Assembly: GCF_009914755.1 (NCBI RefSeq)
Contig: NC_060929.1
Origin: the human T2T-CHM13v2.0 reference genome, Homo sapiens
Reading direction: 5' to 3' (one strand)
Length of the DNA: 64,000 nt
The position numbers were made by a program, and so were the translations under genes. The notes under the pieces are model-generated. The model had not been told where the DNA came from and searched no databases. It saw only the letters and a list, made by a program, of their open reading frames with translations. Positions 1 through 64,000 of this stretch are shown one piece after another. Numbering within the stretch: position 1 is the stretch's first letter; the number at the start of each line of letters is the position of its first letter.

Positions 1-59
1 AAGGAACCATTGAGTTGCTCTTAGGGAAACCACTAATAATTTTAATTACGTAAGTGGTA

Positions 60-1300
60 TGATTAGAGTTTTGTTTAAAATCTAAAACTGATAAATGCAT
101 CAGATGACTTGGAGAGATAAATTAGGGAACTTCAGTAGTCCACAGGAGAGTCAATGAAAAGTCGAACTGAGATGGCAAAGAAAACAGGACAAAACATGTA
201 GGTAATCAAACAACTGCTGTGGTGAGAAAAATAAGAACAAAAATGGCTGTGTGATGCTAGTATCTCAATATAAATTAAAGTAATAAGAAAGAATAAAATT
301 TTCCTATATGGTGACAGTGGGAACTATGGAAATGATGAGTTTAAAGTGTCACTGAGGCATTCATATGAACATTGCTTAGGAGTCAGGTGAACATACAAGA
401 CTGAATTTGGGGGAAAATCAGGATTTTCTATATAATTTTACCTAGAGATTTGTACCGGCATGCCAACTGAAGCTGTTGGATGGGTGAGATATTTAATAGA
501 GAGAATGTAGCAAGAGAGCAAAAGTGGACCAAGACAAAATTCAGAAATAGTGACTTTAGGATACAGGAACAGAAAGAGCAGCTTAAGAAGAAAACATGTA
601 AGAATTCGTAAAGATATGAGATGATATCTCAGGTAGTGATTTTAAGGGAATCAAAGAAAAATTGAGGTGAAAGAATGAAAGGTCACCAGCAGTAATTGAC
701 ATTGGAAGAATGAGAATTAAGACAAATCCTTGATTTAGAGACTTTAGAGGTCATTTGTGACATATGAGAGAGAAACTTCAGTTAGACTATTTGACAAAGT
801 CAAATTTCACAACATTAGAAAAATGAAACCATCTATAAACATAGAATGATCTTTTTAGTAAGTAAAAAATAAAACAAAAAGACTGTCAACATAGTCTGAA
901 TATATAATTAGACAAAGAAAAAGAGATTGATAAGTGAAAAGAAGGAGAGGGTTAATTGAGAGCCAAGGTGTCCAAAGAACAGAATAGAACCAGAAGAGGG
1001 AGTTTCAGAAAGGAAGCATATCATTTATTCTGAATAGGAGGGGAGAAAATAAGGGAGAATAAAGACAAAAGACCATTAAGTGTGAAGAGAGTGAAAACTC
1101 AAGGAGTTCTAGTCTGTTGTTCCTTGTCTATTCTGTGAAGCAGGAATGTGAAGAGTAGGCATGAAAGAAATGACTTCAGAGTGGGAAAGAGTGGCTTTCA
1201 CAGCAGTGAGGACAGGAACCAGAAAGTGTCAAGAGGCAATGAGAACACCTGAGGTTAGACAGCATAAAAATCAAAGGAATTCCGTTGGGAGTTAAAGATT
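60..1300 (-). mobile_element. Highly diverged L2 LINE fragments
   Basis: Purine-rich degenerate sequence with L2-like phrases (e.g. agaggtcatttgtgacatatgagagagaaacttcagtt); boundaries approximate. Confidence 0.55.
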
Positions 1301-4300
1301 GTTTAGATATTTTCTGCATATTTGTCTACCTGTTTGAAGTTTTGCCAAATATAATGCTAATTCATGCCATGAAAATAAAGATTCTTGAAAATTCTTTATG
1401 AGAGAAATCTGGATGCCAAAGTGCTCATTTTGCTAAAATACTTTCAAAATTTGCTGTCTTATCCAAAATGTTTAAATCCCTACCTCATTCAAAGTAGACA
1501 TTTTCTTGTATTTTAAATATCATTTTCCTTCATGCAAATGAGATAATTTTGAATATAAAAATAAATTGCTACAATGAAAAAGTTGAATTTATGTAGATAG
1601 GATTTTTTGTTTGTAAGAAAATCTTAATTTCAAGAATTATACAAAATCTGTGTTCTATAAAAATCTTAAAATTTACCTTCTAGTAAAATGTATATTTTAT
1701 AAGAAATAAAAAAATATGCACTAAGCCTCCTGAAAAAATGCTTACCAGAAATAGTTAACCTGCTGAACCTGTGAATAAACATTTCTTTGGAAGCACATGG
1801 TAGTATTCACACAATTGGATTCCAAAATATGTTTTTCCAATGTTATTTAAAAACATTCAGTTTGTGTAATGAACAACAATAGTGCCAGTAATCAAAGAAA
1901 TCAGGATTGTCAACAGTGAGAAAAAATGTCTCCTAGCAACCAAGTTTCAATTACTCTTTGTTTGCTAACAAGCACTCAGATATTTCATGCTGGTAGCTTT
2001 ATTCCAGAGAGTAATGCATTATCAAAGACCATGAGAGAGAGCTCCTGTTTTAACTGGCTTTCATTTCCAATCAAACATCTTGCAATTAATTTTATTAGTG
2101 TTTTAGACCTAATTTACTCTGAATAAGCCATAACTATGATTTGTTATTGTCATGTTCTAAAGGAATTGTAATATGGAATAATTATTTGTTTAAATAATGG
2201 AATCATGGGCATACAGATGATACTCCCACAAAGTAAAAATTTATTATCATTAATAATAAGATTAAACAAAATCATATCCCAGAATAGATCCCAGGAGGAC
2301 CCTTTAGCTATTTTAGTTGAACTAGAAATAATACTGCTAATTAAGATATACCACTGACTGTCATAGCAGTAGTCACAAAGACCATTTACTGGTGCCTAAT
2401 AAAAACTCTCTATTGCCAATAAGGATACATGTAAAAGTACACTCTTAGTTGAAATCTATCCAAATTATGAATATTATATATCAAAGTTTGGGAACATTCT
2501 CATTCAAAGCATATATACTAATTACTTTATACCATTTAAATTGGGTTAATGACTGTTAAAACTACACTATTTGAGCTGAACTTCTTCTGCATGTAGTGGG
2601 TGAAGCCTATACCTCTTACTTGTTTTTTATATGAAGATAATCCAGAGGATTGAATTTACCAGGAGCTCAGCGTTTGAGTAGAACCAACCTGGCAGTTGTT
2701 GATACAACAATTATTTCTCTCACTATTGGATTTTAGCAATCCATCTCATCTGGACCTACTAAAGAGAAGAGGTGCATGGAAAATAGCCAAAAAAAGATAC
2801 TCAATAATATTGCAGCATTATTTTTATGTAATCACACACACATACATACACACATACATACAATTACAAGTCAGCATGATAAATAGCTGAAGTCCATACC
2901 AAAGTAGCCAAAGCTACAATTGTGTAGCCACTCAAAACATGTTTTCAAACTGTTCATTTGGACATAGATTTCTGTTTAATAGATATTTCATTTTTTACTT
3001 AATGATATTGGCATTATGTAGAAACTGACATTCTGTGTTCCAGATTAGATTCCGTAGAAATTTAGAGGTACTCAAATTGGCATTTATAAATATTCTTGGG
3101 TAATCTATTATTTGTATTATTCTTAGCTAAAGGTGAAAGATGGGTGATCTCATTTAAATTTACTTCAATTGAATAAAATTATCAAACTAAGTGGAATAAT
3201 TTCTTTTAAGATTTCTTCACTTTCTTATAATTACCTAATTAACATATATACAACCTTTAAGACTTTTTTCTTTGATGCCTTCTGTAGCTAAAATGTCAAA
3301 ATCTCTACTTTGTATGTAGAATTGTGAATATAAGTATATTTATCCACATTTTAACAATGTCTGTGGTTTTTGGCTCTTTCATATTACTTCCCAAACAGGA
3401 GGAATAAATCGCAGATCTTATGATGGTATTCAAGCCTACTTTTAGCATTAAGTTGCATATTCTACCTTTCCAAGACAGACTTATTGCTTATAAGTTATAT
3501 AAGCACAGAAATAAGTGGGATTAAATATAGAAAATGATGAAATTGTCTAAGTACTAGTAATCCTCTGTTTTTAAAAAATATTATGAAATATAATAGTACA
3601 ATATAAAATATATGCTTTAAAACAGACATTTTCTCAATAACAATTTTTTTTTATCTTCAAGAAAGAAGAGTTAATTGGAAAACAAAGATTTCAGTAAAGT
3701 GCTATTTTCAGAAGAAATAATTTTACCACGTTTGTCGAAATGCTGTTTTTACACAGTATACTAGAAAAAGATTAGCTACAGTCTGCTTTTGAGCAATGAG
3801 TTAGATTCTGAGCATGGAAATGCATCAGTTTTTAGAGGCAATTCCATAGCCACCATTTTTACAGTTTTAATATGAAGTTTTGCATGACAAATATAAAGTG
3901 ATCTGCCTCCCCATCCTCGAGATAGTAAACAAAGGTGAAAAGAATTAAAAAAAAAAAAACCCACTAACAACACAGGGAAACAATAGTCAAAGAACAAGAC
4001 TCAAGAGACTTATCTTCTAAACTCAGTAGAACTGGATCTCTGCCAAATTATGTAAGTTCTTTGAGTCTTATTTTTCACATCAGTAAAGTGCGTATTCTGA
4101 ATTAAAAGATATTCTTTGAAAACTAATCTATTTCCTCAAAAACATGGAAATATTCACGTGAGCATTCCGTGAGGGATGAGGGGCAACATTGTGACAGTGA
4201 ATTCTGTGTATCCCATTGGCAGAACTGGGATTTTTATAAATGTTTCAGCAGGGAGACAGAAATGCCATCAGTGTCAATCTCTTCTTTCCACTGGGAATTC

Positions 4301-7300
4301 TGGCAAATCTGGACGTCAATGATATAGGTACTTTGCTGGTCTGAATTTTTTTTTATAACTCATTTATCTATGAAAAAAAGGCAAATTAACACATTCCAGG
4401 ACAAACGAAAACAGAGAAGTTGGTACTAACAGACATATATTACAGGGAATGTCTGTAAGCTTTTTAAGGCTGAGATTAAGTGACCCTGACAGATAATTTA
4501 ACATAAGAGTTTCTAGTTGCACATGCTTATACATACATGTGTGCATAGGCCAGAGGATAAAATGCATCGCTGCTGGCCAACAACTCATATAGTGGAGGCT
4601 TGAGCACACCATGCTTATTCCCAGAGTTCCAATGCTCTGCTTTTGAACCATTACCATGCCTTTCAGCAGCACTGTCAACAGAGCTCAGAGAAGGTCTTGA
4701 ACTCCAGAGAATGAATGAGATATGCCAAATGAAGCATAATTACTTTATTGACGTCATTCAGCTTTCAACTCACATTTAATGAGAAAGCTTCTACTGCTTG
4801 AAACAGTGGGCCGTTTGTAGCACATTATGCAAATGATAAGACTAATCTTTTGCATTATACATAAGAGCTGCTTATTGTGCATTAACTAATTTATCTGACT
4901 AGGAAGGGGCTATGAATGCTGATTTTTATTAAGCTCTTCATTAAGTGAAAATGTAGGCATGGCAAGTGCATATATTAGTATGTGCCTGTCTTGCATGGAT
5001 GAATAAATACATATACACATCTAGTTACCAAGTGACATTCTTTTGGTGGCAAAAATCATCAACTTTAACTTTTTTTTAGTCACATCAGTAAGATGAGAAA
5101 GTGAAAATTAAACACTCAATGGAAAAGACTCTTGTATCATTAAAAAATCACCACTTTTATCATAGTCCTAAAAGTGTTTTTTAAAAGAACAGAATGTGTA
5201 GCCTAAAGTCAATAGTTTAAATCTTAAGTATCCTTGAGTATCCAGTGACTATTTTTATGATCATAAAAAGCCGACAATGAATAATTGAACACCAAGTCAA
5301 ATTAATCACCTCAGTTTTTATATATGCTTAATTTGAGTAGAATAAAAGAAAAAAAGAGCAAAATAGTATTCTATTAAATATACAATAATTAATTTGGTCT
5401 AAATCTAGGCAGGAATGTCTAGATGAACACGTGAATAATGTAATCCTCACTTAATTAGCACATTTCATTAAGGCACACATTTAAAACAAACCCAGCCTCT
5501 ACATAGACAGGCACATCTCAGCAAGTTGTGTAAAATTTGACCAACTTTCACAAGAGAAGAAATACCAAAAATATCACACTTTATTTGCTTGATGAAATTG
5601 ATATAAATCTATCTTAGCCAATGTATATTGGGAACTCTCTATATGCAAATTGTTATGAGTATTTTAAGCTTATTACTTAAAAAAAATTTTAACAATCCTG
5701 TTAACAGCTCCCCAATAGGAGATGAGTAAGTGATTATTTCTATAACTGGTTTTCAAGGTGAAAAGGCTAAAGGAAATGAAATTAGCCTCTATCTTTGAAG
5801 ATACTATATAGTAGCAATGACTAGGCAACAGACTGGGGAGGGGCAGAGATGCCGAATGCACCTCTGACTTCAAATTTGAGTTCTTAGTTTTAGTTCATTA
5901 AAATTAATGACCAATCACTGCATGTCATGCATGAGGAACAGCTCATTCCTTTATCAGTCAGGTAAACTGAAACACACACTACATGACACAAAACCAGCCC
6001 TGGGATTTGGCCATGAGCCCAACTTAACTGCAGAATGTTTATAAAATTATTAAAATTTATGGGTTGATAGCACTCTCAAGCAATTTATTATAGCTGTAAA
6101 CCATTTTTAACTTTTGAAAACACAATAAAGTTGATTTAATAATCCCCCTAATCTTATACACAACTTCCTCCAGAATTTTCTTCAATTATGCCTCATAAAT
6201 TACAATTTATTGTATATTAGAGAAACACTAAAAAACAAATACTTCATGAGAATTTCATCAGATTCATTTATTCTGAAACATTTGCCAGAGAGCATAACAA
6301 ATTCACATGTGACCCCTGTACTCTAAAGAGCTGAAGTTCATACCAAAGCCACAGTGGAGAGTTCCTTTGCCAAGGATAATAACTAAAATCTTCCCTTGAC
6401 TTGAGCCAGGACCTCAGCTTTAATGAATGCCGGGTCAAGAAGTCATGAAGAAAGAGGGGGGCAGTTCTAGGGAAATTCTGTCTATTCAAAAAACAGCTTG
6501 AATTGCAAAGCACAGATAGTCACCGTCACCTCTTTGTAGGACTTTGTTAGAGAACAAGCAACTGAAAAGAGAGATCACAAAGAGGCAGTAATTGTAAGCA
6601 CACATTGTGTTTTCCTCAGGAGCAGCAGGACATCAGTATAAGCCCATTTACTTAGATTTAACAACTTTTAAGTGAAAATTTCATACTTTTAAAAATAGAA
6701 TTTACGTTTAGGATCCAGAACCCTGCTTGAAGTATAATCCCCAATTGCGTATAATCTGCCTTAAGGCAGAATTATTTCCTGGACCCAGTGGGTCTTGTGA
6801 CTTACAGAACTTTATTTTCATAATTAAAACAGAAGGTTTTGAAAGTATGAGGAATTCATCAAATGTAACAAAAAGAAAATATATTTATAATAGATATGCT
6901 TCCTGGTTCAATGGGGAAAGAAGGATGGACATAATCATTTCCTGAGGAAAGTCTATGTGCAGTCAGAGGAAATATTGTACCAACATTCCTTAAATATTTC
7001 AGGTTTGTGCCTTCATGCTCACTTTAGGAGGCTGGAGGCTGAAAGCCCTAGTCAAGTAAATTTACCATTGACTTTAATATGCTAAAATTGCAACTGGTGA
7101 TTTCCTGGTCTTGCGGATACCAGACTTTAGAGTGAAGCTGGCTCTGGGAGAACCTTTCAGGAGCAGGGAATTACTTCCAAAATGAGAGTTGTTTTTACTT
7201 GGGATATCCACAGGATCTGTCTTCTTAACATGAACAAGATCCCCTCATGGGACTCAAGAGCAATCAGAAAACAGGAGATGATGCTATCACGGACTTAGTC

Positions 7301-7499
7301 ATACCAAAGGAGCTTTAACAGTCCTAAGACCATAGTGGGCCTAGTGGTGTCAGTTTAAAGTCAGAACCCCATAGAAAACTTACCTGGGCTCTTGTTTCTT
7401 TCTTTTCTCCTTGTTTACTCTGCCCCTAGTGCCTGGTGCTCTAAATGCTTGACTATGATACATGCTGTTCAAAGAACAGGTCTATGTGCTCTCCTTTCC

Positions 7500-7935
7500 T
7501 TGTTCATGTGGTTGGGTGTCTATACCTGTACCAATGATTCTCCTACCATCTTGGCCACCATAGCATCAAGTAGACACCCAGCCTAACTTGGGTCAATGAA
7601 ATTCCTCTCCCTGAAATACTGAGATAATTAAATGTATAAAGCTGAGGTAAAATCCTGAAGACCAAGGATTGAGGGCACTATTTTGTGGTGACCATGATGA
7701 CTATGAGCAGAAGAGACTGGTCTACAGAGGAAAAAGCATAGAAAGCATTATAGAGAGAAGGAGGAATAAGTGAATATGAGACCATAGGGAGAGCTAGAGA
7801 AAATATCTGTCCTCTCTTTTCCCTATGATTTATCAGTTCCTGTGAGGTCTACATGTATTTCTAACTCTTGGATCCTTTATATTCTCCTGTTCTATAAAGC
7901 CCATTTTAATTTGATCTAGTATGCCTACACTTCAG
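7500..7935. mobile_element. Old MaLR LTR fragment (MLT1J/K/L-like)
   Basis: Degenerate MLT1-like phrasing (gggtcaatgaaattcctctccctg...gagactggtctacagagg); subfamily uncertain. Confidence 0.35.
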
Positions 7936-8009
7936 TAAATAACCCATCTTATATTCAAGAAATAAAAAATAAAATTACAAAGTATTTTGAACTAAATTAA
8001 AAGTTGATT

Positions 8010-9535
8010 CTTTTTGTTTTTGAATTTTTTTATAATTTCTACTTTTATTTTAGATACAGGAGGTACATGTGTGAGTATGTTACATGGGTATATTGCATAA
8101 TGCTGAGGTTTGAGCTATGGAACCCATTACCCAGGTAGTCAGCATAGTACCCAATAGGTAATTTTTCAACCCATTCCCCCCTTTCTCCCTCCCTGTTCTC
8201 ATAGTCTGCAGGGTCTATTGTTCGCATCTTTATGTCTATGTATACTCAAAGTTTAGCTCCCACTTATAAGGGAGACCATGTAGTATTTGGTTTTCTGTTC
8301 CTGCATTAATTTGCTTAGGATTATGGCCTCCAGTTGGATCCATGTTATTGCAAAGGATATGACTTTTTTATGGCTGCATAGTATTCCATGGGATATATAC
8401 ACCAGAATTTCTTTATCCAACCCACCACTGATGGGCACCCAGGTTGATTCCATGTCTTTGCTTTTGTGGATAGTGCTGCAAGAAATATACAAGTGCGTTT
8501 GTCTTTTCAGTAGAATAATATTTTTTCCTTTGGGAATATACCCAGTAATGGGATCGATTGGTTGAATGGTAGTTTTAAGTTCTTTGAGAAATCTCCAAAC
8601 TGCTTTCCAGTGGCTGAAGTAATTTACATTTTCACCAACAGTGTGTAAGCATTCCTTTTTCTCTGTAGCCTTGCAAACATCTGTTATTTTTTGAATTTTT
8701 AATAATAGCTATTCTGACTGGTGTGTGGTGTTAGATTGTATCTCACTGTGGTTTTGGCCTTTGATTATTAGCGATGCTGAGTATTTTTTCATATGTTCAT
8801 TGGTTGTACATCTTCTTTTGAGAAGTATGTTTGTTCATGTCACTTGCCCAGATTTTAATGAGGTTGTTTTTTGCTTAAGTTCCTTATAGATTCTGGATAT
8901 TAAACCTTTGTTGGATGATAGTTTGCAAATATTTTCTCCCATTCAGTAGATTGTCTGTTTACTCTGTTGATAGTGTCTTGTGCTGTGCAGAAGCTCTTTA
9001 GTTTAATTAGGTCCTATTTGTTAATTTTTGTTTTTATTGCAATTGCTTTTGGTATCTTTGTCATGAAATCTATGCCAGGTCCTATGTCCAGAATGGCATT
9101 TCCTAGGTTATCTTTCAAAGTTTTTATAGCTATAGGTTTTACAAGTCTTTAATCCATCTTGAGTTGATTTTTTATAAGGTATAAAGAATGGGTCCAGTTT
9201 CAATTTTCTGCATATGGCTAGCCAGCTATCCCAGCACCATTTATTGAATAAGGGGAGTTCTTTGCCTGTCGCTTTTGTCAGCTTTGTCAAAGATCAGATG
9301 GTTGTAGGTGTGCAACTTTATTTCTGGATTCCCTCTTCTGTTCCATTGGTCTATGTGCCTGTGTTTGTACCATTACCATGCCATTTGGTTACTGTAGTCT
9401 TAAAGTATTGTTTGAAGTCAGGTAATGTGATGCCTCTAGCTTTGTTCTTTTTGCTTAGGATTGTTTTGACTATTTGGGCTTTTTTGATTCCATGTGAATT
9501 TAGAATAGTTTTTTTCAAATTCTGTGTAAAATTAT
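8010..9535 (-). mobile_element. L1 3' portion (older L1PA15/16- or L1PB-like): degenerate ORF2 C-terminus, 3'UTR and T-tract tail
   Basis: Minus-strand ORF fragments match L1 ORF2 ([21 protein letters not shown]; ILSKKNKARGITLPDFKQYFK; QLEAIILSKLMQEQKTKY). T-rich tail at ~8010-8050. Confidence 0.92.
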
Positions 9536-9536
9536 C

Positions 9537-9769
9537 TTTCATTTTCATTTTCTGATTACCTTAGATTACATAACCCATTCCTTCAACCCTTCTCTATATG
9601 TTGTCAGCATCTTTGTGTCCTTTTATCCACCCATCCATAAAAGAGCCAACACAGAATATCTGTTTTCAAAGCCTGTACCAGGCTGATGCGTTAATGCTGC
9701 CAGAGTAAAACTACATCTGTGGTGACTACTCTCAGTATGTCCTGTAAAATTGCCCAGCAACTTGGTTTT
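9537..9769 (+). repeat. Direct copy of 18979-19215 (L2-derived), sitting at the L1/ERV junction
   Basis: Manual alignment gives about 17 substitutions plus 2 indels over ~233 bp. Confidence 0.95.
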
Positions 9770-9770
9770 G

Positions 9771-11480
9771 TTTGTAACAAGTAATTCTGCTTGTTGGGAG
9801 GACATGCCCAAAGGCAAGGCAAGGGGGCAGCCTCTACAACTCTTCTAGGTGGGAGACAGTGGGTATCATCATGATATCCCTCAATGGCAGCATATCCTGC
9901 TTGTAAAGGAGGGATTTTTTTGATGCGCTGCCATCTATAAACCAATCTGGGGCTCCCTTTATGTGAGTGGAAGTAAGGTGGTGAAACATGGTGAGAGAAC
10001 TTTCAGTGAGATCAGTGTGAGTGTTGGTCGGAGTTCAAAATTGGTGTTGAAGGTAAAAGAGTGATGGGATTATGATGGGAGTATCTATGAGGAGAGATAG
10101 AGTGTTGAAGGAGAGTTGAATGCAGGGCTTGCGTGCAAGAGGATGAGGTGGAGGTGAGTGCCTTATGGCTGAGCATATCTTGTAGACTGTGAGAGGAAAA
10201 TACCTGAAGGGGTTCATAGAATGTGAGTTTTTGTGCCTCAGGGATAATTAGAGAGGTTGTGGCCAAAACTTTTAAGCAAAGGGGCCAGGTTTTGTAAATG
10301 GGATCTAGTTGGTTTGAAAAACATGCCACTGGTTGGAGGGAATCTCCCATGGGTTAGGCTAGTAGTCCAAGGGCCTGATTATAAGAAGTGTGTAAATATA
10401 CATAAAAAGGTCTTAGGGGATTTGGAAGGCCTAAAGTGGGGGCCTGTAATAAAGCATGTTTTAGGTGAGAGAAAGCATGATAAACATCTGGGGTGGGATT
10501 GAGTGGTTGGTCAATATTTCCTTGTGTGTGTTTATAAAGGAGTTTACTGATAATAGAAAAATTTGCTATCCATAAGCAGAAATATCCCACTTATCCAAGG
10601 AAAGAAAGTAAGTCCCTTTTTGTTTTAGGAATTGGGATTTGTTGAATGCCTTGCTTTCATGCAAGTGGAATTTCTTGAGTATTTCGAGTTATGATTAATC
10701 CTAGGTATAAAGCTTTTGGAGGTTAATTGGGCTTTTTTTTTTTTTTTTTTTTTTGGATAACTGGCACCCACATTCAGTGAAAAATTTTAAAAGCCTGGTG
10801 GTATGTTGAATACAACGTTTTAGAGTGGGGCTGCAAAGCAGTCAGTCATTCACATATTGAAGCAAAATGCTAGGTTGTAGAGGTAGATGGAAAAGGTCCA
10901 ACTGAAGTGCATGACCAAAATATTGAGGGCTGTCTCTGAACCCCTCGGGGAGGACAGTCCAGGTAAGTTGTTGGGAATAGCTTGTGCCAGGGTTGGTCCA
11001 AGTGAACCCAAAAGGTTTTGAGAGGAGGGATGTAGAGAGATAGTAAAAAAGGCACCTTTGAGGTCTAATACAGAGAAACAGCTAGTGTTGGAAAGAATTC
11101 ATGATAGGAGGATATAGGGGTTTTGGACAACAGGATAAACAGGAACCATAGCAGAGTTGATTTGTCGCAAATTCTGAACCAGTCTATAGGAGCCATCTGA
11201 TTTTTTAATTGGGAGAATAGGAGTATTGTGGGGAGAATGGGTGGGGATTAAAATATTGGCAGCTGGAAGTTGGGAGATGGGCTTGAGTCTCCATAATCCA
11301 TTAGAGTTGAGGGGAAATCATGGGACCACTATATAGTACTTAGGATCCTTCAGTGAAATTTGAATCTGAATGGCAGGTAGCTATTATGGGGGAGTCGGTG
11401 TTCCATACTACGGGATTTATATGGATGAGGAATTTGGAATTTAAGCCTGTTTGATGTGGAGTGTCTGAGGAGAGGCTCTG
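9771..11480 (-). pseudogene. pol: Degenerate ERV pol (RT, connection, start of RNase H)
   Basis: Fragments LKHALLQAPTLGLPN, PVACFSNQLDP, WPLCLKVLATT, WFIDGS (9927-9944) and SSQQAEL; frameshifts, stops and a long T-run at ~10733-10754. Confidence 0.88.
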
Positions 11481-11483
11481 TTC

Positions 11484-11669
11484 TCAACATAATAAATACG
11501 GGGTTTCTTGTGTGCCTTTCATACTAATGACAGAAACAGATGAATGTTCTAATAGGCCCTGATATTCAGTTAATACCAGTAGGCTCACCCCAGTATCCAA
11601 AAGAAAGGAAATAATCTTACTGGATACCGTCCCAATTACCCTGGGTTCCATCACTAGATATGTGGGCAA
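11484..11669 (-). pseudogene. pro: Retroviral aspartic protease remnant
   Basis: EPRVIGTVSSKIISFLLDTGVS contains the DTG active-site motif. Confidence 0.88.
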
Positions 11670-11736
11670 AGGATCCCAGGCACCCTCAGTCTTCCATTGT
11701 CAGTGACAGCAGTGAAGAGATTTCCTCCTGTGATGG

Positions 11737-13243
11737 TCAGGGGCCTTCATTATGAGCAGCACCCAAACAGGGAAGGTGTCCCCATTGGGGGCAGTCTATT
11801 TTCCAGTGTCCCCAAAGACCACAAGTTGGGCATGGTTTGGTGGGGGCCCAGGGGTTAAGACAAGCCTTTGCCCAGTGTCCAGGGTTGCCACATTGGAAAC
11901 AGACTCCCGGAGAGGTAGAGGAGTTGCCTTTTGGGTTATTGAGAGGCTTTTGTGTAACTGACTTTTGGACAGCAGAGGCAAGCATCTGGTATTTTAAATG
12001 GAGATATTTGTCTTTTTGAATCTTTTGTTCATCTTTGTTGTTAAAGACACAGAACGCTACATTTAGGAGTTCCTGCCAAGATGTCTGGAGACCCTCCTCT
12101 AATTTTTATAATTTTTTTCTGGATGTCTGGGTCACATTGAGAAATTAGAGGTGAACAAAAGTTTGACCTTCACTAGATTCTGGGTCCAAATTGGTATATT
12201 TTAGCATAGCTTCAGTGAGGCATGATAAGAAAAGGGCAGGATTTTCCTGGGGCTTTTATGTAATTTCTCTTTCATAATTAGCTGCCTTATGGACATTTTT
12301 GTCCATGCCCGCAAGGAGACAGGTAATCACGTGGTCTCTTCACCTGATGCTACTGTCTCCCTGTTGGTAAATCCAAACTGAGTCTCTATGGGGGACTGCA
12401 TCATTGGCCACTGAATTTTGTATAGGGGCTTGATTGTGGAATTCATCTGCATGTGTTTCAGCTGAACCCCAGATGCGTTATTTTTCATCAGGAGTGAGGG
12501 TGGAGGTTAGAATTATATAAGTATCATGCCAAGTTAAATTAACAGATTGGGTTATGTGGAGGAATTCTCTGTGATAATGAGAGGGATTCTCAAAGAAAGA
12601 TCCCAGACGCTGTTTGTTCTGTGACAAATCAGACATAGAGAAAGAGACATGAATGTGAGCAACACCTTCAACCCCAGCTACTTCCCAGAGGGAGAATGGC
12701 AGACGTGGTCTGACTGGCTGGAGTAGTTTTTAAATGGGTAATGGGTGAAGGAGGAGGGGTGGGGTTTAGGGTTAAAGGCTTGGGGGCAGGAGTGGCCAAT
12801 GGGGCAGAGGGTTTGGATGGGTGAGGAGCAGATACAGGGGTTTGAGAATACGGAGGGGGTTCACCTTCAAGGTCAAAACAGGTTTCAGAGGAAGGAGAGA
12901 TCCAGGGAGGGTTTCCATTAAGAAGAAGGATTTCATGAGGGGTACAAACTTGACATAGGGAGGGTTGGCATTTAAGGTAGAAGAAAGCCTGAATATAGGG
13001 AACTTCTTGCCATTTGCCATTCTTGGTTATAAAGTTGGCAAGGTCCTTGAGAATTTGAAAGTCAAAGGTGCCAGTTTTGAGCCATCAGCTGTCATTATCT
13101 AATTTGTATTAGGGCCAGGCTGTGTTGCAATAAAAAACTAAATGCTTTGACTTTGGGCTCCCCCAAAAGCCAAGTTTGGTGAGGTTGTAAAGAAGACAGC
13201 CCAGTGGAGAATATGTGGGAATGTGGAATTGTTTGGCACCCAT
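11737..13243 (-). pseudogene. gag: Degenerate gag: MA start MGAKQFHIP..., NC with two CCHC zinc knuckles
   Basis: SPLGCLL...LVFYCNTAWP is gammaretroviral MA-like. Knuckles CFQCGNPGHWAKAC and CPTCGLWGHWKIDC lie in ORF 11737-11985. Confidence 0.9.
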
Positions 13244-13845
13244 GTGGATGGGTAAGAGGCAGCCAAGGGTATCTGGTTTTGTTCTAGGCATCCCCAGAAA
13301 GAAGACCCAGAATCTTCTTTCTGAAGAGGATGGTTAAGCTGAGAAGAAACTGGGTATCCCCAGGATTTCTAGCTTAGCCCCACTGGTCCTCCGAGGATCA
13401 GTACAGCAGACCAGACTTTCTCAGGTACCATTAGAAAGCCAGGGGAAAGCAAATCTTACCAGCATGCTGGATTAGGGTCCAGTGTTGGATGTTCTTGTTG
13501 GAATCAGCAAAGGGCCTCCCGAACTGGAGCTATGCAAGGAAGAGAGAGAAAGAGAGAGAGGAGGGAGGAAGAGGGAACAAGAGATAGAGAGTGAAATACC
13601 TATTGTGGGTGGTTGCTGGTGGATTCCTGAGACCTGAGGGTTTTGAGAGCCCACTGCAGAGTAGCCCCAGCTCAAGCCTCACAGTTCGCTTCAGATTAGT
13701 GATTCATGCAAATCACTCAAAAAGTGAAATGACAGAAAAGATGGGGCGGGTGGCCAGAGACTCAGGATCCAGGAGTTAGCCCGGGATGAGCTGCCACTGC
13801 CCACCACTTCCTGGGTTGCAAGAGATCCTCTACCTTCCACACCTG

Positions 13846-13863
13846 TCCTGGGTTTTGGCACCA
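13846..13863 (-). promoter_or_regulatory. Primer binding site complementary to tRNA-Phe
   Basis: Minus strand reads TGGTGCCAAAACCCAGGA versus the Phe PBS TGGTGCCGAAACCCGGGA (two CpG-type changes), 2 nt from the LTR end. Confidence 0.9.
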
Positions 13864-13865
13864 AA

Positions 13866-14313
13866 TGCAAGAGATGAAGAAAGAAGAAACAAACACAAAA
13901 AGCAGCTCAACAGTCAAAGACAGGCTTACTTTGGAGAATAAACCTGAGAGGAGCTTCTGGCCAATTTTGATCAGGAGCATTCTCTCTTACAGACTAAGGG
14001 TATTTAAAGGTTTAGGGAAGAAGAGCTTATCACAGGTTCAGGATGTTTCTGTGTGGAGGAGCATTTTATTGTATTGTGGGGTTGGAATGTCTCTGGTTGG
14101 AGGGGAGGTTATCTCGGGGCTGCCATGACTTTGGTTGGAGGGGTATTTATCGCAGGGTTGGAATGTTTCTGGTTGGAGGTGTTATTTGTGGTTTATGGTC
14201 ATGCTGACATTAACCATTAGGCTGATGTTTTTTGGATTGCATTTAGGCAGTTTTTAATCAAGGGGAACTTAAAATGAGGGTGTTTGTTCAAGATGGTGAA
14301 GCTCCTGCTGTCA
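13866..14313 (-). mobile_element. 5' LTR, LTR19A/B-like (ERV1)
   Basis: TG...CA ends; minus strand begins TGACAGCAGGAGCTTCACCATCTTGAACAAACACC; adjacent to the PBS. Confidence 0.82.
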
Positions 14314-14435
14314 ATGTCAATAGCTTGAAATTGGCCATTGTTAGAGCATTGACACTACAAAAATGAGCAAATGTTACAGATCAGAGCTTATTTTCCTCTC
14401 AAAGCGCGGGTTTTAATTCTTTACAAGCACACTGC
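14314..14435 (+). mobile_element. Right half of a MER63-like hAT DNA transposon
   Basis: tagcttgaaattggccattg...aaatgttacagatcagagc...ttacaagcacac resembles the MER63 3' half; the left half is not found in the window. Confidence 0.6.
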
Positions 14436-15084
14436 CTTCCTCCAGTGACATCTAGAGAAGATGGTCAGGAGAGGTGAAAATTGTGGAGGGAAAATGAATG
14501 AGACAGTAACTTTGTATTTTATCTTTGTGATTAGAGAATGACTCCCTGCAAAGAAAGGGAGGATGCTTAGTAAACACCTGGTTTGTACATATAAGATAGG
14601 AAAATTTGTTTTGAACTGAAAGCTGTAGTCCAAGTATATATTGTTGCTAGATTACATAGTGCATGCTTCATTTGTACAATCTCTTAATTGATTTTACATC
14701 AACAAATGGGAGGCATATGACACTACAAATATTTTAATTATGTAACTACAGATATTTTACTTATATAACTACATCTTGATCTGTAGCAAGCACATGCAGT
14801 AATTAGATCCAGTTAGATTTTTTCTTTCCCAACTTATTGCCTGAGGTAAATGGCTCTTTGTTAATTTCGAGCCTTTAATATAAATAGAAACACTTTTAAA
14901 AAGTTTTTGAGTGTCTGGGTCTGCAGAAATTTTAAAAAGTACATTGATTCTATTATTGAAAAAGATTTTAATAATCACAAGATCTATTTGCGTACATTGG
15001 AAAGGAATCAAAATTTTAAAAATGGGTATTAAATATGTCACTCCATCAGTTACTAACAGTGATAAAAGTATCCTACCTATTTAT

Positions 15085-15215
15085 ATTTTCTGATCCTCAT
15101 TTTCCTCATTTGTAAAACGGGGTTATGGTACCTTCCTTTTATGATTGTTGTAGGGATTAAATGAAATGACCTCCAATAAAAGTACTATATAGTGTCTGGC
15201 ACTTAATAAATGATT
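15085..15215 (+). mobile_element. MIR SINE
   Basis: Core cctcattttcctcatttgtaaaacgggg...gattaaatga. Confidence 0.75.
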
Positions 15216-15965
15216 GCAATTTTTATATTTTGCTGTCAGGATATAAACAGGTAATCATAATATTTACTGTGGGAACTCTTGGCAGATTTCGTTCCAGAAG
15301 TGCATGCCATATTTATTCCATAAGATTCATTATGTTGTTTTCCCTGTGTAATTCCTTTGCATGTCTTATGCATGTAGGCAGTATATTCAGATACAAGACC
15401 CTGGCATAACTACGGGGTTATTTGCACTTTAAGGCTTTCTGAAAGAAACCTGTCCCATGAGGTTCATTTCCTCAAACACTGTAAAACTGCAAAGGAAGCA
15501 GCTCTTCCTCTCACAGTTCTCAAGTCCTGAAGCAGTATTGCCTTTTATCTTCAGCTGCTTACAAGTCCTCAGAACTCTTGGGGGATAATTGCAATGTAAT
15601 GCTTTACAGCTGCTTGCTAGGTAATTTACTCAGCTGCCACCACCTGAGGAGATTAGCAGGGATTTCCCCTCCTGACACTGGGCCCCTGGAATTTACAGTC
15701 TTTTCCCTTTGTCTTCTGTGGTGGTATCAGTCATCTCCCTCAGGGTTCACTAGGGAGTCAGCCATTTTAAAGTACACAAGTCATTTGCCTGCTGGAGGAA
15801 ATACCAGGGAACCAATCCTAAGCAGGCTCAGGTAGCTTTCAGGGCATAGTCTCTCTTGGATTAGCCAACCCAGCTAAACCTGAAGTATTACCAGGCTCCT
15901 TTGTGTCCATGGGGCCTTAAAGCAAGGCTCTTAACCTTTTCATGTGCCATGGACCCATTTGGAAG

Positions 15966-16410
15966 TGTTATGGGCTGAAATGTATTTCCAATAAAAGATA
16001 AGTTGAAGTCCTAACACCACCACCCCCTTACATTAGAACGTGATCTTATGTGGAAATAAACTCTTCACAGAGGTAAGCAAGTTAAGACAAGGTCATTAGG
16101 GTGTGCCCTAATCCAGTATAACTAGCATTCTTATTTAAAAGGAGGAAATTTGAATGTCAAATGAACATGAAGGCGGAGATCTGAGTGATGTACCTGCAAG
16201 CCAAGGAATGCTAAAGATTGCCAGCAGAACAGTATAAACGGGGAAAGAGGCATGCAACAGATTCTCCCTAAAAGCCCTCAGAAGAAACCAACCCTGCCAA
16301 CACCTTAATCTCAGACTTCTAGTCCCCAGAACTATGGGACAATGAATTTCCCTTCCTTAAGCCATCCAGTTTATAATACTTTGTTAGGACAGCCCTAGAT
16401 AACTAACACA
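15966..16410 (+). mobile_element. MLT1B/C solo LTR
   Basis: tgttatgggctgaa...aactaacaca, with a 5-bp TSD ggaag/ggaaa. Confidence 0.85.
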
Positions 16411-16606
16411 GGAAATCTGTGAAGCCTCTGGATCCCTTCTCAAAATAATTATTTTTAAATGCATAAAATAATGTGCATAAGATAACAAGGGAAGTCAAAT
16501 ATATTAAACTATTATCATTTTTTTCAAAAACGACATTTTGATTCAGTCATATATGTACTCCTATATTAGTATATTAAATAACAAGATCTAGTGGTGGGTC
16601 AAAGAA

Positions 16607-16967
16607 TGTATTAGTCTGTTCTCATGCTGCTAATAAAGACATACCCCAGACTGGGTAATTTATAAAGGAAAGAGGTTTCATGGACTTACAGTTCCACATG
16701 GCTGGGGAGGCCTCACAAACATGGCAGAAGATGAAGGAAGGAAGAGCAAAGGGACTCCTTACATGGTGGGAGGCAAGCCAGTAATTTCAGGGGAACTCTC
16801 CTTTATAAAACCATCAGATCTCATGAAACTTATTCACTACCACGAGAACAGTGTGGGGGAAACCACCTCATGATTCAAGTATCTCCACCTGGCCCTACCC
16901 TTGACATATGGGGACTATTACAAATCAAGTTGAGATTTGGGTGGGGTCACACAGCCAAACCTTATAA
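16607..16967 (-). mobile_element. THE1 solo LTR
   Basis: tgtattagtctgttctcatgctgctaataaagac...acagccaaacc. Confidence 0.88.
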
Positions 16968-17499
16968 AATAAGTACTGTAATTTCAAAATATGGATGAGT
17001 ATAAAGGACATTTTGAGATCTGCAGCAACTTCAGTGTCATATGGAAATATCCATGACTTCTATTCGTCATGGGTACTGCTATTATTACTATTGCTGTTGC
17101 CAATACTCATAATTGAAGGAAATTATAAGTTCCAGTTAGAGATAGTGGAAATTAGGGTGTAACTTATTTCTCATGCAAATTCTTTGACCATCTAAGTTCC
17201 CTCCACAGGCATCTTGGGGGTCCATAGAGTCTAGGCTAAGAAACTCAGCTTTCAAGTCTTCAGTTCACAGAATCTTCCCTATTAAAACCTCTGATCACTT
17301 TGTTTATTCATACATACTCATTTATAACTTGATCTCCAGTCCCAGACTGCATCTTTCAGTATATTTTAGTGGTAAGATTCTTTTCTCTTTGATTTCCAGT
17401 TGATTCCTCAACACTGCCAAGAGGTTATTTTCCTGGGCCTGACATTGACCTGGAAATTGGTTTTGGAGATTACTAGAATTTAATATTTCCTTTGTTGTG

Positions 17500-19520
17500 G
17501 ATTTAGAGCTTCCCACTGAAATTTCCCAAACTAAGCCTCTGCTTCTCCTCTTTGTTTCCCCTTCTTACCTGGAATGTATGAAGTTCAGTTATTACTGGCA
17601 CATATTAGGCTTAGAAATATTCATGTTCACTCATTACACCCACTTGTAAAAATCTGTTCTCAGTTCTTCCCATACCCACATCCTTTCATGTAAACTCAAT
17701 CCACTGCTCTCATCAGTATGAAATGAATCTCCTATGACTTTGGCAAACCCCTACTCCAGCAAGAGCTATATATGAAGTCTCCAAGCTGAAGCAGATCTTG
17801 GTTTCACTATCAAGGTCTCTGGGAACACCTTGACTAGGTCCTTGACATATGTCTACCCAGTAATACAACTTCGTTGCTTTCACTTCCTGGGTATGTTCCA
17901 CTTCTTTATCAGCCTTCATCCAAGATTTTTGATGTTCTCCTCTGAGCACCCTCCTACAGCCTGCATGTGGCCTTGCTGGCTTAACACATTGACTTGCCTT
18001 TAAATTTCACTGTTGAATCCTCTGATTCTCGACTGTCTCTCCAACGTAACACTCAGATACTATATGGTAATTTATTTAAGATAATGTCTTTGGCTGTATC
18101 TCAGGATTTGCTGAATTACTAATTTCAGGATACTTTTGTTTCTATATCCATTGTCTCAGATTCTATTTATACCTTCCAGTTACACCTCAGGCTCTTTGAG
18201 CCGAGGTACTGCCTAAGTAATTCATGTACGACATGTACATAATAAAAACCTCACCTTTGTATTCTACCCACACTCATATCACTAATGGATGTAGTCAATT
18301 CTTGAAAAACTTACCTATACATAGTCTTAGTCTGTTTTATGGTACAACAGCAGAATACCTGAGACTGGGTACTTTATAAAGAACAGAAATTTATTTCTCA
18401 CAGTTCTAGAACTGGAAGTCCAAGACCAAGGCACCAGCGTCAGCTGAGGGCCATCTTGTTGATCCTCACTTGGCAGAAGAGCAAGATAGCATGCTAGCCA
18501 AACACTGCCTGAAGCCGCTTTTAAAAGGGCCTTAATCTTCCTAATAAGGGAGCAACCCTCATGGCCTAATAACCTCTTAAATGCCATCTCATTGGCAACA
18601 CCTGAGTTTTGAATGGGGCACATTCAATCTATAGTGCATGTAATATATACATTTAAAGAAAAGCAATTTGATGTCAGCATTTGCAAACACTGTATGTGAG
18701 ATTTACTGTTCATTTTGATTTATATTGTCTCCGGTGCCATCCAGAATCCTTAAGTAATTTTTAGTCATTCCCTAAAGAGTATGTTTTAAGTTTCCTGGTT
18801 TTGAACTTTTTATATTTGTTCCTGCCCGTATTCCTTTCATGAGAATCAAGAGAATATAATTTTGATCTGTCATCTGTGTCACAGTAGGGGCTCTCTTACT
18901 TAAGTGTGCCCAATATACTAGATCCGTGGCTGCACTGGAACCTTTCATTTTCTTTCTACCAGGCTTCAGCAGTCTTCTTTTCATTTTCATTTTCTGATTA
19001 CCTTAGATTACATAATCCCTTCCTTCAATCCTTCTCTATATATTGTCAACAGCTTTGTTTTTGTCCTTTTATCCACATATCCATAAAAGAGCCAACACAG
19101 AATATCTGTTTTCAAAGCCTGTACCAGCCTGATGCATTAATGCTGCTAGAGTAAAACTACAACTGTGGTGACTACTCTCAAGTTGTCCTATAAAATTGCC
19201 CAGCAATTTGGTTTTTTTCTATTACTTTGGCAGCTCTTTATCTTCTTTGTAGCAACTTTAAAAAATAGTCCAATTTCCTAAAATCTTAGAAATTCTAACT
19301 TCTCATGTCCTGAGAACACTATTTCAAAAAGAAATCAGAAACATCAGCTGAAAACCTGACATCAAACCTATAAATTTATTTGCCTCTGCATCAGGACTGT
19401 CCTATTTAACTTTTGTAAACAATGAGATAAATGAATATCCCATTCATTATTCAAAGATAATCCACATATCTGTGTTTTGGAAGACATTTCTCCCTTAACT
19501 CCTCAGAATTCTTGCTTCAC
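17500..19520 (+). mobile_element. L2 LINE fragment, interrupted by an MLT1; contains the source of the 9537-9769 copy
   Basis: Pyrimidine-rich degenerate L2-like sequence continues on both sides of 18979-19215. Confidence 0.6.
18321..18635 (-). mobile_element. MLT1A-like LTR
   Basis: gtcttagtctgtttt...ataaagaacagaaatttatttctcacagttctaga...ggggcacattcaatctatag. Confidence 0.8.
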
Positions 19521-19531
19521 TGACACATGCA

Positions 19532-20391
19532 TGTGGAGCACACACCAGAATCCTATGCATATCCCACTGCCATTGCTATTCCCACATAAGTCAATAAAAT
19601 CTCACTGCAAGCAACTAGGATTCTCTGCCTGATGACTTTATCTGGTTGCAAGAACATGCTCAGCCTGCCTGTGAAATAGGTAGGCAATGGACAATTCTGG
19701 GGAGTTGTTCTTAATCAAACAATAGCCCTTATCCAATGACTACATCAATTAGTGCATAAATACCCCATGCTTCTCACCCTTAGGGTGAGATAACTTTGAG
19801 GCATGTTCTACACTGGACCCTACAAACTGCAATGTAATTGAGTCTCACTTGCCCACAGTGACAACATGCTTGTATTAGTCCATTTTCATACTGCTATAAA
19901 GAACTGCCTGAGACTGGGTAATTTGTAAAGGAAAGAGGTTTAATTTATTCACAGTTCAGCATGGCTGGGAAGGCCTCAGGAAATTTACAATCATGGCAGA
20001 AAGGGAAGGGGAAGCAAGACACCTTCTTAACAAGGTGGCAGGAAGGAGAAGTGCTGAGCAAAGCAGGGAAGAGCCCCTTATAAAACCATCAGATCTCGTG
20101 AGTACTCACTCTCACTATCACAAGAACAGCATGGGGGAAACCGCTCCTATTATTCAACTACCTCCACTTGCTCTCTCCCTTGACACGTGGGGATTATGAG
20201 GATTAAAATTCAAGATGAGATTTGGGTGAGGACACAAAGCCTAACCATATCAATGGTTAATATCACTCTGACTGGCTTTCTTTCCTACCTTGTCTCACTT
20301 TTCTATTCCCCTAGTGGTGGGTTCCCATATAAACTACTTTCACTCAACTCCTTGGCTCAGGTTCTGTCTCTGGGGGAACCCAACCTAAGAG
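19532..20391 (+). mobile_element. LTR16-like ERVL LTR, interrupted by an MST LTR
   Basis: ataaataccccatgcttctcacccttagggtgagataactttgaggcatgttctacac...ggggaacccaacctaagaga. Confidence 0.72.
19871..20252 (-). mobile_element. MSTA-like MaLR solo LTR
   Basis: tgtattagtccattttcatactgc...aaccatatca, TSD atgct/atggt. Confidence 0.88.
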
Positions 20392-21120
20392 AGTTGGTTC
20401 TAGAAATTCATCCCTAGATAGCCGTTCTGGAATTGGATTAACTGCAAGCCAAATCATTGCTAGTAATAAATGATATTGTGAGACATCTTGCCATTCTATA
20501 GCATCATAAGCTCTAAGATTCTCACCTGTGGCTGTGTGGGATAGATTATAAAGGGATGGGGGTACACTGATTTATGCAGTAGCTCTAGGTTCTGCTCCCT
20601 GGCAATATGGAATTAGTTGGTTATTACTGATGGAAGAAAATAACAGACACAGATCAGCCAACTAAAAACTGGGGTAACAGTATAAAAACTTAACAGTTAT
20701 TGTGGCAGTGTTTAAAGAGGCCCTCATCCACTATAGCTGGAGGGAAGGTTCTGCTGAGATGAAGAGGAACCAGATTTGATTGAGAGTTCCAAAATTTAAA
20801 AACATGCTGGTATCACAGCCTGGATAATTTCTGTGTAAAGTTAGGACCCTAATAAGAAAAGACTGAGACCCTAAGACTCTAGTTGGAGACATCTAATTGC
20901 AGGACATGGGAACTCCAGGTTTCCCCAAACCCTCTGTACTGGTAAAAGTGGTCCCTGTTTCTCTTGATAAAAGAGAGCTGTTGCTCATTGCCTAGAGATT
21001 TTGTGAAGTTTTCACCTAAATCAAGATCACCTTCTTAAAATCTATCCCCATCTTTTATCTTTACTTTTAGAGCAATAAGAACAGTCATGCCTTGACATTG
21101 TTCAAGCAATGTCGCAAATA

Positions 21121-21355
21121 CAGATTGAACATCCCTTATCCAAAATGCTTGGGACCAGAAGTGTTTTGTATTTCAGCTTTTTTGCAGATTTTTGAATATG
21201 TGCAGATAACAATGGTTGAGCATCTCTAATCTGAAAATCTGAAATCCAAAATACTCCAATGAGCATTTCTTTTGAGTGTCAGGTAGGTGCTCAAATAGTT
21301 TTGGATTTTGAAGCATTTAGGATTTAGGATTTTTGTATTAAGGATGCTCAACTTA
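21121..21355 (+). mobile_element. Tigger4a-like TcMar MITE
   Basis: Terminal inverted repeats cagattgaacatccct / ggatgctcaactta with flanking TA dinucleotides. Confidence 0.8.
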
Positions 21356-22390
21356 TACTCAATGAAAGCAATTACTTACCAAGAGATAGCTATAGTACCT
21401 ACATAACATGTAAGGGCAGAACCAGCCAAAAGTGCCTGAGGAGAATCTTGAGGGGTCTGGGGCAGGGAAGGTGGAATACAGGACTGGATGGGATAGCTTA
21501 TTGACATAGCAACACTATTTTGATCTAAAAATATAACAAATGTTATTGGAGTTAGTCCTAATATAATGCTGGAAGACTCCTTGAAGGTTAAAATCATGAT
21601 AGCCTACAGGAGATGAGCAAATCTACAAGAATTGCTAGAACTTCTTGACATAGTATTAAGAAAGAGCCTAAAATGCTGAGAGAGCTGGGCATATAAGATT
21701 GGGTTTACTACATAAATTCAATGACCTGTCAAGTGACTGCAATCCACTGCCAGGCTGAGAAGACACTACCTTCAGTAAAGTGATAAACAATTCACTGGTA
21801 AATAGGCACCAGATTGGTTGAGAAGCTCAGTGGTAACTGGCTAGTTGACAGTAGGAGATTCTGTTATGAAAGGAGCTTCCCTAATGTCCATATGAAAGGG
21901 TGCTGGAATGGCAGAGGCCAACTGATGGTATTTAATCAGTAGAGGTAAGTTGTACACAATTACCATAATAGGCAGCAAGGCCAAAATGGCAACTAAAAGA
22001 CTTTTAGAAACCTGCAAGAGATCCACAGCAGTGGGTAACAAACCATCATGTTTCTAGAGTGGAGAGAAATGAGCATCAACAAGAGTGTGGCTTGACTTAG
22101 GTGTCCTGAAAACACCAAGAAAGGGTGAGAAGAAGGCTGACAGTGGCTATAATGGAAAAATCACATTAAGCCAGTTCTCAAACCCAGAGCCCATTGACTG
22201 GATGGGAAACCAGGTACTGTTAAGGAAGAAGCCTAGAATGCAATTGCAAGCATGTATAGTGCCTGTACCACCATCCTTCTAAATAGGGACTGTGGGCATT
22301 TGCTAGAACAAACATACATTGGTAAAAAGGGAAATATCAGTATCTTTTGAGGGCTATTAGATACAGAGTCTGAGCTAATACTGGTATTAA

Positions 22391-23513
<1,123 letters not shown>

Positions 23514-24027
23514 AAAACTCCAGATCTTCTCATGGCATTCCTGTTAGTATAGAGTCCTAGCCCAGCTTCATCTCACATTGAGTCCAGTGGGTCTGCAGAC
23601 CTACCCTGGGTGCATAACTTTTACAGGTGTATCCAGAAGCTTATAGAACCCTCACATTGATTTCTTAAGCTATAAATTGAGAGACATTTTGAAACTGCTC
23701 CCCACTTCCACACAGCCAAGATTGTAAATCAGAGAAGTGATACTGCATTTGAGGAGAATACTAGAAATTAATGCCACCTACAAACAAATTTTATAGGAGT
23801 AGATGTCTCCAGGCTATCCCAGTTGGGTTCACTGGTATAACCTCTCCAAAAACCATAAAGAAGATGGTAGATAATGGTGCATTATAATAAAATTATTAAT
23901 GAGGTAGTCTCACTTGTAACTGCTGTTCAGATGCAGTATTTTGTACCCTGACACATGTTTTGTGGCTTTTCAATTCCCTTCCAAAAGAATCCCATTCACC
24001 TGGGATAGACAATAATACATATATTCA

Positions 24028-24308
24028 GGCCAGGTGCAGGGGCTCACATCTATAATCTCAGCACTTTCAGAGGCTGAGGTGAGTGGAATGCTTGAACCCA
24101 GAAGTTGGAGACCAGCCTGGGTAACATGGTGAGACCCCGTCTCTACCAAAACTACAAAAAATTAGCTGGGGGTGTTGGTGCACACCTGTGGTCCCAGCTA
24201 CTCAGGAGGCTGAGGTAGGAGAATCACCTGAGCCTGGGAAGTCGTGGCTGCAGTGAGCTGTGATCACACCACAGGACTCCAACCTGGGCAACAGAAGAGA
24301 CCCTTTCT
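24028..24308 (+). mobile_element. AluJ-like element lacking a poly(A) tail
   Basis: Dimeric Alu sequence ggccaggtgcag...agagacccttt. Confidence 0.9.
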
Positions 24309-25001
24309 ATATGTACATGTTCTTGCCATAGAATCAGAGCTCTTGGCCATCTTGACATTCCACAAAACACTATGCTGGCCTACTATTTTAATATCATGGA
24401 AACCAGATCTGATGATCAGGAGTATCAAGTACACACGGTCCCTGAAGAAATTGAAGGAGAAAAGCCTTACCAGAATTTACAGTCCTGTTATGTATAAAGT
24501 TTTGAGAAATCTGTTAGTGTGAGGCATGCTGTGATACCTCCTCCAGAGTAAAGGTTAAGTCACTATAACTTGCACCTCCTACTAGTCTATGCTAAGAGGC
24601 AGAGACCTTGTTAGGTTTTTTGGCTTTTGAAATTAGGACCTATACTTGAAGGTACTACTCAAATCCATTTATCAGGTGACTCAGAAGGCTTCCACTTTGA
24701 ATGAGGTCAAGACTAAGTGAGGGATTAGCAGCAGGTTCAGGCTGTACTATGTGTCCCTATTGGTTGGTCCACAGAACCTAGCAGATCCACTAATGCTAGA
24801 GATAACTGTGGTAGATAAGAATAGTGTGTGATGTTCCTGAAAAGCCCTGATATGAGAACCCTGATATAAAAATCATAGTGCAGACACCTAGGGTTCAAAA
24901 ACAAGGCCATGTTGCCCAAAACAGAGAAATCTTGACCATCCTAAAACAGCTACTGGCATGTTCTCTTCCCCTGGTAGAGACTATGGTCTCAGCCACAGCA
25001 T

Positions 25002-25531
25002 TATAGGGGAGGCAAAAATATTTTTTCTCTACTCATCTCAAATTTTTCAGCCAAGGCCCTGTAAATTACTGTCAAAAGACAGGTTAACAGGAGAAAAGCA
25101 TATAAATTTAATTTAGTAATTTTTACAGTGCTTGGGAGTCTCACAAGAAAAATGACAACACTAACAAGCAGTTAGGGCTAAAAGCTTATGTACCAGTTTG
25201 GATAATGTGTAGTAAATTGTGAACATATGACATTACAAAGGGGTTTGTGATAGGAGAAAGTATAGAAAGATAAGTTTAAGCTAACCCAGTTTAACAAGCT
25301 TCATTTGTACAGATTTCTCTTGGCTTCAACTACTCATGTCTGGTGATAAGAATGTCTTCCTTCTGGTATACAAAGAATACCTTTCACATGGGGTTTATTT
25401 TCTGCTTTCAGAAAGACAAAAAGAAGCTCAGATTGCCCTTCTTTCATCTGCTGCTTTTTAAGTGCCTTTAACTTAAAATAATCCTATGCCAAACTGGCAT
25501 ATTTTAGGGTTGCATATTCTGTTACCCTACA
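25002..25531 (-). mobile_element. MER34-family solo LTR (ERV1)
   Basis: Minus strand starts tgtagggtaacagaatatgcaaccctaaaatatgcc. Confidence 0.72.
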
Positions 25532-25639
25532 GGTTCAATGTCAGAAATACCAAACCAAGAGGGTGAGTGGGTGCAACAGCAACCCAACATATATGATGGA
25601 AATTGGTACCAGACAGGTCCAGAGGGGCACAGGTAAGGT

Positions 25640-26154
25640 ACATGAACAGTTAGCTGATACCTCCATGACATCTACCCCTGTTGTATAAATACCTCTACCT
25701 CAACTCATATTATGGCCTAATAAGGGAATAGGTCTGGTTTACACATTGATCAGCTAGATTTGTTTATGCAGCCTGAAACTGTACAGTCGCCACAAACCCA
25801 GAGCAGTTCCTCAAGAAAGACGAGGGGAAGTCTTCACAATGGACAGAGCTTTGAGCAATATACCTGTTCACTAACTTGGTGTGGAGTGGAAATGGTCTGT
25901 GGTAAATATATACCCAGATTCATACGCAATGGCAAATGACTTGGTTAGGGTCCTACAAAGAATGAGATTTAAAAGTTAAAGACAAGAACTGCTCTGGGTG
26001 TGTGGCAACAGTACAGTTTCAGGCTGCATAAACAAATCTAGCTGATCAATGTGTAAACCAGACCTAATCCCTTATTAGGCCATAATACGAGTTGAGGTAG
26101 AGGTATTTACACAACAGGGTAGATGTCATGGGGGTATGGGCTAACTGTTCATGT
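25640..26154. repeat. Inverted repeat, arms 25640-25809 and 25986-26154
   Basis: Manual alignment gives 9 substitutions plus 1 indel over 170 bp, with a 176-bp spacer. Confidence 0.96.
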
Positions 26155-26647
26155 TAAAGACAAGGAGTATGGGAAAGAAGCATGCAGGAGGATCCATAAG
26201 AGTGGGAGCTAAATTTGTTGATACTTGTGTGTCATGTCAATTCCCACCAGAGATCCAAAAGAAGGCTCTGTACTACAGATGACTCATCCAGTAGATACCA
26301 GCTAGCCTCTGACTTTGGTCACTCCAGTATTTGCATAAGGAAGCCTTGGCAGGGAAGGGGGTATGCCCATCTCCAGAATCATGGGCCCCTCTGACTGATG
26401 CTGATCTAGCTGCTGCCACTGCTGAATATCCTGCATATTTACAGTGGAGACCAACACTGAGCCCTGCTTATGGGTGGATCTTGAGGCAGAACAACTAGCC
26501 ACTTAGTGGCAAGTTGTTTGATACAAACAAACACCCTCCACCAGGAAGAGGCAAAGAAATAATATGTGTTCTAGGTATAGATTTTTCTTCTTAACCCACA
26601 GTGCTTCAGCCAGCAGCTGTATTCAAGAGCTCACAGAGTATATTAAG

Positions 26648-27120
26648 TGTATTAGTCAGGGTTCTCTAGAGCGACAGAACTTACATATATATATATATAA
26701 TATATATATATATGGAGTTTATTAAGTATTAACTTAAATGATCATACATTAAGTATTAACTTAAATGATCATGAGGTCCCACAATAGGTTGTCTGCAAGC
26801 CTGAGGAGCAAGGAGAGCCAGTCTGAGACTCAAAACTGAAGAACCTGGGATCCAACGTTCCAGGGCAGGAAGCATCCAGCATGGGAGAAATGGGTAGGAT
26901 GGGAAACTAGGCCCGTCTCTCCTTTTCACGTTTTGCTGCCTGCTTTATGTTCACTGGCAGCTGATTACATGGTGCCCACCCAATTAAGGATGGGTCTGCC
27001 TCTCCCAGCCCACTGACTCAAATGTTAATCTCCTTTGACAACACCCTCACAGACACACCCAAGACCAATACTTTGTATCCTTCAATCCAATCAAGTTGAC
27101 ACGCAGTATGAACCATCACA
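26648..27120 (-). mobile_element. MLT2A1-like solo LTR with internal (TA)n
   Basis: tgtattagtcagggttctctagag...aaccatcaca. Confidence 0.9.
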
Positions 27121-27423
27121 CAGAGTATCTCATTTAACAACATAGGATCCCGTCTAAAATTAACTTGGACCTCCCAGATTATAAACAGTAAGGAAGGGAT
27201 CAGGTCTATCATGGACACCATTGTGCCCCCTGTGCCTTTCAGAATTCTGGGCCCTATGTAGGTACTAAATCGATATTTGTTAAAAGAAAAAGGAAGAAAT
27301 TTTGAAAACAAACATATTAAGTGTATTTAGAATTGTATTTCATGCCCTTCTCTATGAACATTGCCTCTAGTGACAAACCCACCAAATCTATTAGATACTG
27401 TTTTTCAAGAATAAAAAAGATGA

Positions 27424-27731
<308 letters not shown>

Positions 27732-28589
27732 TTAGTGAATTTACTAAAATAATAATATACAAGTTATGTAATAAGGTTTTAATACAAATGGAGAAAGAAA
27801 AATATGGCTGTGAAATCATTTATTTCTAAAGAGAAAAACGAAAATGGCCTTTAATTTTACTGTCTTGATTATACTGTTCTCAGCCAGATAATTCACAGAA
27901 GTATGATCTGATTCTAAGTTTGAGCAAGAAGTCAAGCTTAGTTATGTCATAATGGATCATATTGTGAGGTCTATTAGTTTTTAATTTTTAAAAAAGTCAT
28001 CAAGGAGACTTTGGATAAAAATAGCTCACAGGAATTGTATTCCATTGAAGAGAAATGATGTGTAACCTGAAATCATTTTGCTACATATAGATACTCAAAA
28101 AGTTCATGAGACACGGAACATTATAAACTATCTTTAATCAGAAAAAAATTTCAGTTATGGCAATTTTTAAAGATAATGCTTGCCAATGGCCCTCAAAGAA
28201 ATTTATGAAAATCTGGTCATATAAATTTATTAAAGCAATATAATCTCCATTCTTTAAAAATCTATAATAAAATGAGTTAGCTTTAGTGACATGGCTGTAA
28301 CAAGCATTTTTCGTGTACATCTGACAATCTTTAGTGGCCATATTTTTTACTCACCTCCACAGATCCGTATATTTGCATGTTGTGGTTTCATAGCTGGAAA
28401 TGCAATCATACGCAGACAAAAGGGCAACAGAAATACTGACTTGTCAATTGGTAAACTGATTAAATTGTAATTTGGTATGGATATCTCTAAAAGCACAGCT
28501 TTATGAATATAGACAAGTGTGTAAATTATAATATATAAAAAGTATACTAAAAGCATTGCCAGAGATATGAGTACAACTAGATACGGTTA

Positions 28590-31560
28590 TAAACCTGCCA
28601 GCTGGTTAGTGCCCTAATTTCTCTAAATCTGTAAGTTCCTGCCTACCCATGTTCTCTTCCTTCTTATCTAGCTTGGACCCCACAGACCATCAGTTCTTAG
28701 CTTCCTGTTCCTTGGTTGCACCCATCTAACAAAATAGCAACGTGGATGAATCCTTCTGGCTATATTCTCTGTTCCTATGCCAAGCTTGCTGAATGTTGCT
28801 GGGAAAAAGATCGCAAGATCAGGAAGACTGCTGATTACAGTTTCATGGCCTTTAACATGAAATAAGGCCTTAAGGCTACCTGATTTCCTCTACTGTTTCA
28901 GCACACAGATCTCTTTCTCTCCTTATAGTTACTATGTTAAGTAATCTCTATTTTCCTTAAGTATATATACATACTCCTTCATCCTTACTCTGAGCAGGAA
29001 GATTTGTCTCCTACTTCACAGAGAAATTAGAAAATGTGGTAAAAGTGGTGAAGGCAAGAGGGAAAATGAACAGGATAGTTGCTCAGCTTTCTTTGCCCAC
29101 TCTGGAAAGCCAGATTCTTATTTATAATCTCCTTTTATTTCTACCCATCTAATCAGTGGAAGAAATTCTCCCCACCTATTCGCTGACAACAGGAGTATGG
29201 ATTAGTGCTATTTAGCAATGTGTTCTTTGGCCCAGCCATTATATTTTTGGAAATAATCCAAGAAATATTTGAAGAAAAAAAGATCAAAATATAAGTATAG
29301 CTGTTCTGTTGGATTTTTTAATAGAAAAAAATTGAAAGCTTTCTACATGTTCATAAATAAGGAATTGGCAATTAGATAGGCAGAATAAGTTCTAGTGTTC
29401 TGTACTACTATAGGATGACTAGAGTTAACAACATTATGTCACACAGTTTCAGATAGCTAAAGGAGGATATGAAATGTTCCCAACACAAAGAAATGATAAA
29501 TGTTTGAGATGATGGATATGCTAATTACCCTGATCTGATCACTACACATTATTTATCAAAACATCCCTATGTACCCCATAAACATGTACAATTGTCATAT
29601 TTCAATTAAAAAATAAAATTTAAAAATGGAATTCATTAAATATATTCTACAATGGAATACTATGAAGACATTAAGGGCTTGAAATTGTTTTACATTATTA
29701 ACATAGAAATATATCTATTCATGATATACTGTTTAAAGCTGAAAAATCTGCTTATATAACAATGTCTATATTATAATTCCATTTTCTTAGTATACATTTG
29801 TTTACAGATTCATTTTTTAAAGTTTGAAAGACTAAACAATTTTCAAAAGCAGCCATCTTGGGGTATGATTGAAATTACAGGGGTACATTCAGATTCTAAT
29901 TTATATATTTTGCTATTTAAAATTTCTAAAGAAGGCAGAATTATATTTATGATGAGAAAAATAAAAATATTTTCAATTTTAAAAGTCTAAGGATAAAACT
30001 ATTCCAAAGCTATGCTGGCCTCCCTCAGCAACATTAGCTTACAAATATGCTTTTTCTTTGTAAATTCACTGTCAGTTATTTACTCTTTCCAGTTAGCATC
30101 TAGACATACTCCAGTCTTCTCAGGTTATCCCTCCACCATACACTATATCTAACAGGTGCCTTTCACCTCACCCTGCCTTCACAGCCTGACAGTCTTGAAT
30201 TACTTGTTTCTATGTCCTGACTGTTCTTTCATTTAACAGCCCACAGTGAGCAGCTTCAGTCTCCAGCACTCTGCAGGCTTCACTTTCCCCAAAGTCAGCA
30301 AAGACCACTTTGTGAATGAATACAATAGATAAATTTCTGTTCTCTTATTTAACCTTCTTGTGGTGTTTGCCACTGTTAAGTGTTCCCTCCTTGAATTTCT
30401 CTTTTCTATTAAATTCCACAACACCACATTCTTTCAATTTTTCTCTGCTAATATCACTGCTCTGTATCATAAACTTTCAAGGATTCTTTTCATCTGTCTG
30501 CTCCTTAAATAAACTCCATTTTCAACCTACCTGCTTTTATTTTTGAGAAGATCAAAGTAGGAGGAGGATATGTTCTAGAGTTGGGAAAAACCTAGGTTTG
30601 AATCTTGGCTCTGTCACATGCTTTCAGTGAACACATGGAAAGCAACCTAATCCCTCAGGCCCTTGTTTTCCCTTTACTAAGGCAGAAAAGAGTTTTTGTA
30701 TAAGGTGGTTGTTGGTATTAAATACTCACAACTATGAATGTCACATAATAAATAGTTAATAACTAGTAGTTATTATTACTCTGATTTTATAATCTCTCTT
30801 GAGAAATTTCTACTCTTCAACTATGACATATAAACTAATGACCACTCTCTCTTTTATCTCCAGCCCCAATTCTTTCCTGAACTTCTAATCCAAAGATACT
30901 ATTCAACATTTCTACTAGATATCTTGTGGTTATCAAAATTAATGTCTAAATTTAATCTCAGTGACTTGTCTGCCACTCCTCTCAAAAATGTTTCTCCTTC
31001 AGAATGGATGGTGTCACTGCACTCATTTGTCCCCAAATCAAAACCTGGTAGTCACCTTTAGCATTCCTTTTTCATCTCTTTAGATACCTATTTACTAAAT
31101 TGTAGTTTTCCCCCAAAGTATTTGTAGAACATATCTACTTTTGCCTTTTCGTACCGTCATTATCACCTGTTTTTTGACATAATTATCTTATACCTTGGTC
31201 ACAGAAAATGGCTCTTAGTTCATCTCCCTCCTTCCACGTTTGTATTTTTCTTTCTTCTCCTTTATTCTATCACCCATTTATATACTGCAGCTAATAATCA
31301 TTCTTATTTATGCAAAATCTTTCCACAGCTCTCCTACATTTTACCCTCATCTGTTACCATCACCATCATTACAGCCTCCTCACTACCACTCCCAATCTGT
31401 GCTTCAACCACATTAAGCATCATGAAATTTCTCGGAGGAGTTGTATATTTCAGGCCTGTACCATACTATTCCCTCTCCTCAATCTACTCCCAGGACTTTT
31501 TCCATGGCCAAGTTGTACTTGCCCTTCAGATGTTACCTTCTGAGGTAATATTCTTCCCCC
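28590..31560 (+). mobile_element. L2 fragments interrupted by old L1M and MIR pieces
   Basis: L2-like phrases such as tgtctcctacttcacagagaaattaga and tttccccaaagtcagcaaagacc. Confidence 0.6.
29369..29625 (+). mobile_element. L1MA-type 3' end
   Basis: aatgttcccaacacaaagaaatgataaatgtttgagatgatggatatgctaattaccctgat, followed by an A-rich tail. Confidence 0.85.
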
Positions 31561-32225
31561 ACATGTCCATTTCTCCTCTAAAGAAATCTTCTCAAACAAT
31601 TACATAATGGAATCATCTAAGATGCTTGTTAATTATCCATATTCCAGGGACTCACTTCTAGTTCAATGTTGTAAAGGGATCACATGTGTTTATCTTTTCT
31701 TCTCCCACAAAACCCAATAAAAGGGAAATGTAATAATAAATGGCATTATTACATTATTGCCCCACAAAGAAAAAGGACAATAGAGAAGAAAAAGGAAGAT
31801 AAATTTATTTCAACCAAGTTTTGAAAGATGGGAAGCAAATAGTGGAGGGGTAACTAGCTTAGCACAGTGGAAGAACTTAAAATTTTAGTGACAGAAGAAG
31901 GGGAAAATCAACATAAATGAACCAATTTGTTTTGAAGAACCGCCTGAGAAGCTCAGCACTTTGAACATTAGGCTGAGCTGAAAGTAAAGAGTATTTGCAA
32001 AGCTATATACAAAGCAATGAATAACCCAGCCTTTCCACCACTCCATTTACACCTGATAGATGACCAAATCTTTCTCTTCACTGTATATGCTTCTTCTGGA
32101 TAAGATATTTCCTTTGAAGGAATTGAAAACAAGAGGTTCAAGATTCAGGAACACAATGTACCTTTCCAAGAGGCTTTGAAATGTGGCTAAAAATACATAT
32201 TAAATAAATGCATACATATTATTTT

Positions 32226-35200
32226 AGAGAGAGGATTCTGAGAAGATAATGGAGTAGGAAGCAAAAGGAATCTGTCTCCCCACCTAGGTAATAATTTCAC
32301 TGGAAGAATCTACCTGATGTAACTATTTTTGAAAATCTGGAGCCTATTGAAGCTTTACAACTTTCAAGGAAAGACTCAGATAGTAAATTACAGTTACTTT
32401 TGCTCAATTTTAGGTCTTAGCTCAACAGTAACTACCCATCTTCAACCCTCCAGACCTGTGGCAGGGCAACTGTGTATGCATTCTTGGAGTATCTTACACA
32501 CAGCTTTGGTATCCAGAGTGAGCAATAAGGACCCTGTTCTTCACATACTATAAGTCTATGTTTTGATGACTGAGTGCTGCTTCTGATCACAGTGGTGCTG
32601 TACTTCCAGTTTCCCCATTGTTGCAAGCCCCTCCCCCTCAGATTGAAGCAAGTTCCACAGGATTTAAAGGGCTGGCACTATTTTACCCCCATCTCTTCAT
32701 TTAACTCTGTTCCCCTTTTGGGAAGCAGACTTTAAAGATTAAGACATTATAAAACATCTGTGTGTATATAGGGAAAATTAGAAAGTCACTGTACATGGAC
32801 AAAGAAAAGCAGAGGCTCAGAAAAGACCTGAGAAGACCTTAAGTTTACACTTCAGGCTGATCTTTGATATAAAAACAGCCTACAACAATTAAAGCAAAAG
32901 AAAAACAAAAACCAGCACACTCTGGTGAAGAGGGAAGAATCTGATTACTAGAGTTACCACATTATTAGTGCAGAGTTTTGGTTACCAACAACAAACAAAA
33001 TCACAAGGCATACAAATAAATGGGAAAAATGTGGTTCATTCAAATAAAAATCAAACAAACAGAAACTTTCCCTAAAAAAGATCAAAGGGCAGACCTACTG
33101 GACAATCTTTTTAAAAAACTGTCTAAAAGATGTTCAAAGAGCTAAATGAAGATTTGGAGAAAGTAATGACAATGATGGATGAATAAAATGGAAATATCAA
33201 CAAAGAAAAATATTCTGTAATAGAAAGGTACAATAACTAAAATGAAAAAGTCACTAGAGGGATTCAAAGCAGAAATGAACAAGTGGAGGGCAAAATCATT
33301 GAACCTGAAGATGGAACTATTGAAATCATTTATACTGAGGAGCAGGGAGCAAAAAGATTCAAGAAAAATTAATAGAGCTTAAGACACCTGAGCAGACCAA
33401 TATGCTCATTATGGGAGCCTCACAAGGAACAAAGAGAGAGAAATGGGAAAATATATTATTTGAAGAAATAATGATCAAAACCTTCCCAGGTTTGATGAAA
33501 GACATGAATGTAAACATCTAAAATCTTAGGAAACTCCAAGGAGGATGGACTCAAAGAGATCCACACCAACATATGTTATAAGCAAAGTGTCAAAAACCAA
33601 AGACAGAGAGAATCTTGAAAGCAGCAAGAAAGAAACAAGTCATCACACACAAACAAGAGCACCTCAGTGAGATTATTAGCAGATTTCTCATGATAAATTT
33701 TTGAAGCCAGGAGGCAGTGGGCTTGTGTAGTGAAGAGTTGAAAGAGAAAAACTTTTCAACCAACAATTCTATATCATGCAAAATCGTCCTTCAAAAGTGA
33801 GGGAAAAATCAAGGCATTCCCAGATAAACAAAAGTTGAGTGAGGAAGTTTATTATCACTACATTTTCTATGCAACATAAGCTAAAGGGAGTTCTGAAAAT
33901 TTAAATAAAAGGATATTTTACTGTAACTTAAAGCTGTATGAAGAAATAAAGATCTCAGTTAAGGTAAAAATACCTGGGCAATTTAAAAAGCTAGTGTTAT
34001 TTGTAACAATGATTTGTAACTCCAACTTCTTTTCTATATAATTTAAGAGATAACGCATTAATAATTATTAGTGTATGCTTTTGAACACACATGTATAAAG
34101 ATTTAATTTTGTGACATTAGAATTGAAGGTAAGGAGCTGGAGCTATAAAAATACAGAGATTTTGTATGTTATTCAAGATAAGCTTGTATGAATCCAAATT
34201 AGAAGACTGTAACTGTACAATGTTAAAAGGTAATTCCCCTGGTAAGCACAAAGAAAACAGTTACAGAATATATACAAAAGGAAATGAGGAGGAAATTAAA
34301 ATGTTTCACTACAAAAAATCAACTAAACATAAAAGAAGACAATAATTCAGAAAATGAGGGACCAAAAGAAGTTATAAAGCATATAGAAAAGAGATAGCAA
34401 AAGGACATAATTGTTTATCCTTTTTAGTTCAGTCATTCCTCATTATCTGTGAGAGGTTAGTTCCAGCACCCTTGGCAGATACCAAAATCCTCAAATGCTC
34501 AAGTCCCTTATATAAAATGGCACAGTATTTTCTTATAATCTATGCACATCCTCCTGTATATTTTAGTCTCTGGAGTACTCATAGCACTTAATACAATGCC
34601 TATATATTAATACATTTGCATGGAATCAATATAGTATTTGGTCCAACAGCAACTTCTAGTTTGGCTTTTTGGAAAATTTTTGGATTTTTTTCTGAATATT
34701 TTTTATTTACAGTTGGTTGAATTCATGTATGTGGAACACATGGATATGAAAGACTCACTGTAATTACTATAAATGTAAATGCATTAAACTTTCCAATCAA
34801 GACAGAGATTGGGAAAATGGATTTAAAAACATGACCCACTATAGTCTGTCTACAAGAGACTCTCATTAGATCTAAAGGCACAAATACATTTAAGGTGACT
34901 AGATGAAAGAATATGTCTGACGTGAATAGTAATCAAAAGAGGGGAGGGATGGCTATACTAACATTAGACAAAATAGACTATAAATCAAAAAAGGTCACGA
35001 GACAAGAACATTATATATTAATAAAAGTTTCAATACATCAAGAAGATATAACAATTATAAACATTTATGCATCTAATGACTATCAAAATATATAAAATAA
35101 AAACTGACAGTTTAAGAGAGAAATAGTTCTACAATAATAGTTGGAGCTTCAATATCCCCTTCTCAGCAATGGATAGAACAACCAGACATAAGATAACTAA

Positions 35201-35250
35201 GAAAACAGATATCTAAACAATGCAATAAACCACTAAATCTAAAAGACATA
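32226..35250 (+). mobile_element. Old L1M: 5'UTR, ORF1 and endonuclease domain, 3'-truncated
   Basis: ORF1-like tracts plus EN fragment NSNQKRGGMAILTLDKIDYK...HQEDITIINIYASN. Confidence 0.82.
34430..34760. mobile_element. MER2 (TcMar-Tigger)
   Basis: cagtcattcctcattatctgtg...gataccaaaatcctcaaatgctcaagtccc...gactcactg followed by ta. Confidence 0.82.
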
Positions 35251-35264
35251 TGCATATTATATTA

Positions 35265-36650
35265 TAAAACCCTTGACCAGTTTCTATCACTGTGTTCTGA
35301 GAATATCTGAGTCAAGGCGTGTATCAGCTGCCTGCCTTTATCTCTTTCTAATCAGGGTATTGGAATATTTTTTTTCTGAGAAATAATTGAAAGGTCTCAT
35401 TTTCTTTCTGATACTTGAGTTACCACACATAAATAAGGCTTGCTGCTTGATCACATTGGGAAGTTCACCAGTCAATAATTCCATCTGTAGCCCCAAAGTC
35501 TTCCATTTCTTTCTGGAGTATAAATAGAACGTCAAGGATCTACAGACAATATAAGTAAGACTTCAACAGAACATGGAAAACACAGTAAGCAGGAGCAGGG
35601 AACACAGAGAACACAGAGACAATGCAGGTAAGAGGAGAAAACTTTAAGAAAAAAACCCTGTAATTAACATTCTTAGAGAGATAGAAGAAAAATTCATTTA
35701 TAAAACAATAACACCAAAAAATATAAAATACAAAGGAATGTGAGTCTTATTTTCAATGTTATCACAGAAGCTAGAAGGTAGTAGAACTGTGCTTTCCAAA
35801 CAATGAGAAAAAGTATTTTTTCATCCTAGAATTCTATGCCAAATCAAACTTTCAATCAAGTGTGAGGTCAGAATAAAGATGCATTTGTACAAACAAGGAA
35901 TTCTTTCTCAGGAAGTAGTGAAAAATGTGCTTCAGTAAAATAAGTTTATAAACCAAGAAAGAGAAAATCCAGCCAACCAATTGTCAGAGGATGGTACAGG
36001 GATGTCTGAAAAAACACTCCATTCAACGACCCTATGTGCAGAATGGAGCAAAAAGAACAAAGTGCTGTGGGTGACAGCACCCCATGATAAATGAGATTGC
36101 TAATTTTTCTGAGAATTTGAAAAGTTATTTCCAGTATTTGATGTATTTGAAAGAGAATTTTAAAGTGCGAGTGAGAACATGGAAGCTAAGCAAATTGAAG
36201 GAAAACGCGAATTATTAATTACATAAAAATTGTCATTGTACAAAAAGAAAACCTACACATAATACACCACTTGGCTCAATATTTATGTAAGTATAAAATG
36301 TAAACAGTTATTTACTTAACTACAATTTCTTATATATTAACATTAGAAGTTGAGGAGAACAAATGAGACTGTGGTGGTATAAAAGAGATTAAATTTAACC
36401 CTTTAGCAGCAAATCAACAGACACTATCTAAGCCTGATAAATTAAGAAATAGTAGTATATAGTATTTATTTAAGAATCTGGAGGCAAAATAAAAAATAAA
36501 AACAACAAAAGGAGATGAAATTAACTAGTCCCAAGCACTAACAATGAAGGTTAGGGGAGGATGAGGCAGAGAATTGCTGTTATCCAACAGGGTAACATAG
36601 GTAAGATTTGATATTTTAGGTATATATATATTTTTTTTAAATTAAAGATA
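35265..36650 (+). mobile_element. HAL1/L1ME-like old LINE; likely continues 31670-32220
   Basis: ORF1-like tract catcctagaattctatgccaaatcaaactttcaatcaagtgtgagg. Confidence 0.5.
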
Positions 36651-36748
36651 AAAATTAACACATTATGGGGGTGGGTGTGAAAGCGATACACTTATTTCAA
36701 TCATATATATGATCAAAATATATACTTTTGATATGTACCTATAAGGCA

Positions 36749-36796
36749 TGTGTGTGTGTGTGTGTGTGTGTACATATATATATATATATATATATA
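36749..36796. repeat. (TG)n(TA)n microsatellite at the Alu tail
   Basis: Read directly from the sequence. Confidence 0.9.
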
Positions 36797-37088
36797 ATTT
36801 TTTTAGCAATGGTGTTTCACTCGTCACCCAGACTGGAGTGCAGCAGTATAATCATAGCTCACTGTATCCTCAAATTCCTAGGCTCAAGGGATCCTCCTGC
36901 CTCAGTCTCCTGAGAAGGTAGGACTACTAGCATGTGCCACCACACCTGGCTGATTTTTGTATATTTTTGTAGAAATACGATTTTGCTATGTTGCCCAGGT
37001 TGGTCTCAAACCTCCAGCCTGAAGCGATCCTCCTGTCTCAGCCTCCCAAAGTGCCAGGATTATAGGTGTGAGCCGCTGTATCCTTCCT
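36797..37088 (-). mobile_element. AluJ-like element
   Basis: Reverse-complement Alu dimer (ctcaagggatcctcctgcctcag...cctcccaaagtgccaggattatagg). Confidence 0.92.
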
Positions 37089-37133
37089 AGATTATATATT
37101 TTGAGGGCAGGAACTATGAATTTTCCTCTCTGT

Positions 37134-39731
37134 TGATATGGTTTGACTGTGTTCCCATCGAAATCTCATTTTGAATTGTAGTTCCCATAATCCCCAATGT
37201 GTCATGGGAGGGACCCAGTGTAAAATAATTGAATCATGGGGCAGGTTTTTCTCATGCTGTTCTCATGAAAGTGAATAAGTCTCATGAGATCTGACAGTTT
37301 CATAAATGGCAGTTCCCCTGCACACGCCCTCTTCCCTGCCACCATGTAAGATGTGCCTTTCCTCCTCCTTCACCTTCTGCCATGTTGGTGAGGACTCCCC
37401 AGCCACGCGGAACTGTGAGTTAATTAAACCTCTTTCTTTTATAAAGTATCCAGTGATGAGATTTGGCTGTGGCCCCACCCAAATCTTAACTTGAATTGTA
37501 ACTCCCACAATTCCGATGTGTTGTGGGAGGGACCTAGTGAGAGGTGGTTGGATTATGGGGGTGGGTCTTTCCCATGCTGTTCTCATGGTGGTGAGTGGGT
37601 CTCATGAGATCTGATGGTTTTAAAAGTGGGTGTTTCCCTGTACAAGCTCTCTTCTCTTGTCTGCTGCCAAGTGAGGCATGCTTTTCACCTTCTGCCATGA
37701 TTGTGAGGCCTCCCTAGCCACACGGAACTGTAAGTCCATTAAACCTCTTTCTTTCATAAATGGCTCACTAAGGTATGTCTTTATCAGCAGCATGAAAACG
37801 AACTAATACTGTAAATTGGTGCCAGTACAGTAGGGCACTGCTGAAAAGATACCCGAAAATGTGGAAATGACTTTGGAACTGGGTATCAGGCAGGAGATAG
37901 AACAGTTTGGAGGGCTCAGAAGGAGACAGGAAAATGAGGGAAAGTTTGGAACTTCCTAGAGACCTGTTGAATAGCTTTGAACAAAATGCTGATAATGATA
38001 TGGACAATGAAATCCAGGCTGAGATGGTCTCAGACAGAGATGAGGAACTTTTTGGGAACTAAAACAAAGGTGACTCTTGTTATGTTTCAGCAAAGAGACT
38101 GGCAGCATTTTGCCCCTGCCCTAGAGATTTGTAACTTTGAACTTGAGAGAGATGATTTAGGGTATCTGGTGGAAGAAATTTCTAAGCAGCAAAGCATTAA
38201 AGAGGTAACTTGGATGCTGTTAAAAGAATTCAGTTTTAAAAGGGAAACAGAACATAAAAGTTTGGAAAATTTGCAGCAGACCATGCAATAGAAAAGTAAA
38301 TCCCATTTTCTGAGAAATTCAAGCCAGCTGCAGAAATTCGCATAAGTAATGAGGAGCCAAAAGTTAATTACCAAGACAATGGGTAAATTGTCTCCAGGGC
38401 ACATCAGAGACCTTTGCAGCAGCCCCTACCATCAAAGGCCCAGAGGTTTAGGAGGAAAAAGTGGTTTTGTGGGCCAGGCCCAGGGTCCCCATGCTGTGTG
38501 CAGCCTAGGGACTTGGTGCCCTGTGTCCCAGCTGCTCCAGCTATTGCTGAAAGGGACCAACGTAGAGCTTAGGTCATCGCTTCAGAGGGTGCAAGCCTCA
38601 AGTATTGGCAACTTCCACGTGTTGTTGAGCCTGCCAGTGCACAGAAGTCAAGAATTGGGATTTGGGAACCTCCACCTATATTTCAGAGGATGTATGGAAA
38701 TGCCTGGATGTTCTAGGCAGAAGTTTGCTACAGGGGTGGGGCTCTCATGGAGAGCCTCTGCTGGTCAGTGCAGAAGGAAAATGTGGAGGCAGAGCCCCCA
38801 TGCAGCGTCCCCACTGGGGCACTGCCTAGTGGAACTGTGAGAAGAGGGCCACCATCCTCCAAACCCCAGAATGATAGACCCATCAACAGCTTGCACTGTG
38901 CACTTGGAAGGGCCACAGACACTCAACGTCAGCCCATGAAAGCAGCCGGGAGGGAGGCTATACCCTGCAAAGCCACAGGGGTGGAGCTGCCCTAGACCAT
39001 GGGAAGCCACCTCTTGCATTAGTGTGAGCTGGATGTGAGATATGGAGTCAAAGGAGATCATTTTGGAGCTTAAAGATTTGACTTCCCTGCTGGATTTCAG
39101 ACTTGCATGGGGCCTGTTAGTCCCTCTGTTTTGGCCAATTTCTCCCTTTGGAATGGCTATCTAGAAAGTAACTAACTTGCTTTTGATTTTACAGGCTCAT
39201 AGGCAGAAGGGACTTGCCTTGTCTCAGATGAGACTTTGGACTGTGGACTTTTGAGTTAATGCTGAAATGAGTTAAGACTTTCAGGGACTGTTGGGAAGGC
39301 ATGATTGGTTTTGAAATGTGAGGACATGAGATTTGGGAGGGGCCAGGGATGGAATGATGTGGTTTGGCTGAATCCTCACCGAAATCTCATCTTGAATTAT
39401 AACTCCCACAATTCCCATGTGTTGTGGGAGACACCTGGTGGGAGGTAGTTGGATCATGGGGCAGGCCCTTCCTGTGTTGTTCCCATGGTGGTGAGTGGGT
39501 CTCATGAGATTTGATGGTTTTAAAAATGGGAGTTTCCCTGCACTCTTCTCTTGTCTGTAAATGGAACTGTAATGGAGCTTCTCTTGTCTGTAATGGAACT
39601 GTAAATCCATTAAACCTCTTTCTTTCATAAATTGCCCAGTCTCAGGTATATCTTTATCAGCAGCATGAAAATGGACTAATACACCCAGTCTCACATATGT
39701 CCTTAAACCAGCATGAGAATGGACTAATATA
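37134..39731 (+). mobile_element. THE1 solo LTR (37134-37453 plus 39684-39731) split by a THE1 provirus
   Basis: The LTR stops at ...aagtatccag and resumes cccagtctca...ggactaatata. Confidence 0.88.
37454..39683 (+). mobile_element. Full-length THE1 element: LTR 37454-37810, internal 37811-39354, LTR 39355-39683
   Basis: Two LTRs flank a THE1 internal region (gtaaattggt... FELERDDLGYLVEEISKQQS); TSD tccag/cccag. Confidence 0.93.
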
Positions 39732-39765
39732 TGTATTCTTCAGAGCCTATATAAGCAGTGTCTAA

Positions 39766-40147
39766 TCGTCTTGGCTCAGGCTGCTATGATAAAATGCCAC
39801 AAACCAGGTAGTTTAAAGAACAGAAATTTATTTTCTCATAGTTTTGGAGGCTGCAGATCTAAAATTAGAATGCCAGCATAGTTGGGTCCTGGTGAAGGCT
39901 CCGTTTTTGGCTTGCCAATTGCTGCCTTCTCACTGAGTTGTCACATGGTAGAGAGAGAGAGAACACATACAAGAGATTGCTCTCTGGTGTCTCATTTTAT
40001 AAGGGCACTAATCCCAATATTAGGGCCCCACACTCACAAGTTCACCTAACCCTAATACCTCCTCAATGTTCCATTTCCAAATAACATTACATTGGGGGTT
40101 AGGGCTTTAACATATGAATGAGGGACACAAATATGCAGTCCATAACA
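39766..40147 (-). mobile_element. MLT1A/B-like LTR
   Basis: gtcttggctcaggctgctat...aacagaaatttattttctcatag...cagtccataaca. Confidence 0.82.
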
Positions 40148-42611
40148 CTACAAAACAATAGGAGTTCTATAAATGGATGCTGAAATATAAAAATGCTGAA
40201 GTTCCTTCACTCAAGCATTGGCTTCCAAACTAGATGTTGAGTAATTCCTATTACCCTGGCTTGGGTCCTAATTTTGTGTCTGAATCTCCAGATTTTCTAA
40301 TCATTTTTTGAGCTAATTGATATTCAGCTCAAAATCCTCATGTAGCTCCAATAGTTAGTTTCTATTGCAACCCAGTACTCTGACTGATATATCTTATAAA
40401 GTACCAGTCAAATCAGAAAATGCCAATAAAACTTGCTGCTATTCAGTAGTCATTACATCTCAGGAGATTTACTGAAGTTCAAATAACCAAATGGATATGA
40501 CAGTTACTTACTTTCCAACATTTTCCTTCATCTCATCCCATCCCTCCACTGGGCATATATTTGGCTTCCAAAGCTCCACATGCCCATATTCTTTCCTCCT
40601 TCACAGATGAATTAAAAATGCTCATTTCTCCACAAAGCTATTTCTGAACGTTTCTCTTTTTCTTTGAACTTTCATAACTCTTTAACTAACATTTATATAG
40701 AACATTTCCCATGCTACTTTGTGGGGCAATTATTCATGCACATAATTCCTGAGGATAGGAATTATAAAGTATGTACATGAATTTCAAAAATATACCTATG
40801 GGACACTTCATAAATGTGAAAATAAAGTGATTGTGTTTTTTTAAATTAACCTGCACATGAAAATCATCAGATTTACTGTAAATCACAAAAGCCATCCCTA
40901 AAAAACATTGCAAAATTCCAATACACAGATTGTATCATCAGTTCTTCAGTACACAGGTTGTATCACCAGTTCTTTCAGGCCGGATGATAGAGTAAAAAGG
41001 GAATAAAGGGCTTAAAAGTGAATATGTGGGTTCAAATTTTAATTCATCACCTACTCAAGACTACCACTGAGTATTAGCTTTTATCTCTGAAAATTAGATC
41101 ATATATAGGGTTATCATCATTTTGTTGGAAAGTGTAAAAAAAAGAAGTGTAGCTTGTCTAGAAGACAGTAGAGAAAGAGTAAATGTTAGCTAATTCCCTT
41201 CAATATTTTCGAAAGTATAATAATATTTACAAAAGGCCAATTTGATCAAATAAAAAGCACCAAGTTATAGCATTATGGTGGGACTTAGATATTATTTAGC
41301 CCAAGGATGTATTAGTCAGAACTCCTTGCTTTGTTTCAATAGAACCAGATGAAGAAAATGTGTAAAAAGAAAAAAAAAGTAGAATCCATTTACTCATTTA
41401 ACAGATATTCACAAAGCACCTCTGTAGGCCAGGGACTGTGTGAGACTTCGGAATACCACAGTAGTAAGACAAACATGTTCTTTGTGTTAAGGTAAGTTAT
41501 AGCCCAACTCTCAAAGTAAATCAAAGTCAGGGTACAGGCAGGCCTCAGCAATTGCTTAGAATTAGATTTGAAAGACATTTTGGTCCTTGATGGCATGTCC
41601 TATTTTTCATCTCTTCTTGTGTATTTTTTCATTCTTAAGTCTGCAGATCAAATTTTCCATTTTCCAAAACACACCATACTACTTATAATTCTGCAGTTTA
41701 TAAACTACTATCTACAGATTCCCTCTCTCAATCTCCCCTTGTAGCAGAATCTGGTTGGCTAAGCTGGAGTCAGGAATGTTTTGCTCCAATCACCCATGAA
41801 AATGGGAAGCAGAGTTATGGTACACAATTTAGAATAGACTCAGTCCTGTGGATTTTGGATTGAAAAAGAAAGGAGTTCTTTGTGGTATGAGCAGGTACAA
41901 CCACATAGCTTTTATGCAAAGTATTTGAACTTCAAAATAGTAATTAACTTTCTGAAGGTCATGCAATTTGGCAATGGTGAAGCCCAGGAGGAAACTCACA
42001 TCGTTTAAATCCTAATTCAGTCCTCTTTCAACTTTGTTAGCATTGGAACAAGAAGTACCATCTCTGTTGGACATTTTCAGCTACCAATTAACACTAGCCT
42101 AACTTGATAGTAGGTGCTGAATGAGATACTAAATAATTGTAAAACATAGTACACATTCAGATGTAACTAATGTTTGTCAGGCACTGTGGTTTGATTCCTT
42201 CACATACATTTTATCTAGGAGCTTCCAATATGTTTGGTGGTATTCAGGGCCACACTATGTAAATGCAAGGGATAATGTAATTAAAAGTGAATATTTATAG
42301 TGCTTACTTTACTCTTGGAAGAAAATTATAAAAGGAATCACCAGGAACCAGAATAATTGCAATAAGCTTTAAGGAAAAGGTAAAATTTGACCTGGGTATT
42401 GAAGAGTGGCTAAGTTTAGTGCAGTGATAGAGGAGAATGAGGGGGTTATAGGCAGGGAATATTTCTGAGCAATGGTGCAGAGGTGAGAATGGGTGTATTT
42501 GGGGGGCTATGGTGAAGGGAAATTTGAAGGATTATAACTGAACAAAGCAGAAACATTCTGGTGAAAATTTTTGACTTAAGAATTCCAGAATTTAAAATTA
42601 TAAAATAGGTA

Positions 42612-42661
42612 ACACACACACACACACACACACACAAGTACACACAAGCATGCACACACAC
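42612..42661. repeat. (CA)n microsatellite, interrupted
   Basis: Read directly from the sequence. Confidence 0.9.
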
Positions 42662-45589
42662 TCACTTGTTTTATAATTTTTGGTGTTTAGCTAGTTGAAT
42701 GCAGTGTGCTCTTGCCAGCTCCTTGTGGTTTTCCAAAGTTTTGTACGTATTAAAAACTCCAAGTTTCTAAAAGCTCCAAGATGTTATTGGAAACATGTGG
42801 CAATATAAATGGCTGGAACTGCAAAGTGTTCAGCCTTTTCAACCTATGTATGGGCTAAAAATAGAGTAAACTGATTTTCAGACAAAACAATACTACTTAC
42901 CATGAAAGTAAGGAGGAGTAAGCGTATCTTTATATACCAGCTGTGTAAATTATAGCTAAGACAGAACTTCAGTCTTGGACAAGAGGGAAAAAAATCAATA
43001 TTAATCGACTCATACTTGTAATGGAAGGATGTGGTCATATAAAGTATTACTGGCTAGCACAGGATCACAGTCTGAGTTTGAAGACAGATGCTATATGTTT
43101 GCTATGGAAACAATAGACCGTAACATTGTATTTGATATGGAAAAATCAATCACAGTGTTAGCAGCTAGAAACTGCTCTACTTTGAGGTGAGAATACAAAG
43201 TACCTCAAGCAATTGTTAAACAGAAGAGGTTTCATGATTATTTAATAACTGGAAAGACCAAACCAATTAAAATATCATCTGTCAATACTTTTTCTAGGAT
43301 TTGTTTTTAGGAATAATAAATATTATCTCAAATCTATTATCTTGACCTAGATGACGACAATAGAGAAGTAAAAACCATCAGGACCAAATTTACATTTTCC
43401 AGCAGGAAGTGGTTTCAGATTTTATTTGGAGCTGGAAAAGGCCAAAGTTCCTTCAGGCATTTTTCTGGAATCTATCAGATAAAACTTCAGGCTTACAAAG
43501 GTTTGGCAGTGTGGATCTGAATCATCAAATAACAACCAGAGTGTACAAAGCCTGCAGGCTTCAGGAATCTGTTATGAATTCATCTCTGGCTGCGACCACA
43601 CACATGTGGTGAAATGGTACTCTACTGGAAGGATTCAGACATTTAATTCCCAATAGCTCATGCAGAAGCCATTGAGTATATTCAGTGCAGCTGGAAAATA
43701 GGCAGCCTTAGCCAGGAAAAGTGAGAGCTGAAGCTGGAAAGAGAGGTTGAGGCATTGAATACCTTCCTAAGGAGTCTACACTTAAAATCTAACAAGGCAA
43801 AGAATTCCCTCAGATTTTAAAATAAAGAAATTGTTCAAGCAAAAGTATATTTTAGAAAAATAGCCATGGTGACAATATGGACGATAAATATAGGGAGAAG
43901 AATCTGGAAACAGGAACCGTGTAGGAGTCTACAGCAATTTGCAAAATGTTTGATTTTAAGCAAGGACAGTTATTTTTGAAGAGAAGAAGGCAAAATTGGG
44001 GGTAGAAGGGAGTAGATAGAAAGGATTAATGTAGGCTAAAGAGGAAGGAATTGAAAATATTATAACATGGAAGTTTTTCCTTGTGAGTCTCATTAGCTAT
44101 TAAGATCTCCAAAGGATTTGGGAAGACACAATAATGAGAACCATTGCCAACAAATCTTATATTTTAGAGATTCAACATTAACTCTAACAATGTACGATGA
44201 TGAGCATTGAGGGGAGAAAGTATTAGGTTTATTTGACTTTTGCTTTAAATCCACGCTCGCCTTTTTACTGGCCTTTAAATCTGGAAATATTGCTTGACAT
44301 GACTGAGCTTCATTCCTTTAGCAACTTTAAAAATTGGAAAATAATATCTGACATTGTGATTGTGAAAACAAAGTGATATAATTAGTCACATGACCACCTT
44401 GTATTAAAGTAGATGTTAAGTAAATAGAACTAATATTAGTATTTTTAAAACTTCTAATTATAAAAAATAAATAATATATTGAATGAAACTTTGTAAAAAA
44501 CTATGTGATTTAAAAATTCTCTAAACATCAATAATTTATCTTAAAGAGAATGATTTTCACACTTAAGAAAACATGATTTTTTCTGTGTATGCTGTATAAA
44601 TATCCAAAAAGTATATAAAGTAAATAAATTCACAGCAGCTATTTTCAGAGTACAGTTAGAAAACAGAACTGTCTTCTTGTGTATGAAATTATTGACAATA
44701 TGTAATATGAGGTCCAGTTGTTTAATCCCCCATAAGTGACTTCTATTGTCCAGATGCCAATGGAATCTTATGGAAACAGCTAGGCCCTCAAATTCAGGAA
44801 TGTTCAGAAATCTCAGATAGTTTCAGATGTTATCTCCCTTGTTTCATGTTTACGGCCATTTGCAGAAAAATGAAACAAAAAAAAGAAAAGACATTTTCTC
44901 TATTCGTATACCTCCCTTACTTTTATGTCTATGACCAAGAAACTTTTTGGCATTAGGAAGCAGGCTTTCTAATATTATTTATTGTTAAAAGAAGAGCTGT
45001 CAGTTCCCAAAGACAGCATAAGAAAACATATTTATCAACTATTCTTCATGCATTCTTTTTCTTCTCCTTTTCCTGATTCTGATTTTTCTCCTAACTCAAC
45101 TTGGCTGAGAAGAAGTACACTATACTCCATAAAATAATTTGAGCTCTGCAGAAGATGTGAGAGGTATATAGGTTTATAACTACTTCCTTATTCTCCCCTC
45201 TAGCAAACATTTATAGACCTTAAACCTTACACTTGAAATCAGAGCTCGTTCTAAAATAAATACCACTTGTCAGTTTTTTCTGGTAATATCTCTACTTCAA
45301 CATTTTTATAAATACAGATCAGTTGAAACTATTTCTTACCCTAGAATATAATAGGGGATTTCTGTGAGCACTTTAATGCTTTCTCTGCTAAATCTAATAC
45401 ATCTAATTGTATAGCATATGCAAAAATTAGTTTGGTAAACTTCAACCCTCCCAAACTCATCTAGAGTTGTGCTAGCATATACTACAGAGTAATTAATTAC
45501 AGTGTATTGCCTATGCATAGTACTATGTCTTATGCATAGCATTACGTAGACACTTCAAAAATATTTTAATTATTAAAAGGAGAGTGAAG

Positions 45590-45800
45590 TATAAGGTAGT
45601 TACATAATCTTAAGCAAATTGCTTACTATTCTTGCCTAAATTTTCTTGTCTATAAAACAGGGGTAATAATAACACCTATCCTAATGGTAATTCTGAAATT
45701 AAATGAGATGATGCATATAAAGTGCTTAGAATAGCATGTAAGTGCTTTCTAAATATTAAATAAATAGTAAGTGCTTAATAAATATTAACTTTAACTATTA
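45590..45800 (+). mobile_element. MIR SINE
   Basis: ctataaaacaggggtaataataacacctatc...attaaatgagatgatgcatataaagtgcttagaa. Confidence 0.8.
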
Positions 45801-45804
45801 TCTA

Positions 45805-46125
45805 GATCACTACTCTCTGATAGAAAGATAATGTAACCCACATATATAATGTAAAATTTTCTAGTAGCTATATAAAAAATGTTAAAAAGAAAAGAAATCA
45901 GATAATTTTGGTAATATATTAACCTAATACATTAAAAATATTACATCAATATGTGATTAACATAAAAATTGTTAATGAGATATGTTACATTCTCTTTTTC
46001 ATACTACACTTACACAATTTTGTGTATATTTTACACTTAAAGTACATCCCAATTCAAACTGGCCACATTTCAAGTGATCAATTACTACATGTGGCTTATG
46101 ACTTCTACTTTAGACAGGACCAATC
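45805..46125. mobile_element. MER33/MER3-like hAT element
   Basis: aaattttctagtagc...ggccacatttcaagtgatcaattactacatgtggc. Confidence 0.75.
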
Positions 46126-48797
46126 TAGATGCTTATTAAATTTAGACATGAGGGACATGTAACTCTAAGAGAGCCATTTCTTTATAAATGGTTGCACAAA
46201 CCTCAAAAAGAAGAAGAAAAGGAAAAAGAAGACAAACAAGCTTTAGGGAATGTATTAGTATCAGGGTCCTGGTATTTTCTTATTAAGTGACCTTAGTAAA
46301 TACTGTGTTTCGAGTAAGTAAATAACACAAATATTGTTTGAATTTAGAAAAAGTAATTATCACTGCACTTTTTAGAAAAGTATGAAGTCTGCCATTATTT
46401 TAGAAAAAGTACATTCTTAAACTGGTAAACATAAATGGAATTCTGGAGTTAGCTTGGTTCTTAGGGAGTTAAAAAGACCCACATGGTGTTCAAAACGTTC
46501 TTAAAATATTTTTAAGAAAATGTGCTTTTGTTCTCACTGTGCTAAAGTACAAAAGCTCTCCTGAGGCACACCCTGGGCTTACCAGCTCAAGGCACTCTCT
46601 TAGGCAGTTAAAAAAAGAAAACCCCTACCTTCTCCTTGCTACATGAGCTGATTTCACAAGCCCTTTACACGCTTTATTTACTATTCATTTTCATCTTTGA
46701 GAGAGAAACTTGAAATATTTAATCACAGGATATTATTCTTTTAAAATGCTTGTTAAGCCAAGGATTTGGTAACTGGCAGAAAAAAAAGTGGCTACAACAG
46801 TCAGTTTAATTATTATCCCTGAAATTGCATTTTAAAATATTTTAATAATTAAAGAAGTTTTTGGAAAACCAAGCAAAGAACTAAGAGAATAAAGAGGCTC
46901 AAAAAATCCAAAGTAAGCCTGTCCGGTTGCATGTGTGTACACACACTTAATTCTTACATAAAGCCCAACAACATTAATCATGTCTGTAAAATGATAACCA
47001 CAACGACAGCTCTCGCTCTGCAGTCAGCCATACAAGGAAGCAGTTTCCAGCTATAACCCTCTACCATGAGCAAATAACTGACGAGCAGCGGTCCTTTTGT
47101 CAGATCCTGACAACTGAATCAATAAAAAGACACAGCAAAAGTTCAATCAGAACAGACACCACTAATACGACTGGCCTTTGGGGACCCACAGAAGCGTGGA
47201 ACTGCTTTTCCATGTTAATTTCTCTTCACTATCCCTTGGGGTTATCACCTTCTCTGGCCCCTGTTAATTAAAAACTGCCTCCTACTAAAGTTCCTTGGCA
47301 GGCATTTCCCTCGTGTCAGCCTATTCTGCTGACTGCTAAGAGAGGAAGAAATGAAGGAGGGAAGTGTTATGAAGCTGAGAATGTCACGATGCCAAAATCC
47401 TGCTCCTGTTCTCCCAGAAGACTGTGTGTATAATCAAATTTTTTATAGACTCATTTATAATAGTGGACTAACAAAAAATATCTAAGAACAATTAAAGATA
47501 ATACTATATCAAAGTCAAACATTAGTTGATAGCTATGTAGGCAAATCAGTAAGAGGTAGACAGTCTTGTCATACTATATTTTGGTTTAGCCTTATTTTGG
47601 AATTTGTTGAATTTAAGGAATTTTAATTACACATATATGTTTCTATTTGGTTACTGAAGATAACACTCACATTTTTGCACTCTTTCTCTTCCCATAACAG
47701 AGACAAACTTACTCCTACCTCTTTGCCAATTCCCAATTAACATCAAGATTGACCTTAAGGACCAGGTTACTTTTTATCTGTGTAAAAGCCTATAAGAAGA
47801 AATTTTTAGATTTAAAAAATGGCAGCTAGGTCCTTTTAACTATGTCAATGACAAACATGAATTATCTATAAGGCTAGGTGGTCACATTATTCCAAATTGA
47901 ATATCTGATTAAACATGCTTTTATTTTATACTAAAAATATAGTAATACATTTACACAATACAGAACTCCATACAGTAAAAAATAAAAGTCTCCTGGTACA
48001 TCAAGATTCTCCCAATCCTCTTGCCATCATTAATTATTACCAGCTTTTAGATTTTTGTTTACATTTATAAGCACACACATATAAATATATAATATTGTCT
48101 CATTACTTTTTTTAAAGTTTAAAAAAAGTAAAAATATTTTAATAACTGAAGAGGATTCCAGAATATGAATGAGTTGAAATTAATACAAATCATTCCCAAA
48201 GAAGAAATATTTAGTTCTGTCTAAACTTTTGCTCAAAAAATTTTGCTATGGTGACCAGCATTTCACAAATGCCTTTAAAACGTGTTTTAAAAATGATTTA
48301 TGTACGTGGTAAACATTCAAATAGATTTTCAGTGTGGACAATCCCTGTCTCTCTCAACAGGGAAAGTCATTCTCAGCAGTTTCTTCTGAATTTTTCAAGG
48401 GAGGCTGTGCTTTCAAGTGTGTATTTGAATAAATGCATTATATATATATGTATATAAATGTAGAAACACATATACACACATACACACATATACACATACA
48501 TTTTTTGATGCACAAGTGATACCATACACACTGTTCTACAAACTTGCTTCGTTTTATTTATATGGGGAAAAATGTTACAAATCAGCCCATATGGATTTCC
48601 TGTATTCATATTTATGTAACTTTGAAGGGGTAATATATTCATTGCTCAAATACATATAAGAAAAAATATAAAATGTTTTTGTGTGTAATATATAAGAATG
48701 TATTATGTTTTTATTTCTTTTAATAATTTTTAATATTTTTATGTTTTTTATTTTTTATTTTTAAATTTTTTAGTCATTACTTATATAACACAACCAT

Positions 48798-49156
48798 AAC
48801 ATATATCTTTTTTATTATTATACTTTTGTTATCATACTTTTTTATTATTATACTTTTTATTATTACACCAAGATTATGTCTGGAAACTGCTTCCTTGCAT
48901 GGCTGACTGCAGAGCAAGAGCTGTTGTTGTGGTTATCATTTAACAGACATGATGAATGTTGTTGGGCTTTATGTAAGAATTATTATATTTTATATTTATA
49001 CTTTTATTATTATACTTTATTATTATATATTATACTTTAATATAATACTTTTATTATTATACTTTAAGTTCTAGGGTACAGGTGAACAACATGCAGGTTT
49101 GTTACACAGGTATACATATGTCATGTTGCTTTGCTGCACCCAACATACATCTTTTT
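48798..49156 (-). mobile_element. Composite L1PA 3'-end insertion with reiterated tail and captured local DNA
   Basis: TSD AACATA(T/C)ATCTTTTT; L1PA 3' end at 49049-49142; inverted copy of 46948-47050 at 48880-48982. Confidence 0.9.
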
Positions 49157-50069
49157 TTTTTACTACTTGCCTTTTTGACTTAATATGTTCTGGAACTATG
49201 CATATATAGACTGATTTTATTCTGTTGAATTGCTAAGTAGTATTTCCTAATATGTATTCACTAAAATTCACAATAATTCACTGAATGAACATGTGATTTT
49301 CCTTTTATTTTTCATATTACAAAGAATAATTCAATAAAATATTTATAGATATATATAATATATATATTATATATATATATCTTTACATAAAATACCAAGT
49401 ATTTTTTCCAGTTACTTCCAAATCCAAATTTGGAAGGCAGACATTGACATATATTAAAATTTAAAAAATACTGCACAACTATTATTCAGAAAGGCCTTAA
49501 CAATTCTCCTCACACTAGCAATGTAAAGGTCACCCATTTCTTCATACTTTCTCCAACAATGGATATTATTATTCATTTAAATATTCTGCTTGTTGTAATT
49601 TGCAGGACTTCACTTAGTACCTGGGCTATTTAATCTGTTATATAATCTCAGCTGTATAATCCCTTGCAGATTTATAAACATCTGTTTTTCTATTAATATC
49701 TAGAATAAATCTCATTCTCCACCTCCTACCCAATAACACAAGATATAATAAGCCAACACTTCACAATCTTCCTCCAGTATTACTTGCAACCCATCACTAT
49801 TCCAGAATTATCTTGGATTTTTATTCCAAATTGTTATGGTCTTTATTACTTATAAATATTTTCTATGCTTTTAAATTCACCATTGTTCTTTGACTTATCT
49901 TCCCTAAATTATTAGTATTATTTTGTTGAAGTATTATTGATAATATTTTCAGAAAGAGGTTATGACTGGTAAGTTTACTGAGTTTCTAGATGTTCAAAAG
50001 ATGCTTTAATCTCACAATTGAGTTTTTTTTTATATTAGAGATAGAGTATAGATTAAAATACCTTTCTTG

Positions 50070-53000
50070 GAGTGACACTAGCAAGATTGTAGACTTGGAA
50101 GCTCCAAGCTCTCACTGCCATCATTGAAACATCAAGTAAATAACTATAGATGGACTACAGTAGCTCTATGGGAGCTTAGGAAACTAGTCAAGGATCTACA
50201 AAACCTAAGTGAACACCCAATCAGGAAAAAGTTACAGTCAAAATGGTAGAACATTTTATGATGGTTTTAGTCATGCTTACTCCATTCCTTCCCTGGAGCA
50301 GCATGGCCTGTCAGAAGGAACTTGTTTTTAACATTCTGGCCTTTTGTGGGTTGCCTGAGGGACTGATTTCTGTATCATCTGACTCACAGCTGAGATAAAA
50401 TGTTGGGCATAGTTTGCACTGAAGCCAGAGAATACTGTAGCAGGTGCTGTGGCATAGGAAAACTGCAGGAAGACTGCAGACCTACAGATGCCTGAAGGCA
50501 AGAGATTATAGGCAGAATAATATGATAGAATATATAAGGCTTCAAGAAGTAGGGTGAGACTTTTTGAAAAATTAAGAGATGTAAAGACAGCCCTGTAAAA
50601 GGGACAATTGAGAAAAAGTACACACATGGCATCAGAAAATTTGCATGCCCAGAAAAGGCTTGAGAAGACTTTAAGTCTCCATGTTAGACTAATTAATTAA
50701 GATCTTCCTCCCTTTCCATAGAACCAGTCTGCAAAAACTGGGTGAGTCCCTCTCAACACCCACAAAGCCCCAATTTTAAACAAAAGATCACAGGAATACC
50801 AGGAAACATGGAAACATGGCCCATTAAAGGAAAAAAAATAAATCTATAAATACAACCCTAATGAAACACAGGACTCTAACTTGACAAATTATTTAAAATG
50901 ATTGTCCTAAATATACTCATCGAACTAAAAGAGAACATAGACAACTAAGCAAAATTAGAAAAACAATTTATAAATGAAATAGGAAGATCAACAAAGAGAG
51001 AAATTATGAAAAAGATCAAAACAGGCAATTTGAAACTAAAAAATACAATAACTGAATTTAAAATTGTACTTAGAAGGATTCAACTTTGGGCTTAATTAGG
51101 CAGAAGAATCAATGGACTTGAGGAAAAATTATTTGAAATTATCAAGTCCAAGGAGCAAAATAACAATAATAAAGAATATAAACAGAGCCTGAGCGACTTA
51201 TGGAACACTGTCAAGCAGACCAATAGATATATTACAAGAATTCCAGAGAGAGAAGACAGAAAGATAGAGGCAGAGAGTTTATTTGATAAAATAATGGCTG
51301 AAACCCTCCAAAATTTGAGAAAAATAATCATTATACAAAAAAAAAAGCTCGTCAAATCCCAAGTAGGATAAACTGAAAGAGACTTACAACAACACACATT
51401 ATAATCAAACTTTCAAAACTCAAGCACAAAGAGAATCTTGGAAGAAACAAGAAAAAAGAAATTCATCACATAGAAGGAAGCTTTTATATGATTTTCAGTG
51501 GATTTTTTAGCAGAAACATTACCAGTCAGAAGGCAGTGGAATTACATATTTAATGTGCTAAAAGAAAAAATGTTGGCAACTAAGAACACTATAGCTGACA
51601 AACTTGTTCTTCAGAAATGAAGAAGAATGTAAGGCATTCCTAGATAAACAAAATTTGCGGGAGTTTGTTACTACTAGACCTTCCCTGCAAGAAATGTTGA
51701 AGGGAATTCTTCAAGTTGAAATGATGCTAGACAATAACTGGAACCCATATGAAAATATAAATTTTTCTGGTGAAAATAGATATTTGGGAAAATATAGAAA
51801 TGTGGATTATTATAATTTGGGTTCATAGTCTATTTTTAATTCTTTTATAGAATTTAAAAGAGAAAATCATTTTAAAAAACTACAGTGTTAATGAGTACAT
51901 AATATGTAAAGATGTAATTTGTGACATCAAAATATAAAGGGAGCAGAGCTGTAAAGAAATAGTAGAGTTTCGGATTGAAATCAAAGTTTAAAACAGTTAT
52001 AACTTTAAGCTGTTTTATGTAATCCCCATGATAAACACAAAGAAAACATCTGTAGAATATACACAAAAGAAAATGAGAATGGAGTCACATTTTGTCAGCA
52101 TTAAAAAATCAACTAAACAAAAAGGAAAGCTGTAAGGGAGGAAATGAGGGACAAACAAAGTCAAAAAGCAAGAAAAACAATGATCAAAATGGTGGTAGTC
52201 TTTGTCTCTATCAGTAAATATGTTAAATAAGAATGGAGTAAACTCCTCAATCAGAAAATGTAGATTGGCTGAATGAATGATAAAACAGAATTTCCCTATG
52301 TGCTATCTACAAGAGACTCATTTTAGATCTAAGATATACATAGATTGAAATTGAAAGCCTTGAAAAAGATATTTCTGTGCAAATAGTAACCAAAATAGAA
52401 CATGGGATGGCTACCTTAATGTCAAACAAAATATGTTTTAGCTCAAAAACTATTACAGGAGACGAAGAAGGACATTGTATAATGATAAAAGGGTCAATTT
52501 TCCAAGAAGATGTAACATTTATAAACACAGATACACTAAACATAAGAACTTCTAAATATATGCAGCAAACATTCACTGAATTGATGGGAGAAATAGAAAG
52601 ATCTATAATAATAGTAGGAGACTTCAACACCTCACTTTCAATAATGAATAGTACAACCAGACAGATGATCAATAAAGGAATAGAGAACTTAACACTAGAA
52701 AATAATCGGATCTAACTGACATATACTGAATACTCCACCCATCAACAGCAGAATATGCATTTTTCTCAAACGTGTATTTTGCTGTTGATGGATGGAGTGT
52801 TAGAACATTTTCCAGAATAGACTATATGTTGTGCTACAAAACAAGTGTTAATAAATGTAAAAAGATTGCAATTATACATTTTTTTCTGATCACAATGAAA
52901 TGAAACTAGAAATCAGTAGCAATTACAAATTAAAAGATCCACAAATATGTGGAAATTATACAACCCATTCTTAGACAACCAATCAGTTAAAAAAAATCAT

Positions 53001-53256
53001 AAGGGAAATCATAAAATGTCTGGAGACCAGCGAAAATAAAATCACAACATGGGATTATGGGAAGCAGTTAAACTTTGCTAAGTGGAAAATTTATAGTTTA
53101 CTTAACATATTTTAACAAGTGAAAGCAATAAATGACCTAACTTTACACCTTAAGAAACTAGAAAATTAGACTCAAAACTCAAATCTAAAATGAAGAAATA
53201 AGTCCAAAGCTAGTAGAAGGAAAAAATAATAAAAATTAGGGTACAGAAAAACAAAA
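50070..53256 (+). mobile_element. Old L1M: 5'UTR, ORF1 and endonuclease domain, 3'-truncated, with probable TSD
   Basis: ORF1 end (LREFVTTRPSLQEMLKGIL) and EN (IKGSIFQEDVTFIN...IIVGDFNTSLS). Confidence 0.87.
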
Positions 53257-54712
53257 ATAATATATTTCTTGAACTTATTCTATAGTATTTCCCATTATTT
53301 TCTATATACGGTATTGTATAAGAATCATCTGATGCCATGTTAAATCCCTTTTCTTTGAAAATAAACTTTATTTTCTTTCCTCACTTTTCTGAAAGAATCT
53401 AGGATATCTTGATGTTTCTCTTCTATTCTGTTGATTTTCTTCAAATACCTTGGTTGCATATTCATATATGTAAAAAAAGTTAAAGGCTGAATTGTATATA
53501 TGGTGGATATGGATTTTCTCGGCAGCTGTTTGTGTTATTTACCCAGTATGCCTCTGTTGTGACCAGGATGTCTATCCCAAAGTGCTTTCAAAGTGGTGCG
53601 GCCTACTGATTACTTGAATTTAAAGTTTGAGGGTCTAAAACAAGCAGATATTTTTTCTCCTCACTAGCTGCCAAAAGAGGAATACATTTCCTCTGGCAGT
53701 GAGGAAATCTAGTTCATTTTTGTTTTCAAAAGAATTGTCTTTTTTTCCCCCATTCAGGTCTGCATTGGTGGTCTCAGTTACCTCAAAATCTGCTTTGCTT
53801 TTCTTGCAGGCGATAACACTAATACTAGGTACCCTCCCCACCCAGGGAAGTCATATCCTACAGAGTGTGGCTCTCAAATTTCAGCTTGAATTCAAATGCT
53901 CAATGCGGAATTGGATATGTAGATTGCTATACTACTCCTGTAGTTTACTTCTGAGGATGTTTTAAGCTATATGTTCTTTAATATTCTTATTTGTTTAATA
54001 AACCTGGTTCACCAGTAGCATTGGAAAATAATTTCTAGTATTAAAGATAATTTATTGCTTTATTATGTGTCATTTTAAGGGTGTTGGGGTAATAATGGAA
54101 GTAAGTACATGGGCTAAGTTTAAAATCCTGGTCAAGTCTGGTAAACTTGCTGTTTAGGAACTTACTATGCATTGAGAGAGAAAAGCTAGTGGATTCAATC
54201 TCATGTATAGCTGCAAACATGATTTGTCTGGCCAAATGCCTTACAAATCTAAATGAAGCAGAATACTTTATGTGATATGGGCATATAACTATGATCTAGC
54301 TAACATACCAAAAATGTTTTCTTCATCACTAGCAAAAATTTCCAAAAATATCTGTAAACTATAATTTTCTAAGATACTGGTAGAAACATATCTTTGTGCA
54401 AATTAATAATATATTGGTACTGACAATATAAATGTGAATGTCTCAAAATTTATAGTCATACTTCAGATATGCAGAAAATAAATTTTATTTTGCTATAATT
54501 CGATTTGCATATAAGGCTCAAGTACTCATCTGTAGAGGGAAGGCAGAGGTGTTTTTGTGTACTGGAGTGTGGGTAGACTATTAATCTTACTCATTAAAAG
54601 CAATGTGCTCATTTCTGATTAGCCACTTAACTATTTTGGTAAGTATTTCACCTTTTAAGATTTCTACTCATTCTTATTTTTTTCTTCTAGCAGGTATTTC
54701 TGTGCAGGGGGA

Positions 54713-54843
54713 ATTCATTTATTCATTCCTTTATTCAGTCAATTAGTATTAATTGAAAGTTGTTATATGTCAGACACTAAAGGTATACATGTGAAGGAGA
54801 CCCACAATGCTTTGCCCTCACAGACTTGCATTCTAGATAGAAG

Positions 54844-54885
<42 letters not shown>

Positions 54886-55250
54886 CGGGCACATAAATAC
54901 ACAATAGAATTTTAGAAAATAACCAACACTATGAAGAAAATAAAACAGGGTAAAGGGATAGAGAGGATGGTAAAGGAGACTATTTTAGAAAGAATGTTTT
55001 GGGAAAAATCTCTAAGAAGAAAATTTTTAAGCAGAGAGTTGAATGAAGTGAGAGTATATAGCTGTGAAAATCTGAGGGAAGAGCATTTTCAGCAACAGAA
55101 ACAACCTGCAAAGACCCCAGTAGAAATGACCTTCTCATGCTTGAGGAAGAACAAAAAAGTAGTGTGGCTATAGTAGGCTTAGAGTAGTAGCGGATGGGGT
55201 TGGAGGGATTAGTAGTGACCAAATCACATCAAGCTGAAAGTTACACCAAG
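54713..55250 (-). mobile_element. L2 3' end with (CA)n at 54846-54882
   Basis: ttcatttattcattc...tgccctcacagacttgcattctag. Confidence 0.75.
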
Positions 55251-56348
55251 TTGTTAGGGATAACTATCTGATTTCAGGCTGAAGTGTCCTACTTGGCCTC
55301 CAGAGTGGCAGCTTGTCTCTCTGCCCTCAACTACTCTCCCTCTGGATTACCTCAGCACAGAATACACACTGTGACAGGCTCAGCATCAGCTCCTACCAAC
55401 ACTGCTGATAATCTGAGATTTGCTTCTGTCTACCATGTCTTCATAGTCCCTGCTCTGGGAAATCTACCTTCAGATCTTGGGAATCAACTGGGGATTTCTT
55501 CCTCCCTTCACTCTGGTAGCCATAGATAGTTTTCCTTTATTTACTCTAAATCTTGCTGAAACAAAGAAAGACTTGTAGTCATCTCAAGCCCTCTTGGTCT
55601 AGGAACATTTGCCCTTTCCTGAAGCCTCCATAGTACTGCTGAGTCCTCTCACCATTATGGGTAGAAAGCAGACCTTAAGCCCTTTCTGCCTTAGAGACTC
55701 AAACGCCATATAGTTAACCCCCTTTCCCGAAATCATCACCTTTCCCACTGCCTGCCAGGATTTCCACTGCAAAGAGAGGCAGAGTTGGGCTCTGTCAAAG
55801 GCTATCAGCCTTGCCTGATCCTGATGGCCCCCCTTTCACTCTTCCTCTTAGCATCTCATCTAATTCTTACTTCATTCTGTGAGGGGAGAAAGTGCTTTCA
55901 TTCCTCCTGTCTTTCTCCTTTACTACTTTATGTTTAGTTTTTATAAACTACGTTCTTACTTCACCAGACTTTGGTTCTTGAGATCAAAGATGATTTTTAT
56001 GTTTTATTTTGGAATCCAGAAAGTTTTTCTCAAGTTCCTGGCTCTTGGACTAAAAAGTGTGCATTTCATCCCTTTCTTTCTTTGTTTGATTGGGTTTTTT
56101 TTTTTAACACTGCTGTAATAAAAAAAAAAAACCTCTCAATTCAAAGCTGGGCAAGAGCAATGATTGATTTGTTTTCAACTGTGCCAGTTCTTATTCTGAG
56201 GACAATGTATAGAGAAAGCTGTCACTGATCCATGACTATCACTGATCCGTGACTGTTAGGGGAAGGTATGGGGGAAAAAATCACATAGCTTAAACATTAG
56301 CCATCTACATATAGAAACTTTCCAGTGAATGTTTCCCCTTCAATAAAC

Positions 56349-56415
56349 AGATGGATGGATGGACAGATAGATGGATGGATAGATATATGGATGGATAGAT
56401 AGATAGATAAGATAG
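56349..56415. repeat. (GATG)n/(GATA)n tetranucleotide repeat
   Basis: Read directly from the sequence. Confidence 0.9.
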
Positions 56416-56479
56416 AAACACAGCCAGTCAGATGATATTAGAAATGGAAAAGGGAAGAGGATGGGGATACAACTCACAT

Positions 56480-56640
56480 TTTTAAAGCATTTATACACAC
56501 AAGGATACTAGTGGATAATTATCATTATCTTTATGTCTCAGTTGAAAATTGAGGCTCAAAGATGTTAAACAGCTCGCCAAAGGTCACACAGGAAATAGAT
56601 GATAAAATTAAGACCAAAGCCTTTGTCATTGTCGTATCAC
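56480..56640 (-). mobile_element. MIR fragment
   Basis: gaaaattgaggctcaaagatgttaaacagctcgccaaaggtcacacag. Confidence 0.7.
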
Positions 56641-57889
56641 AGTATGTATCAAATTAAACAATGTATATTCAAGATAATGTGGTAGATAAGTAGACAGCTA
56701 AATATAAGCCTTTTGGGTACTGAGAGAATTTTTAAAGAAAATATAAGTACTTCTTAAAATAAAATGTGTTGATAGGAAGATATCTGTGAATAATAATAAT
56801 ATTTGCCTGTTGACATTAGCTGAAATTGGATGTTTGGTTCCAACATACATAAATTGTTATCATCATCAGACTTTTGTATACTTCAATAGGCTAGCTTCTC
56901 ACCTTTAATGTAGAGAGCTTTTCTGTAGCCTTTCCACCAGCCCTAGACCTGATATCCAAATAATGCTTTATTGGATACCAATGGAGATTCGGGATGTCTT
57001 AGCGGTTAACCACATTACACTGGGATCGGGGTCAAGAAAGCAGAATGGGGTTCAGTGTCATCCCCAAGATTAGAAGAGGCAAATCCTTGAGGCAGAGAAC
57101 AGGTTGACCAAATACAAAGTCCAAATCCAAAGGGCAGGAGCAATGCTAAAAATACAATTTGGGTTTGAGGCAGAAGATAGGCAGAAACTAGATTAAAAGT
57201 CAGTTTTACTACTCCAAAGTATGGGCTCTGGGTACCATGACTATAGGTACTAATTTTCCAAAGTTACTTGCCTGTTGTCTCAGCGTGATAATTAATTGTT
57301 CTGCTTTCTTTCTCAAAAGTGTCCTGGTTTACGGGAACTGTAGTGGCTCCTGGATTGGAGGCAATTCTATAATCACCATATCCCTTCATGACCAGAAGCC
57401 ATGTAGGAGCATTTGCAAATATTCTAATTGCTTGGGGTTACAAGTTGAGTAGAAAGTCCAGGGATGACTTATAGTGCCTGGCTATGTTGGACTCTCAGAT
57501 AGTACTAAAATAGTAGTGAAAGCAGCAACAATGACACAGTAACTATAACACAATTATTCGCATTTGTAATATGGAAATTAGGCTGTCTCATACTTAGCTT
57601 CTATTTAGTATCTCTCTTATTTATTACATTTGTGTGCATAGCTGTTTGTACTACTATAATAAATGATTTTTGAGGTCAGTGACTCTGGCTTGTTCACCAC
57701 AGAATCTTTCAATTTTTAGCATAAATCTTTGCACATTGTAGGTATTCAATAACAGTAATAAAATAACATCTTAACTATTCAGGCTAAAGAAAGTCCTCAG
57801 AGCTATACCGATTTTTAGATCAAACAGCTAGTGCTTGCTCTGTTTCTTTTTACCCATACACAATGTCATAGAGAAATAATAAGTTGTCC

Positions 57890-58050
57890 ATAGCTACTGT
57901 TTGGGAGATTGCATCATTGACTCTATTTTATAGATGAGGAATCTGAGGGTCAGAGATTTTATATAATTTTGCTTATGATAACCCAGGAATGTACTCACAG
58001 ATCTGAGCTTTGAGCTCCAAATATTCTGTTGCAAAGTTAAACCTTTATCT
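57890..58050 (-). mobile_element. MIR fragment
   Basis: ctattttatagatgaggaatctgagggtcagaga. Confidence 0.72.
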
Positions 58051-60499
58051 AATGCACTGCCAATACATGTTGGAATATCTATGTAAATGATTTTTTTAAA
58101 TCTGTCTGGGGAAATCTGATGATGAATTTCATACTTTTTCAATCTACTAGTACTGTAGTATTCATAGTCTCCCTTTGCATAAAATTTATGCTAGACTCTC
58201 TTCTTTAAAGCATTGTGTCTTCCAAAAACATCTTAGAATTAGTACAACAATAAACAATACATTCATGATCCTGTGATACTTTACAAGTTAAAAACAAACA
58301 CATTTTATCGATTTAACAATTTTGCACCAATATATTACAAAACTCTCTCTGGATATTTTTAGGATAACAATCTTTGAAAGTTCTTATAAATAGATTGCTG
58401 AATTCTTATGGATTCATTGCTGTTCATGTGCTGTTAAAACCTTATGGACCGAAGAGTTTATTATTTTCTTGTACTGAAATCTACTTATTTAGCGAACCAA
58501 TCACGTAACAACAACAATAACGAAGTAACAAAACCATACTTTAGCTCATTAATAAAGAATATCTTAAAGGCTTAGTGTTACAGATAATTATGGTAATATT
58601 TAATTCTAAAACATACAAGCATATAAAATAAAAATTATAACCTTGCATAGATGTAGCCATCATTGAATATGGGTTTTATTTAATCAGTATAATTTTACCC
58701 TCACTTTTTGGTCAGGAAATAAATATCTAAATAAATACTCAGGAGGTTAAAGGCCATACAAATTTCAAAAATATGTCGTTTCCAGTGCCTTCCATCTGAA
58801 AATCAGTATCACACAATAAGTAACCTTATTACATTACCAAATCCTAGAGGCTTTGTACTGTGTTTGTAGACCTATGTTTGTGTCCTGGGAATGTAGCATG
58901 GGTCATTCAATGATTCTTGTCGATTAACTCAATGATCCATGTTTTTTAAAACATATATTTGACTAGATTTAAATAATATTGGATCAGACAGCCAATTCAG
59001 TGTATCTTAACAAGTGTCCAGTCAATTTAGTAAAATTAAGCAATTGGTAAAATGCCAGTCAATTCAAATAGTTGTTTATCTGGTATAGATAGGCTTTCAA
59101 CTCTACCCTATTTCTGGATCCCTGATAGACACAACCAAACTTAAGCTTAATTATTAATCCAGTTGAAATGCTTCTCAGGAAGCCTACCTGTCTAGAAAAC
59201 TCATTTTCAAGTACATCTTGGATAAAATTGTATTTAATACTTCTAGACCAGCTGACATTAAAAATTCAACATCCCAATTTTATTAATGAAATCATAACAA
59301 AACGTATCTTTGTTTAAAATATGAATTTCCAGTCTCTTAAATGTTTAATAAAAATCTGAAAATCAAAGATTAAAAGGAAATACTTTCAGAAACAACATAC
59401 CAGAAAGACCAGGTCAAACCTTTGATGTTATACTTTGTTTCACCCCAAGAACAGTAAATTATTTTTGACATGAACAAATGTATAAAATACTATTTTTATC
59501 AGAAAACCTTAACCTGTAGGAAAGTGAAACATATTGTTTAACCTTCACGTGTTTAGAATTTCTACAATACCAAATAGAAATGTGTTGTCTTTGCTAAAGT
59601 TTCATATTTTTCGGCAGAATGGGAAAGCAAAATTCATTTGTCCTGCTATGACAACCAGCTTCTTTGTCTAATTTTCGTTTGTTTCTTTGGCAGCTAAAAC
59701 ACCTTGAAATTACCTTCTCCAGCATGGAAGAATGATTTTTTTTCCCTACCTCTAGCTGTCAGAGTGATTAGAATTTTAATTAGCAAAGTAGAGCGCAGAG
59801 AGGAAAATGACTAAAAAAAAAAAAGGCACAAAAGATTCTCAATTGGAGGAGAAACAAAGGGGCAACTGAAGCTGCCTAACAGCTTGATTGTCACTCCCGT
59901 GATTCCCCTCCATCCTGGATTCCCAGTGACTTAGCACGCTGCTATCCCTTAGCCCCACACCAGCATGGGATGGCAAGGATGCTGTGGAACATTATTCGTA
60001 GTTGTCACTCAAAGTAAAGTGAGGCTCCTAAAGTACCCGAGCTCTGAGCAGCTCTATTTCAATGTCACTATCAGTCTTTTTAATCTACTCTCAGTGACCT
60101 ACTGTGTATCACAAGTCCAACCACAAAAGGCAGAATCCACTAAGTATTCATACAAATAAACAGTCTTAGGTGAGCAATAACAGCCTCAAGTTTCAAAGAC
60201 ACTCCTTCATATGCAGTGTGAGACATAACAGATAACTTTAATCAAGGAGACGTTCAAGAAATTTAAAAAATGTATTAGTTATTAAATATTTCATTGACTG
60301 TCTACGAGTCAGAATATTTCTAAAAAATCTAAGACAAACCAAAGTAGTCTAATTTAATTGCAATAGTTTTATCTCTATCCTTTGTCTAGTATCTATCTTA
60401 CTGCAATAGTACTGCGTGTGTGTTTGTGTATGCATGTATGAGGAACAGATATTTATCTCTCTCAAAACTGTTTTAAAATTAGCTATGGAAAGCCACAGA

Positions 60500-61470
60500 A
60501 TATCAGAGTCCCTTGACTTCAAGAGTTACCTGACTTAGGTTTGATCCTGGCTCTGTCTATGCTGGCTGGATGACCTTACAAACCTTCTTAAATTCTCTAA
60601 GCTCCAGTTTATCATCTGTTAAAAGTGGAGAACATAAAATACATGCCATGGAGATATCATAGGGAATGCGTCATTGAGACAATGAATATAGAATTATAAC
60701 AATAATAATAAATATACACAAATAACTAAAAGTAGATTATAAGTAAAGTGATAATTGCTTTGTAAGAACAAAGGGATATACATTTAAACTGAACTGTGAA
60801 ATATAGGAGAGATATTGATGGGCCAAAATAGGAGCTGGTAATTTCAGAAAGGAGTACAATTACAAAAGGGCAAGAATAACTTGAGGATGGTGAGTAATCT
60901 AAGAAATGTAGTGATCATGAGAACCAATGGTGAAAAGAGAAATTTGGTACAGTAGGCTGGCATGGGAATATGATGTAATCTGAATTTTATGCCAGAGTTA
61001 CTGGGACTCCAGCCTGTGTGCAATAGAGTATTTTAGAGGAAGGGCATGACATGAATGATTCTATGTCCCATAAATATTATCTGATATCACTGTGTACTAT
61101 GGATGAAGGCAGAAAAAAACAGTTCATAATCAAAGTGAGAGGAAATTGAACTCTGATGGTAGTAACTGGCACATACAGAAAATAATAATGGAAGAACTAT
61201 TACTAGAAAAGTGGGACTTGACATCACATCAGGCAATAGAGCAAGAGAGAAGAAGAATCAATGATAAGTATAACATTTCAAGCCTAGGGGGATTGGAAAA
61301 TGTCATGCTATTTGTACACATAGATGTTACTGCAGTTTTCAAAACAGAAAAAAAGTTTCAAGGGAATGATCAAAGCCTGAGTTCACAATTGCAGAATGGA
61401 GTAATATCAGAATCATGTGACAAATATTGTTCCAACCAAGCTGCTGCCAGATGGGATATAGGTTCCCCTG
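60500..61470. mobile_element. MIR (60500-60700, +) followed by L2 fragments (-)
   Basis: MIR core ctccagtttatcatctgttaaaagtggag, then a purine-rich L2-like tract. Confidence 0.6.
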
Positions 61471-62459
61471 TGAAATTTAATTACTTCATTCTTACCACTT
61501 AAATCCCATTTATTGGATTCATTTTTAACTGATTACTAAGGACCACAGAAGACATTGGGAGAATCCAACTTAATTTTTAAGTTCCATAATGTGTAATATT
61601 TCCTTATTTTTAAAATAAATCTAAGGTACTAGTATTCCTTTTACTAAACCTATAATTTAATATAGTAGAATTAGTTTATATATTGTCAGTGTCATTAATT
61701 TGGAATTCATACACTTAGGATGTAGCAAAATGCTATGTATTTCTTCTCTATCACAGAAAATTGAATAAAAATAGATGCATTACAGGCAAATACCAATTTA
61801 TAACCACCTAGCCAAAATTGTTCTATTTTCTAACCATTATGAGTAACAAGTGATTCAAATTCCATTTTCCATGCAATTTCTATATCAGTTGAAATATGGG
61901 CTAAAGAGCTAAAACCAGAAGGCTTTCAACAAATGGATCATTGTCCAAGCTCTAGTAAATGTGCTACTGGTGTAACAAATTGGTTTGCTGCCCTTTTGTC
62001 TGGTAACATAACGCATGACATATTTGTAATTTATGGAAATCAATCCATAGAGAATTTTTAGTTTCATGTAATTATAGATCACTGCAAGATCTAAATAAAG
62101 GTGAAGAAAAGGTCTTTGGGAAAGTAATGGTACGCTATTGATAAAAAACAAAAAGCAGAGTTCAAAGCACTGATCCATGCAATGCATCTTTAAATACTGG
62201 TAAGAGGCCAATAATTATAGTTAAAGTCAGTCACCAGCTGTGTTTCACTGCACACATTTAAGGCACCATTGAAACTGCAACCCTATACTCAAGAATATAG
62301 GGGAAAAAATCACAAGACCAAATCTATCACCTAGTTAGAAATTGTAATAGTGCTTGTCAATTTCCATCTTCTTTTCTTAAGTGTTATTTATATCAGGTAG
62401 TTACCAACCCAATCAGATTATCTCTTTTTAGCAGTCAGTTCAGCCTCTACCTGACTGAA

Positions 62460-63260
62460 CAGTGTGAGCCAGCTCTGCTTTTAGCAGATCTCAGTTCAAA
62501 GCCTTACTGTGTCACATAATAAAAGTGTCACACTGGGAAAGCTACTCAAAACTTCTGTGCACACATTAGGATTTTGAGGTGCTTTGAGGATTAAATGTGG
62601 TAATAAGTTTCAAGTGCTTTAAATGGTGCCCAATACATACTAAGCTCTCCATAAATGTTAGCATGTTTGTTAAATCATTATTATTATTTTAGAGGGAGGA
62701 TTAAAGAGGAAATTTATCTGTCACGTCTCTCTCTCTCCTCTTTCCTGTCTCCCATTTGATAAAGATTACCCCAATAGGAGTTAATTCCCCTGCACTTTTG
62801 TGTTTGTTACCTAATTCCTTGGGTAGCATATGGAAAAGTCAGCTTTTTTGACCTGTTTTTGCTAAAATAGCCATGTTACACTTTCTTCTAGTTCCTAAGA
62901 AATGCCAGGCTCCAATACATGGATTGCTCCTTATGTGTAGAAAACGCCATCTCTTTGCTTGCTTACTCTTATTCATACTCCGTGTCCCAGCCTAGACATT
63001 CCCTCTCCCAGGAAACTTTCTCTGATGCATTTATCAGATAATCAAACACTCTTCTACCTGCTCCCAGAGCATGGGCTCTTTCCTCTTAGCACCCTCCATT
63101 CCTCAGTGTAAATTGCCTGTTGCCTGTCCTGTAGGCTCCCAGTTGATTCCTGTAAGAGCAGGGACTGTGCTTATTTTGCTTATTGCTATATCCCTAACAT
63201 CTACTACAATGCATCACACACAAATATCAATAGATATTTGCAGAATGACTGTATGCAGGA
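62460..63260 (+). mobile_element. MIR (62460-62685) and L2 3' end (62870-63255)
   Basis: ttgaggattaaatgtggtaat; ttcctgtaagagcagggactgtg...aatagatatttgcagaatgact. Confidence 0.65.
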
Positions 63261-64000
63261 CTGTTGTGGTTATTAAATACTATTAAAATGCCTGCCATAA
63301 CTTAACATAAATTAGGTACTCAACTCTCCACTCTCAATACCAGCACTTAGTACATGCTTAAGTATGTAGTATCCTTATTTTCTAATACTCATTCTCAATC
63401 ACTTTTTTTTCCTGACACCAATTTGGCATCTATTTGTGCAACGTATTTCCACATGTAATTATTTTACCTACTAATCTTAACTTAGCCCTTTTTCCCTCCT
63501 ACTCAATAAAGAATATAAAAATACAAACAAGAGAGGAGGGAGGGAAGGAAGGAGAGAGATAGAGAAGGAAGGAAAGAAAGAAAAAGTAATCCAAGAAAGT
63601 ATTACCCAATAAATAACCAACATTCTAACCTAGAGTTTAAGATGAACAATTCCCAAGAAAACTATCATGGACATTTAAGTTTAAAGATACCATGGCAATT
63701 AGAATTTCTTCCAAGGAAATCAGAACTCCACATTTCTTCCAAGGTTATCTCTTAGACACAGCACACTCAAGGTGGATAGTTGCAGACTGTTTAACAAAGG
63801 AACTATTAACAAAGATGTAGGCAAGTTTGGGAGAAACCGAAGAACTGTGCAGATTCCTGAGGCCAGCAAGAGTGGTGAGTCATTTAGCTCTCTTCAGCAT
63901 GAATGGGGAAGAAGAGGGAATAGTTAAACAAGCCAGCAATAAAGAGCTATACAGAGAGACCTACATGATGAAAAGCATGACCTTTGGTAAAGGAATGCTG

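What the first reader, a model, noticed from the sequence alone, without database searches (positions are those of the whole stretch)
9537..52801. Cluster of at least five locally templated insertions within ~43 kb
The events at 9537, 25986, 39578, 48880 and 52768 all copy DNA from within 0.03-9.4 kb. Three are inverted, two are flanked by TSD-like repeats, and their divergences differ (about 5-9% for the long ones), implying recurrent events over primate evolution. Hypothesis: a germline-fragile locus repeatedly repaired by template-switching synthesis (Pol theta, MMBIR, or L1 ORF2p using local nascent RNA). The background rate is unknown to me, so enrichment is not established.
Basis: inference. 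Interest (0 to 1): 0.7.

Follow-up and report, generated by a model that had tools for sequence, protein, structure and literature searches.

The report
Old DNA-repair scars, mildly clustered
Five short stretches in this human gene-poor region are copies of nearby DNA, likely left by separate, ordinary break-repair or replication errors in ancestral primate germ cells; control DNA holds the same kind of copy, and the roughly threefold excess here is not statistically established.

Summary
All five local copies are real; three are inverted, two have flanking duplications. They differ in kind. E1 (236 nt, donor 9.2 kb away) fills a deletion joining a truncated L1 to a truncated provirus. E2 (169 nt) and E5 (~33 nt) are fold-back copies. 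E3 is an iterated junction insert in an LTR deletion. E4 (109 nt) sits inside an L1 tail. These are known classes: repair-mediated duplications (Pace 2009), short-range template switches, Pol theta-type templated insertions.

Enrichment is not established.

Verdict: ordinary scars at upper-tail density; small-scale clustering deserves a genome-wide test.

The parts
9537..9772 (+). E1 copy: 236-nt direct copy of 18979-19218 at a deletion junction; a few filler or ambiguous bases at each end; no target-site duplication
18979..19218 (+). E1 donor (two-copy sequence in the genome)
8010..9533 (-). Old L1 3' portion left of E1 (start approximate); relatives 76-82% identical; most matches end at 9514-9538
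9778..14313 (-). Degraded provirus right of E1 (one LTR at ~13866-14313, gag zinc knuckle, RT/RNase H fragment), cut off at 9778; two relatives carry a second LTR 3.4-3.7 kb beyond this point
25986..26154 (-). E2 copy: 169-nt inverted copy of 25640-25809, 176 nt away; 1-nt and 2-nt junction microhomology
25640..25809 (+). E2 donor
25975..26164 (.). E2 flanking 12-nt direct repeat (25975-25986 and 26153-26164, 12/12)
39558..39594 (+). E3: 37 nt built from repeats of both flanks, standing where the element's other LTR (37454-37809) has 60 nt
48874..48982 (-). E4 copy: 109-nt inverted copy of 46948-47056, 1.8 kb away; 7-nt filler on the left, 4-nt microhomology on the right
46948..47056 (+). E4 donor
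48798..49157 (-). E4 host: 94-nt L1 3' end (49049-49142) with repeated terminal units on both sides of the copy, all inside a 16-nt duplication (48798-48813 and 49142-49157, 15/16)
52768..52801 (-). E5 copy: ~33-nt fold-back copy of 52729-52762 inside an old L1; net gain 24 nt against 3 of 5 L1 relatives (27 nt in one, one misaligned)
52729..52762 (+). E5 donor arm

Best explanation
The five stretches are copies of nearby DNA, likely left by separate germline break-repair or replication template-switch events of known kinds, and likely fall together here as an upper-tail fluctuation of a background of about 1.4 to 3 such events per 100 kb. Shown: the copies, their donors, direction and junctions. 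Inferred per event: E1, a deletion (at least ~4 kb of the provirus is missing) bridged by synthesis on a template 9.2 kb away (strand-annealing or microhomology-mediated template switching). E2, the growing strand switched to the opposite-sense template, copied 169 nt backwards and rejoined 12 nt upstream, giving the flanking repeat. E3, a 60-nt deletion closed after several aborted rounds of flank copying (Pol theta-like). E5, a short fold-back switch replacing about 9 nt. E4, either template jumps during L1 insertion or a later break in the AT-rich tail. Inferred date for E1, E2, E4: roughly the catarrhine stem.
For: Same pipeline on 280 kb of controls finds the same classes: a 95-nt copy with a 25-nt flanking duplication, a 62-nt copy next to a 50-nt fold-back pair, 184-nt and 219-nt older copies, an E3-like iterated junction. 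The four long ones are two-copy genome-wide. Counts: strict 3 vs 4, P=0.125; loose 5 vs 8, P=0.077; >=90 nt and >=78% 3 vs 4, P=0.125; unlinked controls only P=0.25-0.40. Extrapolated, ~1,600-5,000 of ~48,700 windows would hold as many. Short tandem duplications are not enriched: 4 in 64 kb vs 17 in 280 kb. The five events differ in anatomy. Pace et al. describe this class, with the same junction types and no trend to cluster.
Against: The window is 2-7 times denser than controls under every cut; two post-hoc cuts (>=90 nt and >=85%; inverted only) give 3 vs 2, P=0.048, and 6 vs 9 gives P=0.045. Controls are small, and 200 of 280 kb flank the window. Pace's density (0.62 per Mb of repeat DNA) is far below mine; taken at face value two events in 64 kb would have P=8e-4, though it predicts 0.17 events in my controls, where five pairs of >=50 nt lie 50-5000 nt apart. 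Pace's table shows 5 close pairs vs 0.83 expected.
Confidence: 0.68

Rival explanations
1. A real local hotspot: a region of tens of kb broke or stalled forks repeatedly in the primate germline, and such hotspots exist genome-wide.
For: Ratio about 3 against all controls, 3-5 against the flanks. Among 219 catarrhine-specific events in Pace's Table S1, 5 pairs lie within 50 kb against 0.83 expected (P=0.002; without chr5, which suggested the test, 4 vs 0.80, P=0.009); no clear excess beyond 50 kb (ratios 0.6-1.3); close pairs are not alike in divergence, as recurrence predicts. E5 (17.6%, CI 6.8-34.5) may be older than the rest. The window lies in an 892-kb predicted lncRNA (hub annotation).
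Against: No pre-specified test at this locus reaches P<0.05, and the window was selected as notable. The 50-kb cut-off was chosen after seeing a pair. If neighbours share a lineage label through gaps in the outgroup assembly, expectation rises to 3.1 (P=0.21). On chr5, all classes, 2 vs 0.42 (P=0.066). With the uniformly detected events no 43-kb span held more than 3 (E3 is not in that set). Replication timing, fragile-site and break maps were not available.
Confidence: 0.22
2. E1, E2 and E4 arose together in one burst of error-prone synthesis (a small complex rearrangement) that became fixed.
For: Their divergences are indistinguishable (7.6, 5.3, 6.4%; P=0.65; pooled 6.6%) and they span 39 kb.
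Against: Three draws from Pace's catarrhine class span <=2.3 points 18% of the time, so similar ages are unremarkable. The events do not share donors or junctions, and E4 sits in an L1 insertion with its own duplication.
Confidence: 0.06
3. L1 reverse transcriptase copying local nascent RNA made most of the insertions.
For: E4 lies between repeated L1 terminal units inside a 16-nt duplication; the L1 fragment's best relatives are 94-96% identical, compatible with the copy's age. E1 abuts an L1. Templated inserts at new L1 insertions are reported.
Against: E1 has no duplication (best score 23, within the null range 16-24), is closer to its donor (91%) than the L1 (76-82%) or provirus (83-88%) are to relatives, and joins two truncated elements. 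E2, E3, E5 have no poly(A). In E4 the first strand would be the + strand, so the template is the + strand, opposite to the annotated lncRNA.
Confidence: 0.04

Closest known systems
Repair-mediated duplications (Pace et al. 2009, PMC2671141); 'doublets' of Thomas et al. 2004 (known only through Pace's discussion)
   Same: 50-600 nt two-copy inserts with a nearby donor; microhomology, filler, deletion or flanking duplication at junctions; E1, E2, E4 divergences fall inside the interquartile range of the catarrhine class (4.4-8.5%).
   Different: E1's donor is 9.2 kb away (their cut-off is 5 kb) and it joins two different elements; E4 lies in an L1 tail, whereas none of their 39 inspected proximal cases had a poly(A/T) tract. 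None of the 125 chr5 entries in their Table S1 matches these events in size, spacing or approximate place (assembly conversion recalled).
Short-range template switch mutations, four-point model (Walker et al. 2021, PMC7954356); germline MMB-TI (PMC8421209)
   Same: E5 and E2 are reverse-complement copies of adjacent DNA with short microhomology and net length gain.
   Different: E2's 169 nt exceeds the longest gold-standard event (128 nt); no outgroup alignment here.
Pol theta templated insertions, TINS (Carvajal-Garcia et al. 2020, PMC7165422)
   Same: E3: deletion closed by direct repeats of both flanks, built in more than one round.
   Different: 37 nt in total, above the 3-30 nt quoted; enzyme dependence cannot be read from sequence.
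Templated insertions at L1 integration sites (bioRxiv 2024.08.27.596794)
   Same: E4: a <250-nt non-L1 genomic segment inside an L1 insertion.
   Different: Their templates typically lie within 15 bp of the site; E4's is 1.8 kb away and sits in the tail between repeated terminal units.

Membership tests
Repair-mediated duplication (Pace 2009) | Insert >=50 nt found at only one other place in the genome | tested here: met
   E1, E2, E4: two places each. E3 and E5 are too short and are not filed here.
Repair-mediated duplication (Pace 2009) | Donor 50-5000 nt from the insert | tested here: met
   E2 176 nt, E4 1817 nt
Repair-mediated duplication (Pace 2009) | Donor within 5 kb, for E1 | tested here: not met
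   9206 nt: E1 works like one but falls in their 'distant' group
Repair-mediated duplication (Pace 2009) | Microhomology, filler, deletion or flanking duplication at junctions | tested here: met
Repair-mediated duplication (Pace 2009) | No poly(A/T) tract at the insert | tested here: inconclusive
   Met for E1 and E2; E4 lies within an L1 tail
Repair-mediated duplication (Pace 2009) | Empty site in an outgroup species | not testable with these tools
   No primate relatives held
Short-range template switch (four-point model) | Reverse-complement copy of DNA within tens to hundreds of nt, replacing or adding bases | tested here: met
   E5: net +24 nt against 3 of 5 L1 relatives; E2: 12-nt flanking repeat
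Short-range template switch (four-point model) | Significant pair-HMM score against an ancestral sequence | not testable with these tools
   Needs orthologues
Pol theta TINS | Deletion junction with insert repeating flanking DNA | tested here: met
   E3 against the element's other LTR
Pol theta TINS | Dependence on POLQ | not testable with these tools
   Fixed ancient event
L1 target-primed insertion with captured DNA | Target-site duplication and tail enclosing the captured DNA, E4 | tested here: met
   15/16-nt duplication around tail, copy and L1 fragment
L1 target-primed insertion with captured DNA | Captured DNA arrived together with the L1, E4 | tested here: inconclusive
   Ages compatible but 94 and 109 nt give little power
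L1 target-primed insertion with captured DNA | Target-site duplication, E1 | tested here: not met
Germline-fragile locus | Event density above matched background | tested here: inconclusive
   Ratio ~3, P=0.045-0.40 by cut
Germline-fragile locus | Overlap with fragile-site, late-replication or meiotic break maps | not testable with these tools
   No such tracks held

The most novel reading that the evidence does not exclude
Locally templated repair insertions cluster at a scale below 50 kb throughout primate genomes, marking small germline hotspots that were hit repeatedly over millions of years; this window is one, and the background density is more than tenfold above the published catalogue.
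Probability: 0.25. Interest if true: 0.55.

Novelty: new member of a known kind. Interest (0 to 1): 0.25.

Why it matters
As five uncatalogued scars in non-coding DNA it matters little. If the small-scale clustering holds genome-wide, fossil templated insertions would give a map of where the primate germline broke or stalled forks repeatedly, testable against replication-timing and meiotic break maps, and would revise the published statement that these duplications do not cluster. E4 is also a candidate for L1 capturing DNA from 1.8 kb away inside its tail.

Tried and rejected
E1 as an L1 5'-end capture: rejected (no duplication, younger than both neighbours). E1 as a giant duplication around a whole provirus spanning 9773-18978: rejected, the element ends at ~14313 and has one LTR. 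The 48-nt 'tandem repeat' at 39635-39729 as a sixth event: rejected, it is the remnant of an outer LTR split by a nested element. Rows dropped before counting: 58 of 76 pairs as same-family repeats by a third-copy score; of the 18 left, three by inspection (window 14079, an array inside the LTR; control c2 5632, L1-like fragments; control c5 -88895, judged transposon ends; family labels recalled), and two control pairs merged with neighbours as one event each. E3 is not found by the BLAST pipeline, so the uniform loose count of 5 is E1, E2, E4, E5 and a 25-nt pair at 2880/6324. A window hairpin at 21215-21352 was set aside as transposon-like (recalled). No relative covering E2's insertion site was found, and Pfam gave nothing for six frames around it, so its host's family (ERVL-like) is recalled only. 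Thomas et al. 2004 could not be read. Searches for a later report of clustering showed none; this covers only the open library.
Full report
Observation. Self-BLAST of the window and pairwise alignments confirm all five events. E1 9537-9772 is a direct copy of 18979-19218 (18 substitutions in 236); E2 25986-26154 an inverted copy of 25640-25809 (9 in 169); E4 48874-48982 an inverted copy of 46948-47056 (7 in 109); E5 52768-52801 an inverted copy of 52729-52762 (6 in 34); E3 39578-39604 repeats 39545-39572 (0 in 27, one gap). E1, E2 and E4 match only those two places genome-wide. Five shuffled windows gave no short-range hit.

Anatomy. E1: a minus-strand L1 ends at about 9533 (relatives 76-82%). 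A minus-strand degraded provirus starts at 9778 (relatives 83-88%; most of the 17 other matches begin there; four checked at base level all start at 9778), with gag zinc-knuckle and RT/RNase H fragments and one LTR at ~13866-14313; two relatives have a second LTR 3.4-3.7 kb beyond this point. No target-site duplication was found. So E1 is a deletion junction with a captured fragment, inferred younger than both neighbours. E2 is flanked by a perfect 12-nt repeat with 1- and 2-nt microhomology. E3: against the other LTR of the same element, 60 nt are replaced by 37 nt made of pieces of both flanks (read). E4 lies among repeated L1 terminal units, left of a 94-nt L1 3' end, all inside a 15/16-nt duplication; 7-nt filler on one side, 4-nt microhomology on the other. 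The L1 fragment's best relatives are 94-96% identical (40 of 1,488 candidates scored), so copy and L1 may be coeval. If the copy was made during L1 insertion, its template was the + strand, opposite to the annotated lncRNA (inference from L1 orientation). E5 adds 24 nt net against 3 of 5 L1 relatives.

Ages. Divergences of E1, E2, E4 are 7.6, 5.3 and 6.4% and do not differ (P=0.65; with E5 P=0.09). They lie inside the interquartile range (4.4-8.5%) of 219 catarrhine-specific events in Pace's table; three draws from that set are this close 18% of the time.

Background. Controls were 200 kb of flanks and four unlinked 20-kb blocks (GC 27-40% per 10 kb against 36% in the window). One pipeline gave 76 pairs, 58 removed as family pairs, 18 inspected (controls). 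Loose: 5 vs 8, P=0.077; 6 vs 9 with E3 and one more control, P=0.045. >=90 nt and >=85%, or inverted only: 3 vs 2, P=0.048; >=90 nt and >=78%: 3 vs 4, P=0.125. Unlinked only: ratio about 2, P=0.25-0.40. Short blocks lose distant donors at their edges, which undercounts controls. The four long control events are two-copy genome-wide. Short tandem duplications: 4 vs 17. Extrapolating, about 1,600-5,000 of 48,700 windows would hold as many events, so a window picked as notable is not exceptional. The controls are small and a two- to threefold local excess is not excluded.

Comparison with print. Pace et al. 2009 (PMC2671141; main text parts 1-4 of 8 and passages; Table S1: all 125 chr5 places and 240 of 289 'HCOR' places) report 824 human duplications within 5 kb, mean 162 nt, 0.62 per Mb of repeat DNA, with these junction types and no trend to cluster. 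None of their chr5 rows matches these events. Their density predicts 0.17 events in my controls, where five pairs of >=50 nt lie 50-5000 nt apart, so their list is a strict minimum; taken literally it would make this window rare (P=8e-4 for two). Walker et al. (PMC7954356, passages): 4,017 short-range switches in great apes, longest gold-standard copy 128 nt. PMC8421209 (passages): about 100 germline templated insertions >=25 nt per person. PMC7165422 (passages): Pol theta inserts of 3-30 nt, longer ones from several rounds. bioRxiv 2024.08.27.596794 (passages): 22 templated insertions at L1 sites, typically <250 nt from within 15 bp. PMC13174262 (abstract, passages, sections 10 and 13): L1 chimeras with RNAs at the 5' end; no local-DNA class in what I saw. 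PMC5110952: search listing only.

Close pairs are no more alike in divergence than random pairs (chromosome lengths recalled; cut-off chosen after seeing one pair). Searches showed no report of such clustering in the open library.

Verdict. Real copies of known kinds, most likely independent (0.68); a true small hotspot 0.22; one burst 0.06; L1 copying of local RNA as the common cause 0.04. Interest 0.25.

Noticed in passing
window 37134-39729: Nested LTR elements: an outer LTR (37134-37453, remnant 39684-39729) is split by a full element (37454-39683) with a 4/5-nt flanking duplication; this explains the apparent 48-nt tandem repeat.
   Followed up: yes
window 26721-26772 and 40919-40974: Further short tandem duplications (27-nt period, perfect; 28-nt period), a class as common in controls.
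   Followed up: partly
window 2880-2904 / 6324-6348: 25-nt direct pair, 92%, 3.4 kb apart; possibly another small local copy.
   Followed up: no
L004:2594-2655, 3860-3909, 8629-8748: Control event: a 62-nt direct copy and a 50-nt fold-back pair that appear to have been separated later by an L1 insertion with a ~15-nt duplication.
   Followed up: partly
L005:5692-5829 / 6317-6411: Control event: 95-nt copy (96%) flanked by a 25-nt duplication, a direct-orientation twin of E2.
   Followed up: yes
L021:6366-6674: A 219-nt local copy (80%) is bracketed by a 40-nt inverted repeat.
   Followed up: no
L009:396-3708: About 3.3 kb of very AT-rich repetitive sequence with many direct and inverted self-matches (tile GC 27%).
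   Followed up: no
PMC2671141 Table S1, <5 kb sheet: Five pairs of catarrhine-specific duplications within 50 kb (chr5, chr7, chr8 twice, chr11) against 0.83 expected.
   Followed up: partly

What the first reader, a model, noticed from the sequence alone, without database searches (positions are those of the whole stretch)
25640..26164. 170-bp inverted duplication inserted between 12-bp direct repeats
25986-26154 is the reverse complement of 25640-25809 (9 substitutions, 1 indel). It is bracketed by GTTAAAGACAAG at 25975-25986 and 26153-26164, overlapping the insert ends by 1-2 nt of microhomology, with no poly(A). The copies are far more alike than the ancient ERVL host would explain. This looks like a staggered break filled by copying the opposite strand a few hundred bp away. 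The result is a 170-bp stem with a 176-nt loop, which could be an ADAR/Dicer substrate if transcribed (inference).
Basis: partly seen in the sequence, partly recalled or inferred. Interest (0 to 1): 0.7.

Follow-up and report, generated by a model that had tools for sequence, protein, structure and literature searches.

The report
Fossil inverted copy-paste repair scar
A 170-base piece of a long-dead retroviral relic in human DNA was copied backwards into a spot 176 bases away, likely while a staggered DNA break was being repaired millions of years ago; it is a clean example of a known kind of mutation, and no function is evident.

Summary
25986-26154 is the reverse complement of 25640-25809 (9 substitutions, 1 indel) and lies between two unique copies of a 12-mer with 1- and 2-nt junction overlaps. 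Related retroviral-relic copies elsewhere in the genome lack exactly 178 nt here (29 of 32 loci). So the right arm plus one 12-mer is a later insertion and not part of the element. In switch-point terms this is a '3-2-4-1' templated inverted insertion, a class already reported in great apes. Most likely (0.55) a staggered break with 9-12-nt 3' overhangs was repaired by local inverted copying and end joining. An L1-endonuclease-like TTTT/A lies on the expected strand 4 nt outside the repeat (3% by chance), but there is no poly(A) or L1 sequence. A replication-fork template switch (0.33) cannot be excluded. Both arms have drifted (about 12-27 Myr at assumed rates). The hairpin folds strongly, but it has no Rfam match and shows no sign of selection; expression and editing are untested. 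New member of a known kind; low interest.

The parts
25640..25809 (+). Donor arm: original host sequence, colinear with related retroviral-relic copies
25810..25985 (+). 176-nt spacer (loop), not inverted, colinear with related copies
25975..25986 (+). Left copy of the 12-nt direct repeat (target-site duplication; 9-12 nt given the junction overlaps)
25986..26154 (-). Inserted inverted copy of 25640-25809 (166 nt unique, 25987-26152, plus 1 and 2 nt of microhomology)
26153..26164 (+). Right copy of the 12-nt direct repeat
25969..25974 (-). L1-endonuclease-like TTTT/AA on the bottom strand; the cut would fall between 25970 and 25971, 4 nt outside the left repeat edge
   Evidence: motif from PMC5110952
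25976..25981 (-). Relaxed L1-endonuclease-like CTTT/AA; the cut would fall between 25977 and 25978, 3 nt inside the repeat
   Evidence: relaxed motif list is my own, from recall
25529..26600 (+). Decayed endogenous-retrovirus pol stretch (ERVL-like; name recalled from motifs) that hosts the event; many stops and frame changes
   Evidence: integrase-core match in related copy L024

Best explanation
This is a one-off insertion of a backwards copy of neighbouring DNA between two 12-base direct repeats, most likely left by repair of a staggered double-strand break, and likely without function. Shown: the right arm and one 12-mer were added to an older retroviral relic, and the junctions have 1 and 2 nt of microhomology. 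Inferred steps: (1) nicks about 9-12 nt apart on opposite strands left 3' overhangs; L1 ORF2p endonuclease is the leading candidate for the nicks (about 0.3-0.35 overall). (2) One 3' end primed on nearby sequence in the inverted sense and copied about 169 nt; either the left end folded back on its own resected strand at 25809, or the right end primed on the bottom strand at 25640. (3) The new strand was joined to the other end through 1-2 nt, and fill-in duplicated the overhang. (4) Both arms have drifted neutrally since, roughly 12-27 Myr at assumed rates.
For: Polarity: 29 of 32 related loci imply exactly 178 missing nt, i.e. 166 + 12 (26 of the 27 that passed the score filter); none holds a comparable arm pair. 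The 12-nt repeat is beyond chance, 0 of 8000. A strict TTTT/A lies on the strand and side where a first nick must be, within -4..+2 nt of the edge; 3.2% of window positions have that. L1-induced breaks give local inverted duplications that keep a TSD and have 2-bp junction homology, and TSD-like duplications are said to be rare at nuclease or radiation breaks (10.1101/2024.12.14.628481, passages). Fold-back duplications of about 52-220 bp next to somatic L1 targets are reported (PMC10191854, passages). In yeast, one end primes locally and NHEJ captures the product with a median 2 bp of homology (PMC11724301, passages). Neutral decay: against 29 related copies, 2 differences map to the left arm, 5 to the right and 2 are unresolved (2 vs 5, p=0.45).
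Against: There is no poly(A), L1 sequence or cDNA at either junction. Neither endonuclease-like motif sits exactly at the repeat edge (4 nt outside, 3 nt inside), so trimming or an extra base must be assumed. The motif test was post hoc; counting either end, either strand and relaxed motifs, the chance rises to 42%. The fold-back priming site is energetically poor (rank 639 of 974 upstream sites). The loop is 176 nt, whereas the published L1-linked inverted duplications involve small hairpins and the yeast case uses a 10-bp homology with a 41-nt loop. Walker et al. explain the same geometry by template switching during replication.
Confidence: 0.55

Rival explanations
1. Short-range template switch at a replication fork (four-point model, order 3-2-4-1). 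The polymerase left at 25986, copied 25809 to 25640 from the other strand or from the nascent strand, and returned 12 nt behind its departure point. No endonuclease was involved.
For: The geometry fits exactly. Walker et al. found many '4 before 1' events in great apes; these appear as one large insertion with a direct repeat (PMC7954356, section 8 and S5 legend). Long pre-existing homology is not needed (PMC5453318). It needs no missing L1 hallmark.
Against: 169 nt is in the far tail: median 12 and maximum 128 in Walker's 1503 gold-standard events, although maxima of 97-180 (318 with repeats) are reported per human haplotype set. It requires reopening 12 bp of new duplex. It leaves the 12-nt length and the nearby TTTT/A as coincidence (3%).
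Confidence: 0.33
2. L1 ORF2p reverse-transcribed a local minus-strand nascent RNA (the predicted lncRNA intron) by internal priming at the nick, giving a tail-less cDNA inserted next to its own source.
For: The orientation fits: a bottom-strand primer copying a minus-strand RNA gives this insert. The site lies in an intron of the predicted minus-strand lncRNA LOC124901056 (hub annotation). Co-insertion of locally transcribed pre-mRNA has been seen once (PMC10191854).
Against: There is no poly(A) and no A-run in the template at the priming point. The lncRNA model is predicted only. Class 1 TSIPs carry poly(A) and distant donors.
Confidence: 0.08
3. The pair is a selected RNA hairpin (editing or small-RNA source), or a native feature of the retroviral family.
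For: Very stable fold on both strands; uninterrupted helices up to 56 bp; template switches have created primate miRNA hairpins (PMC10710096).
Against: Absent from related copies. No Rfam match at E<=0.1. 6-7 of the 9 substitutions break pairing on either strand. The 56-nt perfect run is not unusual (p=0.18). The stem is far longer than the 30-55 nt used for miRNA-like hairpins.
Confidence: 0.04

Closest known systems
Short-range template-switch mutations, '4 before 1' type (Walker et al. 2021, PMC7954356; model of Loytynoja & Goldman 2017, PMC5453318)
   Same: Inverted copy of nearby sequence, a direct repeat created by returning behind the departure point, minimal homology, and the look of one large insertion.
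   Different: 169 nt against median 12 and maximum 128 in the gold-standard set; probably older than the human-chimp-gorilla splits that those studies cover (inferred from 5.3% arm divergence).
Inverted duplication at ORF2p-induced break ends (Mendez-Dorantes et al., 10.1101/2024.12.14.628481; Nam et al. 2023, PMC10191854)
   Same: Local inverted duplication of 52-220 bp scale, TSD kept, 1-2 bp junction homology, endonuclease-like motif on the expected strand and side.
   Different: The published cases are somatic, accompany an L1 or cDNA insert, and use small hairpins. Here there is no retro-sequence, the loop is 176 nt, and the event is in the germline reference.
Local fold-back templated insertions at double-strand breaks (Yu et al. 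2025, PMC11724301, yeast)
   Same: One end primes inverted synthesis and the other end captures it with 0-5 bp of homology.
   Different: The yeast events use a 10-bp inverted homology and are mostly under 14 bp (up to about 150).
Templated sequence insertion polymorphisms (Onozawa & Aplan 2016, PMC5110952)
   Same: Templated insert; TSD as in class 1; microhomology as in repair patches.
   Different: The donor is adjacent, not distant; there is no poly(A) (class 1 not met).

Membership tests
Four-point template-switch mutation (3-2-4-1) | Insert is the reverse complement of a nearby segment of the same locus | tested here: met
Four-point template-switch mutation (3-2-4-1) | Direction resolved: descendant carries the insert plus a direct repeat | tested here: met
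   29 of 32 related loci lack exactly 178 nt; paralogues, not orthologues
Four-point template-switch mutation (3-2-4-1) | Arose at a replication fork | not testable with these tools
   sequence outcome identical to break repair
L1 ORF2p TPRT product / class 1 TSIP | Target-site duplication | tested here: met
   12 nt (9-12)
L1 ORF2p TPRT product / class 1 TSIP | Poly(A) tail | tested here: not met
L1 ORF2p TPRT product / class 1 TSIP | TTTT/A cut at the TSD edge | tested here: inconclusive
   strict site 4 nt outside, relaxed site 3 nt inside; chance 3-12% strand-specific
L1 ORF2p TPRT product / class 1 TSIP | Distant donor locus | tested here: not met
   only donor in the genome search is 176 nt away
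Native feature of the ERV family | Inverted pair present in other copies | tested here: not met
   29 of 32 loci have no self-inverted hit; 3 have only a 54-68-nt self-overlapping palindrome
Known structured RNA / miRNA | Match to an Rfam family | tested here: not met
   0 matches at E<=0.1, 25400-26400
ADAR/Dicer substrate | Transcribed and edited or diced in cells | not testable with these tools
   only the fold was computed
ERVL internal (pol) host | Named repeat-library match | tested here: inconclusive
   No Pfam hit in 6 frames of the window stretch; 85 other genomic matches; rve domain in related copy L024, E 2.9e-12; the ERVL name is recalled, not from a call

The most novel reading that the evidence does not exclude
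This is a germline fossil of an aborted L1 target-primed reaction. ORF2p made the staggered cut, no retrotransposon was inserted, and the break was patched with an inverted copy of local DNA. Such 'L1-less, TSD-flanked inverted duplications' would be an uncounted L1-driven source of long perfect hairpins in primate genomes.
Probability: 0.25. Interest if true: 0.55.

Novelty: new member of a known kind. Interest (0 to 1): 0.22.

Why it matters
Alone it is a neutral-looking scar in a gene-poor region. Its value is as a clean, polarised example at the long end of a known mutation class. If many such events show 7-20-nt repeats and strand-correct TTTT/A motifs, L1 endonuclease would be creating non-Alu long inverted repeats (potential dsRNA) without leaving L1 sequence. 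That can be tested in existing primate alignments.

Tried and rejected
Pfam on six frames of the host stretch, stops read as X: 0 of 6 frames matched. A permissive single alignment to 6 related loci was too gappy to use and was replaced by separate flank alignments. A DNA search with the spacer alone found only itself. Longer hidden microhomology: at 6 positions just outside the junctions, 29 related copies mostly agree with the window at 4. At the other 2 (25638, 25812) many carry a base that would pair, but neither is adjacent to the junction, and the host differs from them by 30-35%, so this was not counted. Homogenisation of the arms: the 56-nt perfect run is not significant (p=0.18). Strong fold-back seed: not found. 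Rate survey: 2 near inverted pairs (>=40 nt, >=88%, <=3 kb apart) in 214,871 nt of 39 sequences, both in this window, and only this one has an exact flanking repeat. The sample is small and 34 of the 39 sequences are ERV-biased, so no genome-wide rate is claimed. The supplements of PMC7954356 held as text gave no event-type counts (0 of 6 files). Locus in print: searches for LOC124901056 and LINC02240 gave 6 papers with one passing mention of LINC02240 each (listing only). Rejected: assembly artefact (the arms differ at 10 sites and each has its own changes); segmental duplication (no other copy).

Full report
1. Observation. It is one of only two non-overlapping inverted pairs of 50 nt or more lying within 5 kb of each other in the window. 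The 12-mer GTTAAAGACAAG occurs only at 25975 and 26153; it overlaps the insert by 1 and 2 nt. None of 8000 random intervals had a flanking repeat that long. There is no poly(A).

2. Host and polarity. The host reads as a decayed retroviral pol stretch with many stops. Pfam finds nothing in it (0 of 6 frames). A protein search of the genome gives 85 other matches (150 of 254 candidates scored), and one related copy carries an integrase core downstream. The label ERVL is recalled from motifs and comes from no call. I aligned the upstream flank (25500-25986) and the downstream flank (26153-26600) separately to 32 related loci (28, 4). 27 passed a score filter: 26 imply exactly 178 missing nt and one implies 180. 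Of the 5 that failed the filter, 3 also gave 178 and 2 misaligned (449, 360). None holds a comparable arm pair. 178 = 166 unique nt + one 12-mer. So the left arm and spacer are original, and the right arm plus one 12-mer is the insertion. This rests on paralogues; no primate orthologues were available.

3. Age and decay. Arm divergence is 5.3% (95% CI 2.5-9.9%), against 30-35% between the host and its relatives. At assumed rates of 1.0-2.2e-9 per site per year (recalled) this is 12-27 Myr, range 6-49. Against 29 related copies, 2 differences map to the left arm, 5 to the right and 2 are unresolved, which is compatible with drift on both arms (p=0.45). There is no significant clustering of the differences (p=0.18).

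4. Mechanism. In four-point notation the order is 3-2-4-1: departure at 25986, copying 25809 to 25640, return at 25975. Loytynoja and Goldman saw no '4 before 1' events (PMC5453318, passages). Walker et al. showed that this was a filter artefact and found many (PMC7954356, section 8 read whole). The class is therefore known; this case is long for it (median 12, maximum 128 in 1503 events; maxima of 97-180, or 318 with repeats, in 10.1101/2021.11.26.470150, passages).

The same outcome follows from a staggered break with 3' overhangs. Mendez-Dorantes et al. describe inverted duplications at ORF2p-made ends that keep the TSD and have 2-bp homology (2026 version, passages; 2024 version, passages). 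Nam et al. saw 52-220-bp fold-back duplications beside 4 somatic L1 insertions, 0.3% + 0.1% (passages). Zumalave et al. saw 22 templated insertions under 250 bp within L1s (passages). Yu et al. give the genetics in yeast (passages). Supplements of the bioRxiv papers could not be seen and may hold closer examples.

In that model the first nick must be on the bottom strand at the left repeat edge. A strict TTTT/A lies 4 nt outside it and a relaxed CTTT/A 3 nt inside; 3.2% of window positions have a strict site within -4..+2. With looser criteria the chance is 12-42%, and the test was post hoc. Against this model: there is no retro-sequence, the motif is not exactly at the edge, the fold-back seed is weak (rank 639 of 974), and the loop is large. 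I put staggered-break repair at 0.55 (L1-made nicks about 0.3-0.35 overall), fork switching at 0.33, RNA-templated copying at 0.08, and a native or selected hairpin at 0.04. Which end primed, and so which strand was copied, cannot be read from the sequence.

5. Function. Either strand would fold into a long stem (-328/-331 kcal/mol, z about -30) with uninterrupted helices up to 56 bp. The site lies in an intron of a predicted minus-strand lncRNA (hub annotation), so editing is possible if it is transcribed. Nothing here shows that: Rfam has no match, most substitutions break pairing, and the stem exceeds the 30-55 nt used for template-switch-derived miRNA-like hairpins, of which over 6,000 were counted in the primate lineage (PMC10710096, passages).

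6. Context. A second local inverted copy lies in the same window: 46948-47056 is copied (102 of 109 nt identical) into the A-rich tail of a short high-copy repeat fragment that looks like an L1 3' end (identity recalled). It suggests that L1-linked local inverted copying has happened in this region at a similar age, but it is not evidence about the event at 25986. In 214,871 nt surveyed these were the only two such pairs.

7. Verdict. Real, polarised, and a new member of a known kind. It fails class 1 TSIP membership (no poly(A), local donor; PMC5110952, abstract and first quarter read) but resembles ORF2p-end remodelling. My searches found no description of this locus (listings only), and the library lacks most subscription papers. 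Interest 0.22; 0.55 if it proves to represent an L1-driven class without L1 sequence (probability about 0.25).

Noticed in passing
window 46948-47056 and 48874-48982: Second local inverted copy (109 nt, 93.6%, 1817 nt apart). The copy sits among repeated TTTTATTATTATACT units in the tail of a ~95-nt high-copy fragment (49049-49142; 1601 candidates) that looks like an L1 3' end (recalled). A near-direct repeat of about 16 nt flanks it at 48798 and 49142. Likely a germline L1 insertion with a templated local segment; polarity not tested against outgroups.
   Followed up: partly
window 26632-26653, 27119-27128, 27314-27327: An LTR-like element (~26648-27120, MLT2-like by recall) interrupts the same retroviral relic. 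It is flanked by a 10-nt direct repeat plus 6 extra nt on the left, and the 14-mer spanning that left junction recurs exactly at 27314-27327. Possibly a small templated junction insertion.
   Followed up: partly
window 26721-26772: Perfect 25-nt duplication (spacing 27) inside the LTR-like element.
   Followed up: no

What the first reader, a model, noticed from the sequence alone, without database searches (positions are those of the whole stretch)
48798..49156. Stuttering L1 insertion that captured 103 bp of nearby DNA in inverted orientation inside its tail
Between TSDs AACATATATCTTTTT (48798) and AACATACATCTTTTT (49142) lie, in order: 3-4 copies of the L1 terminal motif TTATTATTATACTTT; a reverse-complement copy of 46948-47050 (48880-48982, 5 mismatches in 103); several more partial terminal motifs; and only ~95 bp of L1PA 3' end. 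Read in cDNA order, this suggests repeated abortive priming on the L1 RNA 3' end, a jump onto a local template 1.8 kb away (DNA or nascent RNA), then a return to L1. It is not a normal 3' transduction because the donor is at the target locus and has no adjacent L1. Local templated patches are usually described at L1 5' junctions, so one inside a reiterated 3' end is unusual.
Basis: partly seen in the sequence, partly recalled or inferred. Interest (0 to 1): 0.8.

Follow-up and report, generated by a model that had tools for sequence, protein, structure and literature searches.

The report
Stuttering L1 insertion with inverted patch
A tiny, old L1 retrotransposon insertion on human chromosome 5 carries about ten stuttered copies of its own last 10-13 bases and, among them, a backwards copy of 109 bases from 1.8 kb away; it looks like a fossil of a copying enzyme switching templates, but one genome cannot show whether it all happened in one event.

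Summary
The anatomy is real. Between target-site duplications (48798-48813 and 49142-49161) lie four copies of the L1 terminal 10-mer, a 109-bp inverted copy of 46948-47056 (7 mismatches; core 103 bp, 5 mismatches), six more terminal units, and 89 nt of L1 3' end on the minus strand.

The donor is single-copy in the whole T2T genome, matches no Rfam family and has no L1 beside it. So the patch is neither a dispersed repeat nor a 3' transduction. Reiterated L1 termini are close to unique genome-wide.

The strands constrain the template. The patch must have been copied from plus-strand sequence, which is the priming strand itself 1.76 kb upstream (a snap-back). Nascent RNA of the annotated minus-strand lncRNA cannot be the template.

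The best reading (about 0.45) is one aberrant target-primed reverse transcription event. Recent L1 overexpression work reports templated genomic insertions and local inverted duplications.

The main rival (about 0.35) is a later replication or repair-templated insertion into an AT-rich array. A small-sample clock comparison leans that way (L1 body 5.6-7.9% against 2.4-3.2% per lineage for the patch; p 0.04-0.25). No primate orthologs were available, so timing stays open. Interest is moderate.

The parts
46948..47056 (+). Donor: single-copy DNA whose plus-strand sequence was the template for the patch (core 46948-47050).
   Evidence: BLAST. The whole-genome search finds only this place and the patch (211-bp query; 1401-bp query). 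No Rfam match overlaps it. No L1-like sequence lies nearby. The boundaries carry no AG/GT splice signals (read).
48798..48813 (+). Left target-site duplication, AACATATATC+T6. Its T run is the TPRT primer end (plus strand = first-strand cDNA strand).
   Evidence: The pre-insertion site reconstructed from TSD2 ends TTTT/AC, an L1 endonuclease-type site.
48814..48868 (+). Left array: four reiterated copies of the L1 terminal 10-mer, separated by T4-T6 (ATTATTATAC, GTTATCATAC, ATTATTATAC, ATTATTACAC).
   Evidence: TRF period 14-16, about 4 copies; hand parse printed from the window; motif search.
48869..48873 (+). Entry junction filler, CAAGA, of unknown origin. There is no clear microhomology.
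   Evidence: The 17-mer spanning it has no other match in the window at <=3 mismatches.
48874..48982 (+). Patch: inverted copy of 46948-47056 (109 bp, 7 mismatches; core 48880-48982, 103 bp, 5 mismatches). The last 4 nt, ATTA (48979-48982), are shared with the next L1 unit (exit microhomology).
48979..49052 (+). Right array: six further reiterated or partial L1 terminal units, separated by T0-T4 (ATTATTATAT, ATATTTATAC, ATTATTATAC, ATTATTATAT, ATTATAC, AATATAATAC).
   Evidence: TRF periods 13 and 34; parse; motif search. The offset-47 self-similarity of 83% has no shared derived variants.
49053..49141 (-). 5'-truncated L1 (older L1PA-type) 3' end, 89 nt, sense on the minus strand.
   Evidence: 83% identical to the L1 end at 23395-23488. 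It differs at 7-25 of 89 positions from 29 genomic L1 3' ends. It is the only L1-like stretch in 45000-50500.
49142..49161 (+). Right target-site duplication, AACATACATC+T10.

Best explanation
This is one aberrant L1 target-primed reverse transcription event. Steps marked shown are read from the sequence; the rest are inferred.

1. L1 endonuclease nicked the plus strand at TTTT/AC (shown: TSDs and site).
2. The T-run primed at the very end of an L1 RNA, leaving almost no poly(A) (shown: only T6 beside TSD1 against T10 in TSD2).
3. The enzyme copied only the last 10-13 nt. The nascent ...ATACTTT end then slipped back onto the A-run and restarted. This happened four times (inferred from the four units with T4-T6 spacers).
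4. The 3' end then left the RNA and, after about 5 nt of filler, copied 109 nt of plus-strand DNA lying 1.76-1.87 kb upstream on the same strand. This is a snap-back and needs that stretch to be single-stranded, for example after resection (orientation shown; template molecule inferred).
5. The end ...GAATTA re-annealed to the L1 RNA terminus through ATTA (4-nt overlap shown).
6. It stuttered six more times, finally ran 89 nt into L1, and was joined to the second nick.

A plus-sense local RNA as template is not excluded.
For: - Anatomy in cDNA order on one strand, all L1-derived parts in one orientation and enclosed by a single TSD pair.
- The donor is unique in the genome, so its closeness to the insertion is not chance.
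- Two rarities sit at one site. Reiterated L1 termini are near-absent elsewhere:
  - 0 hits for a terminal unit directly before an intact L1 end.
  - 0 hits for two exact 13-mers 0-4 nt apart.
  - 5 hits for a looser pattern, 2 of them this locus, against 4 hits for the reversed control.
  - Among 197 hits at <=3 mismatches for an idealised two-unit pattern, 100 rows were listed. Three are this locus. I saw context for only 2 of the roughly 7 others that keep an AC-type first unit: L061 is a possible single extra unit and L067 is not L1. The rest are T- or ATT-rich tails.
- The 29 other L1 ends inspected show no reiteration.
- Unit deviations (9 of 90 nt) are similar to those of the L1 body (5-7 of 89), as expected if the units are as old as the L1.
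- Published biochemistry: purified ORF2p polymerises on DNA as well as RNA templates, extends 5-6-nt primers, adds untemplated bases and jumps templates (PMC10830420, passages).
- Published cell data: L1 overexpression yields TSD-flanked complex insertions with templated genomic DNA, local inverted duplications, and self-annealing of the RT end after kilobase-scale resection (PMC11702581, passages).
Against: - Timing is untested because no ortholog was available.
- The patch and donor differ by only 2.4-3.2% per lineage, while the L1 body has 5.6-7.9% private differences. The one-sided conditional binomial gives p 0.04-0.25. With the array units added, p is 0.009-0.025.
  - Caveats: the L1 reference is the majority base of 29 mixed copies; the units may have been miscopied at birth; gene conversion between donor and patch could lower their divergence.
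- If RT stutter were an ordinary low-rate process, single-unit stutters should outnumber a ten-unit one. Almost none were found.
- The entry junction shows no microhomology.
- A nick alone does not expose the upstream strand, so extra assumptions (resection or a replication fork) are needed.
Confidence: 0.45

Rival explanations
1. Two steps. The L1 fragment, with or without its reiterated tail, inserted first. Millions of years later, a stalled fork or break inside the AT-rich array was repaired by a template switch (FoSTeS/MMBIR or snap-back synthesis by a host polymerase). This copied 109 nt from 1.8 kb away in inverted orientation and returned through the ATTA microhomology.
For: - Clock comparison: L1-derived parts are 5.6-8.4% from their reference, against 2.4-3.2% per lineage for the patch (p 0.009-0.25 depending on what is counted).
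- The patch sits between whole units of an array that continues on both sides.
- The exit junction has 4-nt microhomology.
- The inverted orientation and kilobase-range template fit replication-based switching. For those mechanisms I saw only search listings and abstract starts (PMC2621351, PMC5453318, PMC11724301).
- L1 tails are known seeds of unstable tandem repeats (PMC3812793, passages).
Against: - It needs two independent rarities at one 250-bp site: an array type found essentially nowhere else, and a 109-bp long-range templated insertion.
- Both CpGs of the patch have decayed in the copy, which hints at considerable age.
- The clock difference rests on 5-7 against 5-7 substitutions.
- The templated inverted insertions in the abstract seen for yeast breaks are mostly about 5-34 bp (PMC11724301, abstract start).
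Confidence: 0.35
2. One later replication accident. An ordinary 89-nt L1 insertion existed first. A single episode of serial replication slippage or template switching at its T-run and terminal motif then produced both the ten reiterations and the inverted patch.
For: - It explains why array and patch occur together with one event.
- It allows a patch younger than the L1 body.
- TTT direct repeats flank the 10-mer, a substrate for slippage.
Against: - Unit deviations (9 of 90) look as old as the L1 body, not as young as the patch, unless synthesis was error-prone.
- No other L1 end among those searched shows even the first slippage step.
Confidence: 0.1
3. RNA chimera. Within one TPRT event, the RT switched from L1 RNA to a plus-sense local transcript covering 46948-47056 and then back, as in U6/L1-type chimeric retrocopies.
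For: - ORF2p jumps between templates (PMC10830420).
- Chimeras made by template switching are catalogued (10.1101/2025.02.02.635956, passages).
- Switching at the very start of reverse transcription has been proposed (PMC2912911, passages).
Against: - No plus-strand gene is annotated here. The only overlapping gene is on the minus strand (hub table).
- No Rfam family overlaps the donor.
- The donor boundaries have no splice signals.
- A trans RNA gives no reason for the 1.8-kb closeness.
- Known chimeras put the foreign RNA 5' of the L1 part, not inside its tail.
Confidence: 0.07

Closest known systems
Complex L1-mediated insertions with templated genomic DNA and local inverted duplications (L1 overexpression in cultured cells; PMC11702581, passages read)
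   Same: TSDs, an EN-type site and reverse-transcribed sequence occur together with a local genomic segment copied in inverted orientation. That paper invokes self-annealing of the primary RT end after kilobase resection.
   Different: This case is a fixed germline fossil. The patch lies inside a ten-fold reiteration of the L1 terminus rather than at the 5' junction or target flank. I could not see that paper's figures or supplements, so closer examples may exist there.
Template slippage at the 3' tail repeats of stringent-type LINEs (eel UnaL2 TGTAA repeats; mosquito SINE 'slippage retrotransposition'; PMC3747384, passages, and its reference list)
   Same: The last few nucleotides of the template are copied repeatedly at the start of TPRT.
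   Different: Those elements end in short tandem repeats that are part of their normal tail. Human L1 ends in poly(A). A 10-13-nt unit reiterated ten times is not its normal behaviour and is nearly unique in this genome.
U6/L1 and other chimeric retrocopies made by RT template switching (10.1101/2025.02.02.635956; PMC2912911)
   Same: One TSD-flanked insertion is built from more than one template.
   Different: In those, the foreign part is an abundant RNA placed 5' of the L1 segment. Here the foreign part is unique local sequence inside the tail, and the enzyme returns to the L1 template afterwards.
L1 3' transduction
   Same: Unique non-L1 sequence lies 3' of the L1 body within the TSDs.
   Different: No source L1 lies next to the donor. 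The unique segment is followed by more L1 termini instead of a simple poly(A). The donor lies at the target locus.
Replication-based template switching (FoSTeS/MMBIR, short template switches; PMC2621351, PMC5453318, listings and abstracts only)
   Same: A nearby sequence is copied in inverted orientation, with microhomology at the return junction.
   Different: Those events need no retrotransposon. Short template switches usually act over far shorter distances and lengths (recalled, not checked here).

Membership tests
Endonuclease-dependent L1 TPRT insertion | Target-site duplication of about 7-20 bp flanking the whole insert | tested here: met
   AACATATATC+T6 against AACATACATC+T10, placed exactly at the two ends. 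Background frequency is 2e-6 per position pair.
Endonuclease-dependent L1 TPRT insertion | T-rich/A nick site (TTTT/A type) on the priming strand | tested here: met
   The empty site inferred from TSD2 plus its flank reads ...ATCTTTTTTTTTT/ACTACTTG. The consensus motif itself is recalled and also quoted in PMC11702581.
Endonuclease-dependent L1 TPRT insertion | L1 3'-terminal sequence adjoining the primer end | tested here: met
   49053-49141 aligns to 29 of 29 fetched L1 3' ends with 7-25 differences in 89 columns and to the L1 at 23395-23488.
Endonuclease-dependent L1 TPRT insertion | Poly(A) tail between the L1 end and the TSD | tested here: not met
   Only T6 lies next to TSD1, fewer than the T10 of TSD2. 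The T runs between units are 0-6 nt. Old tails shrink, so this is weak evidence.
L1 3' transduction | The transduced segment lies immediately downstream of a source L1 at the donor locus | tested here: not met
   No similarity to 59 loci holding L1 3' ends anywhere in 45000-48978. Those loci cover at most the last roughly 1.5 kb of L1.
Chimeric retrocopy by RNA template switch (U6/L1 type) | Foreign part derives from a cellular RNA and sits 5' of the L1 part | tested here: not met
   The foreign part lies 3' of the L1 body in the L1 sense. No Rfam family overlaps the donor. No plus-strand gene is annotated (hub table).
Twin-priming 5' inversion | The inverted segment is L1 sequence primed from the second nick | tested here: not met
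   The inverted segment is unique non-L1 DNA. All L1-derived parts share one orientation.
Complex TPRT insertion with a local templated inverted duplication | A local genomic segment duplicated in inverted orientation inside a TSD-flanked, reverse-transcribed insert | tested here: met
Complex TPRT insertion with a local templated inverted duplication | All parts arose in the same insertion event | not testable with these tools
   No primate or other human assembly is available here (one search states that the genome has no relatives held). The clock comparison is inconclusive.
Replication or repair template switch (FoSTeS/MMBIR/SRS) | Microhomology at both switch junctions | tested here: inconclusive
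   Exit junction: 4 nt, ATTA. Entry junction: 5-nt filler and two adjacent mismatches, with no clear microhomology.
   Only 2 places in 3.1 Gb, for both the 211-bp and 1401-bp queries. The tool warns that counts for very common words are lower bounds.

The most novel reading that the evidence does not exclude
The locus is a germline fossil of a single L1 integration. ORF2p, starting on an L1 RNA with almost no poly(A), aborted and re-primed about ten times on the last 10-13 nt. Midway it snapped back onto its own primer strand 1.8 kb upstream and copied 109 nt of DNA before returning to the RNA. That would record, in natural evolution, DNA-templated snap-back synthesis and kilobase-scale exposure of the target strand during the initiation phase of TPRT. 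It would also show that human L1 can undergo the 3'-terminal template slippage so far tied to stringent-type LINEs.
Probability: 0.45. Interest if true: 0.55.

Novelty: new variant of a known kind. Interest (0 to 1): 0.4.

Why it matters
If this was a single event, it shows that the complex outcomes seen when L1 is overexpressed in cultured cells also reach the germline and become fixed. Those outcomes are template switching, DNA-templated synthesis and local inverted duplication. It also adds a behaviour not described for human L1 in the texts I could search: repeated abortive initiation on its own terminus.

It gives a concrete search image for mining T2T primate genomes, namely TSD-flanked tails holding reiterated termini plus a nearby inverted match.

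If instead the patch came later, the locus is an example of an L1-derived AT-rich array attracting a long-range template switch. That is of more limited interest. Either way it is one non-coding locus with no sign of function.

Tried and rejected
- Dispersed repeat: rejected. The donor has 2 places genome-wide.
- Known small RNA as donor: no Rfam match overlaps 46948-47056. The seven weak hits in 46500-49500 all lie at 48401-48511 and are below gathering scores.
- 3' transduction from an L1 at the donor: rejected.
- Twin priming: rejected on orientation and content.
- Composite tail inherited from a source element: rejected, because the donor lies 1.8 kb from the insertion and occurs nowhere else.
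- Higher-order repeat in the right array as proof of later duplication: TRF reports period 34 and offset 47 gives 83% identity. The paired units share no derived variant, so this shows nothing.
- Local origin of the 5-nt filler: none found in the window.
- A source lineage sharing this copy's private L1 changes:
  - In the first half, the best other copies have 2 of 36 mismatches (15 such; 247 hits at <=3).
  - In the second half, two copies have 1 mismatch (1,138 hits at <=3).
  - The variants recur singly in a few percent of copies, as parallel mutation would give, so no lineage is evident.
- Primate orthologs, human polymorphism, RepeatMasker/Dfam subfamily calls: no tool here offers them.
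- Literature: five searches found no description of a reiterated human L1 3' terminus holding a local inverted patch. Subscription journals, figures and supplements were not searchable.

Full report
**What is there**

Reading 48500-49400 and 46750-47250 and parsing the stretch from the window itself gives the following order on the plus strand.
- TSD1: AACATATATC+T6 (48798-48813).
- Four copies of the 10-mer ATTATTATAC or near variants, spaced by T4-T6 (48814-48868).
- Five bases, CAAGA, of unknown origin (48869-48873).
- A 109-bp segment (48874-48982).
- Six more units, one only 7 nt, spaced by T0-T4 (48979-49052; the first four bases, ATTA, overlap the segment).
- 89 nt of L1 3' end read in antisense (49053-49141).
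- TSD2: AACATACATC+T10 (49142-49161).

The L1 is therefore on the minus strand. The plus strand is the strand that L1 endonuclease nicks and extends as first-strand cDNA. The empty site inferred from TSD2 ends in TTTT/AC.

**Is it more than chance?**

- BLAST of the region against the whole window finds 48874-48982 as the reverse complement of 46948-47056. The match is 109 bp with 7 mismatches, E 5.6e-43.
The two further mismatches are adjacent, at the entry end.
- Seven of the window's 21 matches to the 10-mer (<=1 mismatch) lie in this 250-bp stretch, all on one strand. Shuffles of the whole 64 kb give 9.6 on average.
- TRF reports the arrays.
- Pairs of 15-mers 200-600 nt apart with at least 14 identical bases occur at 2e-6 per pair in this window. 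The TSDs, which sit exactly at the two ends of the L1-derived material, are therefore not chance.
- The L1 identity of 49053-49141 rests on 83% identity to the L1 end at 23395-23488 and on alignment to 29 of 29 other genomic L1 3' ends (7-25 differences in 89 columns).

**What the donor is not**

- A 211-bp query and a 1401-bp query around the donor each find exactly two places in the 3.1-Gb assembly: the donor and the patch. The tool warns that very common words are skipped, but a dispersed repeat would not give this result.
- No Rfam family overlaps the donor. The weak sub-threshold hits all lie in a simple repeat at 48401-48511.
- In 45000-50500 only 48979-49145 resembles any of 59 fetched loci holding L1 3' ends. 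No source L1 sits next to the donor, so the structure is not a 3' transduction.
- The donor boundaries carry no AG/GT signals.

**How unusual is the stutter?**

Whole-genome pattern searches gave the following.
- A terminal unit directly before an intact L1 end: 0 hits.
- Two exact 13-mers 0-4 nt apart: 0 hits.
- One exact 13-mer followed within 0-4 nt by ATTATTA: 5 hits, 2 of them this locus, against 4 hits for the reversed control.
  - One of the other three (L033, contig C2) is a young L1. A distal ATTATTATACTTT there is separated from the true terminus by about 95 bp of TTATTA/TTTA-type microsatellite.
- The window's own 27-mer (unit end + T4 + L1 end) at <=2 mismatches: 377 hits. I looked at this locus and 29 others; none of the 29 shows reiteration. 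They are L1 ends preceded by T-rich tails or unrelated sequence.
- An idealised two-unit pattern at <=3 mismatches: 197 hits against 11 for the control, with 100 rows listed.
  - Three rows are this locus.
  - About 7 other rows keep an AC-type first unit. I saw the context of 2 of them. L061 (contig C18) shows one possible extra partial unit, and L067 is not L1.
  - The rest are T- or ATT-rich tails.

A ten-fold reiteration of the L1 terminus is thus unique, or nearly so, at the stringencies tried. Heavily mutated arrays could have been missed.

**Strand logic**

The patch on the plus strand is the reverse complement of the donor's plus strand. The polymerase that wrote it therefore read a template with the donor's plus-strand sequence. 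That is physically the same strand as the primer, 1,757-1,865 nt 5' of the nick, so the copy is a snap-back. The alternatives are the same strand of a sister or homologue, or a plus-sense RNA.

The only annotated gene over the window (LOC124901056, hub table) is on the minus strand. Its nascent RNA would give the opposite orientation.

**Junctions**

- Exit: the patch ends ...GTAAGAATTA. The last four bases are also the first four of the next L1 unit, giving a 4-nt overlap.
- Entry: five bases of filler, then two adjacent mismatches within the first ten copied bases. There is no clear microhomology. The 17-mer across the junction has no other source in the window.

**One event or several?**

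This is the real question and the tools do not settle it, because no primate or second human assembly is available (one search says the genome has no relatives held).

I tried an internal clock.
- The L1 body departs from the majority base of 29 other L1 3' ends at 7 positions. One is a CpG site and one is a position that varies among copies, so the count is 5-7 of 89 (5.6-7.9%).
- Genome-wide searches with the two halves of the fragment show these variants recurring singly in a few percent of copies. No evident source lineage shares them.
- Patch and donor differ at 5 of 103 or 7 of 109 positions, which is 2.4-3.2% per lineage.
- Conditional binomial tests give one-sided p of 0.04-0.25 for body against patch. 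With the 9 substitutions in 90 nt of array units added, p is 0.009-0.025.

This leans towards a patch younger than the L1, with several limits.
- The counts are tiny.
- The L1 reference is crude.
- The units may have been miscopied at birth.
- Gene conversion between the inverted copies would lower their divergence.
- Both CpGs of the segment have decayed in the copy, which suggests real age.

Against the two-step view stands the coincidence of two events that are each very rare genome-wide, within one 250-bp site. That coincidence is weakened if an AT-rich array is itself fragile.

**Mechanism and precedent**

- Purified ORF2p polymerises on DNA and RNA templates, uses 5-6-nt primers, adds untemplated bases and jumps templates (PMC10830420; passages read).
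- Cells overexpressing L1 yield TSD-flanked complex insertions. These arise from template-switching RT and carry templated genomic DNA insertions and local deletions, inversions and inverted duplications. Self-annealing of the RT end after resection of more than 6 kb is proposed (PMC11702581; passages read; figures and supplements not seen).
- Template slippage on terminal repeats is described for the eel LINE UnaL2 and a mosquito SINE (PMC3747384, passages and reference list; PMC1636434, listing only).
- Known L1 chimeras put the foreign RNA 5' of the L1 part (10.1101/2025.02.02.635956, passages).
- Rival replication mechanisms (MMBIR, short template switches, foldback insertions at breaks) I know only from listings and abstract starts and from recall.

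**Verdict**

The template is more likely the primer strand's own DNA than nascent RNA.
- Simultaneity is unproven and mildly contradicted by the clock.
- I put a single aberrant TPRT event at about 0.45. A later templated insertion into an existing array is about 0.35. One later replication accident making both arrays and patch is about 0.10. An RNA-templated chimera is about 0.07.
- This is a new variant of a known kind (complex L1 insertions), of moderate interest. The ten-fold stutter of a human L1 terminus is the most unusual feature.
- Five literature searches found no description of such a structure. The library lacks most subscription journals, and supplements of the key preprint were not open.
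- L1 subfamily ages that I might quote are recalled, not checked, so I give none.

Noticed in passing
window 48401-48511: A stretch on the minus strand gives sub-threshold Rfam hits to mir-297, mir-466, mir-1277 and others (best 42.7 bits against a gathering score of 90). This pattern is typical of TG/TA-type simple repeats rather than a real miRNA.
   Followed up: no
window 48650-48776: T-rich low-complexity DNA (TRF periods 6-15) lies directly upstream of TSD1. On the minus strand it reads as an A-rich tract, so the L1 landed at the edge of an A/T-rich region.
   Followed up: partly
window 23395-23510 and 41212-41240: Two other L1 3' termini lie in the window. One is plus-sense, at the end of the masked block 22399-23524. 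The other is a short terminal-motif match on the minus strand. Neither has a reiterated terminus.
   Followed up: partly
L033 (G000:C2:223617052-223620071), match at C2:223618552-223618571, minus strand: A young L1 3' end has its true terminus preceded by about 95 bp of TTATTA/TTTA-type microsatellite and then a second, distal ATTATTATACTTT. It is the only other candidate for a repeated terminal motif found with the pattern.
   Followed up: partly
L061 (G000:C18:28043550-28046576), match at C18:28045050-28045076: A young L1 end reads ATGATTATAC-T7-ATTATAC-TTT. It may be a single extra partial terminal unit, or it may be chance target sequence.
   Followed up: no
window 46948-47056 and 48874-48982: The event left a 103-109-bp inverted repeat with a 1.8-kb spacer in an intron of a predicted lncRNA. 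I saw no sign of function.
   Followed up: no
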